DNA from: a virus
Length of the DNA stretch: 64,000 nucleotides
Reading direction: 5' to 3' (one strand)
Virus record (IMG/VR): IMGVR_UViG_3300032053_000013
Coordinates: 32,001 to 96,000 of that record
Within the stretch, counting starts at the first letter, position 1. Each line of letters begins with the position of its first letter. Position numbers and translations under genes: made by a program. The notes under the pieces are model-generated. The model was given only the letters and a program-made list of their open reading frames with translations. It was not told the origin of the DNA and ran no database searches. This document shows positions 1 to 64,000 of this stretch, piece after piece.

Positions 1-1
1 C

Positions 2-733
2 GTCCGGTTCCGCTTCGCCAGGCTCACGCTGACCGACCCGCTCGACGAGGCGAGGATGAACCAGATCTACGCATCCCTCGGCGCCATCACGCCGAACGAG
101 ATGCGGGAGAGCATGGGCAAGGCACCGTACCCGAAGGACTACTTCTTCGCGGACAAGCCCCTCGCCATCGCCATGGCCGAGCTCACCGCGGGGCTCGCCC
201 TGGCGATCTCGCAGAAGGAGGAGGAGGCGCCGCCGCAGCAGGGGATGCCCGGCATGGCCCCCGGCATGGAGGAGCAGCCCGGGGGGGAGCCCGCGCCCGA
301 CTGGTACGACGAGGGAGGGGAGGAGGGCGGGGAGCCCGCCGAGGAGGGCGGGGAGCCGCTGCCGGACTGGTGGGAGGGGCAGAGGAGGGAGCGGCTCGGG
401 TCGGTCCCGCCCGCCGCGGGGCAGCCGCCGGTTCCTGGGACGCTGCCGCTGCCGCCGCCGACCGGGCTGCCCGGGGCGCAGAACGCCCCCGGCATGGAGA
501 CGCTCCCCCAGCCGGGCTCCTTCCAGAAGCCGCCGAGGAAGCCGAGGGTGCCGAAACCAACGAAGGGTATTGCGTCCCTCCACGGGGCGCGGGTATCATC
601 GAGGAAGTACAAGTCTCTTACGCCGGATCCCCGAGCGATGGGGATCCTGATGGAGCTCATGAGCGACGTGCGGAGGTTCGCCCTCTCCTGGGCGGGCCTC
701 TCGGGGGGAGAAGGAAATGGACAAGACCGCTGA
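2..733 (+). CDS. Phage portal protein, C-terminal part (5' end outside window)
   Basis: Frame is open from base 2 (VRFRFARLTLTDPLDEARM...). ITPNEMRE motif typical of portal C-termini, then an acidic/Pro-rich tail; lies directly upstream of protease and capsid. Confidence 0.75.
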   Translation, partial: VRFRFARLTLTDPLDEARMNQIYASLGAITPNEMRESMGKAPYPKDYFFADKPLAIAMAELTAGLALAISQKEEEAPPQQGMPGMAPGMEEQPGGEPAPDWYDEGGEEGGEPAEEGGEPLPDWWEGQRRERLGSVPPAAGQPPVPGTLPLPPPTGLPGAQNAPGMETLPQPGSFQKPPRKPRVPKPTKGIASLHGARVSSRKYKSLTPDPRAMGILMELMSDVRRFALSWAGLSGGEGNGQDR

Positions 734-2462
734 GGCGACGGACGTCCGCAACGACGTGCAGTTCTCCTTCGACGCGGTGTGCGAGAAGGCGTGGCAGGAC
801 GACAAGGGAAAGATGTTCGTCAGGGCCGTGGCCTCCGACGACCGTCTCGACCTCCAGCGCGACCGCATGAGCAACACCGCCCTGAGGAAGATGGCCGACG
901 CGGCCAAGGCCGGCGTCCCCTTCCTGGAGACGCACCGCTCCGTGTTCGAGTTCGGGCGCACGGTGGGCGGGGACGTGGTGGACTTCGAGGAGGGCGGGAA
1001 GAAGGTCCAGAAGTTCGTGGTGGACGTGGAGCTGGACGGGGACTTCCCCCAGGCCAGGAAGCTCTTCAAGGAGGTGGCCGGGAAGACCTGCAAGCGCCAG
1101 CTCTCCATCGGCGGGAAGCTGAACCTCAAGAACAAGGAGTCCGTCCACGTCGAGATGACGCCGACCGGGCTCGCCCGCACGATCAACGACCTCGACCTCG
1201 ACCACATCGCCTCGACGCGGGAGAGCCAGGCGGCCAACCCGAGGACCTCCTTCACCGAGGCGATCTCGAAGGCGATCGACGAACATGAAAAAGGTCTTGC
1301 AAAAGAAATTGGGGGCGATCACAATGTACCGCAGATCCAGTTTTCACCTGAGGTGCTGGCTGCTTTCAAGCAGGTGGTCGAGATGGCCAAAGTTGGAGGC
1401 ATGAACATGGATAAGGTTCCGGAGACCCCGGCCACTCCGGCGACGCCCATGACGCCCGCCGAAACTCCCACGACTCCCGCGACCCCCGCGACCCCGAGCG
1501 AGACGGCCCCGGCCACCGAGGTCGCCTCCGAGAAGTGCGCGAAGGCCGCGACTCCCCGTAACACCGAGACCCCGAAGTCCCCGAAGACCCAGCCGGAGCA
1601 GGAGGCAGCCATGCCCGAGTCCAAGAAGTACGGACAGATGAAGGGCAGGGACGCCGCGACCGCCTGCGACCTCGCCAACGACATCGCGATCCTTCTCGCG
1701 AAGAAGAAGCCCTTCCCCGGCGCGGCCACCCCGTTCGGGTCCGAGGGGGAGAGCTCCGAGGACTCCGAGGAGATGACCGAGGAGGAGAAGGCGGTCGTCG
1801 ACTCCCTGTGGGCGACGCGCTTCGTCCTCGCGAAGGCCGTCTCCGGGGCGAGGCTCGGCGACGGGGAGAAGGCGTCCGTCTCCGACATCGTCGGTGCGGG
1901 CCCGTACGCCCCGCGCTCCGGCGCGAAGGGAACCAAGGGCCCGTTCATCCCCGACAAGGCCCCGAAGTCCGACACCACGGACATGGGCACGAGCGGGGTG
2001 ACCGACCACCGCAGGAACATCCAGGTCGGGGGCGAGATCAAGCCGACCGCCCCCACGGCGAAGTCGGCGCTGGACTTCACCCTCGACCAGCTCGAGGCGG
2101 CGAAGAAGATCCCGGCCGACCTCTCCACCTTCGGGAAGGCCCTGGGCGAGGAGATCGTCTCCAGGAACACCGAGATCACGAAGTCCATCATCGAGATGGT
2201 CGTCGAGAAGATGGCCACCGAGAGCGCGAGGTCCTCCACCGAGATCCAGAAGTCGGTCGAGGGGCTCGGGGACGTGGTCAACGACACCGCCAGGAAGATG
2301 GCCGCGATGGAGTCCCGGATCTCCAGGGTGGAGAAGGCCGGGGGCGTGAGCCAGAGCGGGCCGAAGGGCAAGGAAGACGTCGCCCCCGAGCGCGGGCGCA
2401 GGGGCGGAGTGTGGGGCGGCCTCTTCAACAGGGCCGCCGGGGACGCGCTGGCGAGGTACTAA
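717..2462 (+). CDS. Prohead maturation protease (HK97-like) fused to scaffold domain
   Basis: N-terminal AVASDDRLDLQRDRM...FLETH...QLSIGG...LDHIAST..AANPRT protease-like motifs; C-terminal Pro/Thr/Ala-rich region and coiled coil; position between portal and MCP. Confidence 0.8.
   Translation: MDKTAEATDVRNDVQFSFDAVCEKAWQDDKGKMFVRAVASDDRLDLQRDRMSNTALRKMADAAKAGVPFLETHRSVFEFGRTVGGDVVDFEEGGKKVQKFVVDVELDGDFPQARKLFKEVAGKTCKRQLSIGGKLNLKNKESVHVEMTPTGLARTINDLDLDHIASTRESQAANPRTSFTEAISKAIDEHEKGLAKEIGGDHNVPQIQFSPEVLAAFKQVVEMAKVGGMNMDKVPETPATPATPMTPAETPTTPATPATPSETAPATEVASEKCAKAATPRNTETPKSPKTQPEQEAAMPESKKYGQMKGRDAATACDLANDIAILLAKKKPFPGAATPFGSEGESSEDSEEMTEEEKAVVDSLWATRFVLAKAVSGARLGDGEKASVSDIVGAGPYAPRSGAKGTKGPFIPDKAPKSDTTDMGTSGVTDHRRNIQVGGEIKPTAPTAKSALDFTLDQLEAAKKIPADLSTFGKALGEEIVSRNTEITKSIIEMVVEKMATESARSSTEIQKSVEGLGDVVNDTARKMAAMESRISRVEKAGGVSQSGPKGKEDVAPERGRRGGVWGGLFNRAAGDALARY
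1297..1325 (+). promoter_or_regulatory. Internal sigma70-like promoter TTGCAA-N17-CACAAT
   Basis: Conspicuous A/T-rich patch inside the GC-rich protease gene, with an A-tract upstream. Confidence 0.45.
1407..2462 (+). CDS. Probable nested in-frame scaffold protein
   Basis: GGAGG at 1395-1399, 7 nt before in-frame ATG 1407, preceded by an AT-rich promoter-like patch; a second SD+ATG at 1601/1611. Confidence 0.5.
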   Translation: MDKVPETPATPATPMTPAETPTTPATPATPSETAPATEVASEKCAKAATPRNTETPKSPKTQPEQEAAMPESKKYGQMKGRDAATACDLANDIAILLAKKKPFPGAATPFGSEGESSEDSEEMTEEEKAVVDSLWATRFVLAKAVSGARLGDGEKASVSDIVGAGPYAPRSGAKGTKGPFIPDKAPKSDTTDMGTSGVTDHRRNIQVGGEIKPTAPTAKSALDFTLDQLEAAKKIPADLSTFGKALGEEIVSRNTEITKSIIEMVVEKMATESARSSTEIQKSVEGLGDVVNDTARKMAAMESRISRVEKAGGVSQSGPKGKEDVAPERGRRGGVWGGLFNRAAGDALARY

Positions 2463-2524
2463 GAGTCCGGCACGAGGAAGGTCGCCCCCGTTCGGGGCAT
2501 CAGATTTAGAAAAGAGGAGGATTC

Positions 2525-3925
2525 ATGGAGACGGCCGCTCAGGGAAGAGGGGTCGGCGGGCTGAACGAGGAGATGATCGAGAAGACGATCACCACGGGCG
2601 ACCTGCTGACAGGCGGTTTGCTGAACCCGATCCAGCAGACCCAGTTCATCACCCTCGTCAAGAAGTTCTCGGTGCTCCTGCCCATCAGCCGCTTCATCCG
2701 GATGCCGCGGCCGCTGATGGACGTGGACAAGCTCTGGATCGGGGAACCGGTCACGGAGTCCGTGGACGAGGCGACGGACACTGGCAACCTGGCCCGCGCC
2801 AAGTTCCAGCGCATCGTCCTCCGCGCCCAGAAGGTGCGGAGCGCCTGGAACATCACCACCGAGGTGCTCCAGGGGAACATCGAGCAGAACGAGTTCGAGC
2901 AGACCGTGATGAACACCATGGTCGAGAGGATCTCGACCGACCTCGAAGACCTCGCCATCAACGGCGACACCACCACGGTCGGGACCACGCCCCGCGACCG
3001 CCTGCTCCGCCGCCTCAACGGCTGGAACGTGGCGTCCGAGGGGGCGCACATCCTGGACGCCAAGGGGTCGAGCATCCAGAAGGGGCTCTTCTCCGAGATG
3101 AAGCGCCGGATGCCGAAGCAGTACAAGAACGACCCCGGCCTGCGCTGGCTGGTGGGCGACGCCATCGCCACCGACTGGGCGGACGTGGTCTCCGACCGCG
3201 GCACGATCCTCGGCGACGCCGCCCTCCAGGGCGCCGAGATGGCCCCGCTGGGCACCCCGATGATCCGCGTCCCGCTGATCCCGGACGACGCCCCGATCAC
3301 CATCCTCCAGGCGACCCGCGGCGAGTTCCTGGGCGCGGAGTTCGGCCCGTTCGTCATCTCCTCGACGAACGACACGATCAAGATGCAGGTGGACGGCGCC
3401 CCGGGCCCCGGAGTCACGATCGTGCTGACCCACGGGACGCTGAACACGGTCGAGGTCGCCAGGCAGATCAACGCCGCCCTGAAGGCCGCGATCGCCACCC
3501 TCGTCCAGGACGTGGCCCGCGACGACCGCGAAGGCCGCCTCCTGATGGAGAGCCCGGTGGTGGGTGCCGCGAGCTCGATCACCCTCATGTCGGTGGCGAC
3601 GGGCGTGCAGGCCTACACCACGCTCGGCCTCCTCGGCGCTCCCCCGTTCCCCGGACCGCCGCCGTTCTGGCCGGTGGCGAACGTCACCCACAGCGGCGCG
3701 GCGGCCGGCACGGCCAACACGGTGTACGAGGGGTCGTACATCTGGCTGGTGAACCCGAAGAACTTCGTGTGGGGCATCCTCGACGGGACCCGCATCTTCA
3801 CGGAGTTCAACAAGAACACCGACCAGATCGAGACGATCGTGTACAACCAGGTGGACGCCCAGGTCGAGAACGTCGACGCCTGCGTCAAGGCGAAGAACAT
3901 CCGGCGCCGCACGCTGGTCATCTGA
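2525..3925 (+). CDS. Major capsid protein (HK97 fold) with ~140-aa insertion
   Basis: GGLLNPIQQTQFI...RISTDLEDLAINGDT...LVNPKNFVWGI motifs; strong SD GAGGAGG; followed by a terminator. Confidence 0.85.
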   Translation: METAAQGRGVGGLNEEMIEKTITTGDLLTGGLLNPIQQTQFITLVKKFSVLLPISRFIRMPRPLMDVDKLWIGEPVTESVDEATDTGNLARAKFQRIVLRAQKVRSAWNITTEVLQGNIEQNEFEQTVMNTMVERISTDLEDLAINGDTTTVGTTPRDRLLRRLNGWNVASEGAHILDAKGSSIQKGLFSEMKRRMPKQYKNDPGLRWLVGDAIATDWADVVSDRGTILGDAALQGAEMAPLGTPMIRVPLIPDDAPITILQATRGEFLGAEFGPFVISSTNDTIKMQVDGAPGPGVTIVLTHGTLNTVEVARQINAALKAAIATLVQDVARDDREGRLLMESPVVGAASSITLMSVATGVQAYTTLGLLGAPPFPGPPPFWPVANVTHSGAAAGTANTVYEGSYIWLVNPKNFVWGILDGTRIFTEFNKNTDQIETIVYNQVDAQVENVDACVKAKNIRRRTLVI

Positions 3926-3951
3926 TCGGCCACGGACACCATGAATCCGAG

Positions 3952-3995
3952 ACGGCAGGTCGGCCCCGGAAGGGGTTGGCCTGCCGTTTTTGTTT
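3952..3995 (+). terminator. Intrinsic terminator after MCP
   Basis: ACGGCAGGTCGGCCCC-GGAA-GGGGTTGGCCTGCCGT stem-loop followed by TTTTGTTT. Confidence 0.85.
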
Positions 3996-4048
3996 CGGTC
4001 TGGACGGTCCCCGGCGCGGCGTGTAGGATGGGGTGAGGAGGTCCTTAC

Positions 4049-4432
4049 ATGCCGAGGTACTTCGTGTACCGGTACGGAGGGGTCCGCCAGGTCATAGGGC
4101 CGGGCAGCGGACTCGCGTACACCTTCTCGATGGACACCGTCACCACGGTGGGCGACGAGAGGGACGCGGAGATATTCCTGCACATGGGGTCCCCGGACAG
4201 CGGGTTCTACCTGTTCCGGGAGACGGACCAGTACGGGAACCCGGTCGGGCCGTTCCCCCCGGTGGACCCGGCGAGGCGCCAGAGCATGATCGACCCGAAG
4301 AGGTTCCCGTCGGACAGGATGTCGGGGAGCGTGAGGGCGTGGAGGGTGGCGACCGAGGACATGGCGGACCCAACCCTCTATTTCCACTTCGTCCGCAGGA
4401 AGATGAACTTCGGGCGGGGGGAGCAGTCGTAG
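4049..4432 (+). CDS. Hypothetical protein (head region)
   Basis: 127 aa, SD GAGGAGG, tight packing with neighbours. Confidence 0.7.
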   Translation: MPRYFVYRYGGVRQVIGPGSGLAYTFSMDTVTTVGDERDAEIFLHMGSPDSGFYLFRETDQYGNPVGPFPPVDPARRQSMIDPKRFPSDRMSGSVRAWRVATEDMADPTLYFHFVRRKMNFGRGEQS

Positions 4433-4442
4433 GAGGGGCCTC

Positions 4443-5402
4443 ATGCCCGCAGGATTCGCCTCTGGGCTCCACACGGCCTTCGCCTACGTCACCATCGAGC
4501 AGGTGAGGGCGAACGGCATCCCGGACACCCTCATCGGGGACAACAAGCTCCGGTCCCTCATCCGGCTGGTGAGCCACTGGATCAACAAGATCACCGACCA
4601 ATGGTTCCTCCCCGTCAGGCTGCGCGAGAGGACGGACGGGTCCGACAGCGCCGTCGCCAGGATCCCCAACCTCATCCCCATCCTGGAGCTCTTCAACCTG
4701 ATCCTGGAGAAGCCGGGGCTCTTCTCGATGGTCATGCCCGACGTGGCGTACATGGTGAAGCAGCGGTACGTCATGATGCTCGACCGGCACATCAGGCTGC
4801 CCATGCAGCCGCACTTCGTCGTGCTGGACGGGGTGTTCGGGTGGCTGGTCGACGACTACGTGAAGGCGAAGACGAGGACGGTCCAGCCCCTGGTCGTGTC
4901 CAACGCTGACATCACGGGAATCCCCGACCCGAAGGAGATCTTCGTGGACAGCGTGGACGGGTTCGCCGTGGGGGACGCCATCCTTATCGGTAACGACCCG
5001 GAGCCGAAGTCCTACCCAGGCATCGTGACCGGCGTCATCGACACGCCCCCGCTCAAGGTGGTCTTCGAGCCCATCGTCCCCTTCAGCCTCCCCGCCGGGG
5101 TGGCGGTGTCGAGGTACGGGAGGGTGCCGGACCTGATCCAGTACGCGGCCATGCTCCTCATCAGGGACAAGATCCAGGGAGGGTGGGGGAACGTCGGGAG
5201 CTACGACACATCCGAGTCCCCCGGGGGGATCGGGACCAGGCTGAACAGCGAGTCGGTCGAGGGGTACTCCTACTCCCTGTCGCCCCTGAAGGCGATCAAC
5301 GGGCCGGGAGGGGGGGCCATGACGACGGGCAACGCAGAGGTGGACGACATCCTCTACCAGTTCACCTCCAGCTCCGGCGGACTCTACGTGGGGTACGCGT
5401 AA
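4443..5402 (+). CDS. Head-tail connector/adaptor-like protein with inserted beta domain
   Basis: AYVTIEQVRA N-terminus and LNSESVEGYSYS C-terminus typical of gp6/gp15-like adaptors. Confidence 0.6.
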   Translation: MPAGFASGLHTAFAYVTIEQVRANGIPDTLIGDNKLRSLIRLVSHWINKITDQWFLPVRLRERTDGSDSAVARIPNLIPILELFNLILEKPGLFSMVMPDVAYMVKQRYVMMLDRHIRLPMQPHFVVLDGVFGWLVDDYVKAKTRTVQPLVVSNADITGIPDPKEIFVDSVDGFAVGDAILIGNDPEPKSYPGIVTGVIDTPPLKVVFEPIVPFSLPAGVAVSRYGRVPDLIQYAAMLLIRDKIQGGWGNVGSYDTSESPGGIGTRLNSESVEGYSYSLSPLKAINGPGGGAMTTGNAEVDDILYQFTSSSGGLYVGYA

Positions 5403-5403
5403 G

Positions 5404-5847
5404 ATGCTTCCCTTCACCTCGGGGAACCCGGTGAGGATCAACCGGATCAAGGTGGGGATCCGGGTGCTCTCCGTGTCTAACACGGTGAAGGACGCGGACT
5501 ACCGCGAGGCCAAGGAGAACCGCGTCTACTCCGACCCCGTAGAGGTCATCGGGCAGTGGGTGGGGGGCGAGTCCTCGTTCAAGCTGGAGCGCACCATGAC
5601 GGGCGACTCCCTCCCGACCACGGGGCACATCGTCTTCCGGTTCAAGGAGCTCGACGCCGTCCAGCCCGGCTTCCTCCCGAAGAAGGGGGACCGGGTCGTG
5701 TCGGTCAACGGGATCCCGTCGGAGTGGACCATCATCAAGGCCTCGAAGGGCAGCCCCCTCTACGGGAACCGCACCAAGTCCTTCGCGAGGCCGATCCTGC
5801 TCCACGTCGACCTGGAGCAGACGAGGAAGAAGTTCGGGTCCATCTGA
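5404..5847 (+). CDS. Head closure/stopper-like protein
   Basis: 147 aa, PKKGDRVVSVNG beta-barrel pattern, synteny. Confidence 0.5.
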   Translation: MLPFTSGNPVRINRIKVGIRVLSVSNTVKDADYREAKENRVYSDPVEVIGQWVGGESSFKLERTMTGDSLPTTGHIVFRFKELDAVQPGFLPKKGDRVVSVNGIPSEWTIIKASKGSPLYGNRTKSFARPILLHVDLEQTRKKFGSI

Positions 5848-5854
5848 GGCGCGC

Positions 5855-6424
5855 ATGCCGTATGCGCGTAAGGCCGTGGCGTTCTCCATCAGGATCGCCC
5901 CGAGGGGCAAGTACGAGAAGCTCATCCGGGACCTCGGGAAGGTCGAGAAGATCCTGGAGGGGGAGAGGACGGACGCGGCCCTCCGGGAGCTGGCGACGGC
6001 CGGGAAGGACTTCATCGTCGACGGCATCAAGAACGGGCGGGAGGGCTGGCACCAACTGAACGAGATCACGAAGAGGCTGAAGGGCGGGGGGGACGTCCTG
6101 ATCGACTCCGGCTCGTTCATGGGCGCGATGTCGGTCTGGAAGGAGGGGAAGAGGTGGTTCGGGGGGCTCCCCAGCGGGGTCAAGGGGGACAAGGGGCAGG
6201 ACCTGAACCTCGTGGGCCTGGTGCACGAGTGGGGCGCGACGGTGCCGGTAACGGACGCGATGAGGGGCTTCTTCCTGGCCAACGGGGTCCCGCTCCGGCC
6301 GGAGACGACCCACCTCACCATCCCGCCGAGGCCGTGGTTCGCCCCCGCGGTCGTCGAGCTCCACGCGTTCGCGGGGGAGGTGCTGCGGCCCCTGATCGAC
6401 TCCCTTCTTGAGGAGATAGGGTAG
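5855..6424 (+). CDS. Neck/virion morphogenesis protein (Mu gpG/gp10-like)
   Basis: WHQLNEITKRLKG..VLIDSGSFM, VHEWGA, IPPRPWF motifs. Confidence 0.7.
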   Translation: MPYARKAVAFSIRIAPRGKYEKLIRDLGKVEKILEGERTDAALRELATAGKDFIVDGIKNGREGWHQLNEITKRLKGGGDVLIDSGSFMGAMSVWKEGKRWFGGLPSGVKGDKGQDLNLVGLVHEWGATVPVTDAMRGFFLANGVPLRPETTHLTIPPRPWFAPAVVELHAFAGEVLRPLIDSLLEEIG

Positions 6425-7767
6425 TGCCGGTCCACGTCTACTGCATGAGGGGCGGGGTGGGGACCCCGGCGCCGGTACTCCCGGCGACGGTGTCGAGGGC
6501 CTTCGTCGACCCCGAGGTGGGGACCATGCTGCGCAAGCTGAACCCGGACGAGACGGCCTACGACGCCGGTGGGGCGTACTACGAGGCCGAGGTCTCGTCG
6601 CCCAACCTGGTGGGGGAGAAGATCACGGAGCTGTTCGCCTTCCAGGCGTTCTGGGGCGTGGAGCCCGCCATACCGGGCCTGCCGCCGTCCCAGGCGGCCG
6701 CCGTCGCGTTCCAGGTGTCGAACGACGGCGGGGCCACGTGGCTGGTGTGGCAGGACTCCGTCTCGTCGTGGGTCCCGGCCGCCGGGCCCCTGCTCGGGTT
6801 CTTCAACGACGCCCTCACGGTGGACCGGAGGATCCCCCTGCTCCCGTGGGGGGACCCGCACCAGGTGCGGTTCCGCGTCAGGATGACCCCCGGGGCGGGT
6901 GGGCTCCAGAGGCCGGTGGTGTACGGGCTCGCCCTGTTCAACCGGCACGACATGGACATCTCCGAGGACTGCGCGAGGTCCGTCAAGAGGCACCTCGACG
7001 ACGTCGTCAAGGTGCCCATGTACTACATGGCCGAGCTGGCCGTCCCCTCCGCGACGATAACCATCGAGAGCGGGATCGGGCTCGACGTCAGCGTGCGGGA
7101 GCCCATCAAGGTCTACAACCTCACGGCGGACCCGGCCAGGAACGTCAACCTATTCTCCTCCCTCGGGGGGCCGGACGGGAGGACCATCTCGATGGTGGCC
7201 GTGCAGGCCGGGCCGGTCGAGGTCCAGTTCACCGGGGTGCCGGACGTCTTCATCGGGGCCGAGGAGTTCTTCCAGGTCAGCAAGATGCCGTCGGTGGTGG
7301 TCTTCACGCCGAGCATGTCCCAGTACAACCCCACGAGGCACTGGTGGCCCGAGCCGGAGGTGTCGCAGTCGAGGGGGGTTGGGAGGCTGATGCGCCCCCG
7401 GCAGTTCTACAAGATCGACATGTCCATCCGGGTCCAGTCCTCCCTGAACAGGGAGGCGAGGCAGATGACGGACGCGGTGGTCCGCGTCCTCGACGTGGGG
7501 ATGTACTTCGACTCGGTGGCGAACGGGGAGAGGTACTGCGTATTCGCCCAGGAGAGCAGCGTCAGGGAGGACCGGGTGGCGCAGGGGATCTGGATCGGGG
7601 CCGTGAACATCGTCGTCTTCGGGAAGATGTGGATCGCCGAGGAGGCGGGCGAGGTGGAGACCGTCAGGCAGATCGTGGCCTCGGTGGGGGCCCAGCACAC
7701 TTGCAACTTGCTTTTGCCGGAGCACCTCCGTAGAGTATACCGGGAGAGGATCGAGGTCTCCGAATAG
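6424..7767 (+). CDS. Tail terminator-like protein with N-terminal extra domain
   Basis: C-terminal half resembles sheath terminators (PSVVVF...YKIDMSIRV); lies just upstream of the sheath gene. Confidence 0.45.
   Translation: MPVHVYCMRGGVGTPAPVLPATVSRAFVDPEVGTMLRKLNPDETAYDAGGAYYEAEVSSPNLVGEKITELFAFQAFWGVEPAIPGLPPSQAAAVAFQVSNDGGATWLVWQDSVSSWVPAAGPLLGFFNDALTVDRRIPLLPWGDPHQVRFRVRMTPGAGGLQRPVVYGLALFNRHDMDISEDCARSVKRHLDDVVKVPMYYMAELAVPSATITIESGIGLDVSVREPIKVYNLTADPARNVNLFSSLGGPDGRTISMVAVQAGPVEVQFTGVPDVFIGAEEFFQVSKMPSVVVFTPSMSQYNPTRHWWPEPEVSQSRGVGRLMRPRQFYKIDMSIRVQSSLNREARQMTDAVVRVLDVGMYFDSVANGERYCVFAQESSVREDRVAQGIWIGAVNIVVFGKMWIAEEAGEVETVRQIVASVGAQHTCNLLLPEHLRRVYRERIEVSE
7708..7736 (+). promoter_or_regulatory. 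Promoter-like TTGCTT-N17-TAGAGT
   Basis: AT-rich patch at the end of the 6424 gene, upstream of the sheath operon. Confidence 0.4.
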
Positions 7768-7777
7768 GGGATTTCCA

Positions 7778-7993
7778 ATGCCGGAAGCCCAGAAGAAGCG
7801 GGTCCTCATGAGCATCAGCCGGAGCATGGTCTCGATGGACGCCCCCGGAGGGGGGATCCATTTCATGCCCTCCCAGCGCCTGGAGGTCTCCGAGGCGGAC
7901 TTCGCCAGCCCCCAGGTCCAGAAGCTGCTGCGGTCGAAGTTCCTGGTGGACGTGACCGCGGCCGGGGAGAGGCGGAGGGCCGGGGCGAGGTGA
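7778..7993 (+). CDS. Small hypothetical protein upstream of sheath
   Basis: 71 aa, fills the gap, phage-like codon use. Confidence 0.65.
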   Translation: MPEAQKKRVLMSISRSMVSMDAPGGGIHFMPSQRLEVSEADFASPQVQKLLRSKFLVDVTAAGERRRAGAR

Positions 7994-8060
7994 CCGCCCC
8001 CTGTCCACGGAGTCAGGTCGCCCGAGTGACGGGGCAGAGATCCGATGAAAGGACGGCCAC

Positions 8061-10049
8061 ATGCCTCTTGCCGGAATTGAGACACTGCATCCCGACGTGT
8101 TCGTCATCGAGCAGGCCGGGATCCCGCGCATCGTCGGCGTCAGCGTCAACACGGGCGGGTTCGTCGGGATCACCGAGAAGGGGCCCACGGACAGGGCCGA
8201 CCTCGTCACCAGCACGACCCAGTTCGTCGAGAAGTACGGGGACTACTACCTGGGGTCCCTCCTACGCCCCTCCGTCCAGGCCTTCTTCGACCAGGGCGGC
8301 GCGCGGTGCTTCGTAGCCAGGGTGGTCGGGCAGGGCGCGACCATCGCGGACACGATGCTCGTGAACCACGAGGGCAACGCCGCGATCGACGCGAACGCCA
8401 TCTCCGAGGGCGCGTGGGGGAACAACGTCTCCCTCTCCACGGAGCGGTGGAGGGCGACGATCGCCGCGGCCACGGTCGGATTCGGCTCGACCCAGATCCC
8501 GGTGTCCTCGCTCCGCAACGCGAAGCTCGGCGACCTCGTCCGGGTCTACGACCCTGTGAGCCTGAACGTCGCCTACGCGTTCGTGGTCTCCATCGACGTG
8601 GCGAACCGGTTCCTGAACGTCAGGCCCGTCCAGGGACTCCCCGCCGGGTTCACCTTCCCGGTAGGGAGCCTGGTCCACTGCGCGACCGACCACCGCCTGG
8701 TGACGGCGACCGCCGAGGCCCTGGCGAACGGGGCCACCTCGGTGGTCCTGGCCAACACCGGGAACCTGGCCGTCGGGGCGCGGGTGTACTTCGACGACGG
8801 ATTCAACTACGCGTCGGTCATCGTGGACAGGATCGACGGGAAGCAGATCCGGTTCCAGCCCATTTCCATCACGGCGGGCGCGACTCTCCCCTCGGGGACC
8901 CTCGCGGCCTCGATGGAGTTCAACCTCAAGGTCTACGAGAAGGGGAAGTTCCGCGAGTCCTTCGAGGGGCTCTCGATGGAGAGCACCTGCACGAGGGACT
9001 ACTTCGGCATCCGGCTCGCCGGGCAGTCGAACGAGTCCAAGATGATCTCGGTCGTCGACCTGTTCCCGGCCCTCGCGGACCTGAACATGGCGGTCCCGAT
9101 GCCGGTGGTGAACCAGGGGTTCAACGGGGGGACCGAGGGCGCGGTGGTCACGGACAACGACTACATCGGGTCCGACACGAGCCCGAAGAGCGGGATGTTC
9201 CTGCTCAGCGAGTCGCCGGACCTCAACTTCTTCTCGATCCCCGGCGTGGCGACGGTGGCGGTCTCGAAGGCCGCGGCGGACTGGGCCGACCTCATGCAGA
9301 GGTTCGTGGCGGTCCTCGACGCCCCGCTGGCCTACGACGAGCCGATGGAGGTCATCAACTTCCGCAACATCGAGGCCAACTTCGACACCTCCTACGCCGC
9401 CCTGTACTACCCGTGGGTGATCGTGCGGGACCCGAACAACGCGAACGCCAGGATGGCCCTCCCGCCGTCCGGGTTCGTCCAGGGCGTGTACGCGAACATC
9501 GGGGCGACCAGGGGCGTCCACTACGCCCCCGCCAACGTCGCCCTGCGCGGGGTCCTCGACCTGACCTACAACGTGAGCGACGGGGAGCAGGACCTCCTGA
9601 ACCCCATCGGGATCAACGTCATCCGGTCCTTCCAGGGGGAGGGGATCCGGGTGTGGGGGGCGAGGACGCTGACATCGTACAAGGACGGGCGGCACTACGT
9701 GAACGTCCGGCGCCTCCTGAACTACATCAAGGAGTCGCTCCGCACCGGGCTCCGGTTCGCCATCTTCGAGCTGAACGAGCAGAGGACCTGGCAGACCGTG
9801 GAGCAGGCGGTGTCCGAGTTCCTCGGCTCCATGTTCCAGAGGGGGATGCTCTTCTCCCCGGACGGGACGCCGGACCGGGCGTTCTTCTGCAAGTGCGACT
9901 CCGAGATCAACCCCGACTCCGAGAGGCGCGAGGGGCGCATGAACATCGAGATCGGGGTCAACCCTCCGCTGCCCGCCGAGTTCATCGTCTGCCGGATCGG
10001 CCTCTGGGACGGCGGGAGCACGGTCGAGGAGGAGCTGGCCCGGAGGTAG
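8061..10049 (+). CDS. Contractile tail sheath protein
   Basis: HPDVFVIEQ...GFVGITEKGP N-terminus; YYPW, PPSG.V.G, INVIRSF.G.GIRVWGARTL, YVNVRRL, IFELN C-terminal sheath motifs. Confidence 0.95.
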   Translation: MPLAGIETLHPDVFVIEQAGIPRIVGVSVNTGGFVGITEKGPTDRADLVTSTTQFVEKYGDYYLGSLLRPSVQAFFDQGGARCFVARVVGQGATIADTMLVNHEGNAAIDANAISEGAWGNNVSLSTERWRATIAAATVGFGSTQIPVSSLRNAKLGDLVRVYDPVSLNVAYAFVVSIDVANRFLNVRPVQGLPAGFTFPVGSLVHCATDHRLVTATAEALANGATSVVLANTGNLAVGARVYFDDGFNYASVIVDRIDGKQIRFQPISITAGATLPSGTLAASMEFNLKVYEKGKFRESFEGLSMESTCTRDYFGIRLAGQSNESKMISVVDLFPALADLNMAVPMPVVNQGFNGGTEGAVVTDNDYIGSDTSPKSGMFLLSESPDLNFFSIPGVATVAVSKAAADWADLMQRFVAVLDAPLAYDEPMEVINFRNIEANFDTSYAALYYPWVIVRDPNNANARMALPPSGFVQGVYANIGATRGVHYAPANVALRGVLDLTYNVSDGEQDLLNPIGINVIRSFQGEGIRVWGARTLTSYKDGRHYVNVRRLLNYIKESLRTGLRFAIFELNEQRTWQTVEQAVSEFLGSMFQRGMLFSPDGTPDRAFFCKCDSEINPDSERREGRMNIEIGVNPPLPAEFIVCRIGLWDGGSTVEEELARR

Positions 10050-10052
10050 CAG

Positions 10053-10550
10053 GTGGCCGACAACATCGCCCCCCCTACGAGGCAGCTGAAGCCCCTTGGA
10101 GGGGAGACGGGGCAGGAAGACCCGAGGTTCGGCTTCAGGTACAGCTTCAACGTGCTCACGAGGCCGATCCGGGGGCAGTTCTCGAAGGTGAGTGGGCTCA
10201 GCGAGGAGATCGAGGTCGTGGAGATGCGGGACGGGACCGACCCGTTCCAGGTCAGGAAGATCGCTGGGACGAACCAGGGGGGCCAGATCACGCTGGAGAG
10301 GGGGATCGTTTCCCAGAGGGACCACCTCATCCGGTGGTTCGGGGACGTGAAGAAGAAGAGCGGACAGTACTGGGCGGACGTGACCGTGGGGGTTTGGGGG
10401 CGGCCGGAGGACAAGGATACGGTCATGGACGTGAAGATCAGGTCCGGGTGGCCCAGCAGGTACGAGATCGGCGACCTTGACGCGAAGTCCTCGGAGATAG
10501 CCGTGGAGGTTCTCACGGTCGTCCACGAGGGTCTCGAATACGTGAGGTGA
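10053..10550 (+). CDS. Tail tube protein 1 (T4 gp19-like)
   Basis: FSKVSGLSEEIEVVEMRDG...ITLERGI...WP...LDAKSSEIAVE. Confidence 0.9.
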   Translation: MADNIAPPTRQLKPLGGETGQEDPRFGFRYSFNVLTRPIRGQFSKVSGLSEEIEVVEMRDGTDPFQVRKIAGTNQGGQITLERGIVSQRDHLIRWFGDVKKKSGQYWADVTVGVWGRPEDKDTVMDVKIRSGWPSRYEIGDLDAKSSEIAVEVLTVVHEGLEYVR

Positions 10551-10553
10551 GCA

Positions 10554-11018
10554 ATGGCAGAGACAAGGCTTTCCGACCCCGTCGCCAACTTCCGCTTCAT
10601 CGTGGTCTCGACGCGGTGCCGGGCGGGGTTCTCGAAGGTCACGGGGATGAAGGAGGAGAGCGAGGTCATCGAGTACCGCGAGGGGACGGACAGCGCGTTC
10701 CTCCAGAAGTACCCCGGGATGCGCAAGTACCCGGAGGCGACGTTCGAGCGCGGGCTGACGCAGGAGGCGATGGCCCTCGTCGAGTGGCGGAACGCCGTCA
10801 TCAGGGGGAAGAACTACAAGGACCGCATCCAGGTCGACATCCAGACGTGCCCGGGGACCATGGCCAGGTCCGTCGTCTTCCCGAAGTCGTGGCCGAGCGG
10901 TCTGGAGATCTCGGACATGGACGCGAAGGCGAGCGAGATCGCCATCGAGACCATGACGATCCAGCACGAGGGCAACGAGGACCTGGCGGTCATCCCGACG
11001 ATCTTCAAGAACGTGTAG
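10554..11018 (+). CDS. Tail tube protein 2 (T4 gp19-like)
   Basis: DPVANFRF...GFSKVTGM.EESEVIEYREG...TFERG...WP...MDAKASEIAIE. Confidence 0.9.
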   Translation: MAETRLSDPVANFRFIVVSTRCRAGFSKVTGMKEESEVIEYREGTDSAFLQKYPGMRKYPEATFERGLTQEAMALVEWRNAVIRGKNYKDRIQVDIQTCPGTMARSVVFPKSWPSGLEISDMDAKASEIAIETMTIQHEGNEDLAVIPTIFKNV

Positions 11019-11063
11019 CCTCCCGCCGAGTGGGTCGGCGGGTGAGAACGTGTTTACGGGGCG

Positions 11064-11876
11064 GTGCCCCAGGAGGAAACCATGCCGGAGGACAACCCCA
11101 CCACGCCCGCGCCGGACGCCCCTCCCGTCAACGGCATCGTGGTCAGCCTGCCATGCGGGTACCTCAGGGACGGCCGGGTCCACCGCGAGGCGGAGATCGT
11201 CCCGATGACCGGGCTGACGAGGAAGGCCATCGCGAGGGAGGACGTCAGGAACAACCCCATCAAGGTCACGGACGTCATCCTCTCCCACTGCCTCAAGCGC
11301 GTCGGGGACGCCACCTCGATCACCTCCCGGCTCCTCGGAGACCTCGTCATCGGAGACCGCGACTTCCTGATCCTGGAGATCAGGCGCGTCTCGATGGGCG
11401 AGGCGATCGTCGCGAACGTCGAGTGCGACTCCTGCAAGGCGAAGGTCGAGGTGACGTTCCACATCAAGGAGATCGAGACCATACGGCTGGGGGACCCGAA
11501 GGACTACCCGGAGCGGGACGGCAGCCTCACGTTCGCCGTGAGGGGCGACGGGTTCGAGGCCGTGAGCCGGTTCCCGAAGGGGGCCGACCAGGCCCTCATC
11601 ATGCCGGGGGCGACCAAGAACCCCGTGGCGGCGAGCTACGGGCTGTACGCGGCGTGCCTCCTGGAGTGGAACGGGAAGAGGGGGCCCTTCGACACCGCCT
11701 TCTTCGAGTCGCTCCCGCTCTCCGTCCTCGACGTGTTCGAGGAGGAGTTCATGGCGCTCCAGCCGGGCCCGGTCATGAAGCAGGACGCCTCCTGCCCCTC
11801 GTGCGGGGCGTCCATCGACTTCACGTTCAGAGGGTCGGATTTTTTGTTCCGGGTCCCGAAGCGTGGGAGGCTGTGA
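11064..11876 (+). CDS. Tail assembly chaperone (G-like)
   Basis: VSLPCGY, GDRDFLILEIRRVSMG and CxxC motifs; lies between tube and tape measure genes. Confidence 0.75.
   Translation: MPQEETMPEDNPTTPAPDAPPVNGIVVSLPCGYLRDGRVHREAEIVPMTGLTRKAIAREDVRNNPIKVTDVILSHCLKRVGDATSITSRLLGDLVIGDRDFLILEIRRVSMGEAIVANVECDSCKAKVEVTFHIKEIETIRLGDPKDYPERDGSLTFAVRGDGFEAVSRFPKGADQALIMPGATKNPVAASYGLYAACLLEWNGKRGPFDTAFFESLPLSVLDVFEEEFMALQPGPVMKQDASCPSCGASIDFTFRGSDFLFRVPKRGRL
11840..11846 (+). other. Programmed -1 frameshift slippery site T TTT TTG
   Basis: X XXY YYZ heptamer in frame at the end of the chaperone gene; the -1 frame stays open to 12037. Confidence 0.75.
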
Positions 11877-12037
11877 AAGACCAGGCGTGGCTCATTGTCA
11901 TGACCACGGAGGGCGGGATCACGCTCCGGGACGTGCTGGAGATGGAGGACTCCGAGAGGCTCTCCTGGTACGAGAGGTGCCTCTCCCACAACGAGAGGGT
12001 CCAGTCCGACGTCGAGTCCGCCAAGCGGCGGAGGTAG
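11846..12037 (+). CDS. Frameshift extension (GT-like C-terminal segment)
   Basis: -1 frame reads FVPGPEAWEAVKDQAWLIVMTTEGGITLRDVLEMEDSERLSWYERC..., ending 4 nt before the TMP start. Confidence 0.7.
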   Translation, partial: VPGPEAWEAVKDQAWLIVMTTEGGITLRDVLEMEDSERLSWYERCLSHNERVQSDVESAKRRR

Positions 12038-12040
12038 ACC

Positions 12041-14740
12041 GTGGCTACCGGAGAGACGAGGTCGTTCCTCATCCAGTTCCTGGCCGAGACGGGCGACGCC
12101 GTAACGGCGATGAACTTCCTCGGCCGCTCCATGCAGAAGTTCCCCTCCCAGGCGATCAACGCCGCCGCCCAGACCGAGGTCGCGATGGCTGAGGTCGACA
12201 CGGCGCTCAGGCAGGCCGGGGTCTCGGCCTCCCACCTCTCCGACGCGTTCACCTCCATGGGACGCGACGCCACAGCCATGCTCAAGGCCGCCGGGGCCGC
12301 CGCCAAGATAGGGTTCGAGGGCGAGGACAACCTCAAGGCCTTCGCCGAGACGGCGCGCAGGTTCGGGTTCGTCACGAAGACGAGCACGGAGCAGGCCGGG
12401 CAGGCCCTCTCTGACCTCGGCGTCGCCATGGGGTACAAGACGCCGGAGCAGATCGAGAGGCTGGCGTCGGGGATGACCGAGCTGTCCAGGCGGACCAACG
12501 TCACCTACGACGACCTCACCGCGCTGATGAAGCGGACCGGCCCCCTGTCCAACGCGATCGGGGTGTCGGAGTCGGCGGTCATGGCCCTGGCCGCCTCCTT
12601 CTCCCAGCAGAACATGTCGGCCAAGGCGGCGGCCGGGCCGATCAGCAACCTGATGGAGATGATGCAGTATTCGGCGCTCAGCGGGCACCAGCTCGGGAAG
12701 GCCGTGGGGCTGTCGGGGGACAAGTTCGACGAGTTTGCGAAGGCGATACCGGACAAGCAGATCGAGATGTTCATGGGCCAGATCGGGAAGATGGGGAAGA
12801 TCCAGGCCGAGCAGACCCTCCACGGGCTCGGGATCGCCTCGGGGCTCTCGGCGACCCAGATATGGCTGGCGGCGAAGCAGACGCAGAACTTCACGAAGTA
12901 CATCGGGTGGGCCTCCGAGGGGATGAAGAAGAACACGGCCCTGAAGAGGGAGGCCTACAAGGTCGAGAGGACCCTGACGTTCCAGATGAAGGAGCTGGGG
13001 AAGCAGTCCCTGGCGTTCCTCCAGATGACGGGGAAGATGCTGGTCCCCGTCGTGAGGGTGTTCGTGCAGGCGCTCCGGGGCCTCCTCTTCGTGCTCATGG
13101 TGATCCCGAGGCCGGTGCTGGCGCTCGCGGCGGCCTTCGCGGCCCTCGGGGCGGCCATCCTGGCGGGGACGTGGGCGGCGAAGACGAAGCTGGTCGCCGG
13201 GTCGGTCACGCTCATCGCGACCATCTACAGGGAGATAGCGGCGGTCGGGGGGCTCGCGGGGGCCTACAAGGTCCTCACCTCGGCGCAGGCTGCCCAGGCG
13301 CTGGTACAGGCAGCCGCGGACAGGAGGAGAACTATAGCGGGCCTGAAAGAGGCGAAGCTGCCGCTGCCCACTAAGTCGGTGGGGATGGGGTTCGGGGTGG
13401 CGGGGGCCCCGACCGGGGCGATGGGGGCCATGGTCACCGTGTCCGCCGCCCTCGGGATCTCCGTGGCGGCCCTCATCGGGATCGTCCTCGCTCTGGTCGC
13501 GGTGTTCATCCTCATGGGGGTGATGATCTACAAGGGCGTGAAGATGATGCAGGAGGGGACGGCCAAGGCCAAGGTGTTCGGGGCCGCGCTCCTCCTGATG
13601 ACGGGGCCCATCGGCCTGTTCGTGCTCGGGATGATGGCGCTCGCGAAGCCGATCCGGGACTTCAAGGACCAGGTCGTGGCGGCGTTCGAGCCCATCATCC
13701 CCATCCTGGAGCAGATCGCGCCCCTCCTGTACGCCATCGGGGCGGCACTCGCGGTGGTGATGCTCATAATGAGCCCGATCACCTATGCCATCCTGTTCAT
13801 CCTCGGGTTCATCTACGCGATCATGCCGATCATCGTCGGGTTCATCGAGGGGTTCGCCGAGGTCCTCGCGTTCGCGATCGAGCCGTTCCTGCCGGGGCTG
13901 AAGGCCCTCGGGGACCTGTTCGAGTGGGTCGGGGAGAAGATCGGTATGACGGGGGTCTCCGCGGGCTGGCTGACGACCCTGCTGAAGATCGTGGGGAAGA
14001 CCATCGTGTACTCGATCATCGGCCCGTTCGCCCTGGCGGTCAGGTTCATCGCGGTCATATTCGACGGGATCAGGGCGTACGTGGACGACTTCTGGGGGTC
14101 TATCAGCCTGCTCGGCGAGGCGATCGAGATGGTCTGGGAGGGGGTGGTCGCCGCCTTCCAATGGGCCGTCGGCAAGATGGTGGCGGCGTTCGCGTGGGTC
14201 CTGTCCCCCATCGTCAAGATCAAGGTCTTCTTCACCTCCATGATCGGGGCGATGGTGGCCGGGATAGCGAGGATCGTGGGGCCGCTCAAGGCGGTCGCCG
14301 GGTTCTTCTACTCCATCTACCAGGCCGCGAGCAGCGTCAAGACGGCCCTGGTCGGGTCCTCGCCGTGGCACGTCGAGGAGAGCATGGGCGGGGAGGTGAT
14401 CCCGGCCCTCGAGAGGACGCGCGGGGCGTTCGACGACGTAGCCGAGGCCTCGTTCGGGGCGACGCCCCAGGTGGCCCGCGTGAGGGAAGGGGCGGAGGGG
14501 GCGAGGGCGGCGGCCTCGGTGGCCGCGGCGTCGGCGATGCGGGTCCCGGCCCAGGCGCCCCAGGCGCCCCAGGCGGCGGGCGGGGGGGCGAGGGAGGTCC
14601 GGGTCTCGATCCCCGTGGTCGTCCAGCTCGACGGGGTGACCCTCGGTAGGACGGTGATAGAGCAGATCATCGAGCTCAACGAGCGAAACATGAACCCGCC
14701 GGGCTTCCCCATGAGGGGGGTGGAGCCCGCCTTCGGTTAG
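12041..14740 (+). CDS. Tape measure protein
   Basis: 899 aa, Ala-rich helical, TP901/PhageMin_Tail-like N-terminal region, hydrophobic TM-like segments, 11-residue W/F periodicity. Confidence 0.9.
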   Translation: MATGETRSFLIQFLAETGDAVTAMNFLGRSMQKFPSQAINAAAQTEVAMAEVDTALRQAGVSASHLSDAFTSMGRDATAMLKAAGAAAKIGFEGEDNLKAFAETARRFGFVTKTSTEQAGQALSDLGVAMGYKTPEQIERLASGMTELSRRTNVTYDDLTALMKRTGPLSNAIGVSESAVMALAASFSQQNMSAKAAAGPISNLMEMMQYSALSGHQLGKAVGLSGDKFDEFAKAIPDKQIEMFMGQIGKMGKIQAEQTLHGLGIASGLSATQIWLAAKQTQNFTKYIGWASEGMKKNTALKREAYKVERTLTFQMKELGKQSLAFLQMTGKMLVPVVRVFVQALRGLLFVLMVIPRPVLALAAAFAALGAAILAGTWAAKTKLVAGSVTLIATIYREIAAVGGLAGAYKVLTSAQAAQALVQAAADRRRTIAGLKEAKLPLPTKSVGMGFGVAGAPTGAMGAMVTVSAALGISVAALIGIVLALVAVFILMGVMIYKGVKMMQEGTAKAKVFGAALLLMTGPIGLFVLGMMALAKPIRDFKDQVVAAFEPIIPILEQIAPLLYAIGAALAVVMLIMSPITYAILFILGFIYAIMPIIVGFIEGFAEVLAFAIEPFLPGLKALGDLFEWVGEKIGMTGVSAGWLTTLLKIVGKTIVYSIIGPFALAVRFIAVIFDGIRAYVDDFWGSISLLGEAIEMVWEGVVAAFQWAVGKMVAAFAWVLSPIVKIKVFFTSMIGAMVAGIARIVGPLKAVAGFFYSIYQAASSVKTALVGSSPWHVEESMGGEVIPALERTRGAFDDVAEASFGATPQVARVREGAEGARAAASVAAASAMRVPAQAPQAPQAAGGGAREVRVSIPVVVQLDGVTLGRTVIEQIIELNERNMNPPGFPMRGVEPAFG

Positions 14741-14756
14741 CGCATACGGTATGCGC
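14740..14756. promoter_or_regulatory. 17-bp palindrome GCGCATA-CGG-TATGCGC
   Basis: Identical copy at 61933-61949; variants at 5851-5867 and 33631-33647. Confidence 0.6.
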
Positions 14757-14767
14757 GGGAGAGGGGC

Positions 14768-15355
14768 ATGGGCGTCTGGAGCATAGGGAAGATCCGGGGG
14801 AGGTTCCAGCCGGAGGACTTCACCGAGACCCAGGACATGAAGGTCAAGGACCTGGTCTGCTTCGGGTCGGTGACGCGGCTCATGTTCGCCGGGTGGTCCC
14901 CGAGGGAGGTCTCCATCTCCTTCGTCGTGGACTCCGTGCAGAAGGGGGCTGGGGAGCAGGACGCCGACAGCTTCATGAAGACGACCACGTTCATGAACAT
15001 GAACGGCGAGATGGGGGAGGTGGAGACGGTGGGGGACTGCCCCGTCTACGACCCAGAGAGGGTCTGGGCGTACATCCAGGCGCTCCAGCGGCCCAAGGCG
15101 ATGCGGGCCCTCATGGAGCCCATCGTGGTAATGATCCCCGGGTGGGGGGACCGTGGGGACGACGTGAAGTACGCGTACATCACGCACGCCCAGGTCAAGA
15201 GGACGCACATCTCCTCCAAGGGGGCGGAGGACTACTCGTCCGAGCCGGGGGCGATCCGGGCGGTGAGGGCGACGTTCACGCTGACGCTGAAGGAGGCCGC
15301 GATCTTCTCGTCCGAGAAGGAGGCCGAGAAGGCGGGCCAGTCCGTGGTGAAGTGA
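14768..15355 (+). CDS. Tube initiator-like (CIS tube/Afp7-like) baseplate protein
   Basis: FQPEDF...PREVSISFVVDS...RATFTLTLKE pattern; directly after TMP. Confidence 0.6.
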   Translation: MGVWSIGKIRGRFQPEDFTETQDMKVKDLVCFGSVTRLMFAGWSPREVSISFVVDSVQKGAGEQDADSFMKTTTFMNMNGEMGEVETVGDCPVYDPERVWAYIQALQRPKAMRALMEPIVVMIPGWGDRGDDVKYAYITHAQVKRTHISSKGAEDYSSEPGAIRAVRATFTLTLKEAAIFSSEKEAEKAGQSVVK

Positions 15356-15365
15356 GGGCGGAGGG

Positions 15366-15671
15366 ATGATCTTCAGGGGCTCCAGGTACGAGGGGTGCAT
15401 GTTCACCGGCGTCCTCGGCAGGGACGGCAAGGTGCGGAAGTTCCTCCACGCCAGGGAGCCGCTCCAGGCCAGGGACATGGCGGACCCCGTCGTCGTCCAC
15501 TCCCTCCAGAGGGGGGAGGTGATCGACGAGCTGGCGTGGCGGGCCGTAGGCAAGCCGCGCCTGTGGTGGGTCATCGCCGACGTGAGCGGCGTCATGTTCC
15601 CCCTGGAGATCGAGCCCGGGACGGAGCTCGTGGTGCCGATGGCGGAGCTCATGAAGAGGAGGGAGTCCTGA
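15366..15671 (+). CDS. LysM/gpX-like baseplate protein
   Basis: SRY...HSLQRGEVIDELAWRAVGKPRLWWVIADVS...IEPGTELVVP. Confidence 0.8.
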   Translation: MIFRGSRYEGCMFTGVLGRDGKVRKFLHAREPLQARDMADPVVVHSLQRGEVIDELAWRAVGKPRLWWVIADVSGVMFPLEIEPGTELVVPMAELMKRRES

Positions 15672-16936
15672 TGGGCCGTGGCGCCCCGTGCTTCCCCGTG
15701 GTCGGCCTGGGGGTGGGCCTTCCGGCCCCCGTGGTGGTCCCGGACGTCGGGATCGTCGGGGTCCCGTCGCTCCCCGGGGGCGTCGCCCTCGCGTCGAGGC
15801 CCGTCAGCCGCAACAGGAAGTTCAGGGCGGCGCCGAACTTCAGCGTACTCGGGTTCACGGCGGACAGCGGGGTGGTGAGGGGGCTGAGGCTCGACGAGGT
15901 GGCGGGGTTCGGGCTGTCCGTCGTCAGGGTCGTGCTCAACAACCTCAACAACCGGCTCGGGAAGACGATCCTCGCGAAGGAGCAGTCCAGCTTCGTAGTG
16001 TCCCTCGGGTACGACAACCCCGGCCAGTTCCCGCACGGGACTTTCGTCGTCCAGCGGCCGAAGTTCCGGTACGCCGCCGGGGGCGGGCCCATGACCGTCG
16101 AGATCGTCGCCTACGGGGAGGCGGTCAAGCTGGGGGCCACCGAGCGCCGCGAGGCCTACCGGAAGATGGCGGACTCCGACATCGTCTCGGCGATCGCCTC
16201 CAGGAACGGGATGGCGGCGGACGTCGAGGCGACGACCCCGATCTACGACCAGGTCATCCAGGCGAACGAGAGCGACTGGAAGTTCCTGGAGAGGCGGGCG
16301 AAGCTCTACGGGTACGTGCTCTACGTGGACGCCGGGACCCTCCACTTCCACAAGGTGAGGCCGAGGGAGAGCGGGATCTCCGTCATGGGCGGGTCGGAGC
16401 CGGGCGTGCTCCAGGACTTCATGGTGCAGTCCAGGACGTTCATGAGGGGCCTGTCCCTCACCATGACGCAGATCGACCCGGTCACGAAGGACGAGGTCCT
16501 CGCGGTGTCCACGGAGTCCCCCGACGCCGTCCAGTCGACGATGGACTTCCGGAACTGGTCCGAGCTGGTGAGCATCCCCGGCGTGGGGCAGCCGAAGCGG
16601 TTCGTCGTGGGGGAGGGCCACCGGCAGTCCAGCACGGAGCTCGCGAGCATGGTGGACCAGATGGCGAAGTCAACGCGGTACGTGATCGCCGGGAGCGGGC
16701 TCCTCCACGGGATCGAGCAGCTCCGGGCGAACGACGTCATCGAGATCAACGGGGTGGGCCGGTCGAGCGGGAGGTACTTCGTCACCAGGGCCCTGCACGA
16801 GATCGAGGCCGAGGAGGGGTCGACCGGGGGAGGGTACAGGGTCAGGTTCGACGTCGTGAGGTGCGGCGCCGGGCCGCTGTCGGCGGCCTCGGGGACGCCG
16901 GTGGAGCCGCAGAGCGCCGGGACCGTGGCGCTGTAG
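15671..16936 (+). CDS. Baseplate hub (P2 gpD/Mu gp44/gp27-like)
   Basis: LGYD, KMADSDIVSAIA, QANESDWKFLERRA..YG, LRANDVIEINGVGRSSGRYFVTRALH. Start taken at ATG 15671. Confidence 0.85.
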   Translation: MGRGAPCFPVVGLGVGLPAPVVVPDVGIVGVPSLPGGVALASRPVSRNRKFRAAPNFSVLGFTADSGVVRGLRLDEVAGFGLSVVRVVLNNLNNRLGKTILAKEQSSFVVSLGYDNPGQFPHGTFVVQRPKFRYAAGGGPMTVEIVAYGEAVKLGATERREAYRKMADSDIVSAIASRNGMAADVEATTPIYDQVIQANESDWKFLERRAKLYGYVLYVDAGTLHFHKVRPRESGISVMGGSEPGVLQDFMVQSRTFMRGLSLTMTQIDPVTKDEVLAVSTESPDAVQSTMDFRNWSELVSIPGVGQPKRFVVGEGHRQSSTELASMVDQMAKSTRYVIAGSGLLHGIEQLRANDVIEINGVGRSSGRYFVTRALHEIEAEEGSTGGGYRVRFDVVRCGAGPLSAASGTPVEPQSAGTVAL

Positions 16937-16946
16937 GAGGTGTGGG

Positions 16947-17228
16947 GTGGGGTGCTGCGGAAGGAAGTCGAGGGTGGAGGCGAGCCCGGTGCCGAGGGGG
17001 CACGCCGTCAGGGAGATCGCCGTGCGGCCGGTCGCCATGCCGATGACGCCGCCCGCCCCGCCCAGGCCGCCCGCCGGGTCGCCGGGGTTCTCCGCGACCA
17101 TCCAGCCGACCAAGACAGTCGTCTGCAAGAGGTGCGGGGCGCGGCTCGCGCTGAAGCACGTGTGGAGCGGGCGCCTCCGGCGGTACTACGACGTCTCGTG
17201 GTGCCCCGGATGCGGGAAGGGGGGGTAG
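16947..17228 (+). CDS. Small Cys-rich (Zn-ribbon) hypothetical protein
   Basis: MGCCGRK N-terminus, CKRC and CPGC; SD AGGAGG. Confidence 0.55.
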   Translation: MGCCGRKSRVEASPVPRGHAVREIAVRPVAMPMTPPAPPRPPAGSPGFSATIQPTKTVVCKRCGARLALKHVWSGRLRRYYDVSWCPGCGKGG

Positions 17229-17385
17229 GTGGTCCTGAGGTTCGTCGTCGCCGTCGCCCTCGTCGAGGCCGTGGTGGAGATCACGTCCACGGCGGAAGTG
17301 TTCGAGGGCGTCCGGGCATGGCTGGCGGGCAGGGGAGAAAAGCCCCGGAAACTGGGGATTTTCGCCCGGTGTGGCTACTGCCAAA
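17229..17385 (+). pseudogene. 5' fragment of a DUF1360-like membrane protein gene, interrupted by endonuclease cassette
   Basis: VALVEAVVEI...FEGVRAWLAGRGEKPRKLGIFARCGYC closely matches the N-terminus of 18186-18596. Confidence 0.7.
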
Positions 17386-17392
17386 AAAGTCC

Positions 17393-17421
17393 TTGCGGTT
17401 ATTGCCAAACAGTAGTATTAT
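17393..17421 (+). promoter_or_regulatory. Promoter TTGCGG-N17-TATTAT, leaderless for the endonuclease
   Basis: -10 box ends 6 nt before ATG 17428; no SD. Confidence 0.55.
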
Positions 17422-17427
17422 GGGGAC

Positions 17428-18216
17428 ATGAAGAAGATCAGCGAAAGCACTGCGGCCAGGATCGCGGACCTCTACAGGGAGGGGCACTCCTCCTACAAGA
17501 TAGCCGAGATGCTGGGGGTGGGGCACAGTGCCGCGAGCAAGTACGCGAGGTGGCTCAGGATCTCCAGGACGAGAAGCGCGGCAAGCGTCCTCGCCCGGTT
17601 GAGGGACACGGAGATCAACGTCGAGTTCTTCAAGGAGTGGAGTCCCAACCTCGCATATCTTCTCGGAATCATCTGGACAGACGGATGCCTCGGGAAGACT
17701 ACTCGGGGGGAACAGGTGATCCTCTCGATGAAGGAGTCGGAACTCCTTGGGAAGATCGGGGAAGCCACGGGGGCCAAGGTCTCGCAGCACAGGAATCGAA
17801 AGGAGTGGATCTGGACGATTCGATTCAGCCTTTTGACGGTCGTTTCCTGGTTCAAGGATAGGGGACTCACGGGCAGGAAATCCTTCACGGTCGAATGGCC
17901 GAAGGGGTTGCCGGAGGGCCTGGAGATTTCTTTCGTTCGGGGGCTCATAGATGGGGACGGGTCGTTCGGGATCGACAAGAGGAACGGGTCTCTGATGTTC
18001 GGGTTCGTCTCGGCCTCGGAGGTCTTCGCAAGGCAGATGAGGGAGTGGCTCGGGGCGCGGGTTGCCGGAGGGAGCTTCTTCTGCGAAAAGGGTAGGTACT
18101 GGAGAATACGGTACGGCGGTCGGGGGGCAGAGAAGATCCAAGAGATGCTGTCTCCGAAGGATGGGGAGTGGGGGCTCGATAGGAAATGGAAGATGTCCTC
18201 TGGAAGTTGCCGATAG
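17428..18216 (+). mobile_element. Free-standing LAGLIDADG homing endonuclease with N-terminal HTH
   Basis: AYLLGIIWTDG and FVRGLIDGDG motifs; HTH IADLYREGHSSYKIAEMLGVG; lower GC than flanks. Confidence 0.9.
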
Positions 18217-18596
18217 CGATTGTGCTCGTAGAGGCGGTCGTTGAGATCTGCGCCGAGGGGGAGATTTTCGAGCCCCTCAGAGCATGGCTCGCCGGGAGGG
18301 GAGATAAGCCCCGCAAGATCGGTGTGTTCGTGCGTTGCCCCTACTGCATGTCGGTTTGGATGGCAGTCGGAGCGGCCTACCTGCTCCAGGTCATGGGGGT
18401 CTTCGGGTGGATGGGGTGGTTCGAGCCGGTCCTGTGGGGATTTTTGATCCACCGGGCGTCGAATCTGTGGCACGAGGTCGTGTCGAGGCATCTGGGGCGG
18501 GTGCCTTTCACCCTCTTCATGCGGACCTGGAGGCACGAGGAGGTCGAGGCGAAGCCGGAGGAGAGGAAGGGGGATGGTGGAGCCGCTACAGGGTAA
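18186..18596 (+). CDS. DUF1360-like membrane protein (holin-like candidate)
   Basis: IFEPLRAWL...CPYCMSVW followed by TM segments. Confidence 0.7.
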   Translation: MEDVLWKLPIAIVLVEAVVEICAEGEIFEPLRAWLAGRGDKPRKIGVFVRCPYCMSVWMAVGAAYLLQVMGVFGWMGWFEPVLWGFLIHRASNLWHEVVSRHLGRVPFTLFMRTWRHEEVEAKPEERKGDGGAATG

Positions 18597-19725
18597 CTCG
18601 ATGCCGTTCTCCGAGCGGCGATATTACGGATGCTACCGTGGCACGGTCGCGGACAACCTCGACCCCCTGCGCCTCGGGCGGGTGAAGTGCAGGTGCCACG
18701 AGGTCCTGGGGCTGGAGATGACGACGGACTGGGCGGCCTACAAGGGGGGGCCGTTCGGGGGCGACCTGGACTGCGGGGTCTTCGCCCCGCCGGACGTCGG
18801 CGCGGCGGTGTTCGTCGAGTTCGAGAGCGGGGACGTGAACCGGCCCCTCTTCACGGGTACCTGGTGGGGGCAGAGGAAGGGGATGCCGCCGGAGACCCCG
18901 GCCCTGGCGAGGGCCGACGGGCAGACGTGCTGGAAGACAGACCCGAGCACCTCGGCCCCGAAGGGAATCGACCAGTTCAGGAGCGCGACCAACGAGGACC
19001 AATGCCAGCCCATCTCGCCCCTGCGGGCGAAGGGGCCGCCGCAGTACCCGTGCAACAAGGTCCTCAAGACGAAGAACAACGGGATCACGGTCGAGATCGA
19101 CGACACGCCGGGGAGGGGCAGGATCCACATCTGGCACGGCCCGTCGAAGTCGTGGGTCGAGATCGACTCCGGGGGCGAGCTCTCGGTCAGGGTGGCCGGG
19201 AAGTCCTACGTCCTCGTGGAGGCGGACGACCGGCACCACGTGAAGGGGGGTCGCCACGCCCTGGTCGAGGGGGACGAGACGGTCCGCGTCGGGAAGGACC
19301 GGTGGCTGAGGGTCAAGGCGAACGAGACGCGGGAGGTCGGGGGCCTGCGTGACACGTTCGTCACGGGCAAGGAGCAGAGGGTGAACCAGGCGGGGCTCGA
19401 CGGGTTCGTCGTGGGGGAGGAGCAGAGGGTGGACCAGGGGGGGCTGAAGCACTGGACCATCGGGGACCGGGTGGACGTCGTGGTCGGGAACTGGACGCAG
19501 TGGGTCGTCGGGAACCTCCAGACCAACGTGTTCGGGAACTACGACCGCATCGCGGCGGGCAACATCAGCGACGTCGCCAGCGCGATCGCCCACTCGAAGG
19601 GGACCCCGACGGGGGCGCCTCCGGTCCCGCCGGTCCAGCCCCAGCCCCCGCAGCCGGTCCAGCCCCCGGGGTGCCCGGTCACCCCGCCCGACTTCACGTG
19701 CCCCCCGACGCCCCCGGCCCCGTAG
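18574..19725 (+). CDS. Baseplate spike (gp5/gpV/VgrG C-terminal-like)
   Basis: YRGTVADNLDPLRLGRVK, PDVGAAVFVEFESGDVNRP (OB fold), EIDDTPG..RIHIWH, V.G.E repeats, Pro-rich tail. Confidence 0.92.
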   Translation: MVEPLQGNSMPFSERRYYGCYRGTVADNLDPLRLGRVKCRCHEVLGLEMTTDWAAYKGGPFGGDLDCGVFAPPDVGAAVFVEFESGDVNRPLFTGTWWGQRKGMPPETPALARADGQTCWKTDPSTSAPKGIDQFRSATNEDQCQPISPLRAKGPPQYPCNKVLKTKNNGITVEIDDTPGRGRIHIWHGPSKSWVEIDSGGELSVRVAGKSYVLVEADDRHHVKGGRHALVEGDETVRVGKDRWLRVKANETREVGGLRDTFVTGKEQRVNQAGLDGFVVGEEQRVDQGGLKHWTIGDRVDVVVGNWTQWVVGNLQTNVFGNYDRIAAGNISDVASAIAHSKGTPTGAPPVPPVQPQPPQPVQPPGCPVTPPDFTCPPTPPAP

Positions 19726-19735
19726 GAGGATTACC

Positions 19736-20260
19736 ATGCCGGTGTCGCCGATCTCTAACGCCCAGGAGTGGAGGGCGGTCGTGGCCGACAGGGAGGCCCG
19801 CGCCTGCCTGCGGAGGATCGCGCTCACTGTCCTCTCCGACCTCGACCCGTCCAGGGTGAGGGCGTACAGGCTGACGGTCGAGGCGTCGAGGTCCCTCCAG
19901 AGGAGGCAGGGGGCCCGCATCGCGGCCATCGACTCGGAGGTCGGGTGCATCGTGTCCCTCATGGAGCGGCTCCCCGACTCTGGCGAGCCAAAGGAGTTCC
20001 GCCGTATGATGGAGGAGCGGCGCAACGCCCTCCTGGCGGAGCGCGGGGAGGTAGTCCAGGCCCTGGAGAAGCTCCCGACGATGATCTCGGGGTCGGAGCG
20101 CATCCTGAGGGAGGTCGAGGGGCAGGTCGCCAACGCGGCCTTCCTCAAGGGGGTCATAGAGGAGGCGGACAGTGCCGAAGGTGGCGTTCCTGGGGTCGCC
20201 GACCAGCCACGGGGCCCCGGTGATAACGGGCCCCCTCCCGACGCCGCACGTGGCGTGTGA
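19736..20260 (+). CDS. Coiled-coil hypothetical protein
   Basis: 174 aa, SD AGGAGG, helical heptads. Confidence 0.65.
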   Translation: MPVSPISNAQEWRAVVADREARACLRRIALTVLSDLDPSRVRAYRLTVEASRSLQRRQGARIAAIDSEVGCIVSLMERLPDSGEPKEFRRMMEERRNALLAERGEVVQALEKLPTMISGSERILREVEGQVANAAFLKGVIEEADSAEGGVPGVADQPRGPGDNGPPPDAARGV

Positions 20261-20408
20261 CTGCGGGGTCATGGCGAAGGCGACGGACATGGTGGCCGGG
20301 CACTACCACGGCCTGGTCTGGGTGCCGCCGAACCCCTTCCCGGCGGGGTCGCTGGTGGCGGCGATAGAGGGGCTGGGAGTGCTGAGGGTGGGCGACACGG
20401 CGGGCTGA
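20172..20408 (+). CDS. PAAR-like spike tip protein
   Basis: VAFLGSPTSHG...CDCG...H.HG...V.IEG..V.RVGDT; GTG start with SD GAGGAGG. Confidence 0.75.
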   Translation: MPKVAFLGSPTSHGAPVITGPLPTPHVACDCGVMAKATDMVAGHYHGLVWVPPNPFPAGSLVAAIEGLGVLRVGDTAG

Positions 20409-20471
20409 GGGGCGCAGATAATCCCGGGGCCGTGCGTCCCGAACACCGAGAGCGACTGATCGGAGGTTCCG

Positions 20472-20945
20472 ATGTCCGGCATCTACGACTTCTTCCAGGG
20501 CCTGACGTCCTCGCAGTGGGACTCGATGGTCAGGGTGGTCCAGGACCTCCAGGACAGCGCGTCCGCGGAGAGGATGGACAGCCTCCGCAACTTCCTGGCG
20601 TCCCTCACCAGGGAGATCGACGCCGTGAACCGGAGGAGGGACGCCCTCGGGCAGAAGGTCGAGAACATCGAGGTCATCCTGACGCACCTCGACGCCCACA
20701 TCAGGGCGAACCCCGGCAACATGGAGGCCACCCTCCTCCGGTCCATCCTGATCCTGTGGAAGAGCCAGCTCAAGATCGAGGTGGCGGACCTCCGCCCGTC
20801 GGAGAAGCTGGACAAGAAGTACGACACGGAGCGGAAGCGGGAGCTCCTGGCCCAGCTCCAGGTCCTCGTCTCCTCGCTTAGCGTCGAGATGGGCGAGGCC
20901 AAGGCCGAGCGGGCGTCGGCGCCGCAGGAGGCGAGGGGGGCGTGA
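20472..20945 (+). CDS. Coiled-coil hypothetical protein
   Basis: 157 aa, helical, SD GGAGG. Confidence 0.65.
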   Translation: MSGIYDFFQGLTSSQWDSMVRVVQDLQDSASAERMDSLRNFLASLTREIDAVNRRRDALGQKVENIEVILTHLDAHIRANPGNMEATLLRSILILWKSQLKIEVADLRPSEKLDKKYDTERKRELLAQLQVLVSSLSVEMGEAKAERASAPQEARGA

Positions 20946-21385
20946 GGAGGACGACGGACATCATCGGGCGCGGGTGGGGCTTCCCCTTCCGGTTCACCAC
21001 CGTCGGCAGGGTGAGCAGGCTCGTGGGGGTCTCGGACGCGTCCTCTACCGAGAAGATCGGGATGGCGATCCGGCAGATCCTCGGGACGAGGGTCGGAAGC
21101 CGGGTGGTCGACCGGGACTTCGGGTCCGACCTCCGGGGGATCCTCTTCATGCCCATCGACGAGGTTTCCATCGCCAGGGTGCGGTTCGCGGTCACCTCGG
21201 CGATCCAGACCTGGGAGAAGAGGGTGGACGTCCTGGGAGTGGACGTGAACGCCGACCGGGTGAAGGATGGGGTCATCGACGTGACGGTGTACTACAAGAT
21301 CATCTCCACCCAGAAGGAGGGGAACCTCGTCTATCCTCTGTATATTTCGGAAGAAATGCGCGTGACCGGGCAGATAAACGTGTAG
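20942..21385 (+). CDS. gp25/gpW-like baseplate wedge protein
   Basis: IGRGWGFPF...IRQILGTRVGSRVVDRDFGSDL...AIQTWEKRV. Confidence 0.92.
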   Translation: MRRTTDIIGRGWGFPFRFTTVGRVSRLVGVSDASSTEKIGMAIRQILGTRVGSRVVDRDFGSDLRGILFMPIDEVSIARVRFAVTSAIQTWEKRVDVLGVDVNADRVKDGVIDVTVYYKIISTQKEGNLVYPLYISEEMRVTGQINV

Positions 21386-21395
21386 GAGGCGTCCC

Positions 21396-23162
21396 TTGAC
21401 CACGATCAGCAAGGTCACGAACAGGATCCCCCCGATCGACTACACCTCCCGCGACTTCGAGGCGATCGCGCAGGACATGGTGCGGGCGATCCCGTTCATG
21501 GCCCCGGAGTGGACGGACAACAACCTCTCCGACTTCGGGATCGTCCTCCAGAGGCTCGTGGCCATGGTGTCCGACTGCCTCCACTTCTACCTGGACCGCA
21601 CGGCGAACGAGGCGTTCCTGCCCACGGCGATCACGAGGAGGAGCGTCATCAACCTCCTCCAGCTCATCAACTTCACCCTGAACAGCGCGGCCCCGGCCTC
21701 GGTGGACGTCCGGTTCCACATGGCGAACGCGCTCCCCGGCGACCTCCTGATCCCGAAGGGGACGGAGAGCCAGACCACGGCGGACGCGACGGACGGCCCG
21801 ATCTACTTCGAGACGTCGGCGGACGCGGTGATCCCCGCCGGGGACCTGGAGGTGACGGCGCCCGCGGTGGAGGGCCGGACCAGGACGGAGACCCTCGGGG
21901 TGAGCCTCGGGATCGCCCGCCAGAGGTTCGATGTCTCCGGGTCGCCCGTCATCGACGGGAGCCTCGCCATCGCGATCGACGAGGGGGTCGGGCCGGAGGC
22001 GTGGTCCGAGGTGGAGTCGTTCGCCTACGCCGGGCCGGACGACAAGGTGTTCACGACCATCCGGGACGAGAACGACAAGATCACGGTCCTGTTCGGGGAC
22101 AACGCCCAGGGGAAGATCCCGGACAACGGGGCGATCATCGAGTCCGAGTACCGGGTGGGAGGGGGGCTGCGGGGGAACGTGCCGGAGGGGACGATCGTCA
22201 CGGTGAACGACGTGCCCACCTACAACGCGGTGCCGGTCAGCCTGGCGGTCACGAACGACCTGGCCGCGAGCGGCGGCGAGGACGCCATGACCATCGAGGA
22301 GGCGAAGGTCCTCGGGCCCCAGAGCCTCCTGGCCCTCAACAGGGCGGTGACGGCCCTCGACTTCAAGACGCTGGCGGAGGCCTTTCCCGGCGTCGCCAGG
22401 GCGTCCGTCGTGGTCGGGGCCTACCCCGTGGACGTGTCGACGGGGTGCTGCTGCCTCGTCAGGCTCATCATCGCCCCCACCGGAGGGGGGACGCCGTCGT
22501 CCCAGCTCAAGTCCGACCTCGCGGACTACCTCGAGGCCCGGAAGATGATAGGGACGTGCCTGGAGATCGTGGACCCGACCTACCAGCCGGTGGACGGGGC
22601 CGGTACGATCTACATGGCCGGGAACTTCTCCACGGAGCAGGGGGCGCAGGACGTGGAGGACTCCCTCTCCGCCTTCTTCGACCTGGGGAGCGAGTACGTC
22701 GGGTTCGGGCAGTCCCTCTACCTGTCCGACTTCTACCACCTCCTGGAGTCCATCTCCGGGGTGGACCACGTCGACCTGACGGAGCTGACCCGGAGGCCGG
22801 TGCCCGTATGCTCGCCATGGACGTCGGACTGCGGGCTGACGAACTTCGTGGTCGGGCCCTCCGCCAAGAACGAGGGGTGGACGGTGACCGCGACCTCCCC
22901 GACGACCTTCTCCGTGGTGGGGTCGGTCAGCGGGCCCCAGAACCCCGGGACGGTAGGGGTGGGCTACACGACCAACGGCGGGGAGGTGTCGTTCAAGATG
23001 GAGTGCACGAGCGGGACCCTGGTGGTGGGCGAGAAGTGCCAGTTCACTACCAGCCCGAAGGTCGCCAACGTGCCGATGAAGCCGCTGGAGGTCATGACCA
23101 AGGGCGTCTTCACGTTCAGCTTCGTCGGAGGGGCCAGGCCCCAGAGGGTGTGCCCGGTATGA
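21396..23162 (+). CDS. Baseplate J-like (gp6) protein
   Basis: IDYTSRDFEAI, PEWTDNNLSDFG, FGDNAQGKIP, GGEDAMTIEEAK, RAVTALDF. Confidence 0.92.
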   Translation: MTTISKVTNRIPPIDYTSRDFEAIAQDMVRAIPFMAPEWTDNNLSDFGIVLQRLVAMVSDCLHFYLDRTANEAFLPTAITRRSVINLLQLINFTLNSAAPASVDVRFHMANALPGDLLIPKGTESQTTADATDGPIYFETSADAVIPAGDLEVTAPAVEGRTRTETLGVSLGIARQRFDVSGSPVIDGSLAIAIDEGVGPEAWSEVESFAYAGPDDKVFTTIRDENDKITVLFGDNAQGKIPDNGAIIESEYRVGGGLRGNVPEGTIVTVNDVPTYNAVPVSLAVTNDLAASGGEDAMTIEEAKVLGPQSLLALNRAVTALDFKTLAEAFPGVARASVVVGAYPVDVSTGCCCLVRLIIAPTGGGTPSSQLKSDLADYLEARKMIGTCLEIVDPTYQPVDGAGTIYMAGNFSTEQGAQDVEDSLSAFFDLGSEYVGFGQSLYLSDFYHLLESISGVDHVDLTELTRRPVPVCSPWTSDCGLTNFVVGPSAKNEGWTVTATSPTTFSVVGSVSGPQNPGTVGVGYTTNGGEVSFKMECTSGTLVVGEKCQFTTSPKVANVPMKPLEVMTKGVFTFSFVGGARPQRVCPV

Positions 23163-23377
23163 GCGACACGCGGAGGATCTCCGAGATCGAGGCCAGGATG
23201 ATGGCGTCGGAGCGGCTCGGGTGGAGGGTCCACACCGTCGAGGAGAGCGCCAGGAGGATCTCGGCGGAGATCCCGAACTTCGTCGACGAGGCGGACCTGC
23301 AGAAGTTCACGAGGTACCTCGACGAGATCGTCAAGGCCGTCCAGGACGCCTTCATGAAGGAGACGGGGGCGAAGTGA
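23159..23377 (+). CDS. Small helical hypothetical protein
   Basis: MSDTRRISEIEARMM..., 72 aa, ATGA overlaps at both ends. Confidence 0.6.
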   Translation: MSDTRRISEIEARMMASERLGWRVHTVEESARRISAEIPNFVDEADLQKFTRYLDEIVKAVQDAFMKETGAK

Positions 23378-24573
23378 CCAGCCCTTCGGTGATAATCAGC
23401 GACCCCAGGCTCGTCCAGGGAGTCACGATCCGCAGGGGCCTGGAGGGCCCGCAGATCGTCGTGGAGTGGGAGGCCCCGGAGGCGCCCCCGCTCGGGGGGA
23501 TCGTCCGCGTCCTGAGGAAGACGTACGAGTTCGCCAGCGACGCCTACGACACGGCGGCGGTGAACGTCTACGAGGGGGACGTGGGGGCCGGGCACGTGTC
23601 CGACCTCGACCTGGACCCCTGCTCCTGCTACTACTACACGGTCTTCACCTTCGACCCCCTCACCTACGAGTGGGTCTACTCCGTCGGGACCCAGGCGAGC
23701 CTGCTCGCCATCGAGAGCGGGTACTTCACGGACCGCCTCTTCGGGCTCCTGCCGGAGGTGTACGTCCTCGGGGACAAGCTCATGGGCGAGGTGGACGCGT
23801 CGAGCGCGGTGGTCCCCCTGCACCCGGAGTTCGACGCGGGGTCGAACGAGTGGTTCAACATCCACGAGAACCCGACGGACCCGGCGACGGGGGATCTCCT
23901 GGCGGAGGAGAGGAAGAGGGGGCCGCTCAGCCGGTTCCTGAAGAACATCGCGATCGAGCTCGACATCGTCAAGGGCCTGATCGACTGCATGCCCACCCTG
24001 TGGGACGTGGACGAGGCGTGCTGCTCGGCCCTCCCGGCGCTGGGGGAGCTGGTCGGGCTCGACGTGAACCGGGAGTTCCCCTGCAACAAGCAGCGGGAGG
24101 AGATCCGCCAGCAGGCCGCGATCCTCAAGATCAAGGGCACGATCCAGGCGGTGGCGGCCCGGGCGCGGCTGGTCTCCGGCCTGCGGGTGGGCGTCCACGA
24201 GTGGTGCAAGAACATCCTGATCTCCAACCGGCTGGACCGGACGAGCGTCTACATCCCCAACCCGGGCCTGGCCCTGAAGTACAAGCGGTGCGGGGACGAC
24301 ACGGACTTCACCCCCGGCCAGGGGATCACGTTCCAGTCGTTCCTGGTGTGCTTCTACCTGGAGTGCGACGACTGCCTCTCGGAGCAGGTGGTCGAGAAGC
24401 TGGCCCGGGTGATGCCGCCGGAGTGGCCGGTCTGCCGGAGCGGCTATTTCCTCTTCGAGGACTGCCGCCACCAGGAGGTCTACCCGGGCCCGATCGACAA
24501 CTGGTGGGACGTGGTCGAGACGGGCGGGAGCAGGATCAACCAGGCGCGGATCAACCTCGGACGCGTAACGTAG
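23374..24573 (+). CDS. Baseplate wedge/tail protein I (P2 gpI-like) with N-terminal Fn3-like domain
   Basis: RLFGLLPEVY...LWDVD...LPALGELVG...KIKGTIQAV; GTG start at 23374. Confidence 0.75.
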   Translation: MTSPSVIISDPRLVQGVTIRRGLEGPQIVVEWEAPEAPPLGGIVRVLRKTYEFASDAYDTAAVNVYEGDVGAGHVSDLDLDPCSCYYYTVFTFDPLTYEWVYSVGTQASLLAIESGYFTDRLFGLLPEVYVLGDKLMGEVDASSAVVPLHPEFDAGSNEWFNIHENPTDPATGDLLAEERKRGPLSRFLKNIAIELDIVKGLIDCMPTLWDVDEACCSALPALGELVGLDVNREFPCNKQREEIRQQAAILKIKGTIQAVAARARLVSGLRVGVHEWCKNILISNRLDRTSVYIPNPGLALKYKRCGDDTDFTPGQGITFQSFLVCFYLECDDCLSEQVVEKLARVMPPEWPVCRSGYFLFEDCRHQEVYPGPIDNWWDVVETGGSRINQARINLGRVT

Positions 24574-24585
24574 CCGGAGGAGAGC

Positions 24586-25638
24586 ATGTCGTACAACGCC
24601 TCGTGGGACGAATGGACCAACCTCGCCCTGCTCCTCGACGAGAGGGTCTCCGGGTTCCTCCGCCGGGAGAAGAACTTCGTCATGGACGGGTTCCAGCTGT
24701 CCACGGGGTTCGGGCTCTTCGCCCAGGTGGGGCAGGTGGGCCTCAACGTCGCCTACTGCAACGGGTACGAGCTGAAGCAGACCTACCCCATCGCGCCGCC
24801 GCTGGTCCCCGTCGCGCCAGCCACGCTGGGCCAGCCGGTCTACCTGGAGTTCACGAAGACCGTGGACCCGGGCGGCGGGTACCTGTCCATCGCGATCTTC
24901 CTCACGGTCGGGCCCCCGGCCACCCCGTCCGACTGGATCAAGCTCGGGGAGGTGGACACGGACGCGGTGGGGGTCATCGCGGTCAGGAACGAGGACAACC
25001 GGTACCACCTCCACTCGGCCCAGATGGACGACGTCCTGGAGGGCAACCTCCAGCACATCAGCCGCCTGACCCTCCAGCGCGGGGCGGCCTTCCCGGTGGC
25101 CCCGGCCCCCGTCCAGTCGGAGCTGTTCTGGAGGACGGACCTCCTCCAGCTCTACGTGTACGACGGGGGGATCTGGCAGCCTCTGACGCCGGGGGCTCCC
25201 CCGGGTGCGGTGATCTTCACGGCGAACCCCCTCGGCCCCCCGATCCTGCCGGGGGAGGTGGCGTACGTGGGTCCGAACCCCCCGGCGGCGCCGGGGACGG
25301 TGACCCAGGCCATCGCGCTCGCCATGGCGACGGCGGAGGTGGTCGGGGCGGCCATGGGGCCGGTCCTCCCCGGCCTCCCCGGCCCGTTCATGACGTGGCA
25401 CGGGACGACGGGGACGGCGTACTACGAGATCGCGGCCCCGCCGGTCGTCCCCCCGGTCCCCGGGAGGAAGGTGTGGCTCTCCAAGATCACGCCGGGGGCG
25501 GTGACCACGCTGGCCCCCGCGAACCCGTGCGCCAGGAAGGTCTTGGGGGTGATCACGGACAACTCCGTGTTCGCCTGGCCGGGCAACCCCTACCTCACGG
25601 TCGTGTGGGCGCCCGAGCCGACGATCTGGGTGCCGTAG
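24586..25638 (+). CDS. Tail-fibre-associated structural protein
   Basis: 350 aa; LFWRTDLLQLYVYDGGIW motif typical of fibre proteins; Pro-rich. Confidence 0.55.
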   Translation: MSYNASWDEWTNLALLLDERVSGFLRREKNFVMDGFQLSTGFGLFAQVGQVGLNVAYCNGYELKQTYPIAPPLVPVAPATLGQPVYLEFTKTVDPGGGYLSIAIFLTVGPPATPSDWIKLGEVDTDAVGVIAVRNEDNRYHLHSAQMDDVLEGNLQHISRLTLQRGAAFPVAPAPVQSELFWRTDLLQLYVYDGGIWQPLTPGAPPGAVIFTANPLGPPILPGEVAYVGPNPPAAPGTVTQAIALAMATAEVVGAAMGPVLPGLPGPFMTWHGTTGTAYYEIAAPPVVPPVPGRKVWLSKITPGAVTTLAPANPCARKVLGVITDNSVFAWPGNPYLTVVWAPEPTIWVP

Positions 25639-25641
25639 GCA

Positions 25642-25670
25642 TTCCATGGCGTCCGGCCCCGTGGTATACT
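25642..25670 (+). promoter_or_regulatory. Promoter-like TTCCAT-N17-TATACT with extended -10 (TGG)
   Basis: Intergenic between 25638 and 25690. Confidence 0.45.
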
Positions 25671-25689
25671 CGGGGAGACGTGGGGAGGC

Positions 25690-26127
25690 GTGATGGGCTA
25701 CCCGGCAAGAGTCATCGCGGTCATGGAGGACGGGAGTCTTGAGGCCCTCTCCCCCGACCAGTTCGAGATGCAGTCGGACGTGGAGATGCTCCAGGGTCCG
25801 ACCCTTCCCGGGCTCCTCGACGCTGTGTACCTCTCCTCCTCTGGAACAGCGGATAAGGCCACGGGGTACGTTTCGACGAGCCCCTGCATTGGGTTCGTCT
25901 CTGCTCTCCTCCCACTGGGGAAGTGCCTGGTACGGAGGGAGGAGGAGATCGACGGTTTCGTGGGGCTTACCCCTGGTAAAATCTACTACGTGGATCCCAC
26001 GACACCGGGAGGGATCACGAAGACCCCGCCCACGGGGAACAGCGGGAAGGTTCTTCAGGACGTGGGGGCGGCCCTGACGACGAGCAAGCTCGGAATCTTC
26101 ATTGATATGGACTACATCGAGCTCTAA
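25690..26127 (+). CDS. Small virion cement/decoration-like protein
   Basis: GLTPGKIYYVD...GGIT.TPP...VG.ALTT motif. Confidence 0.5.
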   Translation: MMGYPARVIAVMEDGSLEALSPDQFEMQSDVEMLQGPTLPGLLDAVYLSSSGTADKATGYVSTSPCIGFVSALLPLGKCLVRREEEIDGFVGLTPGKIYYVDPTTPGGITKTPPTGNSGKVLQDVGAALTTSKLGIFIDMDYIEL

Positions 26128-26139
26128 GGAGGACGGCAG

Positions 26140-29100
26140 ATGGCAAATGGACTTCTTTACCTTGACACGACGACCTACAACGCGAGGCAGTCCCCGTTCG
26201 AGGTCTCGACAGGCCCGGACACCCTCACCATCCTCGCCGGAGACAAGCTCACCATCGCCGGAAGCCTCGACTTCAGCGCGGCGACCATGGTGGGAGTGCT
26301 CGACGAGACGAACGGCGGCACGGGGCAGTCCGCCCTCGCCACGGGCGACACCCTCTACGCCTCGGCGGCGAACACCTTCTCCAAGCTCGGCATCGGGAAC
26401 GCGGGGGACGTCCTGACCGTCGCTGGAGGGGTCCCTACGTGGCAGGCCACGGGTGCGGTCACCCTCCAGGGGGCCTACCAGGGGGGGAACACCATCACCG
26501 TCACGGCTGCGGAGGGAGTTCCCACCATCTCGAACGCGGCGGACGCCACGAACACCCTCTCGGTAGCCCGCACCTTCGCCGGGGGTGGGACCGGGGTTGA
26601 TCTCAGCATGGGCGCGGCCACGACCGGGGTCGGGTTCAACGTCCTTGCCGCCGGTTCCGGCGACGCAGCTTTCATCAACAATACGGGCACGGGTTCGGCC
26701 TTCACCGTTCAGGACGGCGGTGTGGACGTCGCGGACATCACCGCAGCCGGGGCTGTGACAATCACCCCGACGAGCGGCCAGACCGCCACGATCACTACGG
26801 CAGGAGCCGGAACGCTGGACTTCAACTCCGCCGCAGGGATCACGATCGACGGCGTGGGAGTTTCCATCGACAACGCCAACTCTTCCGCGAACTTCTCCAA
26901 CGCTACGAACGGGGCAGCGCAGGATCTCACGATCGGCCTGACCGGGGCGACGAACTCCAGCATCCTCCTGAACTCGACCGGAACCGGGGTGGACGCCATC
27001 GGGCTGACCACTTCGGCGGGAGGACTGGTCGCGAGCGTGAACGGAACCCTCACGGCGGACGCGGCCTCGCTCGACCTCGACGCTACGACCACGTCCCACT
27101 TCACCGTCACGGGGGCGGCTGCGGACGCGACGGTCTCCAGCGTGGGAGGCTCGGTGAACATGACGGCCTCTGAGGCCGCCGCCGATGCCATCAACATCAC
27201 CGCTTCGGCAGGGGCGGGCGGAATCACCGCGTCCTCCGGGACAGGAGGCATCACCGAAACCACCACCGGAACGATGGACCTCAATTCGGGGCCGTTCACC
27301 CTGGACGGTACGACGGGCAGCATCGACTTCACGGACACAGCAAACGTGACCGTCACGGGAGCCAGCAAGGATCTGACCGTCGCCAGCACCGGTGGGTCGG
27401 TGAATGTGACGGCTACCGAAGCCGCTGCCGACGCGATCAACATCACGGCCTCGGCGGGGGCCGGGGGGATCACGGCGTCCTCCGGGACGGGGGGCATCAC
27501 CGAAACCACCACCGGAACGATGGACCTCAATTCGGGGCCGTTCACCTTGGACGGATCTACGGTCAGCATCGACGGAACGGATGCTGTCAACGTCACCGCC
27601 ACGGGAGCGAGCAAGGACGTGACGGTCAATAGCGCGGGCGGATCGGTCAACATCACCGCGACCGAGAACGCCGTCGATGCCATCAAGATCCAATCGACGG
27701 TCGGGGGAACGGAGATCAACTCCGCTGGTCTGTTGAGCATGGATGCCGGGGCCAGCGCGGACATCGACGTCACCGGAAGCACCACGATGACCTCCACCGT
27801 GGCGACCACGATCGAGGCGGTGGGGGGGAACCTTACCCTCGACAACCAGTTCGCTACCGGCAAGGTCATCCTCATGACGGGCACGAACACGGCGGCGACC
27901 GCCGTGGAGATCAAGAGCGACAACGGAACGGTTCAGGCCTCAGTCGATGGCACCGGGCAGGCCGACTTCAACGGCAACCTCGACGCCAACGCGGGTCTTG
28001 ACGTCTCGGGGGGCAACCTTACCCTCGACAGCAATGACATCATCGTCAATACGAACAAGTTCAAGGTTGATGGGGCCACGGGGGACACCTTGGTCGCCGG
28101 GAACCTGACGGTGCAGGGAACCATCACCGGCATCCAGACCGTGGACATGATCATCAAGGATAACTTCATCCAGGAGAACGTCGGATACACTACGGCAGTA
28201 GCCTTGACCGGCGGTCTTGTAACCAACTACCTCCCCACGGCGACGGCCACTACCACGAACGGGGCGTTCATCGCCGGGTACGGGGGTGGATCCCCCGCCG
28301 ATGCACAGGTCACGACGACCGGCTCGGGCACGTTCGCCTTGGGCGATATCATCCAGATCTCCGGTTCGACCGACGGCCTCAACGACGGCTTCTTCGAGGT
28401 GTACTCCCACGGTGGAACCAACCTCTTGATCCGCACTGTTCCGGGAGCCCATGCGACCGTCGAGCCCTTCACGCGCACTCAGTTCATCGCGATGCCGGCG
28501 CCTTCGCCCGCCGCCTCGATCACCAAGGTCACGGTCTCGGTCATCCGTGCCGGGACGGATGGGATCTGGGAGACCGGAAAGGGTGCGGTTACAGGGATCA
28601 CCTACTCCGATCTTGCTACCGGCACCACGGTGACCTTGCAACAGGCGTACGACAACGGGAACACCATTACTCTCACGAACGCCGATGGTAACCTGGCGAT
28701 CACGACGACCTCCGCCGGGGGCGGGGCCGACCTTACGGTGGCCTCTGCGGCGGGAAGCTTCCTCGCAACGAACACGGGAGCCGCCAAGATGGACCTGGGC
28801 GCGGCGGCGAACACGGTGAACCTCAACGGTCCTCTCACGGCCACGGGGAATCAGACCATCAACCTCGGCAGCGGCCAGTTGACTACCGCCGGGAACATGG
28901 ACGTGAGCAACGGGATCGACATGACCGGCGGGGTGGGCCTGACCCTCAGCGGGGCCGGGACGGACCTGTTCGCCGCCGACAGCACCGCGATCAAGCTCGG
29001 AAACACGGCTGTCGCACCGGATGCGACCATCGGATCCGACGGGACGGACATGGTCACCACGATGGCGGCTACGGCGAACTGCGTGGTGAAGACGGGCGAC

Positions 29101-29640
29101 GCCGCCGGGGCCAAGTCGTTCATCGTCGCGGACAGCGGGGCGGTTCCGCAGATGACCGTCACCTCGGACGGCGACCTGACGATCACGGGGACCGCGACGA
29201 TTCCCACGGGGGAATCGCTCAAGGTCGGGGACGTCTTCCTGAACGAGTACGGGTCGGGCATGCAGGGGAAGAACACCAGCCTCGTGCCCATCGTCGCCGG
29301 GGACACGGTGAAGTTCAACGGCTCGGGGAATTTCGAGATCTCGGGAACCCCCGGCCTTACGGGCATGAGCGACATCCCGGTCGGCGTGGCCGCCGTGAAC
29401 ATCGGGGTCGGGTTGTGGGGCAACGTCTACTTCAGCGGGCCTGCGGTGCCCGTCAAGGACAACAGCGCCGGAGGCTTGCTCGCCGGTGGGTTCGCAATCT
29501 TCGACACGGCGGGAGGCGTCAAGAACATCGCGGCTGGGGCCGCCGCAGGGAAGGAACTCGTCTACGGTGGGGCGTGCTCGAAGATCGCCGGGGGAATGGC
29601 GTACATCTCCCTCGTCATCCAGAAGATCGCCAAGGTGTAA
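26140..29640 (+). CDS. Long tail fibre/adhesin (1166 aa) with internal repeats
   Basis: T/G/A/S-rich beta repeats; GGTGQSALATGDTLYAS fibre motif; two TLQ.AY..GN motifs. Confidence 0.75.
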   Translation: MANGLLYLDTTTYNARQSPFEVSTGPDTLTILAGDKLTIAGSLDFSAATMVGVLDETNGGTGQSALATGDTLYASAANTFSKLGIGNAGDVLTVAGGVPTWQATGAVTLQGAYQGGNTITVTAAEGVPTISNAADATNTLSVARTFAGGGTGVDLSMGAATTGVGFNVLAAGSGDAAFINNTGTGSAFTVQDGGVDVADITAAGAVTITPTSGQTATITTAGAGTLDFNSAAGITIDGVGVSIDNANSSANFSNATNGAAQDLTIGLTGATNSSILLNSTGTGVDAIGLTTSAGGLVASVNGTLTADAASLDLDATTTSHFTVTGAAADATVSSVGGSVNMTASEAAADAINITASAGAGGITASSGTGGITETTTGTMDLNSGPFTLDGTTGSIDFTDTANVTVTGASKDLTVASTGGSVNVTATEAAADAINITASAGAGGITASSGTGGITETTTGTMDLNSGPFTLDGSTVSIDGTDAVNVTATGASKDVTVNSAGGSVNITATENAVDAIKIQSTVGGTEINSAGLLSMDAGASADIDVTGSTTMTSTVATTIEAVGGNLTLDNQFATGKVILMTGTNTAATAVEIKSDNGTVQASVDGTGQADFNGNLDANAGLDVSGGNLTLDSNDIIVNTNKFKVDGATGDTLVAGNLTVQGTITGIQTVDMIIKDNFIQENVGYTTAVALTGGLVTNYLPTATATTTNGAFIAGYGGGSPADAQVTTTGSGTFALGDIIQISGSTDGLNDGFFEVYSHGGTNLLIRTVPGAHATVEPFTRTQFIAMPAPSPAASITKVTVSVIRAGTDGIWETGKGAVTGITYSDLATGTTVTLQQAYDNGNTITLTNADGNLAITTTSAGGGADLTVASAAGSFLATNTGAAKMDLGAAANTVNLNGPLTATGNQTINLGSGQLTTAGNMDVSNGIDMTGGVGLTLSGAGTDLFAADSTAIKLGNTAVAPDATIGSDGTDMVTTMAATANCVVKTGDAAGAKSFIVADSGAVPQMTVTSDGDLTITGTATIPTGESLKVGDVFLNEYGSGMQGKNTSLVPIVAGDTVKFNGSGNFEISGTPGLTGMSDIPVGVAAVNIGVGLWGNVYFSGPAVPVKDNSAGGLLAGGFAIFDTAGGVKNIAAGAAAGKELVYGGACSKIAGGMAYISLVIQKIAKV
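27145..27750 (+). repeat. Tandem 246-bp (82-aa) repeats in the fibre gene
   Basis: Units start at 27145, 27391 and 27637 (third partial); units 1 and 2 share an identical ~50-bp core. Confidence 0.9.
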
Positions 29641-29660
29641 CAAGATACGGACCAGAGGCC

Positions 29661-29683
29661 GGGGGCTCGGTGAGCCCCCCTTT
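29661..29683 (+). terminator. Possible terminator after fibre gene
   Basis: GGGGGCTC-GGT-GAGCCCCC stem, short T run. Confidence 0.4.
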
Positions 29684-29697
29684 CGGAGGACGGGTGA

Positions 29698-30231
29698 ATG
29701 TCCAAGCACACGAAGATGGCAAGGGCGGCGGTGCCGCCGCCGCAGTCCAGGGGAGTGGGTCCGAGGCTGGTTCCGCCGGGGACGGCTCCGGTGGCGGTGC
29801 GCCAGGAGATCGGGGAGATGGACGCGCTCAAGTACCGGCTCGCGATCCAGAAGGACAACAATCTCAAGGAGAAGCTGAAGAACATCGAGGGGCAGAAGGC
29901 CCTTCTCGCCAAGGAAGAGGAGAACATCAAGCTGCGGATCGACCTTACCCGGATGGAGAACCGCAGGGACATCGGGCACCTGGACATCGGGCAGGGCGAT
30001 CAGCTGGCGGACGAGAACGGGAGGTTCTACATCCTCCGCGCCCCGAGGCAGGGGTCGCTCCCCACGATCAAGATCCCGCCCAAGGCGGGGCCGACAGCGC
30101 CGGAGCCTCCTGCCGCGCCCCCGGCGGAGGTGCCCCCGGCGAATCCCGAGGGGGAGGAGGAAGAGGAGGGGGAAGAGGAGGACGGGGCCACGGAGGGGAG
30201 AGGCACGGAAGCCCCCCCGGAGAAAGAGTGA
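29698..30231 (+). CDS. Coiled-coil hypothetical protein with acidic tail
   Basis: 177 aa, heptads followed by an E-rich tail. Confidence 0.65.
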   Translation: MSKHTKMARAAVPPPQSRGVGPRLVPPGTAPVAVRQEIGEMDALKYRLAIQKDNNLKEKLKNIEGQKALLAKEEENIKLRIDLTRMENRRDIGHLDIGQGDQLADENGRFYILRAPRQGSLPTIKIPPKAGPTAPEPPAAPPAEVPPANPEGEEEEEGEEEDGATEGRGTEAPPEKE

Positions 30232-30242
30232 ACGCGGCAACC

Positions 30243-30292
30243 AGACCGGAGGGCGTTCTCCATTCAGGGGGACGCCCCCGGTCTTTTTCATT
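30243..30292 (+). terminator. Intrinsic terminator
   Basis: AGACCGG-A-GGGCGTTCTCC...GGGGGACGCCC-CCGGTCT followed by TTTTCATT. Confidence 0.75.
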
Positions 30293-30305
30293 CCAGGGGT
30301 GACGT

Positions 30306-32522
30306 ATGGGTGTCGCCCTCAGCGCAGGCTACAGCCTTGAACAAAAAGGGAACCTCGCCGGTAACAGGTTCTCAGGCACGGAGTATTTCACCAGCCTTGA
30401 CGCCTCCACCAGCGTGACGGTCGGGACACTCGTTCTTACTAACACCAGGGTCAACCCTGGGGTGCAGGGCACCCTCGACATCGGCACGACGAGCGTCATG
30501 CCCACGGGGATCGGCGGAAACAGCATCACCATCACTGGGCAATCCGGAGGCCCTTCCGCCAATCCAATCGGGGCGGGCAGGGGCGGAGGAACCACGCTGA
30601 AGGGGGGGACGGGGGGTCTGGGAGATGCGGTACAACTGGGGGGCGATGGAGGTGACGCCTACATAGAGGGTGGAATCGCCGGGGGGAGCGGAGGAGCGGG
30701 GGTGGGGACCAAGGGCAAGGTCTACCTCGGGCAGAACGACACCTTGTCGATCGTCGTGGGGACGGACGTCCTGCCTTCGGGATCCTCCCTGGACATCGGC
30801 AGCTCCGCCAGCCCGTTCGACTATGGCTACTTCAACGACGTGAGGATGACGGGGGCAAGCGGGTCGGATCTCCTTTGGGTCACGAACGGGGGAGGTGACA
30901 TCGGGGCGGCAGGCCCAGCCAACGCTCCGGCCAACATCTACGCCACGACCTTGATGAAGGTCGGAGCGTCCACCGCCCTGAAGTCCGACCGCCTCTCTAT
31001 CACCGGGGCGGCGGGAGACCCCGGGTCTCAAGTGGCAGGGGACTTCTGGTACAACACCACATCCAAGAAGCTCAAATACTACGACGGGACCACGGCGTAT
31101 GAGTTGGCGACGTCGTCGGCGGCGTCGAACTCGACCCTCGTGGACCTCGCGACCGCGACCGCCGCCAGCCTCACAACGGCCCTCTCGAACTACTCCATCG
31201 TCTATGTGAAGGGGACCAGCGGTTCGGACATGACGGCGGACGTGACGATCCCCGCCGGGAGATGGATCATAGGGGTCGAGACAGCCCTCCCCGAGATGAA
31301 GTTCGACGCGAGCCATAAGCTGATCGTGAACGGGTACCTCTACAACGTCCAGGTGACGGGTGCCTATAGCTCCAGGAGCCAGCATGTCATTACCACGGAC
31401 GGCGGAGGGATCCTGGAGGACGTCAGGGCCTACACCGCAGGGAACCTGGCGTCGGCGTCCTACTACGGGATCTACGGGGCCTTCCTGCGGATCAACAACT
31501 GCCAGGTTTACAACCTGAACGGCGTGTACCTGTCGAACTATGGGACCTACACCAGGGGAAACCAGAGCATCACGAACGTCTACTGCAACGGGACGGCTGG
31601 GGGATTCTCTACGCAGGGGATCTACCTCGGGGGGTCATACTGCTACGCGGCCAACCTTTACGCGACGAACTACACGACCGGAATCACTGCTGCGGGCTCT
31701 ACCAGCACGTACACCAATCTCAACTCGTACGCATGCAAGTCCGGCGGGGTCGGGGTGAACCTTGGCTGCTCCTACTCCCACGTCTTCGGGGTCTACAGTA
31801 ATTCGGACGTCGGGACGTATGGAGTGTACATGGGCGCGTACTCCATGACCGTCAAGGATGTCGTGGTGGTCGGCTGCACGGGGATCGGCGTCTACTCGGC
31901 GACCTTGTACGAGTGCGTCATCGACGGCATCTCGGTGAAGAACAACACCGGGGTCTCGATCTACTTCACCGGCTCGGGCGGGACCATCTACAGGAGCGTG
32001 TTCTCCAACTTCACGGTCTACAACGGGACGAACATCGGACTTCTTTACAACGCGATCTACGAATGCAATCTCACGAACGTGAGGGTCTACTACTGCCGTG
32101 GGACGAACATCGACGGGATCGAGTTCGTGGTCTACGGTGGGGCCGTCTCGAACATTGCGGTGTACGACTGCTCCCGTTATGGCATGAGAATCAACGGGTG
32201 CTCTCAGGTCTCATTCTCCTCGCTGGAGGCCCAGGCGAACGACAACATCGGGGTCTACTTCGTTAGGGGAAACTGCTATTCCGCTTCCAGCATCATGTCG
32301 TACGGGAACGGGGGAGCGGGGGTCTATATCGACGGGACGAGCTGCTACGCGGTGGAGATCGGGGACATCTCTGCGGCTTACAATACAGGATATGGGGTCC
32401 AGGAGGCGGGCAACGCGACCGACGGATGCCAGATCTGCGGTCTGTCGGGACGCAGCAACACGTCGGGAAGGGATAACGTCCCAGGGGCTAACTGGGCCAT
32501 CTCCAATAACACCGGGAGCTGA
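30306..32522 (+). CDS. Tailspike-like right-handed beta-helix protein
   Basis: Gly-rich N-terminus, GDFWYNTTSKKLKYYDG, then N/Y/G/C-rich parallel beta-helix repeats; lower GC. Confidence 0.8.
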   Translation: MGVALSAGYSLEQKGNLAGNRFSGTEYFTSLDASTSVTVGTLVLTNTRVNPGVQGTLDIGTTSVMPTGIGGNSITITGQSGGPSANPIGAGRGGGTTLKGGTGGLGDAVQLGGDGGDAYIEGGIAGGSGGAGVGTKGKVYLGQNDTLSIVVGTDVLPSGSSLDIGSSASPFDYGYFNDVRMTGASGSDLLWVTNGGGDIGAAGPANAPANIYATTLMKVGASTALKSDRLSITGAAGDPGSQVAGDFWYNTTSKKLKYYDGTTAYELATSSAASNSTLVDLATATAASLTTALSNYSIVYVKGTSGSDMTADVTIPAGRWIIGVETALPEMKFDASHKLIVNGYLYNVQVTGAYSSRSQHVITTDGGGILEDVRAYTAGNLASASYYGIYGAFLRINNCQVYNLNGVYLSNYGTYTRGNQSITNVYCNGTAGGFSTQGIYLGGSYCYAANLYATNYTTGITAAGSTSTYTNLNSYACKSGGVGVNLGCSYSHVFGVYSNSDVGTYGVYMGAYSMTVKDVVVVGCTGIGVYSATLYECVIDGISVKNNTGVSIYFTGSGGTIYRSVFSNFTVYNGTNIGLLYNAIYECNLTNVRVYYCRGTNIDGIEFVVYGGAVSNIAVYDCSRYGMRINGCSQVSFSSLEAQANDNIGVYFVRGNCYSASSIMSYGNGGAGVYIDGTSCYAVEIGDISAAYNTGYGVQEAGNATDGCQICGLSGRSNTSGRDNVPGANWAISNNTGS

Positions 32523-33004
32523 TGATGAATAGATACCTTGTTGTCTACGACACCACGACGGGGGAGATCCTGCGGGCCAGCCCCAGGCCGAACACGTTCA
32601 CGACCGTCGTCTCGGGGAACGGAACCCTGGACGGCGACTCCCTCGTCGGGACGGACTTCTCCGGGGTCGCCACGGGGGATATGGTGGTCATGCAGACAGC
32701 GATCAGAGAAGTCCGCTGCGGCGTGGCCGAGGTCGTCTCGGGAACCGAGCTGCGGCTCGGACGGGTCTTCCAGGACCAGGACGCAGGCAGCGTATCTTTC
32801 ACGGTCAAGCGAGTGGGAGATCCGGTGTCAGCTACGAACGAGGAGAAGGCCACGGCCATCAATGATGTAAAGGCCGAGGTCGGTCACCAGAACGTGGACG
32901 CCATGAAGGTGAAGACGAGGCAGAGCATCTCGGCTAATAGCCATCATGTTGATCTTGGCGATGGGAATAAGGTGAAGAAGGTCGAAGAAGTGGCATACGA
33001 GTAG
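32522..33004 (+). CDS. Small fibre chaperone-like protein
   Basis: YLVVYDTTTGEIL N-terminus; translationally coupled to the spike gene. Confidence 0.5.
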   Translation: MMNRYLVVYDTTTGEILRASPRPNTFTTVVSGNGTLDGDSLVGTDFSGVATGDMVVMQTAIREVRCGVAEVVSGTELRLGRVFQDQDAGSVSFTVKRVGDPVSATNEEKATAINDVKAEVGHQNVDAMKVKTRQSISANSHHVDLGDGNKVKKVEEVAYE

Positions 33005-33009
33005 GGAAG

Positions 33010-33627
33010 ATGGAAGATCCGAATTCCAAGCCGAAGTCCGTCGAGGAGCGGACTGCCGAGATCCTCATGGGGCCTCCGAAGGAGGTCTACGACGCCGCCA
33101 AGAACGTGAAGGGGCGGTGGAGGGACATCGTCACCCGCAAGCGGCCCGACGGCACGGAGGAGGTGGTCGAGGAGACGCCCTGGAGCAGCAACATGATCGT
33201 CCAGGGGATGTCGGTCGCCCTCGCCGCCCTGATGAAGGGCGACCCGAACTTCGCCGGGGGGATCAGGTACCACGCGGTCGGGCGCGGGCTCGCGGCGTGG
33301 GACCCCCTCCCGACGCCCCCGACGCCGCTGGCCTCCGACGTCTCCCTGGTGGACGAGTACTTCAGGAAGGCGCCGACCGCCATCTCCTATCTGGACCCTC
33401 TGGGCGTCCCGGTGCCGGGGCCCACGAAGTCCATCCTGGTGCAGACGGTCCTCGACTACACCGAGGCGAACGGGATGGCCGGGGAGTACATCCGGGAGCA
33501 GGGGATCTTCTGCGGGCAGGCGACGGCGGTCCTGAACTCAGGGACCATGGTGAACCTGATATACCACGTCGCGAAGTGGAAGAACAACAAGGTCAAGATC
33601 ACCAGGTACATCAACTTCATCTTCTGA
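33010..33627 (+). CDS. Tail-collar/fibre attachment-like protein
   Basis: NMIV.G, YHAVGRG, LVDEYFRK, DYTEANG..IREQGIF pattern. Confidence 0.55.
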   Translation: MEDPNSKPKSVEERTAEILMGPPKEVYDAAKNVKGRWRDIVTRKRPDGTEEVVEETPWSSNMIVQGMSVALAALMKGDPNFAGGIRYHAVGRGLAAWDPLPTPPTPLASDVSLVDEYFRKAPTAISYLDPLGVPVPGPTKSILVQTVLDYTEANGMAGEYIREQGIFCGQATAVLNSGTMVNLIYHVAKWKNNKVKITRYINFIF

Positions 33628-33630
33628 TTG

Positions 33631-33647
33631 GCGCACACGGTGTGCGC
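33631..33647. promoter_or_regulatory. Palindrome variant GCGCACA-CGG-TGTGCGC
   Basis: Intergenic; symmetric substitutions relative to the 14740 site. Confidence 0.55.
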
Positions 33648-33666
33648 GTGAGGGGCGGAGGTTCCG

Positions 33667-36231
33667 ATGGGAGCGAGCACGGCGATCATCACGAGACGCA
33701 TGTTCTCGGAGGTGAAACGCTACGTCCAGACCGTCCTGCAAGCCGGGGTCCCCCTGGTCGACGCGGACTACAACGACCAGATGGACTCCAACTTCACCCA
33801 GCTCCGCAGGATCATCCAGTCCTGCCTGGGGGACGGGGCGCTCGGCGACGCCTTCCTGGTCAGCCAGAACCTCCCGAACCTGGTGAACGAGTTCCTGATC
33901 AACGGCGGGGACACGCTCGCCTCGGTCGCCCTCACGGTGAAGGCCGACAAGACGGTGGTCCTCCCGCAGCCCGGCCCGGAGGGGATGTTCAACAAGGGCC
34001 ACCACGCGCAGCTCTGGGCGGACGAGACGTTCATGTCCGGCGGCCAGACGGCCCCGGTCTCCACCTCCCTCATCCAGACGGTCCTCCCGAGCGACACGCT
34101 CGTGGACACGGCGGCGAACTTCACCCCCGGAGCGCTGGTGGGCAGGGTCCTGACGCCGGACCTGGCGGTGCCAGCGAACGCATACGCGGTCGTCGCCAAC
34201 GGGGCGAACACGATCCAGGTGGGCGTCTCGATGGTTGCGGCGGCCGGGGCGCAGTACCGGGTCGGCCTGACCACGCCCGGCGCGGCCAGGAAGGACCTGG
34301 TCTACCTCGACTGCTACCTCGACGAGACCAACTCGACGGAGGACGCGGACCTCAAGCACACGATCGACTCGATGACGATCGAGGCGATGCTGCGCTGGAA
34401 GCTGGTCCAGACGGTGAAGGTGGAGGAGGGGGTTGCCCTCCCCTACGCCATGCCCTCCGGGTGGACGGACACGGACGGGAACCCTCACGTGGTCGTGCCC
34501 CTGGCCCTGATCGAGCGCCCGGCGGGGAACCCGACCGTCACGGACGCGATGATAACGGACCTCCGCAGGAAGCTCTTCCGGCTGGACGAGATCGACGACC
34601 GCTTCGTGAACGTGACCGGGGACACCATGACGGGCGTCCTGGCCATGCAGGCGAACATCACGGTGGCCCTCGGGAGGAAGGTGCTGGGGACCTGCATCAT
34701 CGACGCCAACGCCCTCTGCGAGGACACGGTCGCCCAGAGGCACATGAAGCGGAGCTCCCACCTCCTCGACGCGGTGGACAACGTCCCGACGTGGAGCGAG
34801 GTGAACGACCCGGCGGACCCGAACCACTTCAAGGTCCACGACAACCGGTACTACACCAAGTCCATCCTCGACGCCATGCTCGGGGCGAACCTGATCTCCA
34901 ACGGGATGTTCATGGACGGGCTGGACGGGTGGGAGAACCTCGCGCCCCTGCCCCTCTACGGGTACCCGCAGCTGGAGGCGTCGAGGGCGATCGTGGCCAT
35001 GAGCCTGTGCGGGGCGACCTGCGAGGGCGGGTTCTGCTCCTGCCGGTCCCTCCAGCTCTACGTGCCGCCGTCGAACCGGGCGTGCGTGATCTGCGTCACG
35101 AGGCAGGAGGTGTGCGGGGGGATCACCTGCGGCGGGGAGTTCCTCCTCATCATGACCCTCTGCGTGACCAAGGGCGAGGAGGCGGTGATCCCCTTCCTGG
35201 TGTTCGACCTCTACTCCTCCTGCCAGTACGTGGGGACGAAGAGGTACGCGATGTGGGAGCCCGGGCTGGACGACCCGGAGAAGCCGGGGATCACGGTGCA
35301 GGACGGCTTCATCAGGATGGAGAAGAAGGTCGAGTGGCCGAAGTGCATCGACAACGCGGTGGTGACGGTGTGCTTTGAGATCGTCCCGCTCCACGAGCTC
35401 CCGCCCGTCCCGCCCGAGCCGCCAGCCTGCGACGTGTGCCGCCAGGGGCCCCAGATCACGGAGGGGACGGGGGCGCTGTGGGCCTGCATCGAGAGCCCGG
35501 TGCAGATCACCCCGTTCGCGATGTGCCGGTACTTCCCGGCCCCCGTCCCGGTGGTGGACGCCGTCTCCTTCGACGTGCAGTCCAACCGCCCGGGGGCCCT
35601 GCTCCGCACGATGCTGATGGACTCGGAAGGGAAGAGGGCGTACCACGACGACGTCCCGACCGGGGGCGTCGACTCCTTCCTCGTCACGGCGGCCAGCTTC
35701 CAGATCCCGGACGGGTCCTTCAACTGGCAGAGCGTCGTCTCGTGGTGCCTGTACTGGGGGGACCCCCAGCCGTACGACGAGTACGTCACGGACAACTGGA
35801 AGATCGACAACCAGTTGCTCAGAGACCGGATTGACATCCCGAACGTGGGGAGCTGGGACGACCTCGAGTACCTGTTCCTGAACCAGCTCGCCGGGTGCGG
35901 CTACCAGGCCGAGCCCGACGCCCCCCGTGGTATCATGGCCCCGGAGGGGTCGAGGCAGGCGAGGCAGCCGGAGCCCGACCCGAACCCCCTGTCCCCGGCG
36001 TGCGAGGTTGGGCCGGAGGCCTTCGAGGTCTCGGTCTGCGCGGTGCAGATGCGCCGGATCAGCGGGCCGGAGGGCGAGATCGACCCCGGCATCGGGTGCA
36101 AGACGAACAAGATCCCTGTCATCACCACGGTCGAGTTGGATGGGACGGTGAACTTCACGACCGCCCATAACCAGGTGGCGACCGTGGTGGAGGTCCTCGA
36201 AGAGGAGTGCTCAGAGCCTCCCCCGCAGTGA
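33667..36231 (+). CDS. DUF6519-like tail protein with Cys-rich CBM-like C-terminal domains
   Basis: FSEVKRY..TVLQAGVPLVDADYNDQ N-terminus resembles DUF6519; FVNVTGDTMTG fibre motif. Confidence 0.7.
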   Translation: MGASTAIITRRMFSEVKRYVQTVLQAGVPLVDADYNDQMDSNFTQLRRIIQSCLGDGALGDAFLVSQNLPNLVNEFLINGGDTLASVALTVKADKTVVLPQPGPEGMFNKGHHAQLWADETFMSGGQTAPVSTSLIQTVLPSDTLVDTAANFTPGALVGRVLTPDLAVPANAYAVVANGANTIQVGVSMVAAAGAQYRVGLTTPGAARKDLVYLDCYLDETNSTEDADLKHTIDSMTIEAMLRWKLVQTVKVEEGVALPYAMPSGWTDTDGNPHVVVPLALIERPAGNPTVTDAMITDLRRKLFRLDEIDDRFVNVTGDTMTGVLAMQANITVALGRKVLGTCIIDANALCEDTVAQRHMKRSSHLLDAVDNVPTWSEVNDPADPNHFKVHDNRYYTKSILDAMLGANLISNGMFMDGLDGWENLAPLPLYGYPQLEASRAIVAMSLCGATCEGGFCSCRSLQLYVPPSNRACVICVTRQEVCGGITCGGEFLLIMTLCVTKGEEAVIPFLVFDLYSSCQYVGTKRYAMWEPGLDDPEKPGITVQDGFIRMEKKVEWPKCIDNAVVTVCFEIVPLHELPPVPPEPPACDVCRQGPQITEGTGALWACIESPVQITPFAMCRYFPAPVPVVDAVSFDVQSNRPGALLRTMLMDSEGKRAYHDDVPTGGVDSFLVTAASFQIPDGSFNWQSVVSWCLYWGDPQPYDEYVTDNWKIDNQLLRDRIDIPNVGSWDDLEYLFLNQLAGCGYQAEPDAPRGIMAPEGSRQARQPEPDPNPLSPACEVGPEAFEVSVCAVQMRRISGPEGEIDPGIGCKTNKIPVITTVELDGTVNFTTAHNQVATVVEVLEEECSEPPPQ

Positions 36232-36241
36232 GAGGTGGAAG

Positions 36242-39200
36242 GTGACTACCAGGCCGACGGACTTCCCTGGGGTGGTGATCGACCCCTACAGGCAGTGCGT
36301 GGTGAACCAGGTGGAGTGGGGCCGGTTCCCCGTGCGCGTCTGCGAGTGCTTCTCCGAGTGCACGAACCCGGGCTCCCCCCTGCCCATGATCGTGGAGTGC
36401 TTCATCTACGGGCCGGGGCTCGGCCACGAGGACAGGGGGTGCCCCGAGATCACGGGAGGGGCGCTCGGCGTGACCCTCGGGACGCTGGAGCCCTCCTTCT
36501 TCGTCAAGCTCGACCTGCTCTCCGACAGGGACCTACTGGCCGGGGGGTGGACCACGGCGAACACCGCGCTCCGGTTCAACCTCCACATCGGGCAGCCCGT
36601 GGCGAACTGCGAGGTCTACCTCGAGGACGGGACGGGCAAGAGGGCCTGGGTCTCCTTCGCCCCGTCGGTGGGCGCGGTCCTCTGGGTCAGCCTCCCCCTG
36701 GACGAGTTCACCATCCTGACGCCCGGGTTCTCCTTCGGCGCCGTGCGGTACATCTACTTCGGGTTCCGCCAGAACTACCAGACGTCCAACTGCATGATGG
36801 CCCTGGACAACGTGCGGGTCTGCCACAACCAGGCGGGGGTCGGGGACATGTCCTTCGAGGCGGACTCCCTCCCCTACGGGTCGAACAACCTCGGCGACGA
36901 CTGCACGATGCTGGAGGAGTTCAGCGACGAGCAGGCCATCGGGAGGGTCGAGTGCGACGCGGACGACCCGCAGGTGGCGCCGACCCCCGAGTGCGACGTG
37001 TGCGTCCTCGGGCCCCCGCTGGTGAGCGAGCGCTTCGCGGTCCACTTCTGCGTCGACGAGCCGGGGCCCTACCCGCCGAGCATCAGGTACGTCCCCGCCG
37101 CCGCGTTCGCCCTGACGGCGAACGTCACCTTCACGGCCTACTCGTGGAGGCCCGGCGTGAACTGCCGTGTGTGGCTGGTGGACGACCAGGGGAGGAGGGC
37201 GAGGTACGACTTCGTGGCCGTGGGCGGGTCGCAGACCATGACCGTCGCCTGGGCCGACTTCACGCTCCTGGACGCGCTGGTCGACTGGGGGAACGTCGCG
37301 GCCTGGTGGACGGTATTCGGGACCGCGGGGGTCAACGACACGGACAAGTTCGCCCTCGACAGGCTCCTAACGAACAGCGGGGCCGTGGTCGTCAACCCGA
37401 TGGAGACCCTGACGGACATCGAGTGCGGGTACGACGAGGAGCCCCAGGAGCCCATCTTCGCCATCGAGTGCAGCTACATCCAGAGGCTCTCCATCCTCAA
37501 CGGGGGGCCGAACCCGGTCAGATTCGACTCCCTTCAGTGGAACAGGGCCCTGTCGGTGGCGACGGTGAGCCAGGTCTGCCTCGACCCGCAGGGGTACTGG
37601 AACCTCGGGGTGGCGCTGAACAACGGGACGGCCGAGTTCCAGGTCGCGCTCGACTTCCAAGTTGGGCCGAACGCCGGGTCCCTCCGGGAGATCCGGTTCT
37701 CCATGTGGGACGAGGTGGGCCGCCAGTTCGTCGTGGGGATCCGGCCCGAGAACGTCGTCAACCCCGGGGACAACCTCTTCACCATCCAGACGGGAGGGGG
37801 GAACGTCTCGGAGCCCACGCAGGAGTCGAAGGGCAGTTTCAACTCCGGGAGGGTGGTGTTCTGGCAGATGGAGTTCCTGGGGTCGACGCCCCTGGAGACG
37901 TACCCCTTCGTGGTGAACGTCGAGGGGTTCCGGTTCAGGGGCGCCCCGGCGAGCCCGTGGGCGTGGACGTTCCTCTTCAACGACTACGCCGACGTCCCGG
38001 CTTTCCAGGCGGCGGGCGGGCTCGCCTGCTACGACGACTACCGGCTCGTCAACATCTACCCCGACGACACCCCGTTCTCCTTCCTGGTGGGGGCGGGGGT
38101 GACGGCGAACGACGCCGCACCGGGGTACCCCGTGCGGAACGTGGGGGTGGACAGGGGCAGGATGCCGATAGCCGTGGCGGGGCAGGAGGTCAGGGCGGAG
38201 CGGGTCTTCGGGACGCCGTGGAACGTCGGGCCCGACCCCTGGACGTCGGTCGTCCTGTGGTACCGGGCGCGGCCAGACCCAGGGCCCCCGGCGAGGATGC
38301 ACCTGGTGCTTCAGGACGACGCGGGGAGGACCGCGACCTACTCTTTCGACAACGGGAGCGGGGCCCTCGACGCCGACGGGGTGAGGCAGTTCACCACCGC
38401 GAGGGGCAGCTTCGACGAGCCCATCGGGAACGTCGGGATCCTCATCCGTCTCGTCCGGCTCGTGAAGGAGGGGGTCGACAACTGGTCGAGGCCGATCCCC
38501 GACGTGGGGTCGAGGGCGAATCAGTACTCCGGGGACGAGGTTGACCTCGTGCGGGTCTTGGCCCTTGGAAGCGGGGGCGTCGCCCAGAACGGGGCGGCGG
38601 GCGGGGCCTCCACCATGGCGAACGTCGTCAACGGGTCCATCGGGGCGATGGGTGGGGACGACCAGCCGTCCCTGTTCGACGGGCACGTCCACCACCAGAC
38701 GGAGCCGGGGGACGACCCGCCGGGGTGGCCCTTCACGCGGGGGCCGGACCTTCCCTACACGCCGGAGTTCGACGGGTACCTGGAGATCAACAAGTTGGCC
38801 CAGGGGCCGACGGCGAAGTTGTCGGCCCTCCTGGTGGACGCGGGGGTCATCGACATTTCCATCTTCAACGGGGACCCCCTCGCGTGCGTGTTCGTCCTCC
38901 TCGCGGGGACGAACTACGGAAGCGGGGTGCAGCTGCACACCATCCGGGACGTCCGCCTCGACCTCCACGACGACCTCGGAGGGACCCTGAGCATCCCGTT
39001 GGGGTCCCCGAACTCGGGCCTGATGTTCCAGCCCACCTGGTGGATGGGGTACCCCTTCGCCTGCCTGAACACGTCGGACTTCCAGGTGCGGGAGCAGCTC
39101 ACCGCGATGTGCTTCAACCTGGGCGACGGGTCCACGACGGGGTTCGACTGGACGAGGCTCCAGTCCTACGACATCGTCTCGGAGAGCGGGTGGAGCACGA

Positions 39201-42073
39201 GCAAGACGTGGTTCTTCCAGGTCTTCATCGGGGAGTGGGACGGCATCAACCAGTTCAGCTGCAACTGGAACCGCACCTCCTGGAAGAGGCTCCTCGGGTT
39301 CGTGAACCCGTCGAACCAGGTTGACGTGGGCAGGAAGCTCGACCCGAAGATGACGCCCCTGATCGCCCTCAACTGCGACAAGAGCAGGCCCATCGCCTAC
39401 TGGGGGATGGCGGAGGGGGCGGTCCGGGCGGCGGAGATCGTCCTGGTCCCCGCCAAGTACAGGGACGACGACATCGTCGGGGTCGACGGGAACAGGGGGT
39501 ACGACGAGTTCGGGGACCCGCTGCCGGGGGTGCTGGAGGCCCTCGCCAGGGACACGCGGGCCTGGTACGGGAACGTCGCCTTCCAGGCGGCGCCCTTCGC
39601 CGGGTGCCGCAACATCTGGATGGACATCTGCTACATCGACGAGGTGGAGTGCCTCGGGACGGACCTGACGAAGGCCCTGTACCAGTTCTGGGACACGGAG
39701 TGTCCGTGCTACGGGACGCCCGAGGAGATTTCCAACCTCGCGACCGACCGCTGGATGGACCGGATCCTGCCCGACGACCAGTTCATACTGGAGCCCGGGG
39801 GGATGGCGCTGCCCTACGGCTACCCCGAGGCCATCCGGTTCGAGTACTGCGGGGTCCCGGACCTGGACGTGGCGGCGCAGGACGACACGGACCCGGCCTT
39901 CACCTTCAAGAGGGAGACTCCCTCCTGCGCCAGGCCGGACGACCCGATCAACCTGACGTACGGCCACTACGTCGCGAGGGTCACCCTCACGGCGAAGCAG
40001 GCTCCGATCACGGTCAACTGGGCGGACGTCCTGCCCGCGGGGGAGGCCCTGGTCCAGGGGGCCATGGCCGAGATCATCACGCTCGTTAACGTCGGGGACG
40101 TGGCGGTCAGGGAGTACATGCTGAGGACCGCGCAGCTCCAGGGGGGGAGCGCGGCGATCGCCGGGGCGGCCGTCGTCGCGCCGAGCCCCGCCGTCACCCT
40201 CGCCTCCCCGCCGACCACGATGGACATCAACTGCGACACGCTCTCCTGGCACTCCTTCGGGAGCCAGGACCCGAACGTCTACGGGGTGGCGTACTGGGCG
40301 GGCGGCGGCAGGCCGGACCCGGTGGTCCCGCCGGGGGTCGGCCTGTGGGCGAAGGTGTGGGCGGGGCCGGGGTCCGCGGGGCTGAGCGTCAGGGAGCAGT
40401 ACCTCTTCGCGGACGCCACGATCCCCGCGCAGGCCGGGCCGTTCACGGTAGTGTTCAATCTCGGGGGGACCGGGATCGAGGGGTTCTCCCCGGGCCTCCC
40501 GGTGTGGGTCTTCAACACGGACTTCGTGGACAACCCCGTGCGGAGGATCTCGGGACTCGACATCGAGGCGCAGGAGTCGTCCGCCAACCCGGACGAGGAG
40601 GTCACGGGCCTGTACGGGGTCGTCGACTCGATCGACCCCGTGCTCATGACGGTCTCGGTGCGGTTCCCCGACACCCTGGACCAGCAGGTCCGGTTCACCA
40701 CGCTGGCGAAGGCCTGCGTCATGGTGGCCCCGGCCCAGTCGAGGGGCTACTACTGGGAGGCGAGCCCAGGGATGGTGGACCTCTGCAAGATGGAGGTGCC
40801 GCCCGTGCACACGGCCATCCGGTGGGGGTACCGCTACTGGAACGCGACGAAGTACCCGGCGCCGGGGACGAGCGGGGCGGCCTACGTCTGCGACGGGGAC
40901 GGGGAGAGCTACCTGTACGAGCTCCACGGGGAGGCGCCGAAGGACATCATCAACCCGGTGGACTGGATGGACCTCCTGTGCAGCCCCGTGCTGGAGACCA
41001 AGCTGCTGAACGACGCCCTGCCAGGGCAGAACGACGTGCGGGTCTGCGACATCTGCCTGTTCGCCCCGTGCGACATCATCCAGATCGTGGACCTCGCCTG
41101 CACCGGCAGGGAGGGCGGGGGGGCGGGGTACGTCGGGGCGGTGGTGGCCACCGTCTCGGACGACCCGGGGAAGTCGTGCGCCAGCCTGTACGCGGTCGAG
41201 GGGCACGTGCTGATCGTCCCCAAGATCCTGACGTCCGTGGCCGGGTGCGGGACGATCGACGGGTACAAGACCACGCGCAAGGCCAGGGCGTTCGTGAGGC
41301 CCGACGTGGCGCGGTACGCATACAGCCCGACCACGAAGTGCCTGCCGGACGGGAGCCCCGTGGAGGGGCCGAACTTCGTCTGCGTGGACTTCGAGGGGGG
41401 GAAGTTCACCTTCTACCCCCTGGTGGTGGCGAACAACCCGTGCGCCTGCTTCAGGTCCCTCCAGTCCAGCGTCAGGCTGAACGTGCAGGAGCCGGGGATC
41501 TACTTCCTGAAGGGGATCGACAAGAGCGGGTGCCTGAGCCCGCCGAGCAAGCCCATCAAGATCGTCGGGGCGGGGGCGGAGCCGAACACCTGCGGCGTGG
41601 GCCTCTCCCCCACCCTGCTGACCCACAAGACCTTCGGGGACCCGGGGACGGAGGAGGACTTCGTGGGGCCGCCGCCCGCGTACATCGAGATCGCCGGGTC
41701 GACCATCACCTTCGCCCTCGCGACCTGGTCGCGGGTGGAGATCAGGGCGTCCCTCTTCGGGTTCGACGTCCTCTTCGGGAGCAAGGGCGGTCTGGACGCC
41801 GCGGGGTGGACCGAGCTCTGGGCCAGGGACATGACCTCCGGCATCTACTACAGGCTCGCGGACCGCATGACGTACGGGTACACCGCCGACGTACCCGCCG
41901 CCCAGACGGACTCCGGGGCCGGGTCCGTGTGCTCCAGGGTCATGGACCTCGCGGCGGGGGCCTACACGTTCAACCTCTACATCAAGAACGGGAACCCGCC
42001 GTCGGCAGCGAGGATCCGGTACCCGGTGGACGTCCAGGCCTGGAGATTCGGGCTCTGCGCCCCTCCGACGTAG
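36242..42073 (+). CDS. Giant (1943 aa) Cys-rich virion protein with tandem CBM-like domains
   Basis: Repeated L.D..G+.A...F jelly-roll-like modules; modules homologous to the C-terminal part of 33667-36231. Confidence 0.65.
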   Translation: MTTRPTDFPGVVIDPYRQCVVNQVEWGRFPVRVCECFSECTNPGSPLPMIVECFIYGPGLGHEDRGCPEITGGALGVTLGTLEPSFFVKLDLLSDRDLLAGGWTTANTALRFNLHIGQPVANCEVYLEDGTGKRAWVSFAPSVGAVLWVSLPLDEFTILTPGFSFGAVRYIYFGFRQNYQTSNCMMALDNVRVCHNQAGVGDMSFEADSLPYGSNNLGDDCTMLEEFSDEQAIGRVECDADDPQVAPTPECDVCVLGPPLVSERFAVHFCVDEPGPYPPSIRYVPAAAFALTANVTFTAYSWRPGVNCRVWLVDDQGRRARYDFVAVGGSQTMTVAWADFTLLDALVDWGNVAAWWTVFGTAGVNDTDKFALDRLLTNSGAVVVNPMETLTDIECGYDEEPQEPIFAIECSYIQRLSILNGGPNPVRFDSLQWNRALSVATVSQVCLDPQGYWNLGVALNNGTAEFQVALDFQVGPNAGSLREIRFSMWDEVGRQFVVGIRPENVVNPGDNLFTIQTGGGNVSEPTQESKGSFNSGRVVFWQMEFLGSTPLETYPFVVNVEGFRFRGAPASPWAWTFLFNDYADVPAFQAAGGLACYDDYRLVNIYPDDTPFSFLVGAGVTANDAAPGYPVRNVGVDRGRMPIAVAGQEVRAERVFGTPWNVGPDPWTSVVLWYRARPDPGPPARMHLVLQDDAGRTATYSFDNGSGALDADGVRQFTTARGSFDEPIGNVGILIRLVRLVKEGVDNWSRPIPDVGSRANQYSGDEVDLVRVLALGSGGVAQNGAAGGASTMANVVNGSIGAMGGDDQPSLFDGHVHHQTEPGDDPPGWPFTRGPDLPYTPEFDGYLEINKLAQGPTAKLSALLVDAGVIDISIFNGDPLACVFVLLAGTNYGSGVQLHTIRDVRLDLHDDLGGTLSIPLGSPNSGLMFQPTWWMGYPFACLNTSDFQVREQLTAMCFNLGDGSTTGFDWTRLQSYDIVSESGWSTSKTWFFQVFIGEWDGINQFSCNWNRTSWKRLLGFVNPSNQVDVGRKLDPKMTPLIALNCDKSRPIAYWGMAEGAVRAAEIVLVPAKYRDDDIVGVDGNRGYDEFGDPLPGVLEALARDTRAWYGNVAFQAAPFAGCRNIWMDICYIDEVECLGTDLTKALYQFWDTECPCYGTPEEISNLATDRWMDRILPDDQFILEPGGMALPYGYPEAIRFEYCGVPDLDVAAQDDTDPAFTFKRETPSCARPDDPINLTYGHYVARVTLTAKQAPITVNWADVLPAGEALVQGAMAEIITLVNVGDVAVREYMLRTAQLQGGSAAIAGAAVVAPSPAVTLASPPTTMDINCDTLSWHSFGSQDPNVYGVAYWAGGGRPDPVVPPGVGLWAKVWAGPGSAGLSVREQYLFADATIPAQAGPFTVVFNLGGTGIEGFSPGLPVWVFNTDFVDNPVRRISGLDIEAQESSANPDEEVTGLYGVVDSIDPVLMTVSVRFPDTLDQQVRFTTLAKACVMVAPAQSRGYYWEASPGMVDLCKMEVPPVHTAIRWGYRYWNATKYPAPGTSGAAYVCDGDGESYLYELHGEAPKDIINPVDWMDLLCSPVLETKLLNDALPGQNDVRVCDICLFAPCDIIQIVDLACTGREGGGAGYVGAVVATVSDDPGKSCASLYAVEGHVLIVPKILTSVAGCGTIDGYKTTRKARAFVRPDVARYAYSPTTKCLPDGSPVEGPNFVCVDFEGGKFTFYPLVVANNPCACFRSLQSSVRLNVQEPGIYFLKGIDKSGCLSPPSKPIKIVGAGAEPNTCGVGLSPTLLTHKTFGDPGTEEDFVGPPPAYIEIAGSTITFALATWSRVEIRASLFGFDVLFGSKGGLDAAGWTELWARDMTSGIYYRLADRMTYGYTADVPAAQTDSGAGSVCSRVMDLAAGAYTFNLYIKNGNPPSAARIRYPVDVQAWRFGLCAPPT

Positions 42074-42084
42074 TGAGGTGAAGG

Positions 42085-42312
42085 ATGGACATGGGGACGA
42101 GGGGGGACCGGAGGGAGGTGTGGGTGGTCTACAACCGCCTCTCCGGGTCGGTGCTGGCGGTCCTCCGCGGGGAGCCCGTAAGGGACGCGTTCCCCCCGTC
42201 GAAGTACGGAGCCGTCAAGGCGTCGCTGAGCGCCGCGGAGATCGGGAAGGCGCACCAGCTCCGGGTCGAGGGGGGGAGGGTGGTCCACGCACCGTCCCTG
42301 GCGGGGATCTGA
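42085..42312 (+). CDS. Small fibre chaperone-like protein
   Basis: VWVVYNRLSGSVL resembles the N-terminus of the 32522 protein. Confidence 0.5.
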   Translation: MDMGTRGDRREVWVVYNRLSGSVLAVLRGEPVRDAFPPSKYGAVKASLSAAEIGKAHQLRVEGGRVVHAPSLAGI

Positions 42313-42316
42313 CGTC

Positions 42317-42345
42317 TTGCACCCCCCGGGGGCCGGTGGTAGGAT
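42317..42345 (+). promoter_or_regulatory. Promoter TTGCAC-N17-TAGGAT with extended -10
   Basis: Intergenic, upstream of 42393. Confidence 0.55.
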
Positions 42346-42392
42346 TGAGTCCTACGGGAGAGCAGTGACAGGACGTAGTCAGGAGGACGCCG

Positions 42393-42632
42393 ATGCCCAT
42401 TCCCATCATCACCGAGGACATCTCGTTCCAGCACATCTCCAGCCCGCTGGGCAACCCCGGCTCGCCGTTCGACAAGGCGCTGTGCAACCGGGACTACATC
42501 GTCTCGGCGTACATCAAGAAGATCAACCCGAGCTACCCGAAGATCAGCCTCGCGGACGAGGTCATGGCCCAGTGCAAGGCCGTGTTCCCCGGCTTCGGCG
42601 ACTTCGGGCCTGGCGGCGGCCCCCTGGCGTAG
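42393..42632 (+). CDS. Small hypothetical protein in its own transcription unit
   Basis: 79 aa, SD AGGAGG, promoter upstream and terminator downstream. Confidence 0.7.
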   Translation: MPIPIITEDISFQHISSPLGNPGSPFDKALCNRDYIVSAYIKKINPSYPKISLADEVMAQCKAVFPGFGDFGPGGGPLA

Positions 42633-42663
42633 GGAACGCGCTGAGCGTGCATCCGATAAGGGA

Positions 42664-42692
42664 GTGGGCGGAGGATGGTCTCCGCCCATTTT
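42664..42692 (+). terminator. Probable terminator
   Basis: TGGGCGGAGG-ATGG-TCTCCGCCCA followed by TTTT. Confidence 0.55.
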
Positions 42693-42708
42693 CCTATGGG
42701 GATGGGCC

Positions 42709-43641
42709 ATGAAACGCGCACTTTTGGTCGGCATCAATAGGTATCCAGGTGCCCCCTTACGCGGGGCGCTGAACGACGTCGAGGACTGGCACGGGGTCCT
42801 CGCGGCGCGAGGGGGGTACTCCCCGGACAACATCAGGGCGGTGTGCGACGAGCGGGCCACGACGCAGGGCATACGGGACCGCATGGCGTGGCTCAGGGAG
42901 GGGCTGAAGGGGCCCGGCGACGAGGTCTTCTTCGCCTTCTCGGGACACGGCTCCCAGGTCCGCGACAGGGGCGTCCTCGACGAGCTCGCGGACAACCTGG
43001 ACGAGATCCTCGTGCCCGTGGACATCGACTGGAACACCAGGGTCATCACGGACGACGACGTCGGGGACTGGCTCAAGACCTTCCCGGCGGGGGCCAAGAT
43101 CACGGTGGTCTTGGATTGCTGCAACAGCGGATCCGGGACCAGGGGGCTCAGGCCCCCCCAGGAGAACCCGCACTACAAGGCAGACCGATACCTCCCGCCG
43201 CCCCTGGACATCGCCCTCAGGGCCGGTGGGCTCGCCACGCGGAGGGGCGTGGAGGTCGGCGTCAGGATAGGGTGCGGGCACGGGAAGAGGAACGGCTGGA
43301 GGGAGGCCAAGGCGAACGGCAAGAAGAAGAGCCTGTTCTGGTGGAGGAATCCGAGCCCGAGGCCCAAGCCCGCCCCGATTTCCACCCCTGCCCCGGCGCT
43401 GAGCCACGTCCTCATCTCCGGCTGCCGGAGCGACCAGACCAGCGCGGACGCGCTCATCAACGGGAGGTACAACGGAGCCCTGTCGCGCTTCCTCATCGAC
43501 GCGGTCAGGATGTCCCCGAAGGGGACGCCGATGGCGGCCGTCCAGGCCGAGGCGAGGAAGGCGATCATCCTGGCCGGGTACACCCAGGAGTCGCAGATCG
43601 AGGGGCCGGAGTTCCTGCTCAAGGCCCCGTTCTTCATGTAG
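42709..43641 (+). CDS. Caspase-family (C14, metacaspase-like) cysteine protease
   Basis: KRALLVGINRY, LRGALNDV, FAFSGHGSQ (His), VLDCCNSG (Cys), ISGCRSDQTSADA, YNGALS. Confidence 0.92.
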   Translation: MKRALLVGINRYPGAPLRGALNDVEDWHGVLAARGGYSPDNIRAVCDERATTQGIRDRMAWLREGLKGPGDEVFFAFSGHGSQVRDRGVLDELADNLDEILVPVDIDWNTRVITDDDVGDWLKTFPAGAKITVVLDCCNSGSGTRGLRPPQENPHYKADRYLPPPLDIALRAGGLATRRGVEVGVRIGCGHGKRNGWREAKANGKKKSLFWWRNPSPRPKPAPISTPAPALSHVLISGCRSDQTSADALINGRYNGALSRFLIDAVRMSPKGTPMAAVQAEARKAIILAGYTQESQIEGPEFLLKAPFFM

Positions 43642-43650
43642 GAGGCGCAC

Positions 43651-44517
43651 ATGACGGTTCCGTACTTCACCCCCGAGGACAAGAGCATCTACGGCACGTT
43701 CGCCGATGAGTACCAGAGGCTCCTCGACAACATCGCGAGCGGCTTCGCCAACGTGGGGTCCGAGGAGAAGATGATGGACGCTGGCGGGGCCGGGGTGGGC
43801 TACGTCCACTTCCTTTCGCAGCCCGACGCCGAGGACGCCATCATGATCGACGGGCAGATCTACCGCTACTTCCAGGGGTCGCCCCCGAGGCCCCCGCGCC
43901 CGCCGTGGCGTCCGCCGTGGAGGCCGATACCCCGCCCCCGCGAGCCCTTCCTCCCGAGGGAGATCCTCCCGAGGGAGATCCCGTCCGGCGAGTTCGACGT
44001 GGGGATCATCATCGGGAACGACGTCGAGCAGACCATCGACCGCACCGCCGCCGCGATCGAGGGCAACATCTACACGGGCGTCCGGGGCATCCGGGCGGTC
44101 AACGGGGCCGGGCCGGTCCTCCTCCTGGCGGCCAGGTGGGCGGGGGCCGACTCCAACTTCCCGATCGAGGAGAGCACGGGCGGTGTCCGCATGGTGGTGG
44201 GCGAGGGCGAGGCGCGGAGCGCCGCGACCCCCCGCCAGAGGAAGGTCGTGACCTGCAACTACGCCATGAACGGGCGCGACATCGCGGCCCTGGCGGCGCC
44301 GTGCGAGATACCGATCATGTGCTGCATCGCCAGCACCTCCCCGCAGTTCGGGGGGGCGATCCTTTTGCGGGGGATGGGCCTCAACGTGGTCCCCTTCACG
44401 ACGGACGTCGGCTTCGGCGTCCGGCAGATCGGGGACGAGCTCTGGATCATCACGATTCACGACCTGGGCGGGGTCATCCAGGAAGGCGACGCCATGCTCG
44501 TGACCGCGTGGACGTAA
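43651..44517 (+). CDS. Hypothetical virion-associated protein with Pro/Arg-rich insert
   Basis: 288 aa; N-terminal YFTPEDKSIYG motif shared with 44551 and 45089. Confidence 0.6.
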   Translation: MTVPYFTPEDKSIYGTFADEYQRLLDNIASGFANVGSEEKMMDAGGAGVGYVHFLSQPDAEDAIMIDGQIYRYFQGSPPRPPRPPWRPPWRPIPRPREPFLPREILPREIPSGEFDVGIIIGNDVEQTIDRTAAAIEGNIYTGVRGIRAVNGAGPVLLLAARWAGADSNFPIEESTGGVRMVVGEGEARSAATPRQRKVVTCNYAMNGRDIAALAAPCEIPIMCCIASTSPQFGGAILLRGMGLNVVPFTTDVGFGVRQIGDELWIITIHDLGGVIQEGDAMLVTAWT

Positions 44518-44550
44518 CCCGCCGAAGGCGGAGAGAAGAAGGAGGACAAG

Positions 44551-44991
44551 ATGGGAGCCTACGTAAGACCTGACAAGGCGATCCGGGAGAACATCATCGT
44601 CAAGATGGAGGAGGACCGCGACGCGATCCAGGCCGCCTTCTCCTCCAGCCTCGTCGAGACCTCGGTGGACTTCATCAACGACGCCCCCCCGGTGGGCGGC
44701 GACGTGCGGATCAGGATGGCGCTGGGCACGATGACACCCGTGTCGGGGTTCTGCTGCTGCATGCCGGGGACCGGACCCGGGGCGACCATGGACATCAAGA
44801 TCGGCACCCCCGGAGGCCCCTCGATCCTGACGGCCCCGGCCCCGATCGCCTCGACCCCCGGCGTCCCGGTGCCGCTGTCGTTCGTCCCCGGAGTGTCGAT
44901 CCCGGCGGGCACCCCGATCTGCTACGTCCTGACGGACATCGGCGCGCCGGTGATCTTCCCGACGGCGAACGTGCAGTGGCTCGTGAGCTGA
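44551..44991 (+). CDS. Hypothetical beta-rich protein
   Basis: 146 aa; N-terminal PDKAIRENII motif; jelly-roll-like C-terminus. Confidence 0.6.
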   Translation: MGAYVRPDKAIRENIIVKMEEDRDAIQAAFSSSLVETSVDFINDAPPVGGDVRIRMALGTMTPVSGFCCCMPGTGPGATMDIKIGTPGGPSILTAPAPIASTPGVPVPLSFVPGVSIPAGTPICYVLTDIGAPVIFPTANVQWLVS

Positions 44992-45088
44992 CGCATTCGA
45001 TGCCGTAGCAGGATTCCCAAAGGAACCAGCCAGCGGGTCGCGGGAGCCGGAATATAAGCCCGGCCCCTGAATTAGGGGGAGAAGACCA

Positions 45089-46600
45089 ATGAGAAGGCAG
45101 ACTTATTACACCCCAGGGGATAAATCTATATATGGGAACATCATTGACGAACTGGAAAGTGAGCGCGGCAGACTTGAGGCCGGATTTCAGACTGTCTTCT
45201 CCTCCGTAGAGCAGCTGATTCCTTCAGAGAACCTGAATTTTTACATCGACCCAACCAACGGGAATGACGCAACCGCCGATGGAGCGATAATCACCCCGTT
45301 TAAGACCTGGAAGGCTTTTTGGGAATCGAACGTCCTCCCGAAGGCCACAAGGAAATCCATCAACGTCAAGATCTTTCCAGGTGTTCTCGACTGGGTGTAC
45401 CTGTCGGGGATAAACGTCTACCAACCCGGATCCCTCAACATCTATGCGGACATGAAGCCTGCCGTCATCACGGGAATGAACCAAGGGACGGCTTCCGGTG
45501 GAACGACATACTCCCTCCAGAAAGCGGGAGCCGGGTGGGCACCAAACCAACTTGCCGGGAAGTCGTGGCGGATCACGGCTGGAACTCACATGTGGTACAG
45601 CGGGAAGATCGTTACCAACACGGCAACGGAGTTCTTCATCGCCCCTTTGATGGGGACGCCTATCGACGCCACGGACGTGTTCATCATCGAGGAATCAACG
45701 GTTCTGGTGAACCCCCCCCTGATGTATAACCATCCCAATCCCTTGACGGTGTACGATAGCAGAGGAAACATCAACATCCAAAACCTGGACTTCCAGGCCA
45801 ACGAGCACCGCTACCAGTATTACGCGGGAAGAATAACCAGGAGTGGCGACGGAATCATCTTCTTTAACTGCATGTTCAGGGGATCGAGTCCGGCGTCTCT
45901 CGCAGCATTGAAAGATCCTCTGTGGACATCTCGGGCACACGACTCGACGTTTTTTCTTTGCTCGTTCATCTCTCAGGAAGGAGTTACGACGGAGTCCATC
46001 ATTCAACACGACGGACCCACCAGTAAGATGGATTACTACGGATGCGCCTTTAACGATTGCATCCATGTCTACTACGGCATGGACCACCTCTCCATACAGA
46101 ACTGCCACCGCATACAGCGGGCAGGGAGCACAGGGAGCGACGTCCTCCGGACGGTCAACTACTTCCAGCCCATCAACAGTAGGATCGACTTCAATCTAAC
46201 CGGGGCGGGCATACGATTCGATGGCCCGTCCTGCATGGACGCCCGCTACACGCAATTCCTTCGGTCCAGCGGAAAGGGTCTGTGGACATACGGCTACTAC
46301 GGCGATGGTGTCCGCCTGTCTTTCATTGGGGGAGAAGTAGGGGGTTGCGTCGGGGATGGGATTGATGTGGGACCATGCTCTTCCGTGGCCATGGTTTCTC
46401 TTCTCACGAACCCAGCCGCCATCAACGGCGGGTGGGGGCTCAAACTCCGAAATGGAGCGAAGGCCGCATACGCCGGAGTCAGCTCTCTCAAGGGGGCATT
46501 GGGGGATGTGAACCTTGGAGACGGGGTAACCAATGTCCCGATAAATACGACAGCGACCGACACGACGCACCTAACTCGGATAGCGCCTTTCGGAGGGTAG
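45089..46600 (+). CDS. Tailspike/depolymerase-like beta-helix protein
   Basis: FYIDPTNGNDATADG...PFKTW, INVKIFPG, beta-helix repeats; markedly lower GC. Confidence 0.7.
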   Translation: MRRQTYYTPGDKSIYGNIIDELESERGRLEAGFQTVFSSVEQLIPSENLNFYIDPTNGNDATADGAIITPFKTWKAFWESNVLPKATRKSINVKIFPGVLDWVYLSGINVYQPGSLNIYADMKPAVITGMNQGTASGGTTYSLQKAGAGWAPNQLAGKSWRITAGTHMWYSGKIVTNTATEFFIAPLMGTPIDATDVFIIEESTVLVNPPLMYNHPNPLTVYDSRGNINIQNLDFQANEHRYQYYAGRITRSGDGIIFFNCMFRGSSPASLAALKDPLWTSRAHDSTFFLCSFISQEGVTTESIIQHDGPTSKMDYYGCAFNDCIHVYYGMDHLSIQNCHRIQRAGSTGSDVLRTVNYFQPINSRIDFNLTGAGIRFDGPSCMDARYTQFLRSSGKGLWTYGYYGDGVRLSFIGGEVGGCVGDGIDVGPCSSVAMVSLLTNPAAINGGWGLKLRNGAKAAYAGVSSLKGALGDVNLGDGVTNVPINTTATDTTHLTRIAPFGG

Positions 46601-46604
46601 GACT

Positions 46605-46832
46605 GTGATCATTGAAGATCAAGTGAAGACGTTGCTGCTGGCGGCGGAGAAAGCCGATCTGGCGGACAGGGATTCCTTGCTTTTTGGGGGTTTCTACCGG
46701 GAGCCGAATTCTTTCATGGAACGTCAAGTTAGAGTAAGGCTCTACGGAATTATCAGGGAGAACCATCTCGCGGAGGATGCACTTGATTCTTTGTGGGATC
46801 TACTCGGGCTGGAAAGACATCCTCCTGAATAA
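46605..46832 (+). CDS. Small hypothetical protein (low GC)
   Basis: 75 aa, coupled to the 45089 gene, same composition. Confidence 0.5.
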   Translation: MIIEDQVKTLLLAAEKADLADRDSLLFGGFYREPNSFMERQVRVRLYGIIRENHLAEDALDSLWDLLGLERHPPE

Positions 46833-46874
46833 GGGGATTTCAATAGGAACCTCGGTCCCTCTTTCTTTCCTGAT

Positions 46875-46908
46875 CCGCCGGGGGTTCGCGCCTCCGGCGG
46901 GTTTTTTT
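46875..46908 (+). terminator. Strong intrinsic terminator ending the late region
   Basis: CCGCCGGGGG-TTCGCG-CCTCCGGCGG followed by GTTTTTTT. Confidence 0.9.
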
Positions 46909-46919
46909 CGCCCAGGCTG

Positions 46920-46947
46920 TTGACGACTTGGGGAAAAGGGGTATAAT
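46920..46947 (+). promoter_or_regulatory. Early-type promoter TTGACG-N16-TATAAT (1)
   Basis: Read directly from sequence. Confidence 0.85.
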
Positions 46948-46975
46948 AAAGGAGTCAAGTGCAGGAGGGGACGAG

Positions 46976-47326
46976 ATGATGGCGACGGCGAGCAGGTCGG
47001 AGAGGGACGCCAGGCGGGCGAAGGTCCGCGAGGCCCTCAAGGCCATGATGGTGTTCTCGGACGACGACCCCGAGGTCGCGAAGTTCTCCGAGAAGGTCGC
47101 GGAGCTCCGGCACGAGTACCGGGAGGGGAGGCTCTTCGTGGGGAAGGACAGCCCCCCGAAGCACGAGATCCGCCGGTCGAAGACGGGCAACGTCTACTGC
47201 CGGTGCCCCGACTTCGCCTTCCGCCAGCGGGAGGGCCGGGCCGGGGGGACGGGGGTCTGCAAGCACGTAGCTTTTGCCTTGTGCATGGACCTGGAGATCC
47301 CGGCGACGGGGGAGGGCGGGCTGTAG
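46976..47326 (+). CDS. SWIM zinc-finger protein
   Basis: YCRCPDF...CKHV (CxCx n CxH). Confidence 0.85.
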   Translation: MMATASRSERDARRAKVREALKAMMVFSDDDPEVAKFSEKVAELRHEYREGRLFVGKDSPPKHEIRRSKTGNVYCRCPDFAFRQREGRAGGTGVCKHVAFALCMDLEIPATGEGGL

Positions 47327-47340
47327 GAGCCCCTTTTTTT
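47318..47340 (+). terminator. Possible terminator after SWIM gene
   Basis: GGGCT-GTAGG-AGCCC then C and T7; short stem. Confidence 0.45.
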
Positions 47341-47352
47341 CGCGGAATCTTG

Positions 47353-47380
47353 TTGACGAAAGCAGGAAAGCCCGTATAAT
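47353..47380 (+). promoter_or_regulatory. Early-type promoter TTGACG-N16-TATAAT (2)
   Basis: TTGACGAAAGCAGGAAAGCCCGTATAAT. Confidence 0.85.
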
Positions 47381-47423
47381 AGAGGCGTGAGGTAGAGGTA
47401 GTCGAGAAGGAAGGAGACGGGCC

Positions 47424-48515
47424 ATGCGGATCGGAGAGGTCGCGAACGTGATACGGGCTCACGAGGCCGCGGGGAACGCGGTCATGCTGTGGGCCCCCCC
47501 GGGCGTGGGGAAGTCGGCCCTGGTCCGACAGATGTGCGAGGAGGACGGGATCGAGTGCATCGACATCCGCCTCTCCCTCCTGAACCCGGTCGACCTCCGC
47601 GGGATCCCGGTGGTGCGCGGGGACAAGGTCGAGTGGGTGCCCCCCGTGTTCCTGGTCAAGCGCGGCCCCTGCCGGTTCTTCCTCGACGAGATCAACTGCG
47701 CGCCCCCGGCCACCCAGGCGGCGGCGTATCAGTGGATCCTCGACGGGCGGATCGGCGAGTGGTCCATGGACAAGACGGTCGAGAACGGCCGCCCCCGGCA
47801 GACGATCATCGCGGCCGGGAACAGGGCCTCGGACCAGGCGGTCGTCCACCAGATGCCCGCCCCCCTGCGCAACCGCATGGCCCACGTGGAGGTGGAGCCC
47901 CACCTCGACGACTGGCGCGAGTGGGCGTGGGCGCACGGGGTCGACTCCGGCGTCATCAACTTCCTCGCCTTCACCTCGCGGATCGGGGTGGGGATCAACG
48001 AGAAGTCGGCCTGGGGCCTGCTCTTCTTCTTCGACCCGAAGGTCCATGCCTCCGGGTCCTTCCCGACCCCCCGGTCGTGGGAGCAGGTGAGCAGGTTCAT
48101 CACGGCGAACCCGAAGCTCCGGACGAACACCGAGGCGGTCGCCGGGATGGTCGGGGCGGCGGTGGCGCAGAAGTTCACGGCCTTCATGAAGGTGGCGGAC
48201 AAGCTCCCGAGCGCGGACCGGGTCCTCGACGGGGACATGGGGCTGGCGCCCCCGGCCGAGCCCTCCGCCCTGTACGCCTTCTGCGGCGCCCTGTCGGCGG
48301 CCCTGATCCGCCGGGACAAGGCGACGCGGGGGAAGGCCATGGAGAACGTCGCCTCCTACTGCGCGAAGCACTGGTCGGGCGACGCTGAGTTCGCGATCCT
48401 CACGATGCGCGACTTCGGGCGGACGGCGGAGTTCCGGGAGGTCTACCGCGGCGTCCTGACCTCGAAGGGCTGGAAGGACTTCTCGAAGGTCTTCGGGAAC
48501 CTGCTCCAGGAGTGA
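47424..48515 (+). CDS. MoxR/dynein-related AAA+ ATPase
   Basis: WAPPGVGKS Walker A, DIRLSLLNPVDLRGIP, FFLDEIN Walker B, AAGN sensor, PLRNR arginine finger, PTPRSWE. Confidence 0.92.
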   Translation: MRIGEVANVIRAHEAAGNAVMLWAPPGVGKSALVRQMCEEDGIECIDIRLSLLNPVDLRGIPVVRGDKVEWVPPVFLVKRGPCRFFLDEINCAPPATQAAAYQWILDGRIGEWSMDKTVENGRPRQTIIAAGNRASDQAVVHQMPAPLRNRMAHVEVEPHLDDWREWAWAHGVDSGVINFLAFTSRIGVGINEKSAWGLLFFFDPKVHASGSFPTPRSWEQVSRFITANPKLRTNTEAVAGMVGAAVAQKFTAFMKVADKLPSADRVLDGDMGLAPPAEPSALYAFCGALSAALIRRDKATRGKAMENVASYCAKHWSGDAEFAILTMRDFGRTAEFREVYRGVLTSKGWKDFSKVFGNLLQE

Positions 48516-48522
48516 GCGGGAG

Positions 48523-48870
48523 ATGGGGGGGAAGATGGACGCGGCGAAGGAAGCAAAGGGGATCCTCGGCGGGACGTCGAAGAGCGGGGCCCCGAAGGGG
48601 AGGGCCGAGGCGGAGGCGCTCCGGTGCTCCCTGGTGGCGGCCCTGGTGGGGATGCCGAAGGCGGAGCGGGCCGAGGCCACGAAGGCCCTCGCCCTCCACC
48701 TCGCCCGGCACTGGTCGGGGAAGGGCGACCGGAGGGCGGCTCTCGAGGTCGTGGCGGCCTTCGGCAGGACCCCGGAGTACCGGGAGGTCTACAAGAGCCT
48801 CCTCACCTCCGTGGCCTGGGTGGAGTTCTCCAGGCAGTTCTCGGGGGACATCGCCGAGATCCTCGCTTGA
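48523..48870 (+). CDS. Stand-alone paralogue of the AAA ATPase C-terminal helical domain
   Basis: HWSG...FGRT.EYREVY..LLTS..W..FS..F aligns with the end of the 47424 protein. Confidence 0.75.
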   Translation: MGGKMDAAKEAKGILGGTSKSGAPKGRAEAEALRCSLVAALVGMPKAERAEATKALALHLARHWSGKGDRRAALEVVAAFGRTPEYREVYKSLLTSVAWVEFSRQFSGDIAEILA

Positions 48871-48894
48871 CGAAAGCAGGAAAGCCTGTATAAT
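48867..48894 (+). promoter_or_regulatory. Early-type promoter TTGACG-N16-TATAAT (3)
   Basis: Differs from promoter 2 by 1 nt; its TGA is the stop codon of the upstream gene. Confidence 0.85.
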
Positions 48895-48921
48895 AGTGGT
48901 GTCTTGTGAGGAGGCAGGGAC

Positions 48922-50511
48922 ATGGCAGAGGAGAGAGGTCCGCTGGTCAAGGCGGGGGTCCAGCTCGTCCTGAACCACCCCTTCTTCGGGGTGCTCTTCT
49001 GCCACCTGCGGAAGGTGCCGCTGTCCGCCAGCCGCATGGTCGCCATCTGCGGGATGCCGACGGCGGCGGTCGACGGCAAGACGATCTTCTACAACGAGGA
49101 GTGGGTCGGGAAGCTGCCGGAGAAGGCCCGCATGGGCCTCCTGGCGCACGAGGTCCTCCACCCCGCCCTCGGCCACCTCTGGCGCCGGGGCAACAGGCAC
49201 CTCGAGCTGTGGAACTGCGCGGTGGACTTCGCGGCGAACGACATCATCAAGCGCATGATCCCGAACGTGGAGCTGCCGGACGGCGGGCTCTACGACTCCC
49301 GCTTCCAGGGGATGGCGGCCGAGCAGATCTACTCGATCCTGGAGAAGGAGGCGAGGAAGATCACGCGGCCCGGAGGGGGCGACGGCCACCTGGAGAAGAC
49401 CGTGCGGGACGGGCAGGACCCGAAGGGCGGGAAGGGGAGGCAGAAGGCCGGCGGCAAGCCGGAGGAGAAGAAGGGGAAGGGCGCGGGGAAGGGGGAGGAG
49501 AAGGGGAAGAAGGGGAAGGGCGCCGGGGGGAAGAAGGCGAAGGAGGAGAAGGGGGACGAGGATGGCGAGGGGGACGCCGACCCCGAGGACGGGAAGTCCG
49601 ACAGCCTAACGGAGGCGGAGAGCAAGGCCGAGGGGCAGAAGGGCAAGGGGAAGGACGGGCAGGAGGGGGAAGACGGGGAGGGGTCGGAGGAGGACGGGGA
49701 GGGGGAGGGCAAGGGCGGGAAGGGCAAGGGCGAGGGCAAGGGCGAGGGCGAGGGCCAGGCACCGGCCGAGCAGCAGGAGGGGGAGGGCGGGGGCGAGGAG
49801 AGCGACACGGGGGAGATGGAGGACGGGCCCGAGGAGAGCATGGAGCAGCACTGGAGGGACGTGCTGGTCCAGGCCGCGATGGTCGCGAAGCAGAAGGGCA
49901 ACCTCCCGGCCCAGCTCGCCCGCCTGGTCGAGGACGTCACGGCCCCGAAGGTCCCGTGGCAGGCGATCATCGAGCAGTTCCTCACGGAGGTCCTGCGCGA
50001 CGACTACGACATGATGAAGCAGGACCGCCGGTTCATCGAGCAGGGGATCTACTTCCCCGACCTCCAGTCGAACGCGACGAGCGTGGCGGTGGCGGTGGAC
50101 ACGAGCGGCTCGATCGGCAAGAGGGAGCTGGTCGCCTTCGTGAGCGAGATGACGGGCCTCCTCCGGTGCAGGGGGATCGCGAGCATGAGGGTCATGGCGT
50201 GCGACGCGGAGGTCACCCTGGACGAGACGCTCGGCCCGACGGACCCCCTGCCGGAGAACTACCCCGGAGGCGGCGGGACCGACTTCCGCCCGGTCTTCAA
50301 GCGGCTGCGGGACGGGATGCAGTCGGGGGAGCGCCCCGCCCTCCTGGTCTACCTCACGGACGGGTGCGGGACCTACCCGGAGAGGGACGAGCTGGGGATC
50401 CCGGTCATCTGGATGATGACGACCGACGCCTACCGCAAGGAGGAGAGCCTTCCGGAGCCGCCGTTCGGGGTGCGGATCCCCTACGAGATCGGGGGGAGGG
50501 ACGACGAGTGA
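48922..50511 (+). CDS. Metallopeptidase-like (HExxH) + low-complexity linker + VWA-like protein (DUF2201 type)
   Basis: PTAAVDG..IFYN, LLAHEVLH, WN.A.D.A.N; VAVAVDTSGS MIDAS, GGGGTDFRP, VYLTDG. Confidence 0.9.
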   Translation: MAEERGPLVKAGVQLVLNHPFFGVLFCHLRKVPLSASRMVAICGMPTAAVDGKTIFYNEEWVGKLPEKARMGLLAHEVLHPALGHLWRRGNRHLELWNCAVDFAANDIIKRMIPNVELPDGGLYDSRFQGMAAEQIYSILEKEARKITRPGGGDGHLEKTVRDGQDPKGGKGRQKAGGKPEEKKGKGAGKGEEKGKKGKGAGGKKAKEEKGDEDGEGDADPEDGKSDSLTEAESKAEGQKGKGKDGQEGEDGEGSEEDGEGEGKGGKGKGEGKGEGEGQAPAEQQEGEGGGEESDTGEMEDGPEESMEQHWRDVLVQAAMVAKQKGNLPAQLARLVEDVTAPKVPWQAIIEQFLTEVLRDDYDMMKQDRRFIEQGIYFPDLQSNATSVAVAVDTSGSIGKRELVAFVSEMTGLLRCRGIASMRVMACDAEVTLDETLGPTDPLPENYPGGGGTDFRPVFKRLRDGMQSGERPALLVYLTDGCGTYPERDELGIPVIWMMTTDAYRKEESLPEPPFGVRIPYEIGGRDDE

Positions 50512-51245
50512 GTGGCGAGGAGGAGGCGGTCGGCGAGGGCGGGGACGAGGGCGTCTTCGTCCCGTACACGGAGGTGAGGAGGGAGGCCCTCGGCTTCCTG
50601 GCCTCGTCCGGGTACCGGCTGGAGGCCGACGCGATGGACGCGTCGTGGGGGAGCACGGCGGACGGGAACTGGGAGAGGAAGGTAGCCGAGCGGGACGTCG
50701 AGCCGGGCGTCCTGATCCACGTGACGGAGAGGCCGCCGAACCCGGAGATCCGGGTCTACCTGGTCCGGGTGCTCGGGGGGATTTCCAAGCCCATCAGCAG
50801 GCCCAGGAAGATGTCGTACCGGAACCCCGAGCGGGTGCGGGCGTACCTGCCGAGGGTGGAGGCGGATCTGCTGGAGGGGCTGCGGACGCGGTGCCCCCAC
50901 TGCGGGGGCCCGATGGCGGAGAGGAAGGTCAAGAACCCGGAGTCGAAGAACGCGGGGAAGACCTTCCTGGGGTGCCTCCGGTACCCCGAGTGCCGGGGCG
51001 CGGTCGCGGAGTGGATCCCGAGGGCGGCCTCCGACGACGGGAAGATGGTCGGGGCGGCCTGCCCGGACTGCGGGTCCCCCCTGGTCGTCCGGTACGTGAA
51101 GAGGGAGGACCTGCCGCACCGGGGCCAGTCGTTCATCGGGTGCTCCGGCTACCCCAAGTGCAGGAGGATCGTCACGCGGGAGGAGCTCATGGCGCTGAGG
51201 TTCATGGCGCCGAGGGAGGAGGGGGAGGGCGAGCCGGCCTTTTGA
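50508..51245 (+). CDS. Protein with two topoisomerase I-type C4 Zn ribbons
   Basis: CPHCGGPM...FLGCLRYPECR and CPDCGSPLVVR...FIGCSGYPKCR; GTG start at 50508. Confidence 0.85.
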   Translation: MSGEEEAVGEGGDEGVFVPYTEVRREALGFLASSGYRLEADAMDASWGSTADGNWERKVAERDVEPGVLIHVTERPPNPEIRVYLVRVLGGISKPISRPRKMSYRNPERVRAYLPRVEADLLEGLRTRCPHCGGPMAERKVKNPESKNAGKTFLGCLRYPECRGAVAEWIPRAASDDGKMVGAACPDCGSPLVVRYVKREDLPHRGQSFIGCSGYPKCRRIVTREELMALRFMAPREEGEGEPAF

Positions 51246-51269
51246 CGAAACGAGGAAAGCCCGTATAAT
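51242..51269 (+). promoter_or_regulatory. Early-type promoter TTGACG-N16-TATAAT (4)
   Basis: TTGACGAAACGAGGAAAGCCCGTATAAT; its TGA is the upstream stop codon. Confidence 0.85.
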
Positions 51270-51320
51270 AAAGGTGCGAGCGGGTTGCGGAGGACGTGGG
51301 GCCAAGAGAAGGAGGGGACC

Positions 51321-51914
51321 ATGAGCGGGCTGAGCGAGATTGGGATCCTGCACTACGACATCCCCGGAGGGCTGAACTGCTTCTGGTACCGGCTCCAGCG
51401 CGTCCTGCGGTCGGGCCGGGCTCTCCAGGCGTCCAAGTCGGTGTACCTGGTCAACTGGGCGGACGTGCCGAAGGTCCAGGAGCTGATCGACGGGGCCAAG
51501 AAGGCCTTCGCGGAGAAGTACCCCGAGCGCGTGGGCGGGCTCTGGGGCCTCAGGATGTCCTTCCTCAAGTTCGACGACGCGACTGCCGAGGAGGCGCGGG
51601 CGATGGCCGTGGACGGCCTGTCACGCCTCATCTCCGAGATCGGGGCCGCACTCAAGGCCCGGATCGAGAAGATGAGGGAGTACGGCGAGGAGGACCTGCC
51701 CCAGCGCGTGAAGCGGTCCTTCGCCCAGCGCGTCCAGGAGTGCGAGGGCCTGGCGGTCGCCTTCCGCCTCATGGAGGAGGTCGAGGTCGCCCTCGACGCG
51801 GTCAAGAAGGTCGTGGTCGCCGAGGTCGGCGCCGATGTCTACGCCACGGTGGCGGACGGGAAGCGGATGAAGCCCCGCCGGGCGAAGAAGGAGCCGTGCG
51901 GGTCGGCGGCGTGA
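51321..51914 (+). CDS. Protein with N-terminal Cas2/PaaX/ChrB-N-like ferredoxin fold and helical C-terminus
   Basis: ILHYDIP...RLQRVL..GRALQASKSVYLV pattern; SD AAGGAGG. Confidence 0.5.
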   Translation: MSGLSEIGILHYDIPGGLNCFWYRLQRVLRSGRALQASKSVYLVNWADVPKVQELIDGAKKAFAEKYPERVGGLWGLRMSFLKFDDATAEEARAMAVDGLSRLISEIGAALKARIEKMREYGEEDLPQRVKRSFAQRVQECEGLAVAFRLMEEVEVALDAVKKVVVAEVGADVYATVADGKRMKPRRAKKEPCGSAA

Positions 51915-51957
51915 ACGAGGACGCGGCGGGAGCCGCGGGGCCCCGCCGCCGTTTCGG

Positions 51958-52731
51958 GTGAGGGAGATGATCGACAGGAGCCTTCTCGGACGCGGGTGGA
52001 AGCCGTACAGGGGGTGCTGCCTGCTCGGCTTGATTGAGCCCCGCCTCGTCGACCGGGTCGGGTACGAGGTCGACTTCGAGGGGGCGTGCCGGATCGTGGC
52101 GAGGGAGGCCGTTTCTTCCCTTCCGGGGGAGGCATCGACCGACTGGGACGATGTACGGCAGGACAAGGAGTTTGACGCCAAGATCGTCTCGACTCACCCC
52201 AAGCTGTGGCGGTACTGGGACGACCGGGGAAACATCCGTAAGCACCTGGAGGACGTCCTGGGCGAGGCCCTCGGGGGCGGGGAGGTCGGGGGACTTCTCC
52301 GGCACGCCAACGTCTCCTCCATTCTGGAGGTGCTGGACCACGCCGTAGTGAGGACCATGGCCCTGGACCGCCTGCGGGCGAGGATCCGCGACGGGGAGGA
52401 GCGCAAGATCTGGTTCACCAAGCCGCCGGAGACGATGATGCTTCCAGACGCCCATGAAATCTGGCGGGGGCCGTGGAAGGTCCTGGGCTGGAGGAGGGCG
52501 TACACGGGGGTCTACTACCCGTCATCGGGGGACGGGGAGGGCTTCGATCCCGCTGGTCTCGCCAGGACCAAGGCCCACACGATCCTGAAGATCACCTACG
52601 TCGGGGAATGGGCCGGGTGGGGCGAGCATGTCGCCCTGAAGGAGGACACCTACCCGTGGAACAGCGAGGAGGTGGCCATGCGTATGATGGAGGAGCCCGC
52701 CGAGTCGGGCGCCGGGACGGATGGAAATTAG
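51958..52731 (+). CDS. Hypothetical protein
   Basis: 257 aa, phage-like codon use. Confidence 0.65.
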   Translation: MREMIDRSLLGRGWKPYRGCCLLGLIEPRLVDRVGYEVDFEGACRIVAREAVSSLPGEASTDWDDVRQDKEFDAKIVSTHPKLWRYWDDRGNIRKHLEDVLGEALGGGEVGGLLRHANVSSILEVLDHAVVRTMALDRLRARIRDGEERKIWFTKPPETMMLPDAHEIWRGPWKVLGWRRAYTGVYYPSSGDGEGFDPAGLARTKAHTILKITYVGEWAGWGEHVALKEDTYPWNSEEVAMRMMEEPAESGAGTDGN

Positions 52732-52917
52732 GTGGGGAGGTGCTGCATGCCGGAGGTGAAGTGCCCCCGGTGCGGGGAGGAGATGAGGGACGGGAAGTGC
52801 CGGGCCTGCGGGGCCTGGATGGACTCCTACGGGATCGTCCACGCCGAGGGCTGCCAGGGCGGGTTCCACGAGGAGTGCCCGGGGGAGCCGAGGGGCAAGC
52901 CCAGGAAAAGGTCTTGA
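52732..52917 (+). CDS. Small Zn-finger protein
   Basis: CPRC, CRAC, His/Cys-rich. Confidence 0.55.
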   Translation: MGRCCMPEVKCPRCGEEMRDGKCRACGAWMDSYGIVHAEGCQGGFHEECPGEPRGKPRKRS

Positions 52918-52941
52918 CGAAAGTCGGATCGGGGATATAAT
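52914..52941 (+). promoter_or_regulatory. Early-type promoter TTGACG-N16-TATAAT (5)
   Basis: Its TGA is the upstream stop codon; ATG 52948 lies 6 nt after the -10 box (leaderless). Confidence 0.85.
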
Positions 52942-52947
52942 AATCGC

Positions 52948-53742
52948 ATGGTGGACGGCGCTCATCTCGTGGACGTAAGCCTCTCCGCCCCCATGTTCGG
53001 GGCGACGAGGGCGGAGGACTTCGCCAGGATGAAGGTGGCGGGGTTCCTCCTGAGGGACTACCTGTACATCAAGATCCTCTTCAAGGAGCGGAAGGCCCCG
53101 TTCGTGCGGTACAGGTTGGAGAAGGGGATGGGGTGGGCCGAGTGCCGCGTGTCGATGCGGGTGGTCGGGTTCCCCCACGAGGACAAGTTCAACGTCAGGT
53201 CCGTGCAGGTGAGGGACCCGCTCGACCGGGCGCTTGTCGGGATGGACTGGTTCTACGAGACCGAGGCGGTGCGCTTCAGGGACGCGGAGGAGGAGGCGGT
53301 GTTCGGGTTCGCGGTGGGGGCCTTCGTGGTCCTAAGGAAGGCCGGGGCCATCCCAGGCAGGCTCACGAAGACGGGGTTCGCGAGGAAGGCGATCGAGTGG
53401 CTCGGCCAGTTCAGGGCGTGGAGGGACGCCGGGTTCCCCGAGGGGGCCGTGGCACCTGAGCCGAAGAAGGAGGGGCCGGATGCCGGAGATCACGGTGATC
53501 CTGGACGGGAAGGACTTCCGGAGGCTGGTGGCGGGGAGGGCGGTGGAGACGGAGGTCAGGGTCAGGGACGTACAGTGCTGGATCAGGATCGGGATGGGGG
53601 AGCTCGACTTCAAGGCGATGGTCGAGGCGATCAGGGACGCGATGGACGGGCTGGGACATGCACCTCCAGACGGCGAAAAACAGGAGCAAGAACCGCCTCA
53701 AGGAGCAGCTCCTCGAAGCGAGGAACCGCGTCGCGGAGATGA
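52948..53742 (+). CDS. Hypothetical protein (C-terminal third overlaps downstream genes)
   Basis: First ~170 aa look globular. Confidence 0.6.
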   Translation: MVDGAHLVDVSLSAPMFGATRAEDFARMKVAGFLLRDYLYIKILFKERKAPFVRYRLEKGMGWAECRVSMRVVGFPHEDKFNVRSVQVRDPLDRALVGMDWFYETEAVRFRDAEEEAVFGFAVGAFVVLRKAGAIPGRLTKTGFARKAIEWLGQFRAWRDAGFPEGAVAPEPKKEGPDAGDHGDPGREGLPEAGGGEGGGDGGQGQGRTVLDQDRDGGARLQGDGRGDQGRDGRAGTCTSRRRKTGARTASRSSSSKRGTASRR

Positions 53743-53851
53743 CGGAGGAGATGTCGCTCCTCACGACGCTGCTGGGGATAGGGGGCCAGTTCGAGAGGAC
53801 GGGAAGCAGGATCGTGGTCCGGTTCCCCGTCCCCGCGGGGTGGTCCGCTGA
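53480..53851 (+). CDS. Hypothetical protein
   Basis: SD AAGGAGG; N-terminus similar to the 53921 protein. Confidence 0.6.
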   Translation: MPEITVILDGKDFRRLVAGRAVETEVRVRDVQCWIRIGMGELDFKAMVEAIRDAMDGLGHAPPDGEKQEQEPPQGAAPRSEEPRRGDDGGDVAPHDAAGDRGPVREDGKQDRGPVPRPRGVVR

Positions 53852-53924
53852 GGACTGGGGAAGGGACACGAGGGAGATACTGATCAGGTTCAGGAAGGTC
53901 GTCCGTTCAGGAGAGACGGCATGA
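53658..53924 (+). CDS. Hypothetical coiled-coil protein
   Basis: 88 aa; ATGA overlap with 53921. Confidence 0.55.
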   Translation: MHLQTAKNRSKNRLKEQLLEARNRVAEMTEEMSLLTTLLGIGGQFERTGSRIVVRFPVPAGWSAEDWGRDTREILIRFRKVVRSGETA

Positions 53925-54418
53925 GGCGGATCGCGTTCAGGATCGAGGGGGAGGACCTGGTGAGGTTCATGGCGGGGGAGGCCGTCGAGGCCAGGGGCGT
54001 CGACAGCGTGGGGGCCCGGTGGTCCCTGTCCCTGCGGAGCGCCCCGGCCGAGCCGGGGGAGGCGCCGAGGGTCGTGGACGTCGCGGTCGAGGAGGCCCCG
54101 ACCTGGGCCGTCCTCATCGGGGGCCACGTGATCGGGCACGAGACGCACGAGGAGCCCGGGGAGGCCGTCCGGGAGGCGTTCTCCGCGGCCGGGCTGTCCT
54201 CGCTGCCGGAGGCCGTAGAGGTCGTGGCCAGGCGGGACGACACCGGCGAGTCGTGGGTGGTCTTCACCCTGGACGGCGAGGCCTACTGCGTCCCGTTCGC
54301 CGAGTTCGCCGCCGACGTCCTCAAGTCCGACCGGTGGACGGGGGCGCAGAGGACGAAGCGGACCGAGATCGACGCGCTCATGGCCGAGATCAGGTCCCTG
54401 GCGGGCAAGGCCCGGTAG
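53921..54418 (+). CDS. Hypothetical protein
   Basis: 165 aa. Confidence 0.65.
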   Translation: MRRIAFRIEGEDLVRFMAGEAVEARGVDSVGARWSLSLRSAPAEPGEAPRVVDVAVEEAPTWAVLIGGHVIGHETHEEPGEAVREAFSAAGLSSLPEAVEVVARRDDTGESWVVFTLDGEAYCVPFAEFAADVLKSDRWTGAQRTKRTEIDALMAEIRSLAGKAR

Positions 54419-54426
54419 GGGGGGAG

Positions 54427-54696
54427 ATGCCCCTCGGGTGGGTCCCGGTCCGCGGGGAGAGGGTGCGCTACCGGTCCAGGCCGGTGGTGGTCCTGTCGGT
54501 GCGCGTCTACTCGCCGACGAGCGGGAGGGACGCGGCCTGGGCCGAGGTGAGGGAGTCCCCGGACAAGCCGCCGAGGCGGCGGGCCCGCAGGCGCACCCGC
54601 GAGGAGCGGGTGGCCGACGTCATCATGGGGAGGGAGAAGGATGCCCCCGCTGCCCATTCCCGACTCGTCCCTATTCTTCATCTGTCGCCACTGTGA
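54427..54696 (+). CDS. Hypothetical protein (KOW/SH3-like beta start)
   Basis: MPLGWVPVRGERVRY...; SD GGGGAG. Confidence 0.5.
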   Translation: MPLGWVPVRGERVRYRSRPVVVLSVRVYSPTSGRDAAWAEVRESPDKPPRRRARRRTREERVADVIMGREKDAPAAHSRLVPILHLSPL

Positions 54697-55027
54697 GGCC
54701 ATGGCGGCGGCGTGGGACGGGGGGCGGAAGACGTGCGGCGCCGACTGCGGCGGCCCGCTGAAGGGCAGGATGTACCCGCGCTACCGCGGCCCGCTCACGC
54801 CGGGCGTCGTCGCCACCAGGTGCTTCGTCTGCGGAGAGGGGGCGGCGGACCACGTCTCCGACGAGAGGATGTCGAGGATCCTCGGGGTCTGCGGGAAGCA
54901 TTCCCACTGCGTCAGGCGGACCGACATGTCCAAGGTCAGGCCGGAGGACCGGGGGATAGTGACCACGAGGAAGGTCGAGGTCCCGCCGGAGGAGCTGTTC
55001 GGGCTGCCAGAGAAGGAGCGCGGATGA
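54641..55027 (+). CDS. Cys-rich Zn-binding hypothetical protein
   Basis: CRHC, CGADC, CFVC, VCGKH motifs. Confidence 0.65.
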   Translation: MPPLPIPDSSLFFICRHCEAMAAAWDGGRKTCGADCGGPLKGRMYPRYRGPLTPGVVATRCFVCGEGAADHVSDERMSRILGVCGKHSHCVRRTDMSKVRPEDRGIVTTRKVEVPPEELFGLPEKERG

Positions 55028-55359
55028 CACTCTCGAAGAGGATGGAGGAGGGGTTCTGGGCCACCATCGGGCTCGCCCTCCCCCCTGAAGTCAAAGTGAT
55101 GGTCTCCAAGGAGGAGAGATTGCCTGGCCTGTTCCTGGACGTGATGGGCCACACCGCCCAAGTGGTTCCCCCCGACGAGCCCTGTCACCTCATCTTCGTG
55201 GACCTGCAACCGGAGGCGAACTGGGCGCATGAATGCCTCTACGTCTACGTCGTTTCGGACGGGAGCCTGTTCGCGGTGAAGCACGATTGGCCGCCGAACG
55301 AGAAACATGAGATGACCCCGATGGAGCGTCCCCGGGAAGGAGCCCCGTCGATTTCGTAA
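55024..55359 (+). CDS. Hypothetical protein
   Basis: MTLSKRMEE...IFVDLQPEANWAHECLYVYV; lower GC. Confidence 0.6.
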   Translation: MTLSKRMEEGFWATIGLALPPEVKVMVSKEERLPGLFLDVMGHTAQVVPPDEPCHLIFVDLQPEANWAHECLYVYVVSDGSLFAVKHDWPPNEKHEMTPMERPREGAPSIS

Positions 55360-55371
55360 TACAGGAGACCC

Positions 55372-55704
55372 ATGGACGCGAAGCAACTTAAATCGCTGGA
55401 GAAGAGGCTCCTGGAGAAACGGGAGCAACTCTTCAACGACATCGGGCGCATGAAGGCCGATGAGGCGATAAGGATTCCCAGCAAGAATTCAGAAGAGTTC
55501 GACTACGAGGTCGAGATCACGCGGGGCCTGATCGAGACGGAAGAGAGGGAGATCCGCGAGATCGACATGGCCCTGGGGAGGATCGAGGGCAAAACCTTCG
55601 GGATCTGCGAGTCCTGCGGGAAGGAGATCAAACCCTCCCGGCTCAAGGCACTTCCGAACGCCCGGCAGTGCCTTCCTTGCAAGATAAAAGAGGAGGAGGC
55701 GTGA
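55372..55704 (+). CDS. TraR/DksA family C4 Zn-finger protein
   Basis: EIDMALGRIEGKTFGICESCGKEIKPSRLKALPNARQCLPCK. Confidence 0.92.
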   Translation: MDAKQLKSLEKRLLEKREQLFNDIGRMKADEAIRIPSKNSEEFDYEVEITRGLIETEEREIREIDMALGRIEGKTFGICESCGKEIKPSRLKALPNARQCLPCKIKEEEA

Positions 55705-56282
55705 AGATCGGGGATGTAGTCATCCTGAAGGGGAAGGTGGTAGAGAAGGAATGTGGCTCCATCTCATCGAAGGGGGATCACCTCACCCTCATCGAGGGGA
55801 AGGCCGACATCGGAGGATGCGTACTGGCGAAGGACTGGCGGGGGGAGGTTCACTGCATCAATCCGGACCTTTTCGAGGTGGTATGGACCCGCGAGGAGGA
55901 AGTCGCCAGGAAGATGATGGATCCGGAGCCCGTGCAGTTCAAGCCGGTGAGCCTCCCGGAGATCGAGCAACGGCTCCTACAGTCCATGGCCCAGATGGTG
56001 TCTGTCAATCTCGACAAGGAGATCACCGCCGACTGGAAGTGGGTGGAGGGAAAGATGAACGCGAGCAGGCATGAGCCGCCGCCGAGGCCGGGGGAGAAGA
56101 GGGTCCTCGACCTCGTCCTCGCCGACCTCAGGGCGCGGGCGGAGGCGGGGAAGATCAAGTACGGGACGTACCTCATGACGCGGAACGGGAGGGACGCCCT
56201 GATGGACGCGTACCAGGAGGCGCTGGACCTTGTCATGTACCTCCGCCAGGAGCTCGAGGAGAAGGAGGAGAGGCGTGGGTGA
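55701..56282 (+). CDS. Hypothetical N-terminal domain fused to MazG-like nucleotide pyrophosphohydrolase-type domain
   Basis: C-terminal G..KYGTYLM..NGRDALMDAYQEALDLVMYL; internal SD plus in-frame ATG at 56055. Confidence 0.55.
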   Translation: MKIGDVVILKGKVVEKECGSISSKGDHLTLIEGKADIGGCVLAKDWRGEVHCINPDLFEVVWTREEEVARKMMDPEPVQFKPVSLPEIEQRLLQSMAQMVSVNLDKEITADWKWVEGKMNASRHEPPPRPGEKRVLDLVLADLRARAEAGKIKYGTYLMTRNGRDALMDAYQEALDLVMYLRQELEEKEERRG

Positions 56283-56514
56283 GAAGAAGGTCTGCCCGAG
56301 GTGCGGGAAGGAGTTTGTCGAGGGGCGCGAGGAGTACATGGACCCGACGAAGCACGGGTGGCCGGTGCCGACGGGCCAGAAGAGCGCGGACGGCTTCGAC
56401 GTCTGGAGGGTCCTCCTCTGCGCCGACGCGACGCCGGAGCAGGTCGCGGAGTACAGGGCCGTCAAGACGGACCAGTCCCTGGGGATCAGGTCCGTGGGAT
56501 TCGGGAAGAACTGA
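56275..56514 (+). CDS. Small hypothetical protein (CPRC)
   Basis: GTG start after AGGAGAGG. Confidence 0.55.
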   Translation: MGEKKVCPRCGKEFVEGREEYMDPTKHGWPVPTGQKSADGFDVWRVLLCADATPEQVAEYRAVKTDQSLGIRSVGFGKN

Positions 56515-56726
56515 TGGTGGAAATGATCAGAAGGCGGACAACCATCGACCTCGCCATCTACACGTTCCAGGAGACGGAGGGGTCGTTCTGCCCCTGCGGG
56601 GGGAAGGCGCACCTCCTGGCGCCGAGGGAGCCGGACCGCGACGCGCCCATCTTCTACCTCTGCGCGAAGTGCGGACGGATCGCCCAGGCGGGCGTCGGAG
56701 AGGTGTCGCCTCAGGAGGATCGATGA
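56514..56726 (+). CDS. Small Zn-ribbon protein
   Basis: CPCG and CAKC; coupled at both ends. Confidence 0.55.
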   Translation: MVEMIRRRTTIDLAIYTFQETEGSFCPCGGKAHLLAPREPDRDAPIFYLCAKCGRIAQAGVGEVSPQEDR

Positions 56727-58894
56727 TGGAGACGGAGTACGTCAGGTCGCTGCGGGTGGACTGGAAGGCGGAGCCGCCGGTCGGATCCCCGACGGTCGTG
56801 AGCACCTTCGCCGGGTGCGGGGGGAGCTCGCTCGGGTACCGGATGGCCGGGTTCCGGGAGCTGCTCGCCGTCGACTTCGAGGAGAACGCCGTGGCGACGT
56901 TCGCCAGGAACTTCCCGGGGGTCCCGGTCTGGCAGCGGGACATCACGAAGGTCACGGCGGAGGAGGTCCTGTCCTTCTGCAAGATCGGGAAGGGGGACCT
57001 GGACGTGTTCGACGGCAGCCCGCCGTGCTTCCCGGCCGGGACGGATGTGTGGACGGCGCGTGGGAAGGTGCCGATAGAAGGGGTTGAGATAGGGGATCTT
57101 GTGCTTACGCATAGGGGTCGGTACAGGAGGGTGGTCGGGAGGACGAAGAGGATAGCGGGAGGGCTGAGAAGGCTGGTAATCAAGTATGGTCGGGAGGATA
57201 TTGTTTGCACCGAGGGGCACCCTTTGTATGTGAGGAGGAGGGCGGGTCCGAGAGTGAGGAGTTACTCCGCGCCCGAGTGGGCCGCGGCGAAGGAGATTAG
57301 GCCGGGCGATGTTGTTCTGGAGCCGCATGTCGCGGAGGTCCCCGATCTGGTCGTGCCGGATGTGGTAACAAGGCAGAGGATCAACGTGGAGGGGCAGAGC
57401 GGGTCCGACCGGAGCGAGATGCGGCTGCTGTCGAGGCCGTGTTCCTTGGATTGGAAATCCTCTGAGTTTGCATGGGTTCTGGGGTTCTACGTGGCCGAGG
57501 GGCATCGCCGGGGCCGAGAGCCGACGTTTGTTGATGGGGGGCCATATCGGCGCGAGGTGGTGTTCTCGGTTGCGGATAAGGAAGCGGCTCCGCTTTCCGT
57601 GAGGCTGTCGGGGATGGGCCTCCATGCCTGCGTCCAGAGGCACAGCCAGGGATCGTCGAGGGTGTCGGTGAGCGACCTGGACCTGTGGTCTCTTGTGGGG
57701 GTTGTGGGGGAGGGCGCGGGGGGCAAGAGGATACCGGCGGCGTTCCATGCCCAGCCGGAGGAGTGGCAGAAGGCTTTCCTGGACGGGTACTTCGAGGGGG
57801 ATGGGTGCCTGAAAAGGAACGGGAAGGCAGGGGTCGTCAGGAAGGCGACCACGGTGTCGAGGGACCTCGCGGAGGGCGTGGCCAGGATGGTCGCCAGGGC
57901 GTTCGGAGTGGTGGCGTCGATTGATGTTCTTTATCCCGCGGGTGTAGGTAGCATCCAAGGCAGAAGTGTGATGGTAAGGGAGGCGTATTCGGTCGGCTAT
58001 AGCCTTCCGGGATCGAGGAAGCCGAGGCCAGGGTTTGTCGATGAGGCTGGGGCGTGGCTGCCCGTCGTGAGTAATGAGGAAGAGGATCGGGCTGCGGAGG
58101 ACGTCTACAACCTGGAGGTGGAGGAGGACGAGTCGTACGTGGCTGGAGGACTGGCGGTCCATAACTGCCAGGGCTTCTCGATGAGCGGGTCGAGGAAGGT
58201 GAGCGACCCGAGGAACAGCCTGTTCATGGAGTTCGCGCGGCTCATCGAGGGGCTGGGGCCGAGGGTCTTCCTCATGGAGAACGTGGCCGGGCAGGTGCGC
58301 GGCAAGATGCGGGGGGCCTTCATCGAGATCATGAGGGTGCTGAAGGGGACGGGGTACGCGGTGAAGTGCGCGCTGCTCAACGCGGCGCACTACGGGGTTC
58401 CGCAGCACAGGGAGAGGATGATCTACATCGGGGTGAGGCCCGACGTCGGGGCGGAGCCGTCGTTCCCCAGGCCGTCGGCGAGGGTGGTGACGTGCGGCGA
58501 GGCCATCGGGGACCTGGAGGGGTTCGACGACGGGGTGAAGATGCCGGGGTTCTCGAAGAGCCCGAGGGCGAGCAGGATGCTTAGCCAGATCCGGGAGGGG
58601 CAGCATGGGCTGGACGCCGACGCCAAGGGCGGGTACTTCAACACCGCGAGGATCGACAGGCTGAGGGTCGCTCCCACCATCCTCAAGACGAGCAGCCCCG
58701 CGTCGGGCCTGGTCCACTACGACGGGAGCAGGTGGCTCACCATCGCGGAGGCGAAGAGGATCGCGTCCTTCCCCGACGACTTCGAGCTCATCGGGAGCTA
58801 CCAGCACAGGTGGGCGAGGATCGGGAACGCGGTCATGCCCATGTTCATGCGGGCGCTGGCGTCCCACGTCAGGAAGGAGATCCTGGGGAGATGA
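56723..58894 (+). CDS. C5 cytosine DNA methyltransferase precursor containing an intein
   Basis: STFAGCGG (motif I), GSPP|CQGFS (motif IV split by intein), MENV (VI), GVPQHRER (VIII), IGNAV (X). Confidence 0.95.
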   Translation: MMETEYVRSLRVDWKAEPPVGSPTVVSTFAGCGGSSLGYRMAGFRELLAVDFEENAVATFARNFPGVPVWQRDITKVTAEEVLSFCKIGKGDLDVFDGSPPCFPAGTDVWTARGKVPIEGVEIGDLVLTHRGRYRRVVGRTKRIAGGLRRLVIKYGREDIVCTEGHPLYVRRRAGPRVRSYSAPEWAAAKEIRPGDVVLEPHVAEVPDLVVPDVVTRQRINVEGQSGSDRSEMRLLSRPCSLDWKSSEFAWVLGFYVAEGHRRGREPTFVDGGPYRREVVFSVADKEAAPLSVRLSGMGLHACVQRHSQGSSRVSVSDLDLWSLVGVVGEGAGGKRIPAAFHAQPEEWQKAFLDGYFEGDGCLKRNGKAGVVRKATTVSRDLAEGVARMVARAFGVVASIDVLYPAGVGSIQGRSVMVREAYSVGYSLPGSRKPRPGFVDEAGAWLPVVSNEEEDRAAEDVYNLEVEEDESYVAGGLAVHNCQGFSMSGSRKVSDPRNSLFMEFARLIEGLGPRVFLMENVAGQVRGKMRGAFIEIMRVLKGTGYAVKCALLNAAHYGVPQHRERMIYIGVRPDVGAEPSFPRPSARVVTCGEAIGDLEGFDDGVKMPGFSKSPRASRMLSQIREGQHGLDADAKGGYFNTARIDRLRVAPTILKTSSPASGLVHYDGSRWLTIAEAKRIASFPDDFELIGSYQHRWARIGNAVMPMFMRALASHVRKEILGR
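57026..58165 (+). mobile_element. Intein with LAGLIDADG endonuclease (380 aa)
   Basis: Starts CFPAGTDV, ends VYNLEV...YVAGGLAVHN followed by Cys +1; LGFYVAEG and FLDGYFEGDG motifs; distinct codon use. Confidence 0.95.
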
Positions 58895-59376
58895 GCAAGG
58901 CGAAGCTGGAGGTCGTCTACGTCGACGCGTCGGCCCTGAGGCCGAACGGGTGGAACCCGAACGAGATGGACGCCGGGATGCTCGACAGGCTCATGCGCGA
59001 GGTCGAGCGGGTCGGGTTCGTCCAGCCCGTGGCGGCGATGAGGGACGGCACGATCATCGACGGGGAGCATCGCTGGGTGCTCGCCAGGGACAAGGGGTGG
59101 AAGGTGCCCGTCGTGTACCTGGACGTCGACGAGAGGACGGCGAAGACCCTCTGCGTGAACATGAACGCGATCCGCGGGGAGAACGACCCGGCCAGGCTCG
59201 TCGCCCTGGTGGAGTCGCTCGGGATGCCGGGGAGGGAGATGGAGAGGGTCCTCGGGATCACGTCGGGGGACATGGACGCGCTGCGGGCCGCCCTGGAGGC
59301 GCCCGACATCAGGGAGTTCGACGAGAACATCGAGACGAGGCACGCGTGCCCGAGGTGCGGATATAAATGGTCATGA
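58891..59376 (+). CDS. ParB N-terminal-like protein 1
   Basis: LRPNGWNPNEM...VGFVQP...IIDGEHRW; C-terminal CPRC. Confidence 0.88.
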   Translation: MSKAKLEVVYVDASALRPNGWNPNEMDAGMLDRLMREVERVGFVQPVAAMRDGTIIDGEHRWVLARDKGWKVPVVYLDVDERTAKTLCVNMNAIRGENDPARLVALVESLGMPGREMERVLGITSGDMDALRAALEAPDIREFDENIETRHACPRCGYKWS

Positions 59377-59978
59377 CGCCTGGCGGAAAGATCGAGATCG
59401 AGGTGGTCCCGATAGGGAGCGTGAGGCCGAACGAGTGGAACCCCAACGTCCTCCCGTCGAGGAGGTACGCCCACCTCCGAAAGGAGCTGGTCCGCGTCGG
59501 GTTCGCGGCGCCGCTCGTGGTGTCGCGGGACGGGACCATCATCAACGGCGAGCACAGGTGGAGGGCGGCCGGGGAGGAGGGGTTCTCCGAGGTCCCGGTC
59601 GTCAGGCTCGACGTCGACGAGGCCACGGCGAAGACGATCTCCCTCAACCTCAACTCGATCCACGGGGAGTTCGACAAGGCCAGGCTGGCGATGCTCGTGG
59701 CCGGGCTGGAGATCGACATCCCGAAGGACGATCTGCTGGAGATCCTCGACTACACGGACAGGGAGATGGCGGCCCTCATGGACCCTCCCCCGCCGAAGGA
59801 CAAGGCCGGGGGCGGGGGGGCGGGCGAGGAGTGCGAGTGCCCGAGGTGCGGGCACCGGTTCGTCGAGGGGCAGGACTCGGGCGTGGACATCGACGGGGGA
59901 GGCGGGGATGGACACGGTGGCGCCGGAGGTGCGGTCGAGGATCATGGCCCGAATCAGGGGGAGGGGCACGGGGCCTGA
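59367..59978 (+). CDS. ParB N-terminal-like protein 2
   Basis: VRPNEWNPNVL...IINGEHRWRAA; C-terminal CPRCGH. Confidence 0.88.
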   Translation: MVMTPGGKIEIEVVPIGSVRPNEWNPNVLPSRRYAHLRKELVRVGFAAPLVVSRDGTIINGEHRWRAAGEEGFSEVPVVRLDVDEATAKTISLNLNSIHGEFDKARLAMLVAGLEIDIPKDDLLEILDYTDREMAALMDPPPPKDKAGGGGAGEECECPRCGHRFVEGQDSGVDIDGGGGDGHGGAGGAVEDHGPNQGEGHGA

Positions 59979-60318
59979 GAGGGCCCTGGCCGCCGCGCTG
60001 GGCGGGTCGGGCCTGGAGTTCACGGCGAACGACGGGTCGCTCCCCGGCAGCCCCGACCTGGCCTTCGCCGGGGCGAGGCTCGCCGTGTTCGTCAACGGGT
60101 GCTTCTGGCACGGGTGCCCGAGGCACTACCGTCTGCCTAAGTCCAACGTCGAGTTCTGGGAGAGGAAGGTCCGGGGGAACCGGAGGAGGGACGCGAGGGC
60201 GAGGCGGGCCCTCAACCGGGCGGGGTGGTCGGTCATGGTCGTGTGGGAGCACGACGTGAGGTCGGACCCGGAGCGGGCGGCCGCGAGGGTCGCCGGGAGG
60301 GCGGCGCGGTGCGCGTGA
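59908..60318 (+). CDS. vsr: Very-short-patch repair endonuclease
   Basis: RSRIMARIRGRGTGPE, LPGSPDL, FVNGCFWHGC, FWERK..N..RD, VWEHD. Confidence 0.93.
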   Translation: MDTVAPEVRSRIMARIRGRGTGPERALAAALGGSGLEFTANDGSLPGSPDLAFAGARLAVFVNGCFWHGCPRHYRLPKSNVEFWERKVRGNRRRDARARRALNRAGWSVMVVWEHDVRSDPERAAARVAGRAARCA

Positions 60319-60662
60319 GGATCGGCAAGGCGCTGGACGCGGAGATCAGGGGGGAGATCGCGAGGGCCGTGGAGGCCGCCGCGCAGTCCTTCCTGTTCGA
60401 GCCGGGGACGGAGGCTCTCTCCGAGGTCGTCAAGGATTCCGCCGTCGAGGAGGCGGCCGGGGTCGTCGAGGAGTACGGCGTCAGGATCCCGTGGCAGCCG
60501 GAGTGTAGGAGGTCGGACGCGAGGAGGCTGGTGGCGGACCGGATCTCCGTGAGCTGCGAGGATGGCGCGGTGCAAATCGACATCCGGGTCTCGCTGGAGG
60601 GGCTGACCTGCGACATCTCGGAGGAGAGGTTCGTGGCGCTCAGGATGCTGCCCGAGGGGTAG
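60315..60662 (+). CDS. Hypothetical protein, weakly sheath C-terminal-domain-like
   Basis: IARAVEAAAQSFLFEPGTEAL pattern. Confidence 0.5.
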   Translation: MRIGKALDAEIRGEIARAVEAAAQSFLFEPGTEALSEVVKDSAVEEAAGVVEEYGVRIPWQPECRRSDARRLVADRISVSCEDGAVQIDIRVSLEGLTCDISEERFVALRMLPEG

Positions 60663-60724
60663 GACGGAGGGAAACACACAATGAATTGTGGTCTGAGGGT
60701 GGAAATGGCCGACAGACGGTAGTC

Positions 60725-60754
60725 CTTGTAAATACTTGTAAATAATGGATTTAC
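60725..60754. promoter_or_regulatory. Operator-like repeats (CTTGTAAATA x2; GTAAAT-N5-ATTTAC)
   Basis: AT-rich island directly upstream of the -35 at 60768. Confidence 0.55.
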
Positions 60755-60767
60755 GACATTTTAGCCG

Positions 60768-60795
60768 TTGACCCGAATGGCGGGCGGCGTATAAT
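60768..60795 (+). promoter_or_regulatory. Promoter TTGACC-N16-TATAAT (6)
   Basis: Read directly from sequence. Confidence 0.8.
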
Positions 60796-60801
60796 TATCG
60801 T

Positions 60802-61099
60802 GTTCACCTATTGCCCCGATGGGGCCGACGCCCCATAATATAGATGTCATGGCCGCTGGCAACGGCCCAGAGCAGGGGGAAAGGAACAGGGAAGTGGGGA
60901 CGAGGAAGACCAGCACCGAAAAACCGGTGTCGGATTGCCACCCGATTCCGGGGGGGCGAAGCGGGGAACTTCCCCACTACCCGCCCTGCGTAGCCCCCGA
61001 AACAAACAACCAGGCCGCGACTCGAAAGAGGGCGCGGCCTGTTCTATCTGCTGGAAGTGCCAAGAAGAGCCGTCGGCGCATGGGCGTCGGCGGCTTTTT
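60802..61099 (+). ncRNA. Candidate structured RNA or attenuated leader (~300 nt)
   Basis: Bounded by a promoter and a terminator; several GC-rich hairpins including a GAAA tetraloop; no convincing ORF. Confidence 0.5.
61068..61099 (+). terminator. Intrinsic terminator upstream of the replication gene
   Basis: AGCCGTCGGCGC-ATGG-GCGTCGGCGGCT followed by TTTT. Confidence 0.75.
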
Positions 61100-61209
61100 C
61101 GTTTCTCCGCCCCAACCGAGTGACGGGGAGGGGATGGAGCGTGACGGCGTGGGGGAATTGCCGGTCCGTTTCCCTGGAGCGAGTCAGGGGGACGGGGAGG
61201 GACTTTTCT

Positions 61210-62511
61210 ATGGCGCCGAGGTGTGACGTTGGCGAGAACAACCTCGCCATGAAGCGACGGCTCCTGGAGATGGGGTGGGACCAGATCCCGCGGTTCCTGA
61301 TGCGGATGAGGGAGATCGGGCCGTCGGACAAGCTGGTCTTCGCCTTCATCCTGAACCGGATCCGAGACTTCGGCAACGGGAGGGCGTTCCCGTCCATCAT
61401 GACGATAGCCATGAACAACGCGCTGTCGATCCCGACGGTGAAGAGGAGCACGGCGGCGCTCGTCAAGATCGGGCTCCTGGTCAGGCACAGGAGGGGGCTC
61501 GGCAAGACGAACGAGTACGGGCTGCCGGACGAGATCCCCCCGTGGATCCTGGAGGCGTACGGCGGAGACCTCCGGTCCCAGAGAGATCAAAAAGACACCT
61601 CTGATAGATCAAAAAGATCTCCCGTGGGGGTCAAATTGAACCGTAGAAAGAGAGTGGTGGAAGTAGAGGGGGATGAAGGAGACCCTACGGGGGCGGGCTG
61701 CCGCCCGCCAGACGGTTCCGGGGCTCAACCGGGAAGGAAGACGGGTGAGTGGAAGGGTGCCAAGGCTGATGCACATGGCGGCGAGCCCAGGAGCCCCCAG
61801 GACGATTCCGGGGGAGGGGGCGCCCTTCCGCCTGCTGAGGAGGGTAAACGCGCCCAGGAGGGCTGGGCAGGGGCCTCCCCGTTCGTCCTGGACGGACCTC
61901 TCCCGGATGGGGGGGGAGGCGGGGTCCCGCCCGCGCATACGGTATGCGCCGGGGGGAGCCGGAAGGTGATGCCGTGGGAGAGGGAGGAGGATGCGGCGGG
62001 AGGGGGGAAGAGGAAGAAGCCGAGGAAGAAGGGGATGTACGACCCGGAAAAGCCGGTCTCGGAGTGGACCGGGAACGACCTGGTCGGGTACTTCCGGGAG
62101 ATGTTCAAGCGGGCCTGGCCGGGGGAGGGGGCCCCGGACGTCAGAATCGAGGACCTGGGGGCGGCGAAGCGCCGGATCGTCTGGATGAGGGACGAGGGCA
62201 TGGACATCGGGCTGGCGAAGAGGGCGGTGGACCACCTCTTCGCGAACTGGGGGGACGGGCTCCCCGGCAGGCTCCGGTGGAAGGGGTCGAGGCCCGGCAT
62301 CGCCATCGTCGAGAACGCGAGGCTCTTCGAGATGCTGGTCAGGGAGGCCCAGAACGGGGTGGCCACCGGGAAGACGGCGGACGAGTGGAAGGGGGACAGC
62401 GCCGAGGTCGAGAGGTACCAGAGGCGCGAGGAGATAAGGGCGAGGATGATCGATGAGGGTAGCACGCTGGAGCAGGCGGACCGTGAGTCCCGCCGACTGG
62501 CAGGCCTCTAA
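61210..62511 (+). CDS. Replication initiator with N-terminal winged HTH
   Basis: DKLVFAFI...AFPSIMTIA...LSIPTVKRS..AL..IGLL..HRR...TNEY; lies upstream of a DnaC-like gene. Confidence 0.8.
   Translation: MAPRCDVGENNLAMKRRLLEMGWDQIPRFLMRMREIGPSDKLVFAFILNRIRDFGNGRAFPSIMTIAMNNALSIPTVKRSTAALVKIGLLVRHRRGLGKTNEYGLPDEIPPWILEAYGGDLRSQRDQKDTSDRSKRSPVGVKLNRRKRVVEVEGDEGDPTGAGCRPPDGSGAQPGRKTGEWKGAKADAHGGEPRSPQDDSGGGGALPPAEEGKRAQEGWAGASPFVLDGPLPDGGGGGVPPAHTVCAGGSRKVMPWEREEDAAGGGKRKKPRKKGMYDPEKPVSEWTGNDLVGYFREMFKRAWPGEGAPDVRIEDLGAAKRRIVWMRDEGMDIGLAKRAVDHLFANWGDGLPGRLRWKGSRPGIAIVENARLFEMLVREAQNGVATGKTADEWKGDSAEVERYQRREEIRARMIDEGSTLEQADRESRRLAGL
61584..61639. repeat. Iteron-like repeats, 22-bp period (candidate origin)
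   Basis: AGATCAAAAAGA at 61584 and 61606, GGGTCAAATTGA at 61628, inside the initiator gene. Confidence 0.6.
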
Positions 62512-63040
62512 CGTCCCCGAGGGGAAGTGGGGCGTGGGCCTGGACGCCATCCCGCAGGGCCTGCCGTTCGTCGGCAGGGTCCGGGCGTACGTCGAGGGGC
62601 TGCGGGCCAACATCGAGGCAGGGATGGGCCTCATCCTCTGGGGGCCGTACCGGGGCGGGAAGTCCTGCGTCGCCGCGGCGGCGGTGGGGGAGGCCATGGC
62701 GCACGGGCTCGAGCCCTACTGGATCGACGCGTTCGACGTGGCCGACGCCTCGATCAGCCGGTCGTGCTGGCGCAGGGACAACATGCGCGGAGCCCCGCTC
62801 CTCGTCCTCGACGACCTGGGGATGGAGTCGCAGGACGAGAGGAGGGGGGAGTTCCCGAGGGAGAAGATCAGGGCCCTGCTGAAGTACCGGCTGGAGCGGC
62901 TGAGGCCCGTGGTCATCACGACGAACATGAGCCTGGCCGAGGTCAGGAAGGTCTACGGCGACAAGACGTGGGCGCTCCTCCAGGAGTACACGGACGACGT
63001 CCTCGTGAAGGGGGCCGAGGACCACTGGAGGCGGAAGTGA
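62453..63040 (+). CDS. DnaC/IstB-like AAA+ helicase loader
   Basis: LWGPYRGGKS Walker A, LLVLDDLGME Walker B, VVITTN. Confidence 0.85.
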   Translation: MRVARWSRRTVSPADWQASNVPEGKWGVGLDAIPQGLPFVGRVRAYVEGLRANIEAGMGLILWGPYRGGKSCVAAAAVGEAMAHGLEPYWIDAFDVADASISRSCWRRDNMRGAPLLVLDDLGMESQDERRGEFPREKIRALLKYRLERLRPVVITTNMSLAEVRKVYGDKTWALLQEYTDDVLVKGAEDHWRRK

Positions 63041-63297
63041 TGGGCAAGTCAACGCTGGACGCGAGGCAGGCGACGACGGACGAGGTCAGCGTGAGCGGAC
63101 TCGTGGCGGGGGACGGGGGGAAGATCCTGAGCGAGTGGATGGTGGAGGTCGAGGCGAAGGTCGACGCCATCCTTGAGGCGATCGGGCTGAACCACCAGAG
63201 GGGGCCGGACGGGAAGTGCGTGGAGGGATGCTGGTCCTGCCGGGTCATCGAGACGATGGACGGGATCAGGGTCTCCAGGAGGATACAGGGCAGGTGA
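63040..63297 (+). CDS. Small protein with H-x5-GKC-x3-C-x2-C motif
   Basis: HQRGPDGKCVEGCWSC. Confidence 0.6.
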   Translation: MGKSTLDARQATTDEVSVSGLVAGDGGKILSEWMVEVEAKVDAILEAIGLNHQRGPDGKCVEGCWSCRVIETMDGIRVSRRIQGR

Positions 63298-63325
63298 CGG
63301 CCGGAGCGGCCGGTTCGGAGAGGAG

Positions 63326-63706
63326 ATGGCGAGGGGGCCGACGGATGGGGCGCCGTTCGGCCAGAGGTTGCTGCGCCTCCGCAACGAGGTGGAGGCGAGG
63401 GTCAGGGTCATGTGCCCGCACCCCATCGGTAGCCGGGCGGAGAAGGCCTGGGTGGCCTGGGCCAAGGGGGTGGTGTTCGGGTGCGTGGTCGCGCAGGGGG
63501 GCGACGCTGGCCCGGGGGGCGACCTCGGGACCGAGGTGTGCCTGGAGAAGTTCCGGTCGTCGGGGCCGAAGAGGGGCGGCACGCCGATATGCAGGGATCC
63601 CACGGATTGCCACGGCTCCCGGGGACAGATGGCGGACATGAGGCAGAGGTTCTCGGAGGGAGGGAAATGGCAGGGGAAGGGGCGGGGACGAGATGGGAAA
63701 GGCTGA
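63326..63706 (+). CDS. Hypothetical protein
   Basis: 126 aa, several Cys; SD GGAGAGGAG. Confidence 0.5.
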   Translation: MARGPTDGAPFGQRLLRLRNEVEARVRVMCPHPIGSRAEKAWVAWAKGVVFGCVVAQGGDAGPGGDLGTEVCLEKFRSSGPKRGGTPICRDPTDCHGSRGQMADMRQRFSEGGKWQGKGRGRDGKG

Positions 63707-64000
63707 AGTCGCTGACCGGGCAGCCCGGGAGCCCGGTCGACGGGGACATGTTCTACAACCAGGTCATGGACGAGATATTCATCTACGACCAGGCGGAGTG
63801 GGTCGCGATGTACAACGTCGCGTCCTCCGTGGCGGAGGAGTCCGTCAAGAGGAAGGTGAGGGCGCTGGCCGACGCCGTCGACGTGGCCATGGAGGCGATC
63901 GAGATGAGCCACGACAGGGGCGGGGACGGGAAGTGCAGGGCGAGGTGCCCGGGCTGCGCGGTGAGGGAGAGGATCGTGTCCCTGGCGACCGCGCGAAGGC
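63667..64000 (+). CDS. Hypothetical protein, paralogue of 63040 (runs off the window)
   Basis: Translated by hand: MAGEG...GDMFYNQVMDEIFIYDQAEW...HDRGGDGKCRARCPGC. Confidence 0.6.
   Translation, partial: MAGEGAGTRWERLKSLTGQPGSPVDGDMFYNQVMDEIFIYDQAEWVAMYNVASSVAEESVKRKVRALADAVDVAMEAIEMSHDRGGDGKCRARCPGCAVRERIVSLATARR

Follow-up and report, generated by a model that had tools for sequence, protein, structure and literature searches.

Dispersed 17-bp palindromes in a large sheath-bearing phage as putative docking sites for a dimeric protein

What reads a palindrome that recurs, almost letter for letter, in separate parts of a phage genome? A sequence-only reading of the window (the whole stretch of 64,000 nucleotides analyzed, positions 32,001 to 96,000 of IMG/VR virus record IMGVR_UViG_3300032053_000013) had described four copies of such an element and proposed a protein operator or a hairpin signal. 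We scanned the window for the motif, allowing up to 3 mismatches, and found 8 strand-matches, whereas 100 dinucleotide-preserving shuffles averaged 0.05 and none of them reached 8; all four copies were recovered with exactly the sequences previously described (Table 1). The whole 122,285-bp source contig (G000) contains six sites, A to F, with perfect copies beyond the window at genome positions 16658 and 112443. Four of the six copies are identical, and the core arms of the sites are invariant. A search of the contig revealed no 7-mer half-site apart from the full sites, and no flanking sequence common to the sites was seen. The phage is of the sheath-bearing type, about 150+ kb in size and known from metagenomes, and its best capsid match among cultured phages is to the Streptomyces BE-cluster phages (37% identity).

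Table 1. Palindromic sites and related features, in window coordinates
Feature	Position	Strand	Sequence	Context
Site B	5851..5867	.	ATG / TAT arms, central C	3 nt past the stop of a 147-aa gene; 8 nt before GTG (5876)
Gene 3′ of site B	GTG start 5876			tail-completion/Neck1-like
Site C	14740..14756	.	perfect copy	first G is the final base of the tape-measure TAG stop
Site D	33631..33647	.	perfect palindrome, C-G type	3 nt past the stop of a virion-protein gene (205 aa); the ATG of an 854-aa gene follows after 19 nt
Methylase block	56279-60318			intein-containing C5 methylase, two ParB_N/zinc-ribbon proteins, Vsr-type mismatch endonuclease
Site E	61933..61949	.	perfect copy	within the replication-initiator ORF 61057-62511

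Placement of the sites relative to genes and transcription signals

Analysis of the six sites revealed that their placement is non-random. Specifically, four of them begin 0–4 nt past a stop codon (p about 4e-8, based on a crude gene map) and end 8–19 nt ahead of the next start, which bears out the clustering at gene boundaries noted earlier. A purine-rich Shine-Dalgarno sequence lies 3′ of most sites; at site C, for example, it falls between the site and a gene starting 11 nt downstream. The copy at site B had been thought to cover a start codon, but its ATG is probably not a start, as homologues align from the downstream GTG (Table 1). Genes contain about one third of the sites. Site E, which encodes AHTVCA, falls in a low-complexity linker of the initiator that joins the winged-helix domain at the N terminus to the conserved C-terminal domain, and site F is located near the 3′ end of an exonuclease gene, within its last 12 codons. 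Since the sites are spread all over the genome, the specific link between late operons and the replication gene proposed earlier does not hold.

Next, we compared the sites with transcription signals. None of the 11 sigma-70-type promoters in the source genome adjoins a site, no site was found at its early promoters (0 of 11), and in the sister contig only 1 of 22 sigma-70-type promoters has a site beside it. An intrinsic-terminator scan of the stretch from 1 to 20,000 picked up neither of the two sites there; genuine terminators in the same phage have stems of at least 9 bp followed by T runs. The sites are thus not sigma-70 promoters, intrinsic terminators or, as discussed below, lambda-style origin iterons, and they are not operators in the usual sense, because promoters do not adjoin them. 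The late region of the source genome has no sigma-70-type promoter, and a late-promoter-like motif (gTAGGATkg) that is distinct from the palindrome occurs at four late intergenic sites.

Conservation and concerted change among relatives

Comparison with related contigs, all of them incomplete, showed that the sites are conserved. In a sister genome with about 78% nucleotide identity (contigs G004 and G005, about 151 kb, 11 sites), all six sites are present at matching places, and four of the six are also found in more distant relatives. In five still more distant relatives the motif is absent, and stop and start codons overlap at those junctions. The orthologs differ in a systematic manner, and we distinguish three types (T-A, C-G and A-T) by the base pair at positions 6 and 12. 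Site B is represented by a perfect C-G copy in G004 and by an A-T copy with degenerate outer positions in G006, while G003, G008 and G009 have an overlapping TGATG at this junction instead. Orthologs of site C are of the C-G type in G004 and of the A-T type in G002, G006 and G007; those of site D are C-G in G004 and A-T in G001 and G002, and motif-less G003 carries a promoter-like TTGGAA-16-TATAAT at this junction.

The sites inside genes are also retained or replaced. Site E is kept in mid-gene in three genomes. Its ortholog in G005 is of the C-G type with a flipped central base, and the three differences all fall on synonymous third-codon positions, so the switch from T-A to C-G was made in place; in G001 it is of the A-T type and the peptide is altered to PQTLCA. 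In G005, the T-A copy of site F embedded in the exonuclease gene has decayed, and a perfect C-G copy lies 50 nt downstream in the spacer. G008, G009 and L228 lack the copies at B and C and have one written into the codons (PGANGLQ) of the intervening gene. Together with the retention of site E, such an intragenic copy suggests that what counts is the presence of a site in a region, more than its position between two given cistrons.

To describe the constraint at each position, we used the 31 sites with the core CGCA-n-AC-n-GT-n-TGCG found across nine contigs, in which the flanking proteins are 45–90% identical. Positions 2–5, 7–8, 10–11 and 13–16 are almost invariant, a figure that is partly due to ascertainment, as the pattern used for collecting the sites fixed those positions. 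C8 and G10, which had been assigned to a CGG spacer between 7-bp stems, are complementary in 27 of the 31 sites; since they are unable to pair within a 3-nt loop, all 17 bp belong to one palindrome, in which 8-bp arms flank a single central base. This central base is the least constrained (G in 24 sites, C in 4, A in 2 and T in 1) and flips between orthologs, as at site E (G in the source genome, C in G005). The search placed no constraint on positions 6 and 12, which are complementary in each of the 31 sites. The pair is T-A in five sites and C-G in one (site D) in the source genome, C-G in ten sites of G004 and G005 next to the one decayed T-A copy, and A-T in 14 of 14 sites in G001, G002 and G006–G009. 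The 6/12 pair is therefore genome-specific and changes in concert across the sites of a genome.

Candidate reader and competing explanations

With moderate confidence, we propose that a dimeric protein with sequence specificity, co-evolving with the palindromes, docks at them on duplex DNA. The half-site contacted by each subunit would span 8 bp (CGCA-n-AC and an outer base that is read loosely), and the central base pair between the two half-sites would be left unread. We infer the binding of a protein to duplex DNA, its origin in the phage and its role once bound: the reader is probably encoded by the phage and co-evolves with the sites, and the bound protein would most likely act genome-wide and not at promoters, possibly as a roadblock or insulator that separates blocks of genes, or as a loading or anchoring point for a DNA-organizing protein. 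This reading is favored by the near-invariant arms, the complementarity of C8 and G10, the concerted change at positions 6 and 12, and the location of a third of the sites inside genes. In addition, local RNA folds at the sites were no more stable than those of shuffles (z from +0.27 to −1.65), and imperfect sites show no excess of G-U among their mismatches. Between the operator and the hairpin suggested earlier, the evidence thus leans to a protein site, although not to an operator of the usual kind. Against a protein, the symmetric changes at positions 6 and 12 are equally expected of a hairpin. Moreover, about 13 of 16 orthologous groups have a coding-strand G at the center (hand count, p about 0.05), and this excess over strand composition hints at strand-specific reading.

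A serious rival, which we hold to be possible, is a sense-strand hairpin with a 6–7-bp stem and a 3-nt loop in polycistronic transcripts, bound by a sequence-specific factor that would process, stabilize, attenuate or translationally uncouple adjacent cistrons. All genes lie on the strand that would carry such a hairpin, the stop-adjacent position of four of the six sites fits it, and the hairpin is present in every minimum-energy fold. The 6/12 pair occurs as three Watson-Crick types without a mismatch in 31 sites, the source genome has a single arm mismatch (site B), which on the sense strand amounts to a G-U wobble, the central base favors G on that strand, and T runs follow some copies (e.g., site B in G004 and site A in G005). 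However, the stem is conserved far beyond the needs of pairing while the center of the loop is the most variable position and flips between orthologous sites, and C8/G10 is kept although useless to a triloop. Processing at the conserved sites inside ORFs (site E and the PGANGLQ copy) would cut a coding region, folding energies are unexceptional, the same phage uses canonical long-stem, T-tailed terminators elsewhere, and an Rfam search gave no match. An extruded DNA hairpin or cruciform, read single-stranded as an N4-type promoter, a priming signal or an HUH-type nicking signal, appears improbable. The N4 virion RNA polymerase does use hairpin promoters with stems of ≤7 bp, a 3-nt loop and a conserved stem, in few copies upstream of genes and with sequence-specific stem contacts (PMC4496689), and a sigma-70-type promoter is missing from the late region here. 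N4, however, has three such promoters at one genome end and a giant virion polymerase, whereas the palindrome occurs in all modules and within genes, where promoters would make no sense. N4 also requires a template-strand purine at the loop center, which is mostly C in our sites, and a separate late-promoter-like motif exists. The T7/N4-type polymerase profile (PF00940) had no match in G000, G005, G004 or G001, a weak negative because no control genome matched either and the contigs are incomplete, and a neighboring gene for a 1,933-aa protein matched nothing in Pfam, PHROGs, PDB sequences or the Atlas.

The remaining explanations tie the palindrome to an enzyme, an origin or a mobile element. 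T5-like phages have fixed nick or cleavage points in their genomes, and a site-specific nuclease, nickase or modification enzyme could act at the sites and set such points or methylation-dependent marks. Each arm opens with GCGC, the dispersed sites number just a handful in each genome, a methylase block with a Vsr-type endonuclease is at hand (Table 1), and C-to-T transitions on both strands separate the T-A from the C-G type, a pattern that 5-methylcytosine deamination may leave behind. We nevertheless consider this unlikely: the block is missing from G001, which keeps the motif, seventeen conserved base pairs far exceed a methylase site, and the A-T type needs transversions. It is very doubtful that the palindrome is an origin-type iteron bound by the initiator, with site E as the origin (compare lambda O and ori) and the other sites secondary or titrating. 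Site E does lie in the linker of an O-like initiator whose gene lies ahead of one for a DnaC/IstB-like loader and is kept there in G005 and G001, but it is a single copy in very GC-rich flanks with no nearby repeats, half-sites or AT-rich stretch, and the N-terminal domain of the initiator cannot be aligned among G000, G005 and G001 while the motif is all but unchanged. Equally remote in our estimate is a selfish mini-palindrome or recombination linker that lacks a function, spreads by insertion and persists at the gene boundaries, where it does least harm. Its presence or absence resembles a clean insertion of ~25–30 bp at junctions where the genes of relatives overlap (TGATG), and in G005 one site borders a replaced segment and two copies lie in or beside an insertion of roughly 230 bp; sites A, B and C, though, fall within uninterrupted alignment blocks, codon-embedded copies arose without insertion, and shared flanking sequence is absent. 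The joint switch of type across a genome, and the replacement of a decayed copy by one of the new type, require selection by a reader. REP elements, which are mobilized by RAYTs, combine an imperfect palindrome with a GTAG-type head and a Y1 transposase; no Y1 transposase was among the Pfam families listed.

To return to a dimeric protein on duplex DNA, a search for the cognate regulator gave no candidate in the source phage or the relatives examined, in line with the earlier remark that none is obvious. Profiles for Cro/cI-type HTH proteins (HTH_3) and Phage_integrase had no match in the incomplete contigs G000, G005, G004 and G001. The phage encodes three ParB_N proteins of 161–203 aa, which were rejected as readers because they carry zinc ribbons and no HTH, and because their distribution among relatives differs from that of the motif (motif-bearing G001 lacks g103 and g104, and motif-less G003 has the g18 type). 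The replication initiator (at about 61210), suggested earlier as a binder, is an unlikely reader: its DNA-binding domain is unalignable among G000, G005 and G001, whose motifs differ by just one symmetric position.

Known parallels and meaning

The closest known parallel, an analogue and not a homologue, is the 17-bp dyad repeat of the Cluster O mycobacteriophages (Corndog and relatives), whose function is unknown and for which the authors predicted a dimeric DNA-binding protein (PMC4351075). In both, two 7-bp inverted repeats flank 3 bp, the arms do not vary within a genome, and the copies are dispersed over the whole genome, ~2/3 at gene junctions, ~1/3 inside ORFs and mostly off promoters; both belong to phages that are not evidently temperate and that encode ParB-domain proteins thought to be irrelevant (PMC4351075). 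In contrast, our sequence is unrelated to TGTTCGG-N3-CCGAACA, as are the phages, the sites are ~tenfold sparser (6 per 122 kb and 11 in the sister, compared with 34 per ~70 kb in Corndog), and the outer "spacer" bases are conserved and complementary. The relatives studied here also display genome-specific symmetric variants and turnover, features that could not have come to light among the five near-identical Cluster O genomes. Like the palindrome, Cluster A stoperators are short sequences repeated in many short intergenic gaps genome-wide and away from promoters; their phage-specific variants co-evolve with an L5/Bxb1-type immunity repressor, and the bound protein blocks the elongating polymerase (PMC9283540, PMC6550527). 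Stoperators, however, are asymmetric 13–14-bp sites that a monomer reads and that function in a single orientation relative to transcription; their phages are temperate, and the immunity repressor binds early promoters as well. The palindrome has a flipping central base, and these incomplete contigs yielded neither an integrase nor a Cro/cI-type HTH. The clamps KorB (plasmid RK2) and ParB likewise use a handful to a dozen palindromes of 13–16 bp, inside and between genes across a replicon, and are dimers able to act at a distance from the OB or parS site (PMC11790492). In those systems, a ParB-family protein that joins a CTPase N-domain to an HTH is encoded by the replicon that bears the sites; here, no HTH-bearing ParB was found and ParB_N proteins do not follow the motif.

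A dispersed palindrome of this kind is already known in phages and has never been explained. Since the Cluster O study, dispersed dyad repeats have been on record for phages, and we know of no lytic phage in which their reader or purpose is known. Taken by itself, the palindrome is a further well-documented example and adds no new principle. The present family is nonetheless a favorable case, as it combines few sites, three natural types that differ at one symmetric position, orthologs converted in place, one replaced site and close relatives without the system, which together yield clean predictions for finding the reader. A bolder idea, which we regard as speculative, is that a virulent phage of about 150+ kb organizes or insulates its chromosome through sparse palindromic sites, about one per 15 kb, bound by a dimeric reader of unknown class that has switched specificity at least twice. 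The phage concerned has no recognizable repressor or complete ParB. If this were true, the switches of the reader (T-A, C-G and A-T at the same half-site position) would drag every site in the genome along, and the sites would form a phage "chromosome address" system distinct from both stoperators and ParB/parS.

A dispersed 17-bp palindrome and its placement

The 122,285-bp IMG/VR viral contig from which the window is taken (bases 32001–96000) has 66% G+C and carries essentially all of its genes on the plus strand. The four palindromes reported by a sequence-only reading are all present in the window with the sequences described, and the whole contig holds six (sites A to F; see the table), the two outside the window, A and F, being perfect. 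A motif scan returned 8 strand-matches (≤3 mismatches), where 100 dinucleotide-preserving shuffles averaged 0.05, and a scan of the contig detected no 7-mer half-site outside the full sites; together with recurrence in relatives, these results rule out a chance origin. No common flanking sequence was seen among the sites. The same reading had described 7-bp arms around a 3-nt CGG spacer, but the supposed outer spacer bases, C8 and G10, are mutually complementary. The element is therefore a complete 17-bp palindrome around one central base.

Coordinates of the palindromes and of other features discussed in the text
Feature	Coordinates	Remark
Site A	genome 16658	begins 2 nt past the last base of the stop codon
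Site B	window 5851	begins 4 nt past the stop; downstream gene, tail-completion/Neck1-like protein, probably starts with GTG at 5876
Site C	window 14740	begins 0 nt past the last base of the stop; overlaps TAG stop of tape-measure gene
Site D	window 33631	begins 4 nt past the stop
Site E	window 61933	inside 484-aa replication-initiator ORF, low-complexity linker
Site F	genome 112443	within last 12 codons of Cas4/RecE-like exonuclease gene
Initiator ORF	window 61057–62511	
Part of initiator linker	window 61600–61920	GC3 drops
Internal ATG of initiator	window 61969	
~1933–1943-aa ORF	window 36242–42073	directly downstream of site-D operon
ParB_N proteins	genome 7803–8381; window 58891–59376, 59367–59978	short, zinc ribbons
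g43	genome 29640–30245	201 aa
Methylase block	window 56279–60318	
-35 hexamers, first bases	window 46920, 47353, 48867, 51242, 52914, 60768	strong promoters
TAGGAT copies	window 4024–4029, 42340–42345; genome 7645, 30270	the latter two outside the window
CGGACC-N4-GGTCCG	genome 20813, 21704, 22727	outside the window
Insertion in G004	G004 ~30494–31277	coding-strand orientation; orthologous to window ~33700
Cys-rich cluster	L216 8182–9733	G005 ~68.2–69.7 kb; missing from this contig

Downstream of sites A to D, the next start codon follows after 8–19 nt, and a Shine-Dalgarno sequence lies in this gap. On a crude GC3-based gene map, the placement of four of the six sites within 0–5 nt after a stop has a p of ~4e-8; simple compaction would also be expected to give such tight spacing, as the ribosome-binding site has to fit into the 3′ side of the spacer. 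Site B had been thought to lie over a start codon, which is probably incorrect: the ATG in the motif is probably not the start of the downstream gene. The linker that holds site E lies between an N-terminal winged-helix domain (HTH_36, PHROG replication-initiation families) and a conserved C-terminal domain, and a DnaC/IstB-like loader gene follows the initiator.

The initiator itself is modular, its N-terminal winged-helix domain being unalignable in three related phages and its linker and C-terminal domain 40–58% identical. Within the linker, a 98-codon ORF in another frame ends with a TGATG overlap at an internal ATG, an arrangement conserved in the related contigs G001 and G005 that could represent an internal start or a second product. 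Searches of Pfam, PHROGs, PDB sequences, and the ESM Atlas with the ~1933–1943-aa ORF downstream of the site-D operon found no match.

Recurrence and coordinated variation in related phages

Related contigs were collected from IMG/VR by protein-guided searches. Two of them, G005 (109 kb, circularly permuted relative to this contig) and G004 (41.8 kb), share a source sample without overlapping each other, and both run colinear with this contig at ~78% nucleotide identity; on these grounds, they seem to represent a single sister genome of ~150+ kb in two pieces. In the sister, each of the six sites has a counterpart at the orthologous position (G005 carries A, E, and F, and G004 carries B, C, and D), and five additional copies are present. 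Sites are also retained in more distant contigs, namely D and E in G001, C and D in G002, B and C in G006, and C in G007. Three others (G008, G009, and the Logan contig L228) are without B and C, with an overlapping TGATG stop/start at both junctions, and have a copy written into the codons for PGANGLQ in the gene between them; this stretch is identical at 16 of 17 bases, while the surrounding 120 codons are only ~62% identical. Neither the motif nor any other over-represented palindrome was found in G003 (82 kb), G010 (112 kb), G011, G012, or G014 (106 kb), apart from one match in G010. In G003, genes abut or overlap at junctions B and C, and junction D carries a promoter-like TTGGAA-16-TATAAT.

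The exact 17-mer had just two single, unrelated matches in IMG/VR, and megablast and blastn searches against cultured phages found nothing; a metagenome scan added no close relative among the matches listed, and the initiator C-terminal domain as a query retrieved no loci. Two further features of the sister were recorded. The region at 36–79 kb of G005 is a promoter-dense early stretch of ~43 kb that is mostly missing from this contig, so the true genome exceeds 122 kb. In G004, a ~780-bp insertion interrupts the 854-aa gene that follows site D after ~25 codons; it carries its own promoter-like sequence and a ~62-bp target duplication and looks like a homing-endonuclease-type cassette.

For analysis of variation, we gathered 31 sites with the core pattern, leaving positions 6, 9, and 12 free, and dropped two likely chance matches; the pattern fixed the remaining positions with at most one mismatch, and their invariance is thus partly due to ascertainment. 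Every one of the 31 has complementary bases at positions 6 and 12 (T-A in 6, C-G in 11, A-T in 14), and the pair type follows the genome: five T-A and one C-G (site D) here, ten C-G and one decayed T-A copy in the sister, and A-T at all 14 sites of G001, G002, and G006 to G009. The central base is G in 24, C in 4, A in 2, and T in 1, and it flips between orthologs (e.g., G at site E here, C in G005). Positions 1 and 17 are frequently mismatched, making the effective core 15 bp.

Site E and its G005 ortholog differ at three positions (6, 9, and 12). All of these fall on third-codon positions within AHTVCA, meaning that conversion took place in situ with the protein unchanged; G001 keeps the A-T type at this site at the expense of amino-acid changes, to PQTLCA. 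At site F, in-place conversion would alter two residues of the exonuclease tail. The orthologous coding copy in G005 is still of the T-A type, with two further mismatches, and a perfect C-G copy lies 50 nt downstream of it, in a new spacer. The details at E and F show selection on the 6/12 type itself, and for unlinked sites to change type in concert, a trans-acting reader that discriminates the 6/12 pair is needed.

Candidate functions and candidate readers

The best-supported mechanism is that the sites would act as duplex-DNA docking sites recognized by a symmetric dimeric protein, a reading to which we give about an even chance. Arm sequence is conserved well beyond the needs of pairing, the complementary C8 and G10 would be of no use to a triloop, the center is the most variable position, intragenic sites are conserved while position is flexible at the regional scale, and imperfect sites show no G-U bias. 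A sense-strand RNA (or single-strand) element is less likely but a serious rival. Consistent with it are the location of sites immediately after stop codons, a G-U wobble at site B, short T runs behind a few copies, and a mild excess of G at the center on the coding strand (~13 of 16 orthologous groups by hand count; p ~0.05 given the strand's own G excess). A hairpin is present in each minimum-energy fold; however, unusually stable structure was rejected, with z-scores against shuffles of only +0.27 to −1.65. No Rfam family matched at the palindromes. Intrinsic terminators were rejected as well: the phage has ordinary ones, behind the capsid gene and at other places, with long stems and T tails, and the palindromes are unlike them. 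Of the operator or hairpin originally proposed, a protein site thus remains the leading form and the hairpin a serious but less likely one; a classical operator or sigma-70 promoter was rejected, as none of the 11 strong promoters (TTGACG-16-TATAAT) adjoins a site.

Other readings were also rejected. A −10-like reading of the central TACGGT is broken by the C-G type, the A-T type, and site B; a late promoter is disfavored by a separate candidate signal, gTAGGATkg, at four intergenic places in the late region. Mosaic boundaries or recombination linkers do not fit sites A, B, and C, which lie within continuous alignment blocks, and the DNA-level homology break at site E lies ~100 codons upstream at the protein level. 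An initiator iteron was dismissed given the lack of half-sites nearby and an initiator N-terminal domain unalignable among motif-bearing genomes.

The strong promoters have a conserved GAAA-rich spacer and all lie in early regions, with none in the structural region; of 22 in G005, one has a site, at ~+1 to +17. There are eight plus-strand copies of the gTAGGATkg word and one minus-strand copy. Its four late-region intergenic copies lie 25–160 nt upstream of genes (one just past the capsid-gene terminator), and the word may be a −35-less late promoter element. A second palindrome, CGGACC-N4-GGTCCG, occurs in three copies ~0.9–1 kb apart in a stretch without high-GC3 ORFs.

That no cognate regulator is obvious was borne out among the proteins considered. 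The initiator, suggested earlier, is an unlikely reader, because its DNA-binding domain cannot be aligned between this genome, G005, and G001, whose motifs differ at a single symmetric position. The distribution of the ParB_N proteins is mismatched: the pair by the C5 methylase and Vsr is missing from motif-bearing G001, and the third has a homologue in motif-less G003. Protein g43 tracked the motif among the contigs compared (present in G005, G008, and G009; absent from five motif-less contigs), but we treated this correlation as spurious and rejected g43, because homologues occur in unrelated phages at loci without such a palindrome. Nor did a DksA/TraR-like protein, a Topo-type zinc-ribbon protein, or other small conserved ones provide a lead. 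Neither a tyrosine integrase nor a Cro/cI-type HTH was detected in this genome, G005, G004, or G001, nor was a T7/N4-type polymerase domain, the latter being a weak negative.

Two loci encoding small zinc-ribbon proteins deserve description. In the methylase block, an intein with a LAGLIDADG domain interrupts a C5-cytosine methylase, after which come two small ParB_N/zinc-ribbon proteins and a Vsr mismatch endonuclease; G001 lacks the entire block between conserved neighbors. Contig L216 encodes tandem small paralogous Cys-rich, zinc-ribbon-like early proteins, with one palindrome between two paralogs (at G005 68992); the gene that follows has a 12-base partial copy near the 5′ end of its coding sequence.

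Comparison with described repeats

Among described systems, the nearest parallel comes from Cluster O mycobacteriophages, whose 17-bp 7-3-7 repeat is present in 34 copies, about one third of them inside genes and not at promoters; its function is unknown, and its authors predict a dimeric DNA-binding protein (PMC4351075). It is an analogue, not a homologue, and the palindromes here are ~10 times sparser. Cluster A stoperators also sit at junctions throughout the genome and co-evolve with a protein, but they differ in being asymmetric and orientation-dependent and in belonging to temperate phages (PMC9283540, PMC6550527). KorB/OB and ParB/parS likewise form sparse palindromic arrays, but they need a ParB-HTH protein, and none was found here (PMC11790492), while N4 hairpin promoters have only the stem-loop format in common (PMC4496689). 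The palindrome is a real and conserved cis element that co-evolves, and it belongs to a kind that is known but has not been explained.

Follow-up and report, generated by a model that had tools for sequence, protein, structure and literature searches.

Homing endonucleases have, to our knowledge, been thought to persist inside coding genes only by means of introns, inteins or the splitting of the gene. The closest known precedent for the phage cassette described here is provided by the mORF hybrid genes of fungal mitochondria, found in atp6 of Allomyces macrogynus, in atp6, atp9, cox2 and nad3 of Glomus sp., in atp9 of Rhizopus and in cox2 of Mortierella (PMC3630166), with related cases in Tremella fuciformis (PMC7315562). 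In the mORFs as in the cassette, the endonuclease (LAGLIDADG or GIY-YIG in the mORFs) moves together with a foreign and diverged copy of one terminus of the gene it targets. The displaced native end persists as a remnant that matches close relatives, unlike the functional end. The mORFs replace the 3' end of the gene, so that the upstream frame runs on into the foreign piece and the native end comes to lie downstream. The cassette is their 5' mirror image: it has to supply its own start and translation initiation, this start lies within the overlap with its endonuclease ORF, and upstream the native start is left as an orphan. The hosts also differ, being an organelle for the mORFs and the genome of a high-GC contractile-tailed phage for the cassette.

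Free-standing endonucleases of the T4-like seg and mob groups resemble the cassette in having no intron or intein, in their presence/absence polymorphism, in the co-conversion of adjacent markers and in their overlap with neighboring ORFs, which includes the ATGA-type coupling that we find in one relative (PMC2988022). These genes differ in that they occupy intergenic positions or break up a gene so that it yields two working polypeptides, as mobE does in nrdA of Aeh1 and mobA in gene 39/60. Indeed, a review of T4 mobile elements covers intergenic, intron and split-gene solutions only and describes no duplicate gene end for seg or mob (PMC2988022). LAGLIDADG enzymes encoded by group I introns and inteins have the same fold and motifs as those predicted here, and they too are inserted exactly at a conserved coding motif and interrupt their target; the cassette, however, has no RNA or protein splicing element, and its rescue takes place at the DNA level through duplication and a new start. 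T4 MobA and the gene 60 bypass, according to Bonocora et al. in 2011, reportedly form a system in which an endonuclease travels with a sequence that disrupts its own target while preserving host gene expression, the rescue there being said to consist of ribosomal hopping over 50 nt. The cassette instead relies on replacing the 5' coding segment by one that has its own start. A full-text search of the literature found no description from phages of such a gene-end-replacing endonuclease cassette.

The window analysed here is a stretch of 64,000 nucleotides that forms part of a 122-kb IMG/VR virus record (IMGVR_UViG_3300032053_000013) and contains contractile-tail and baseplate genes. On the + strand, a gpD-like hub gene (15671-16936) is followed by a small Cys-rich ORF, the cassette locus and a baseplate V/gp5-like spike gene (Table 1). 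The original prediction, made from the sequence alone, had described a 5' copy of a DUF1360-like gene starting at 17229, a LAGLIDADG gene and a full copy starting at 18186, and all three lie where it had placed them. The full-length gene (18186-18596) encodes 136 aa. An atlas feature score of 0.93 to DUF1360 clusters, mostly viral, offers a lead to its family; against the DUF1360 profile (PF07098) the window protein scores 20.5 bits for a cut-off of 21, and the homologous protein of L004, a 42-kb viral contig, scores 16.9 bits. Further downstream, the gp25-like gene of the window (20942-21385) is uninterrupted. Elsewhere in the window, the C5 cytosine methylase ORF (56279-58894) contains a classical Hint plus LAGLIDADG intein. 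Within a cultured-phage collection the target gene is without any relative, and the relatives of the endonuclease are all distant, at below 30% identity.

Table 1. Positions of the parts of the cassette and of its neighbors in the window
Feature	Position	Strand	Remarks
Small Cys-rich (zinc-ribbon-like) ORF	16947..17228	+	Native upstream neighbor; position conserved in relatives
Native 5' remnant of the DUF1360-like gene (copy A)	17229..17384	+	52 codons; begins with GTG, ends with the CAA that follows C-G-Y-C
Left end of the cassette (leader)	17385..17427	+	43 nt, ending directly ahead of the endonuclease ATG
LAGLIDADG homing endonuclease gene, 262 aa	17428..18216	+	Pfam, invariant motif residues, AF2, Foldseek, dN/dS
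Replacement ('type II') start and first ~55-57 codons of the DUF1360-like gene	18186..18356	+	Carried by the cassette
Altered version of the presumed target site	18348..18356	+	ATG TCG GTT, vs CAA TCC GTC in endonuclease-free alleles
Native 3' part of the DUF1360-like gene	18357..18596	+	Stop codon 18594-18596
Baseplate V / gp5-like spike gene	18574..19725	+	Pfam Phage_base_V and Gp5_trimer_C; native downstream neighbor, uninterrupted in the window

Copy A and the 5' end of the 18186 gene align over 53 residues with 57% identity and 77% positives (BLASTP E 4e-22), and at the DNA level copy A and the replacement segment are ~65% identical. The truncation of copy A had been recognized in the original prediction, but its endpoint, placed there after C-G-Y-C, has to be moved: homology runs one codon further, through C-G-Y-C-Q, and ends with the CAA at 17382-17384. 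Past 17384 the frame of the remnant is an out-of-frame read-through to 17861. The remnant and the corresponding 5' part of the L004 gene, which is uninterrupted, have 85% nucleotide identity. The start of the full copy is indeed a diverged, lower-GC version of the same codons, with a GC3 of 0.75 over the first 57 codons of this copy, the replacement segment, vs 0.85 in the remnant; the endonuclease has a GC3 of 0.80 and the flanking genes reach 0.97-0.98. In every lineage the GC3 of the cassette is below that of the host genes.

The junction between remnant and endonuclease is occupied by the short leader, of which 37 nt (17391-17427) are identical in L006, a related locus bearing the cassette, while the first 6 nt differ at two positions. 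Within the leader lies a 15-nt in-frame fossil of C-G-Y-C-Q (17394-17408), which may serve as an autorepression operator by analogy with I-TevI. Scanning the leader for a sigma-70 promoter gave no consensus match, and TTGCGG-N17-TATTAT, picked out by eye with just 8 of 12 positions matching, is not claimed as one. A Shine-Dalgarno-like run of G is found ~12 nt from the ATG at 18186, a spacing above the ideal. A frameshift from the remnant into the endonuclease at the A-run of the junction was also considered and rejected, given that the heptamer is not slippery in the frame of the window and that the direction of the shift needed is mismatched.

The endonuclease matches LAGLIDADG_3 in Pfam with 33.4 bits (cut-off 22.5), and Pfam also marks an N-terminal HTH_23-like region (~17440-17550). 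The first LAGLIDADG motif (17650-17685) ends in T-D-G (residues 84-86) and the second (17932-17961) in G-D-G (residues 176-178). D85, G86, G176, D177 and G178 are invariant across eight homologues of the endonuclease, and the acidic residue (the catalytic Asp) is thereby kept in both motifs. The AF2 model (pLDDT 86.9) has an N-terminal helical HTH followed by two alpha-beta-beta-alpha-beta-beta-alpha units, and its top Foldseek matches are I-Tsp061I, the bI3 maturase and I-AniI (E 2e-9 to 3e-8, probability 1.00); a sequence search of solved structures gave nothing significant. The predicted fold thus matches the monomeric type of LAGLIDADG enzyme, in which a single chain carries two motifs. 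Between the window and L006 the endonuclease evolves with a dN/dS of 0.12. The last 10 codons of its ORF overlap the start at 18186 by 31 nt.

Comparison with related loci revealed a presence/absence polymorphism at one fixed site. The site is occupied in the window, L006, the P0005 contig, L007/L008 and L016, and is empty in L004, L010/L011 (including an NCBI assembly) and the P0009 contig, in which the same gene order surrounds a single uninterrupted gene of 131-132 aa and no endonuclease is present. The original prediction expected relatives lacking the endonuclease to carry one gene joining the 5' part at 17229 to the 3' part of the 18186 gene. Such genes were found: in L004, L010/L011, the P0009 contig and the short contig P0002, the 5' part resembles copy A and the 3' part resembles that of the 18186 gene. 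The finding that would have spoken against it, both copies together in a relative without the endonuclease, was encountered in none of them. The L004 gene is 86% identical to the window at the DNA level over the 3' part. P0002 represents the nearest endonuclease-free allele, having a copy A-like 5' part and a 3' part of 95% protein identity to that of the window, whose identity to the 3' parts of other endonuclease-linked alleles is 68-77%.

The 5' parts of the gene fall into two types. Type II alleles begin with M-E-D/N/E and have M after C-P-Y-C; they occur only in the window, P0004 (L006), P0005 and P0006 (L007/L008), each directly preceded by an overlapping endonuclease ORF. The type II 5' segment is thus confined to endonuclease-adjacent genes, across at least four backbones. 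Identity among the type II 5' parts is 82-91%, and to type I it is 55-69%. The 3' parts, however, pair across the types, at 95% identity for the window and P0002, 96% for P0004 and P0010, and 93% for P0006 and P0009. Judged by these alignments, the replacement segment belongs with the endonuclease and not with the host backbone. A comparison of four type II with four type I sequences identified 21 fixed DNA sites, all of them within 18186-18356 and none beyond, and the mobile unit is therefore taken to extend from 17385 to ~18356 (972 nt), its recoded codons reaching slightly past the insertion point. Aligned to L006, the window is 80.6% identical within the cassette and 57-74% identical in the sequence on either side. 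Each remnant is of native origin in its lineage: that of the window resembles P0002 and L004, and that of L006 is identical to the 5' part of L009, which comes from a sister sample. An exact search for the left junction in viral and metagenome contigs revealed no further copies of the cassette, and a metagenome scan with the endonuclease profile returned only an already known 98-kb contig.

Both the replacement segment and the endonuclease are under purifying selection. Between the window and L006 the replacement segment shows 19 synonymous and 5 non-synonymous differences, a dN/dS of 0.04, and selection of this strength points to translated coding sequence and not to an intron. Together with the empty-site relatives and the linkage of type II to the endonuclease, this value supports the proposal, also part of the original prediction, that the element inserted in the gene and supplies a recoded N-terminus. 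The dS of the cassette between the same two loci is ~1.0 and not below that of the baseplate V gene, indicating that the transfers are not recent.

Across the insertion point, endonuclease-free alleles read TAC TGY CAA TCC GTC TGG, which encodes the most conserved motif of the family, and type II alleles read TAC TGC ATG TCS GTT TGG. This consistent change of codons would fit the loss of a recognition site and hence the immunity of the carrier. Site-specific cleavage would be directed at the type I alleles, with the exact target putatively within this motif and homing as the outcome. L016 has a 52%-identical endonuclease at the same point of the homologous gene, together with a native remnant of 49 codons, and there the codon after C-G-Y-C is GCG in the remnant and TTG in the working copy. 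The endonuclease is missing from L009 (P0010, six member sequences), which carries a recombinant allele in which the first 17 diagnostic sites are of type I and the last four of type II. The switch falls within a 5-nt shared stretch just 5' of the site, so that exactly the four type II changes of the site are kept. From its sequence, L009 would have arisen either through deletion by recombination between the two copies or through break repair from the replacement copy without transfer of the endonuclease. In L015, a 49%-identical endonuclease directly follows the small Cys-rich ORF and overlaps the start of the gene, and no remnant is present. The remnant is thus not obligatory, and the L015 state may represent either an ancestral free-standing gene or a cleaned-up derivative.

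The same architecture is found in two neighboring genes. In the baseplate V gene of L004, 20 native codons are followed by a homologous endonuclease of 276 aa (32% identity) whose TGA overlaps a new ATG (ATGA), and ~20 differently spelled codons are then joined to the remainder of the gene. The gp25-like gene of L006 has 12 native codons, then a 255-aa homologue of the endonuclease (20% identity) and then a new start. Here 10 of the 11 shared residues after the start are re-spelled, nine of them at the third codon position (ACG to ACC for a Thr is one such re-spelling) and one (Arg) at the first and third. The thyX locus (L096) was considered as a further case and set aside: it has a related endonuclease, in a split or intron-bearing gene, and no duplication. 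An automated search of viral contigs for upstream/downstream duplications, carried out at 79 distantly related endonucleases, revealed no long one, those of less than ~25 codons being below detection; the wider family is therefore not characterized by this architecture.

Several other explanations were weighed against a cassette that replaces the 5' end of its target. The endonuclease could be an ordinary free-standing one, like the T4 seg and mob genes, in which case the type II segment would be a co-converted flank and the remnant the accidental scar of a single illegitimate repair. The arrangement in L015, with the endonuclease immediately upstream of the gene and the remnant absent, is what such a reading would lead one to expect; co-conversion of flanking markers is established for intronless homing in T4 (PMC2988022), and the fossil in the leader suggests untidy junction events in the past. 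Nevertheless, the remnants are native to the backbone in the window, L006 and L016, and yet the window and L006 have essentially the same junction. This argues that the remnant is made anew from the recipient at each transfer, as a role as homology arm predicts. Moreover, the layout of remnant plus replacement recurs at two other genes, and the right breakpoint lies within ~10 nt of the insertion point in all lineages, with none of the tailing off with distance that would resemble co-conversion. The endonuclease is situated between a truncated and a full gene copy in the window, L006 and L016, and between intact genes only in L015. We therefore regard a free-standing origin of this kind as unlikely. 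It could also be that both copies function, the remnant peptide or its fusion with a 158-codon read-through tail having a role of its own, so that the locus would amount to a duplicated gene pair. The remnant does retain a start codon, its frame is open (over 210 codons in the window and 249 in L006), and its distance from the L004 gene is similar to that of the 3' part (dS 0.52 vs 0.49). The read-through tails, however, are out-of-frame overlaps with the endonuclease that end at differing points, and the frame of the remnant is closed after only a few codons in L016 and L004. The length of the remnant at the different loci (52, 49, 20 and 12 codons) is set only by the position of the insertion point, and the endonuclease-free recombinant L009 dispenses with the remnant altogether, which makes two functional copies very improbable.

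Splicing offers another way of restoring the protein, whereby a self-splicing intron, of group I or another kind, or a translational bypass would join copy A to the 3' part and leave the start at 18186 unused. A join at homologous points would give a seamless protein, a G precedes the hypothetical 3' junction, and several endonucleases distantly related to this one are located within group I introns. That there is no room for a group I core, as the original prediction had it, nonetheless agrees with the sequence. No ribozyme was matched in an Rfam scan of 16500-19500 with E up to 10, which returned noise only, nor at the L004, L006, L016 and L015 loci with E up to 0.1, a negative that is weak alone given that just one of three loci judged by eye to bear introns scored in a control (L024, RF00028, 58 bits). 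More weight falls on the non-coding room around the endonuclease ORF, which amounts to 43 nt upstream and none downstream; the leader RNA, moreover, folds no better than shuffled sequence (z -0.22). In group I introns the last base of the 5' exon is a U, paired to G in P1, but at this locus it would be an A (CAA) in both the window and L006. Furthermore, the would-be intron would hold 55 codons under strong purifying selection together with a conserved ATG. Taken together, these observations render splicing or bypass extremely unlikely. The endonuclease lies in frame +1 relative to both gene copies, has stops in the gene frame and is devoid of a Hint domain, and is thus not an intein either. 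Finally, metagenomic data in which both allele types co-occur in sister samples raise the question of an assembly chimera of two alleles. The arrangement was, however, assembled independently on 22 contigs from several samples and with different assemblers, with an identical protein and the endonuclease upstream, and it recurs in five further lineages; the two copies moreover share no exact word longer than ~14 nt. It is therefore no assembly artefact, and we attach next to no probability to a chimera.

The locus is thus most probably an intron-free and intein-free LAGLIDADG cassette that lives in a coding gene by replacing the 5' end of that gene. Its layout, the empty sites, the linkage of replacement segment and endonuclease in different backbones, the breakpoints and the purifying selection are all seen directly in the sequences. 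How such a cassette would cut, where exactly, how its carrier would be immune and by which route the break would be repaired can be outlined from the established biology of homing endonucleases. During mixed infection, the enzyme would cut endonuclease-free alleles at the conserved C-x-Y-C-Q/S-V-W codons. The break would be repaired from the cassette-bearing genome, its left end pairing with the donor remnant and its right end with the 3' part of the gene. The whole cassette would thereby be copied in, and the recipient's own 5' part would be left behind as the new remnant. Full-length protein would then be made from the cassette's own ATG at 18186, and the carrier would be safe from the enzyme it encodes thanks to the changed codons of the site (CAA TCC GTC to ATG TCG GTT). 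With remnant and replacement diverged by ~35% at the DNA level, the recombination by which the endonuclease could be deleted would also be limited.

It is tempting to extend this proposal from one locus to a lineage. We see about an even chance that a single lineage of HTH-LAGLIDADG enzymes uses 5'-end replacement as its regular lifestyle, at three or more genes of the baseplate module in high-GC contractile-tailed phages. The remnant would then act as a left homology arm that is re-made in each host, and the re-spelled segment would provide both immunity and a barrier of heterology that steers repair through the remnant and slows the loss of the endonuclease.

The comparative series assembled here is nearly complete, comprising the empty site, the occupied site in several backbones, a remnant-less state, an endonuclease-free recombinant with an altered site, and sister cassettes in two neighboring genes. 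With it, the homing cycle and the contribution of the individual parts can be tested directly. Compact HTH-LAGLIDADG enzymes whose targets can be inferred also constitute a new source of enzymes. For annotation, orphan gene starts and chimeric genes of this type will be mis-called; for phylogeny, the history of the gene is not the same in its 5' half as in its 3' half. A purely DNA-level rescue, in which a spare and re-spelled gene start is carried along, represents a further route by which endonucleases can enter coding genes. If the lifestyle proposed for the lineage is true, endonucleases in phage ORFs would have a fourth general solution at their disposal, in addition to introns, inteins and split genes.

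The cassette design is also found in other baseplate genes of related phages, each time around an endonuclease homologous to that of the window. In L004, a comparison contig whose DUF1360-like site is empty, the second cassette lies in the baseplate V gene, where a native remnant of 20 codons is followed by a TGTGGTATAAT box, a hairpin and a Shine-Dalgarno site, all 5' of the endonuclease. The new ATG overlaps the endonuclease stop codon (ATGA at 5262), and the re-spelled stretch that comes next spans about 20 codons. A third cassette occupies the gp25-like baseplate gene of L006, a contig with an occupied DUF1360-like site, and leaves a native remnant of 12 codons. Of the 11 residues shared past the new start codon, 10 have a different synonymous codon: nine of these codons differ at the third position, and the remaining one, for Arg, differs at the first and third. 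The count of 10 includes a Thr (ACG to ACC) absent from the L006 readouts.

Coordinates of the endonuclease-associated loci and neighboring features
Feature	Location	Strand	Size or identity
Second cassette, same design, baseplate V gene of a relative	L004:4320-5330		
Its endonuclease	L004:4438-5268		276 aa
Third cassette, gp25-like baseplate gene	L006:6217-7120		
Its endonuclease	L006:6331-7098		255 aa
New start of gp25-like gene	L006:7082		
In-frame fossil of target's left half, in cassette leader	window 17394-17408; L006:3209-3223		15 nt
Endonuclease-free allele, sister sample of L006	L009:67-495		
Locus with remnant-less endonuclease that overlaps DUF1360-like gene	L015:2114-3476 (also L098)		endonuclease 49% identical to that of the window
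Locus with HTH-LAGLIDADG gene between two thyX ORFs	L096:2600-4334 (also L097)		endonuclease 29% identical
Distant endonuclease relatives, low-GC viral contigs	L019, L021, L024, L043, about 2290-3400 in each		
C-5 cytosine DNA methylase ORF with classical intein	window 56279-58894	+	871 aa
ORF between baseplate V gene and PAAR-like gene	window 19736-20260	+	174 aa

At the DUF1360-like gene, the remnant ends 3 nt past the C-x-Y-C codons in the window (17384/17385) and in L006, and 7 nt past them in L016 (about 3485), another contig with an occupied site. The resulting offset of 4 nt equals the stagger of LAGLIDADG cuts, a match that may be coincidence. Nine nt past the true junction, the cassette leader holds a fossil, TGCGGTTATTGCCAA, which codes for C-G-Y-C-Q. 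The fossil may be left over from an earlier junction or may serve as an operator for the endonuclease.

In its 5' part, the endonuclease-free L009 allele matches the L006 remnant exactly, before changing over to cassette sequence shortly 5' of the insertion point. The allele looks like a recombinant carrying a presumed resistant site, and like the product of either endonuclease loss or abortive homing. In the remnant-less form, represented by L015, the endonuclease lies directly 3' of the Cys-rich ORF. The L015 phage has its Cys-rich ORF and DUF1360-like gene ahead of gpD, not behind it.

More distant relatives occupy other settings. The ORFs flanking the L096 endonuclease match positions 8-65 and 59-186 of the Thy1 (thyX) profile, with no duplication; rather than a replacement cassette, the locus is a split or intron-bearing thyX. 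The endonucleases of the four low-GC contigs look like residents of gene-interrupting group I introns, for which Rfam support among these contigs was confined to L024 (RF00028, 58 bits).

Elsewhere in the window, the ORF preceding the PAAR-like gene is absent from the corresponding place in L006 and thus marks an indel between related phages. The methylase intein contains Hint_2, Intein_splicing and LAGLIDADG_3 domains; therefore, a single phage possesses both an intein-borne LAGLIDADG endonuclease and an intron-free cassette.

Follow-up and report, generated by a model that had tools for sequence, protein, structure and literature searches.

A shared N-terminal module on three adjacent tail-operon proteins of a contractile-tail phage, a probable attachment peptide for exchangeable receptor-binding proteins

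In this study, we report that three consecutive proteins encoded in a 64,000-nucleotide stretch of viral DNA (the window; positions 32,001 to 96,000 of IMG/VR record IMGVR_UViG_3300032053_000013) have a ~37-residue N-terminal module in common and differ in the bodies that follow it. The module is probably a trimerising attachment peptide for exchangeable receptor-binding proteins. The most likely interpretation of the locus is a 'one anchor, swappable receptor-binding heads' design, which uses a new sequence family and has no general link to a protease. What is observed comprises the homology of the module and its strict placement at the N-terminus, the range and type of its payloads, the replacement of a cassette, and mosaic junctions.

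The window is part of a 122-kb virus record that is 82%-complete, and carries contractile-tail phage genes, including those for sheath, tape measure, hub, wedge and a P2 gpI-like baseplate protein. The baseplate genes are followed by ~20 kb encoding very large proteins and then by the three genes, here called A, B and C. Their position after the wedge, gpI-like and giant proteins places them in the tail/baseplate module, where they are the final genes of the operon. A strong intrinsic terminator (46872..46903, + strand; 14-bp stem followed by a T run), which is kept in the related locus L006, closes this virion operon, and a near-consensus promoter (46920..46947, + strand; 11/12 matches) serves the next transcription unit, with SWIM, MoxR and VWA genes. 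The capsid gene is ~40 kb upstream of A, B and C, and a 581-aa gene lies between portal and capsid, the usual slot for a protease or scaffold. Upstream of the three genes, positions 42393..42632 (+ strand) encode a conserved small protein of 79 aa with a Gly-rich C-terminus, for which the family searches, NCBIfam included, gave no match. Its homologues, seen in translations (75 aa in L009, 88 aa in L012, 83 aa in L014 and 94 aa in L020), sit upstream of module genes throughout the wider phage family.

The ORFs starting at 43651 (A), 44551 (B) and 45089 (C) are all on the + strand, each has a Shine-Dalgarno-like purine run upstream, and each has the GC3 signature of a real gene (0.96, 0.94 and 0.68, respectively). 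HMM and BLAST matches delimit the module to residues 1-37 of A (43651..43761, + strand), 1-35 of B (44551..44655, + strand) and 1-38 of C (45089..45202, + strand). Whole-protein BLASTP aligned A with C at E=4e-6, the similarity being N-terminal, and B with C at E=2e-4 over residues 4-32 and 7-35; nothing common to the three bodies was found outside the module in pairwise BLASTP. For a leave-one-family-out comparison, an HMM of the first 38 columns was built from nine A orthologues only and used to search 611 ORFs from the window and from two related loci. Its three matches all fell at residue 1: C at 4.7e-12, a 252-aa protein from a relative at 5.7e-8, and B at 1.6e-5. The best unrelated ORF scored E=3, which leaves a clean gap to noise. 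The original prediction, made from the letters of the window, had described three consecutive proteins with a common N-terminal motif of ~35 aa and unrelated remainders; BLASTP and the HMM agree on the motif, whose similarity is significant in the profile search, and BLASTP bears out the unrelated remainders.

The whole-protein comparison of A with B alone was not significant, which is what a chance or compositional likeness of three unrelated N-termini would give. Against such a likeness are the cross-family profile E-values of 1e-5 to 1e-12 with their clean gap to noise, the 20 matches at E<=1e-3 in 1.84 billion representative proteins (18/20 beginning at residue 1-3), and the retention of the module across contigs of 37-70% GC. 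Its probability is negligible, and the cross-family HMM and the global protein search have already refuted it. Exactly three copies of the module occur across the entire 122-kb virus record. Their codons have diverged at the DNA level, which indicates selection on the peptide and no recent duplication; recent gene conversion among the three copies was rejected on the same divergence.

The module has the consensus [FY]-Y-x-[RP]-G-D-[KR]-x-[IV], and after it comes an amphipathic helix of three heptads that ends in A-F-Q-x-V. Across 32 instances, hydrophobic residues recur at positions 14, 18, 21, 28, 32 and 35, with a conserved Arg at 25, and by position this spacing corresponds to a 3-4 heptad pattern. 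AF2 predicted a helix at the module in both A and B (residues 7-29 in B).

The module was found ~20 times in the 1.84 billion representative proteins, nearly always at residue 1, and lies within a few residues of Met1 in 31/33 carrier proteins tallied; P0026, with a module beginning at residue 32, and the L015 proteins, with their internal repeats, depart from this position. In relatives, this slot is taken by between one and three module genes; most often two or three are adjacent, and their bodies differ. A common N-terminal handle on interchangeable payloads had been foreseen in the original prediction, and relatives do have other bodies behind the module at this genomic site: L006 has a 252-aa protein, L014 and L027 have beta-helices, and L020 has a DUF2793 protein. 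Among the carriers, C, L014 (10506-) and L027 have beta-helix bodies, P0026 and P0027 K1-lyase_C bodies, P0034 and its neighbour a Laminin_G_3 body, and P0029 and P0021 DUF2793 bodies with PHROG 'tail fiber protein' matches and a GDDDHxQY motif. Bodies of receptor-binding or depolymerase type were thus found in C, P0026/27, P0029, P0034, L014 and L027, and the carrier bodies are typical distal domains of fibres and spikes. A conserved N-terminus with an exchanged remainder is seen both in A, B and C and in their relatives.

Two contigs depart from this setting. L011 has one module gene amid accessory/anti-defence-type genes, outside any tail cluster, and L015 has two module genes after a ClpP-type head-maturation protease; the L015 proteins carry the module in three tandem copies, an arrangement more like a shaft repeat than a unique docking peptide. 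Each of these observations speaks against an attachment role.

No family covering the module was found in Pfam, PHROGs or NCBIfam when A, B and C were searched, and the module profile gave noise only against PDB sequences (E>=0.24). A tblastn search of 50,697 sequenced phages with A, C and the first 45 aa of C gave no real match. A designed degenerate module pattern matched nothing in IMG/VR, and one weak partial match from the IMG/VR pattern and profile scans, L013, was rejected, as only 13 residues aligned. In JGI metagenomes the degenerate pattern found 10 loci, of which four were true (L020, L026, L027 and L029, the last being the L012 contig) and six false, namely five retrotransposon-like ORFs and one spurious frame. 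The suggestion that the arrangement may be undescribed therefore stands for the sequence family, absent from Pfam, PHROGs, NCBIfam, PDB and sequenced phages, and falls for the principle, which is published (PMC6872550).

It could be that the module is only a generic coiled-coil neck or shaft repeat, that attachment is made by another surface or protein, and that conservation reflects folding and not a shared socket. The heptad pattern with its polar core Arg, the triple tandem copies in L015, and the alignment of the B helix with the helix preceding the fibre knob of phage 7-7-1 would all fit such a neck. It is nevertheless rather unlikely, since the module is near Met1 in all but the few carriers named above, the conserved aromatic / G-D-[KR] cap before the helix has no coiled-coil role, and the module is the sole candidate attachment surface of B, which consists of little else.

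In protein A (43651..44517, + strand; 288 aa) the module is followed by a conserved small segment, a linker rich in Pro and Arg, and a C-terminal domain whose fold was not recognised. No Pfam, PHROG, NCBIfam or PDB match to A was found, and its AF2 model was poor (pLDDT 43). Orthologues of A are 45-84% identical and always directly follow a C14 peptidase gene. The protein is mosaic: the module is 31-36% identical to that of relatives and the body 83-90%, so that the module has been swapped independently of the body.

Protein B (44551..44991, + strand; 146 aa) was modelled as the module helix plus a jelly-roll knob (AF2 pLDDT 82), and just 18 members of its family were found among 5.8 billion clusters. 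The best fold match was the C-terminal helix and jelly roll of the 7-7-1 long tail fibre (Z 9.4), effectively tied with generic jelly rolls, CBMs and capsid cement proteins at Z 8.4-8.8. On these models, the fold searches give a generic jelly roll in which a fibre knob and a capsid cement protein are not separable, and the near-equal match to capsid cement (Z 8.4-8.5) counts against the attachment reading. An EHxVDF motif after the B module was considered as a caspase-type site and rejected; it forms the first jelly-roll strand and is equally kept in phages that lack C14.

The ambiguity of the B fold bears on a further explanation, in which A, B and C would be alternative head decorations, small trimeric cement or head-fibre proteins held on the capsid surface by the module. 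The size and jelly roll of B match the trimeric cement proteins of KHP40, Pam1 and GP4 (Z 7.9-8.5), the L015 LamG carriers adjoin a head-maturation protease and match a PHROG labelled 'head and packaging', and the Atlas leads for A include a crAss auxiliary capsid protein, at a score of 0.80 only, which is often reached by chance. The fold matches, however, do not discriminate, because their Z values differ by <1. The three genes also follow those for baseplate and fibres and are ~40 kb downstream of the capsid gene, and beta-helix, K1-lyase_C and DUF2793 bodies are typical of tail spikes and fibres. We consider a capsid decoration unlikely.

Protein C (45089..46600, + strand; 503 aa) comprises the module and a right-handed parallel beta-helix resembling a tailspike. 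The GC content of the gene is 0.55 against ~0.68 in its neighbours, module codons included. In the ESM Atlas model (pTM 0.78) the beta-helix starts at about residue 40, leaving the module outside the fold, and over residues ~40-500 the model aligns with Beta_helix, DUF1565 and Pel9A clusters at TM 0.57-0.62; the original description of this protein as a low-GC beta-helix was accurate on both counts. The body has no Pfam match by sequence, and C matches phrog_4577 'tail protein'. The start of the beta-helix has weak profile similarity to the tail spike of phage Milano (8fqc) and to the tail fibre of 7-7-1 (9rkv).

Directly after C, a 75-aa partner gene (46605..46832, + strand; GC 0.50) is homologous (E=2e-9) to a 79-aa gene that follows the C homologue P0005 in L004, and its product is possibly an assembly helper. 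C and its partner make up a low-GC island (44980..46852) recognised by composition. DNA homology to L006 ends at 44979 and restarts at 46853, so the two genes form a clean cassette that exactly replaces the lipoprotein gene of relatives. Homologues of the C body in other phages (P0002-P0005) lack the module and have unrelated N-termini; together with the swapped module of A, they bear out the interchangeability of the payloads.

The gene immediately upstream of A encodes a metacaspase-like Peptidase C14 (42664..43641, + strand; Pfam PF00656, E=1.3e-21, 77.8 bits vs a cut-off of 21.4). Caspase homology with a His/Cys dyad is visible in its SGHG and DCCNSG motifs; the NCBIfam caspase match was below cut-off. 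The metacaspase that the original prediction had placed just before the three genes is thus present, and it was to form with them a protease plus tagged-cargo unit. C14 lies directly upstream of A, with a 9-nt gap, in every A-containing relative, and the two genes are present or absent together. The adjacency is limited to loci with A (the window, L006/L007, two Logan contigs and L009), and C14 is absent by the module genes of L011, L012, L014, L015 and the P0029 contig in the sequence examined (<=10 kb each side). C14 is a conserved neighbour of A and not of the module in general. Its absence by module genes in four other phage groups leaves 'protease plus tagged cargo' unsupported as a rule, and the proposed co-occurrence with C14 proteases does not generalise beyond the conserved C14-A pair. 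A literature search gave no example of a C14 protease with a role in the virion gene block of a phage.

The module might still serve a phage protease, here C14, as a signal for recognition or loading or as a pro-peptide to be removed, with one enzyme acting on several tagged cargos. The co-inheritance of C14 and A is in keeping with such a signal, as is the near-invariant D-[KR] of the module; metacaspases in general cut after basic residues. Other proteases adjoin module genes in two unrelated contigs, the ClpP-type enzyme of L015 and, in L011, a trypsin-like gene that is below the Pfam cut-off (PHROG 'protease', 5.7e-7). Also consistent with it, the 82%-complete record gave no canonical prohead protease of the ClpP, S78 or S77 type; the ClpP and S78 searches found none, and the S77 search was uninformative, as its control gave no match either. 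On the other side, L012, L014 and the P0029 contig, which are the closest outgroups and keep the same slot, have neither C14 nor another protease family by their module genes in the sequence examined (<=10 kb in each direction). L020 and L027, with little sequence upstream, do not enter this comparison. The D-[KR] is equally conserved in C14-less contigs, and no conserved junction motif or cleavage site follows the module across carriers. The three flanking proteases belong to three unrelated classes and lie on differing sides, classes other than C14 are adjacent only in L011 and L015, and among all module matches of the global search those in L015 are the weakest (E ~1e-3). In addition, the payloads are extracellular carbohydrate-type domains, and the usual protease/scaffold slot between portal and capsid is filled by the 581-aa gene. 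A signal of this kind is quite improbable. Similarly doubtful is a wider proposal, that the module is a portable address tag coupling unrelated virion proteins to a phage protease for maturation or activation, with C14 acting on A here and trypsin-like or ClpP-like enzymes elsewhere; if true, it would mean that phage surface appendages are assembled or armed through a caspase-dependent step. The retention of D-[KR] in C14-less phages, and surface or carbohydrate-type payloads at the end of the tail module in place of head-internal cargo, likewise weaken the predicted protease link. What emerged is close to the outcome that the original prediction had itself set against its claim, a spike or fibre anchor without a protease link, with the caveat that the C14-A pair is conserved. 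This co-inherited pair is the one item possibly beyond the ordinary.

In the attachment reading that we prefer, the short aromatic / G-D-[KR] cap would lead into the three-heptad amphipathic helix, which probably forms a trimeric coiled coil. Through the module, small exchangeable receptor-binding proteins may plug into a common kind of socket, which would belong to the baseplate or to a large fibre protein encoded upstream. Sequence searches of the large upstream proteins against Pfam, PHROG and PDB gave no socket (a T4 gp10-like branching domain, for example), and PDB searches with those of 350, 738, 854 and 1166 aa found no docking partner. A single virion would carry A, B and C as side fibres or spikes that differ in their distal domains: an unrecognised fold in A, a jelly-roll knob in B and a beta-helix in C. 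New specificity could arise by recombination of a foreign body behind the module, or by import of a cassette in which module, body and small helper gene are already combined.

That receptor-binding proteins are modular and have conserved N-terminal docking peptides is textbook phage biology, so no new principle is opened. If the attachment reading is true, it provides a defined plug, a 37-residue module with a clear consensus, for an uncharted clade of ~120-150 kb environmental phages, in which the module would mark host-range determinants. Recombination junctions are seen at single-gene resolution: a cassette was replaced, a module was swapped, and bodies occur both with the plug and without it. 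The module could further help to annotate metagenomic receptor-binding proteins for which Pfam and PHROGs give nothing.

The T4 capsid-targeting sequences are N-terminal tags that are cleaved by a herpesvirus-type prohead protease and borne by head-internal proteins encoded in or near the head module. Like them, the present module is a short N-terminal tag on otherwise unrelated proteins with a protease gene nearby. In contrast to T4, the genes end the tail module, the payloads are of surface type, and the protease is a C14 enzyme that is absent from several module-bearing relatives.

The long tail fibre of Agrobacterium phage 7-7-1 is built as an anchor, a beta-helix and then a jelly roll (PMC12796354), and the trimeric 7-7-1 and Milano fibres follow this same order. 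The helix and jelly roll of B match the C-terminal knob of 7-7-1 gp015 (residues 453-582, Z 9.4), and the start of the C beta-helix has a weak profile match to residues 178-230 of gp015 (PDB 9rkv) and Milano gp124 (8fqc). The 7-7-1 fibre is one 587-aa chain with a 120-residue anchor, whereas here separate proteins each have their own 37-residue module, and the 7-7-1 and Milano N-termini have no sequence similarity to it.

The closest parallels are the conserved N-terminal peptides of 7-29 aa on secondary receptor-binding proteins, proposed as docking elements in KP32-, KP34-, Menlow- and PhiK64-1-like Klebsiella phages (PMC6872550); conserved docking peptides were also reported for K1E/K1-5/SP6 (Latka et al. 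2019, PMC6872550). The module has no sequence similarity to any of these peptides. Klebsiella phages have one specific peptide per branch, whereas one module serves all two or three proteins here; unlike in those phages, no T4 gp10-like branching-domain anchor was found, and some payloads are very small (146 aa). In common with the Klebsiella and K1E/K1-5/SP6 phages, several such proteins would be present per virion and beta-helix bodies are common. As in those phages, a short N-terminus (7-29 aa there, ~37 aa here) is conserved within a phage and among its relatives, and the remainder is exchanged horizontally, sometimes with a chaperone.

The ORF starts proposed for A (43651-44517), B (44551-44991) and C (45089-46600), three adjacent genes on the plus strand, were borne out by translation, and the N-terminal motif that the original prediction ascribed to all three proteins was confirmed by pairwise BLASTP and by a cross-family HMM. 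In whole-protein BLASTP, A and C aligned at E=4e-6 and B and C at E=2e-4, both at the extreme N-terminus; nothing was shared beyond it, as had been claimed for the remainder of the proteins, and the direct A-B comparison was not significant. When only the N-termini of nine orthologues of A were used to train an HMM, its search of 611 ORFs recovered C at E=4.7e-12, B at 1.6e-5 and, in a relative, a 252-aa protein at 5.7e-8; the best unrelated ORF gave E=3. This shared peptide of about 37 residues, hereafter the module, is real, statistically solid and previously uncatalogued, being absent from Pfam, PHROG, NCBIfam, PDB entries and sequenced phages. The whole virus record holds exactly three copies. 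Their codons have diverged, so selection acts on the peptide, and the copies do not stem from a recent duplication. Alignment of 32 module instances gave the consensus M-x(2-4)-[FY]-Y-x-[RP]-G-D-[KR]-x-[IV]-x-x-x-[IFL]-I-[DE]-E-[LFM]-E-x-[ED]-R-x-x-[LI]-x-x-[AG]-F-[QE]-x-V, with hydrophobic positions at 14, 18, 21, 28, 32 and 35 and a conserved Arg at 25. It is predicted to be a short cap followed by a three-heptad amphipathic helix, and AF2 models of A and B contain a helix in the module region. The description of C as a low-GC beta-helix also held: its module codons are low in GC too, and a right-handed beta-helix begins at about residue 40.

The parent IMG/VR record is 122,285 bp long and estimated 82% complete, the window being its bases 32001-96000; GC content of the window is about 67%, and by GC3 signature the plus strand carries essentially all of its real genes. 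PHROG/Pfam matches identified a portal immediately before the window starts and, inside the window, a head protein (2525-3925), tail sheath (8061-10049), tape measure (12041-14740), baseplate hub (18574-19725), wedge (gp6/J-like) protein (21396-23162) and P2 gpI-like protein (23221-24573). The next 20 kb or so encode very large proteins of 1166, 738, 854 and 1943 aa, with no family matches in PHROG or Pfam, followed by two small genes, a plus-strand Peptidase_C14 (metacaspase-like) gene (42664-43641, Pfam E=1.3e-21; hereafter C14) and A, B and C. A terminator with a 14-bp stem (46872-46903) ends the block, and directly past it two promoters of identical format (TTGACG, 16-nt spacer, TATAAT), at 46920-46947 (near-consensus) and 47353-47380, start the SWIM and MoxR genes. 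Gene order and this closing terminator/promoter arrangement place A, B and C last in the virion (tail) operon of a phage with a contractile tail. In the usual protease/scaffold slot, which separates portal and head protein, lies a 581-aa protein (717-2462; G000 32717-34462) that matched no family and no PDB entry. A Pro/Thr/Ala-rich stretch and then a helical part come after its N-terminal third, and it could represent a divergent protease-scaffold fusion. A canonical prohead protease (ClpP, S78, S77) was not found in the 82%-complete record, the S77 search being silent on its control too.

The order giant protein, two small genes, C14, A, B, lipoprotein, SWIM, MoxR AAA and VWA/DUF2201 is maintained in relatives with as little as 45% identity; in the related locus L006, A and B are separated by an insertion carrying the module-bearing 252-aa protein and a 104-aa gene. 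DNA homology between the window and L006 ends at the stop codon of B (44979) and restarts at 46853, and the low-GC segment comprising C and a 75-aa gene stands exactly in place of the relatives' lipoprotein gene. The latter, a conserved lipoprotein-like gene encoding a signal peptide and Cys, follows B at L006 12460-13008, L008 2106-2645, L010 1546-2100 and L027 ~3814-4390. Since a homologue of the 75-aa gene (E=2e-9) also follows P0005, a homologue of C in an unrelated contig, the C body and its partner travel as a cassette. Homologues of the C body (P0002-P0005) lack the module, and for A of the window, identity to the nearest orthologues is 83-90% over the body and only 31-36% over the module, which resembles that of distant orthologues; recombination has thus acted on both sides of the module/body junction. 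P0015 and P0016, orthologues with 45% identity that still adjoin a C14 gene, lack a Pro/Arg-rich segment of A (PPRPPRPPWRPPW...; 43882-43983, residues ~78-111); the segment behaves as an optional linker.

In more distant phages (L012, L014/L026, the P0029 contig/L020 and L027) the slot is preserved directly before the SWIM-MoxR-VWA block and contains one or two module genes (B-like plus one other, or a single gene); A and C14 were both absent wherever upstream sequence was available. Clusters of glycosyltransferase, epimerase and methyltransferase genes lie just upstream of the module genes (L012 2548-9079, L014 2410-9577 and the P0029 contig), occupying the place of the window's giant fibre-like proteins. 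The 79-aa protein encoded at 42393-42632 had no family match and carries a conserved C-terminus (...FPG.G.FG.GGGPL); throughout the wider phage family (L009, L012, L014, L020) a gene of this type directly precedes the module genes, and its product is a candidate adaptor.

The HMM search put forward with the original prediction was run against 1.84 billion representative proteins and returned 20 matches at E<=1e-3, all metagenomic and 85-503 aa long, with the module starting at residue 1-3 in 18. The bodies behind it comprise the A type, the B jelly roll (18 family members among 5.8 billion clusters), beta-helices (C, L014, L027), K1-lyase_C (P0026, P0027), DUF2793 with PHROG 'tail fiber' matches and a GDDDHxQY motif (P0029, P0021), and Laminin_G_3 (P0034 and its neighbour). 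These last two are adjacent on a 37%-GC contig (L015 2213-4355), each with three tandem, weaker module copies. On a 136-kb, 51%-GC contig (L011 10001-11086), a module + K1-lyase_C gene and a trypsin-like gene, whose product bears a signal peptide, form a two-gene plus-strand unit surrounded by minus-strand accessory genes (Acb5, BubE, ADP-ribosyltransferases).

The proposal that protease and tagged cargo form a general unit did not fare as well. C14 adjoins module genes only where A is present, and was absent within up to 10 kb on each side in five other contigs; because the module's D-[KR] is conserved in C14-less contigs too, and the 32-instance alignment contains no conserved junction site after the module, the general model is not supported. 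The trypsin-like gene following the single module gene of L011 (below the Pfam cut-off; PHROG 'protease' 5.7e-7) and a ClpP-type head-maturation protease directly preceding the two LamG carriers of L015 speak in its favour, but those carriers are the weakest module matches, and we give the model a small probability. C14 and A are gained or lost jointly, at a site flanked by B and the conserved 79-aa gene: every A-type relative has the two genes, and L012 and L014, where a 79-aa-type gene is followed directly by a B-like gene, have neither. The pair is tightly spaced in the window (42664-44517, 9-nt gap), L006 (9036-10864) and L009 (5274-6998). A could serve the C14 protease as substrate, partner or regulator, and this pair is the part of the finding worth an experiment.

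Most probably, the module is a handle through which swappable receptor-binding proteins of phages dock and oligomerise. An attachment/trimerisation peptide is suggested by the location of the genes where the tail module ends, the payload types, the varying number and identity of carriers, the helper-like gene in the cassette, and the strictly N-terminal, coiled-coil-like nature of the module. The shared peptide would attach A, B and C as exchangeable receptor-binding proteins to the virion and would also trimerise its carriers; trimerisation, docking and the socket are what we infer, and Pfam, PHROG and PDB sequence searches identified no docking-partner domain among the large upstream proteins. 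Such a role is already well known; it is the sequence family of the module that is uncatalogued.

The module parallels the 'conserved peptide' on secondary receptor-binding proteins of Klebsiella phages and K1E/K1-5/SP6 (PMC6872550). Structure comparisons agree with a receptor-binding handle, short of proof. B is modelled as a helix plus jelly roll (AF2 pLDDT 82), and the fold it matches best (Z 9.4) belongs to the long tail fibre of phage 7-7-1, namely its C-terminal knob together with the preceding helix; matches to capsid cement proteins and to generic jelly rolls tie with this one (Z 8.4-8.8). The fibre's reported layout is an anchor, a beta-helix and then a triple jelly roll (PMC12796354), and the start of the beta-helix of C gave a weak profile match to the same chain.
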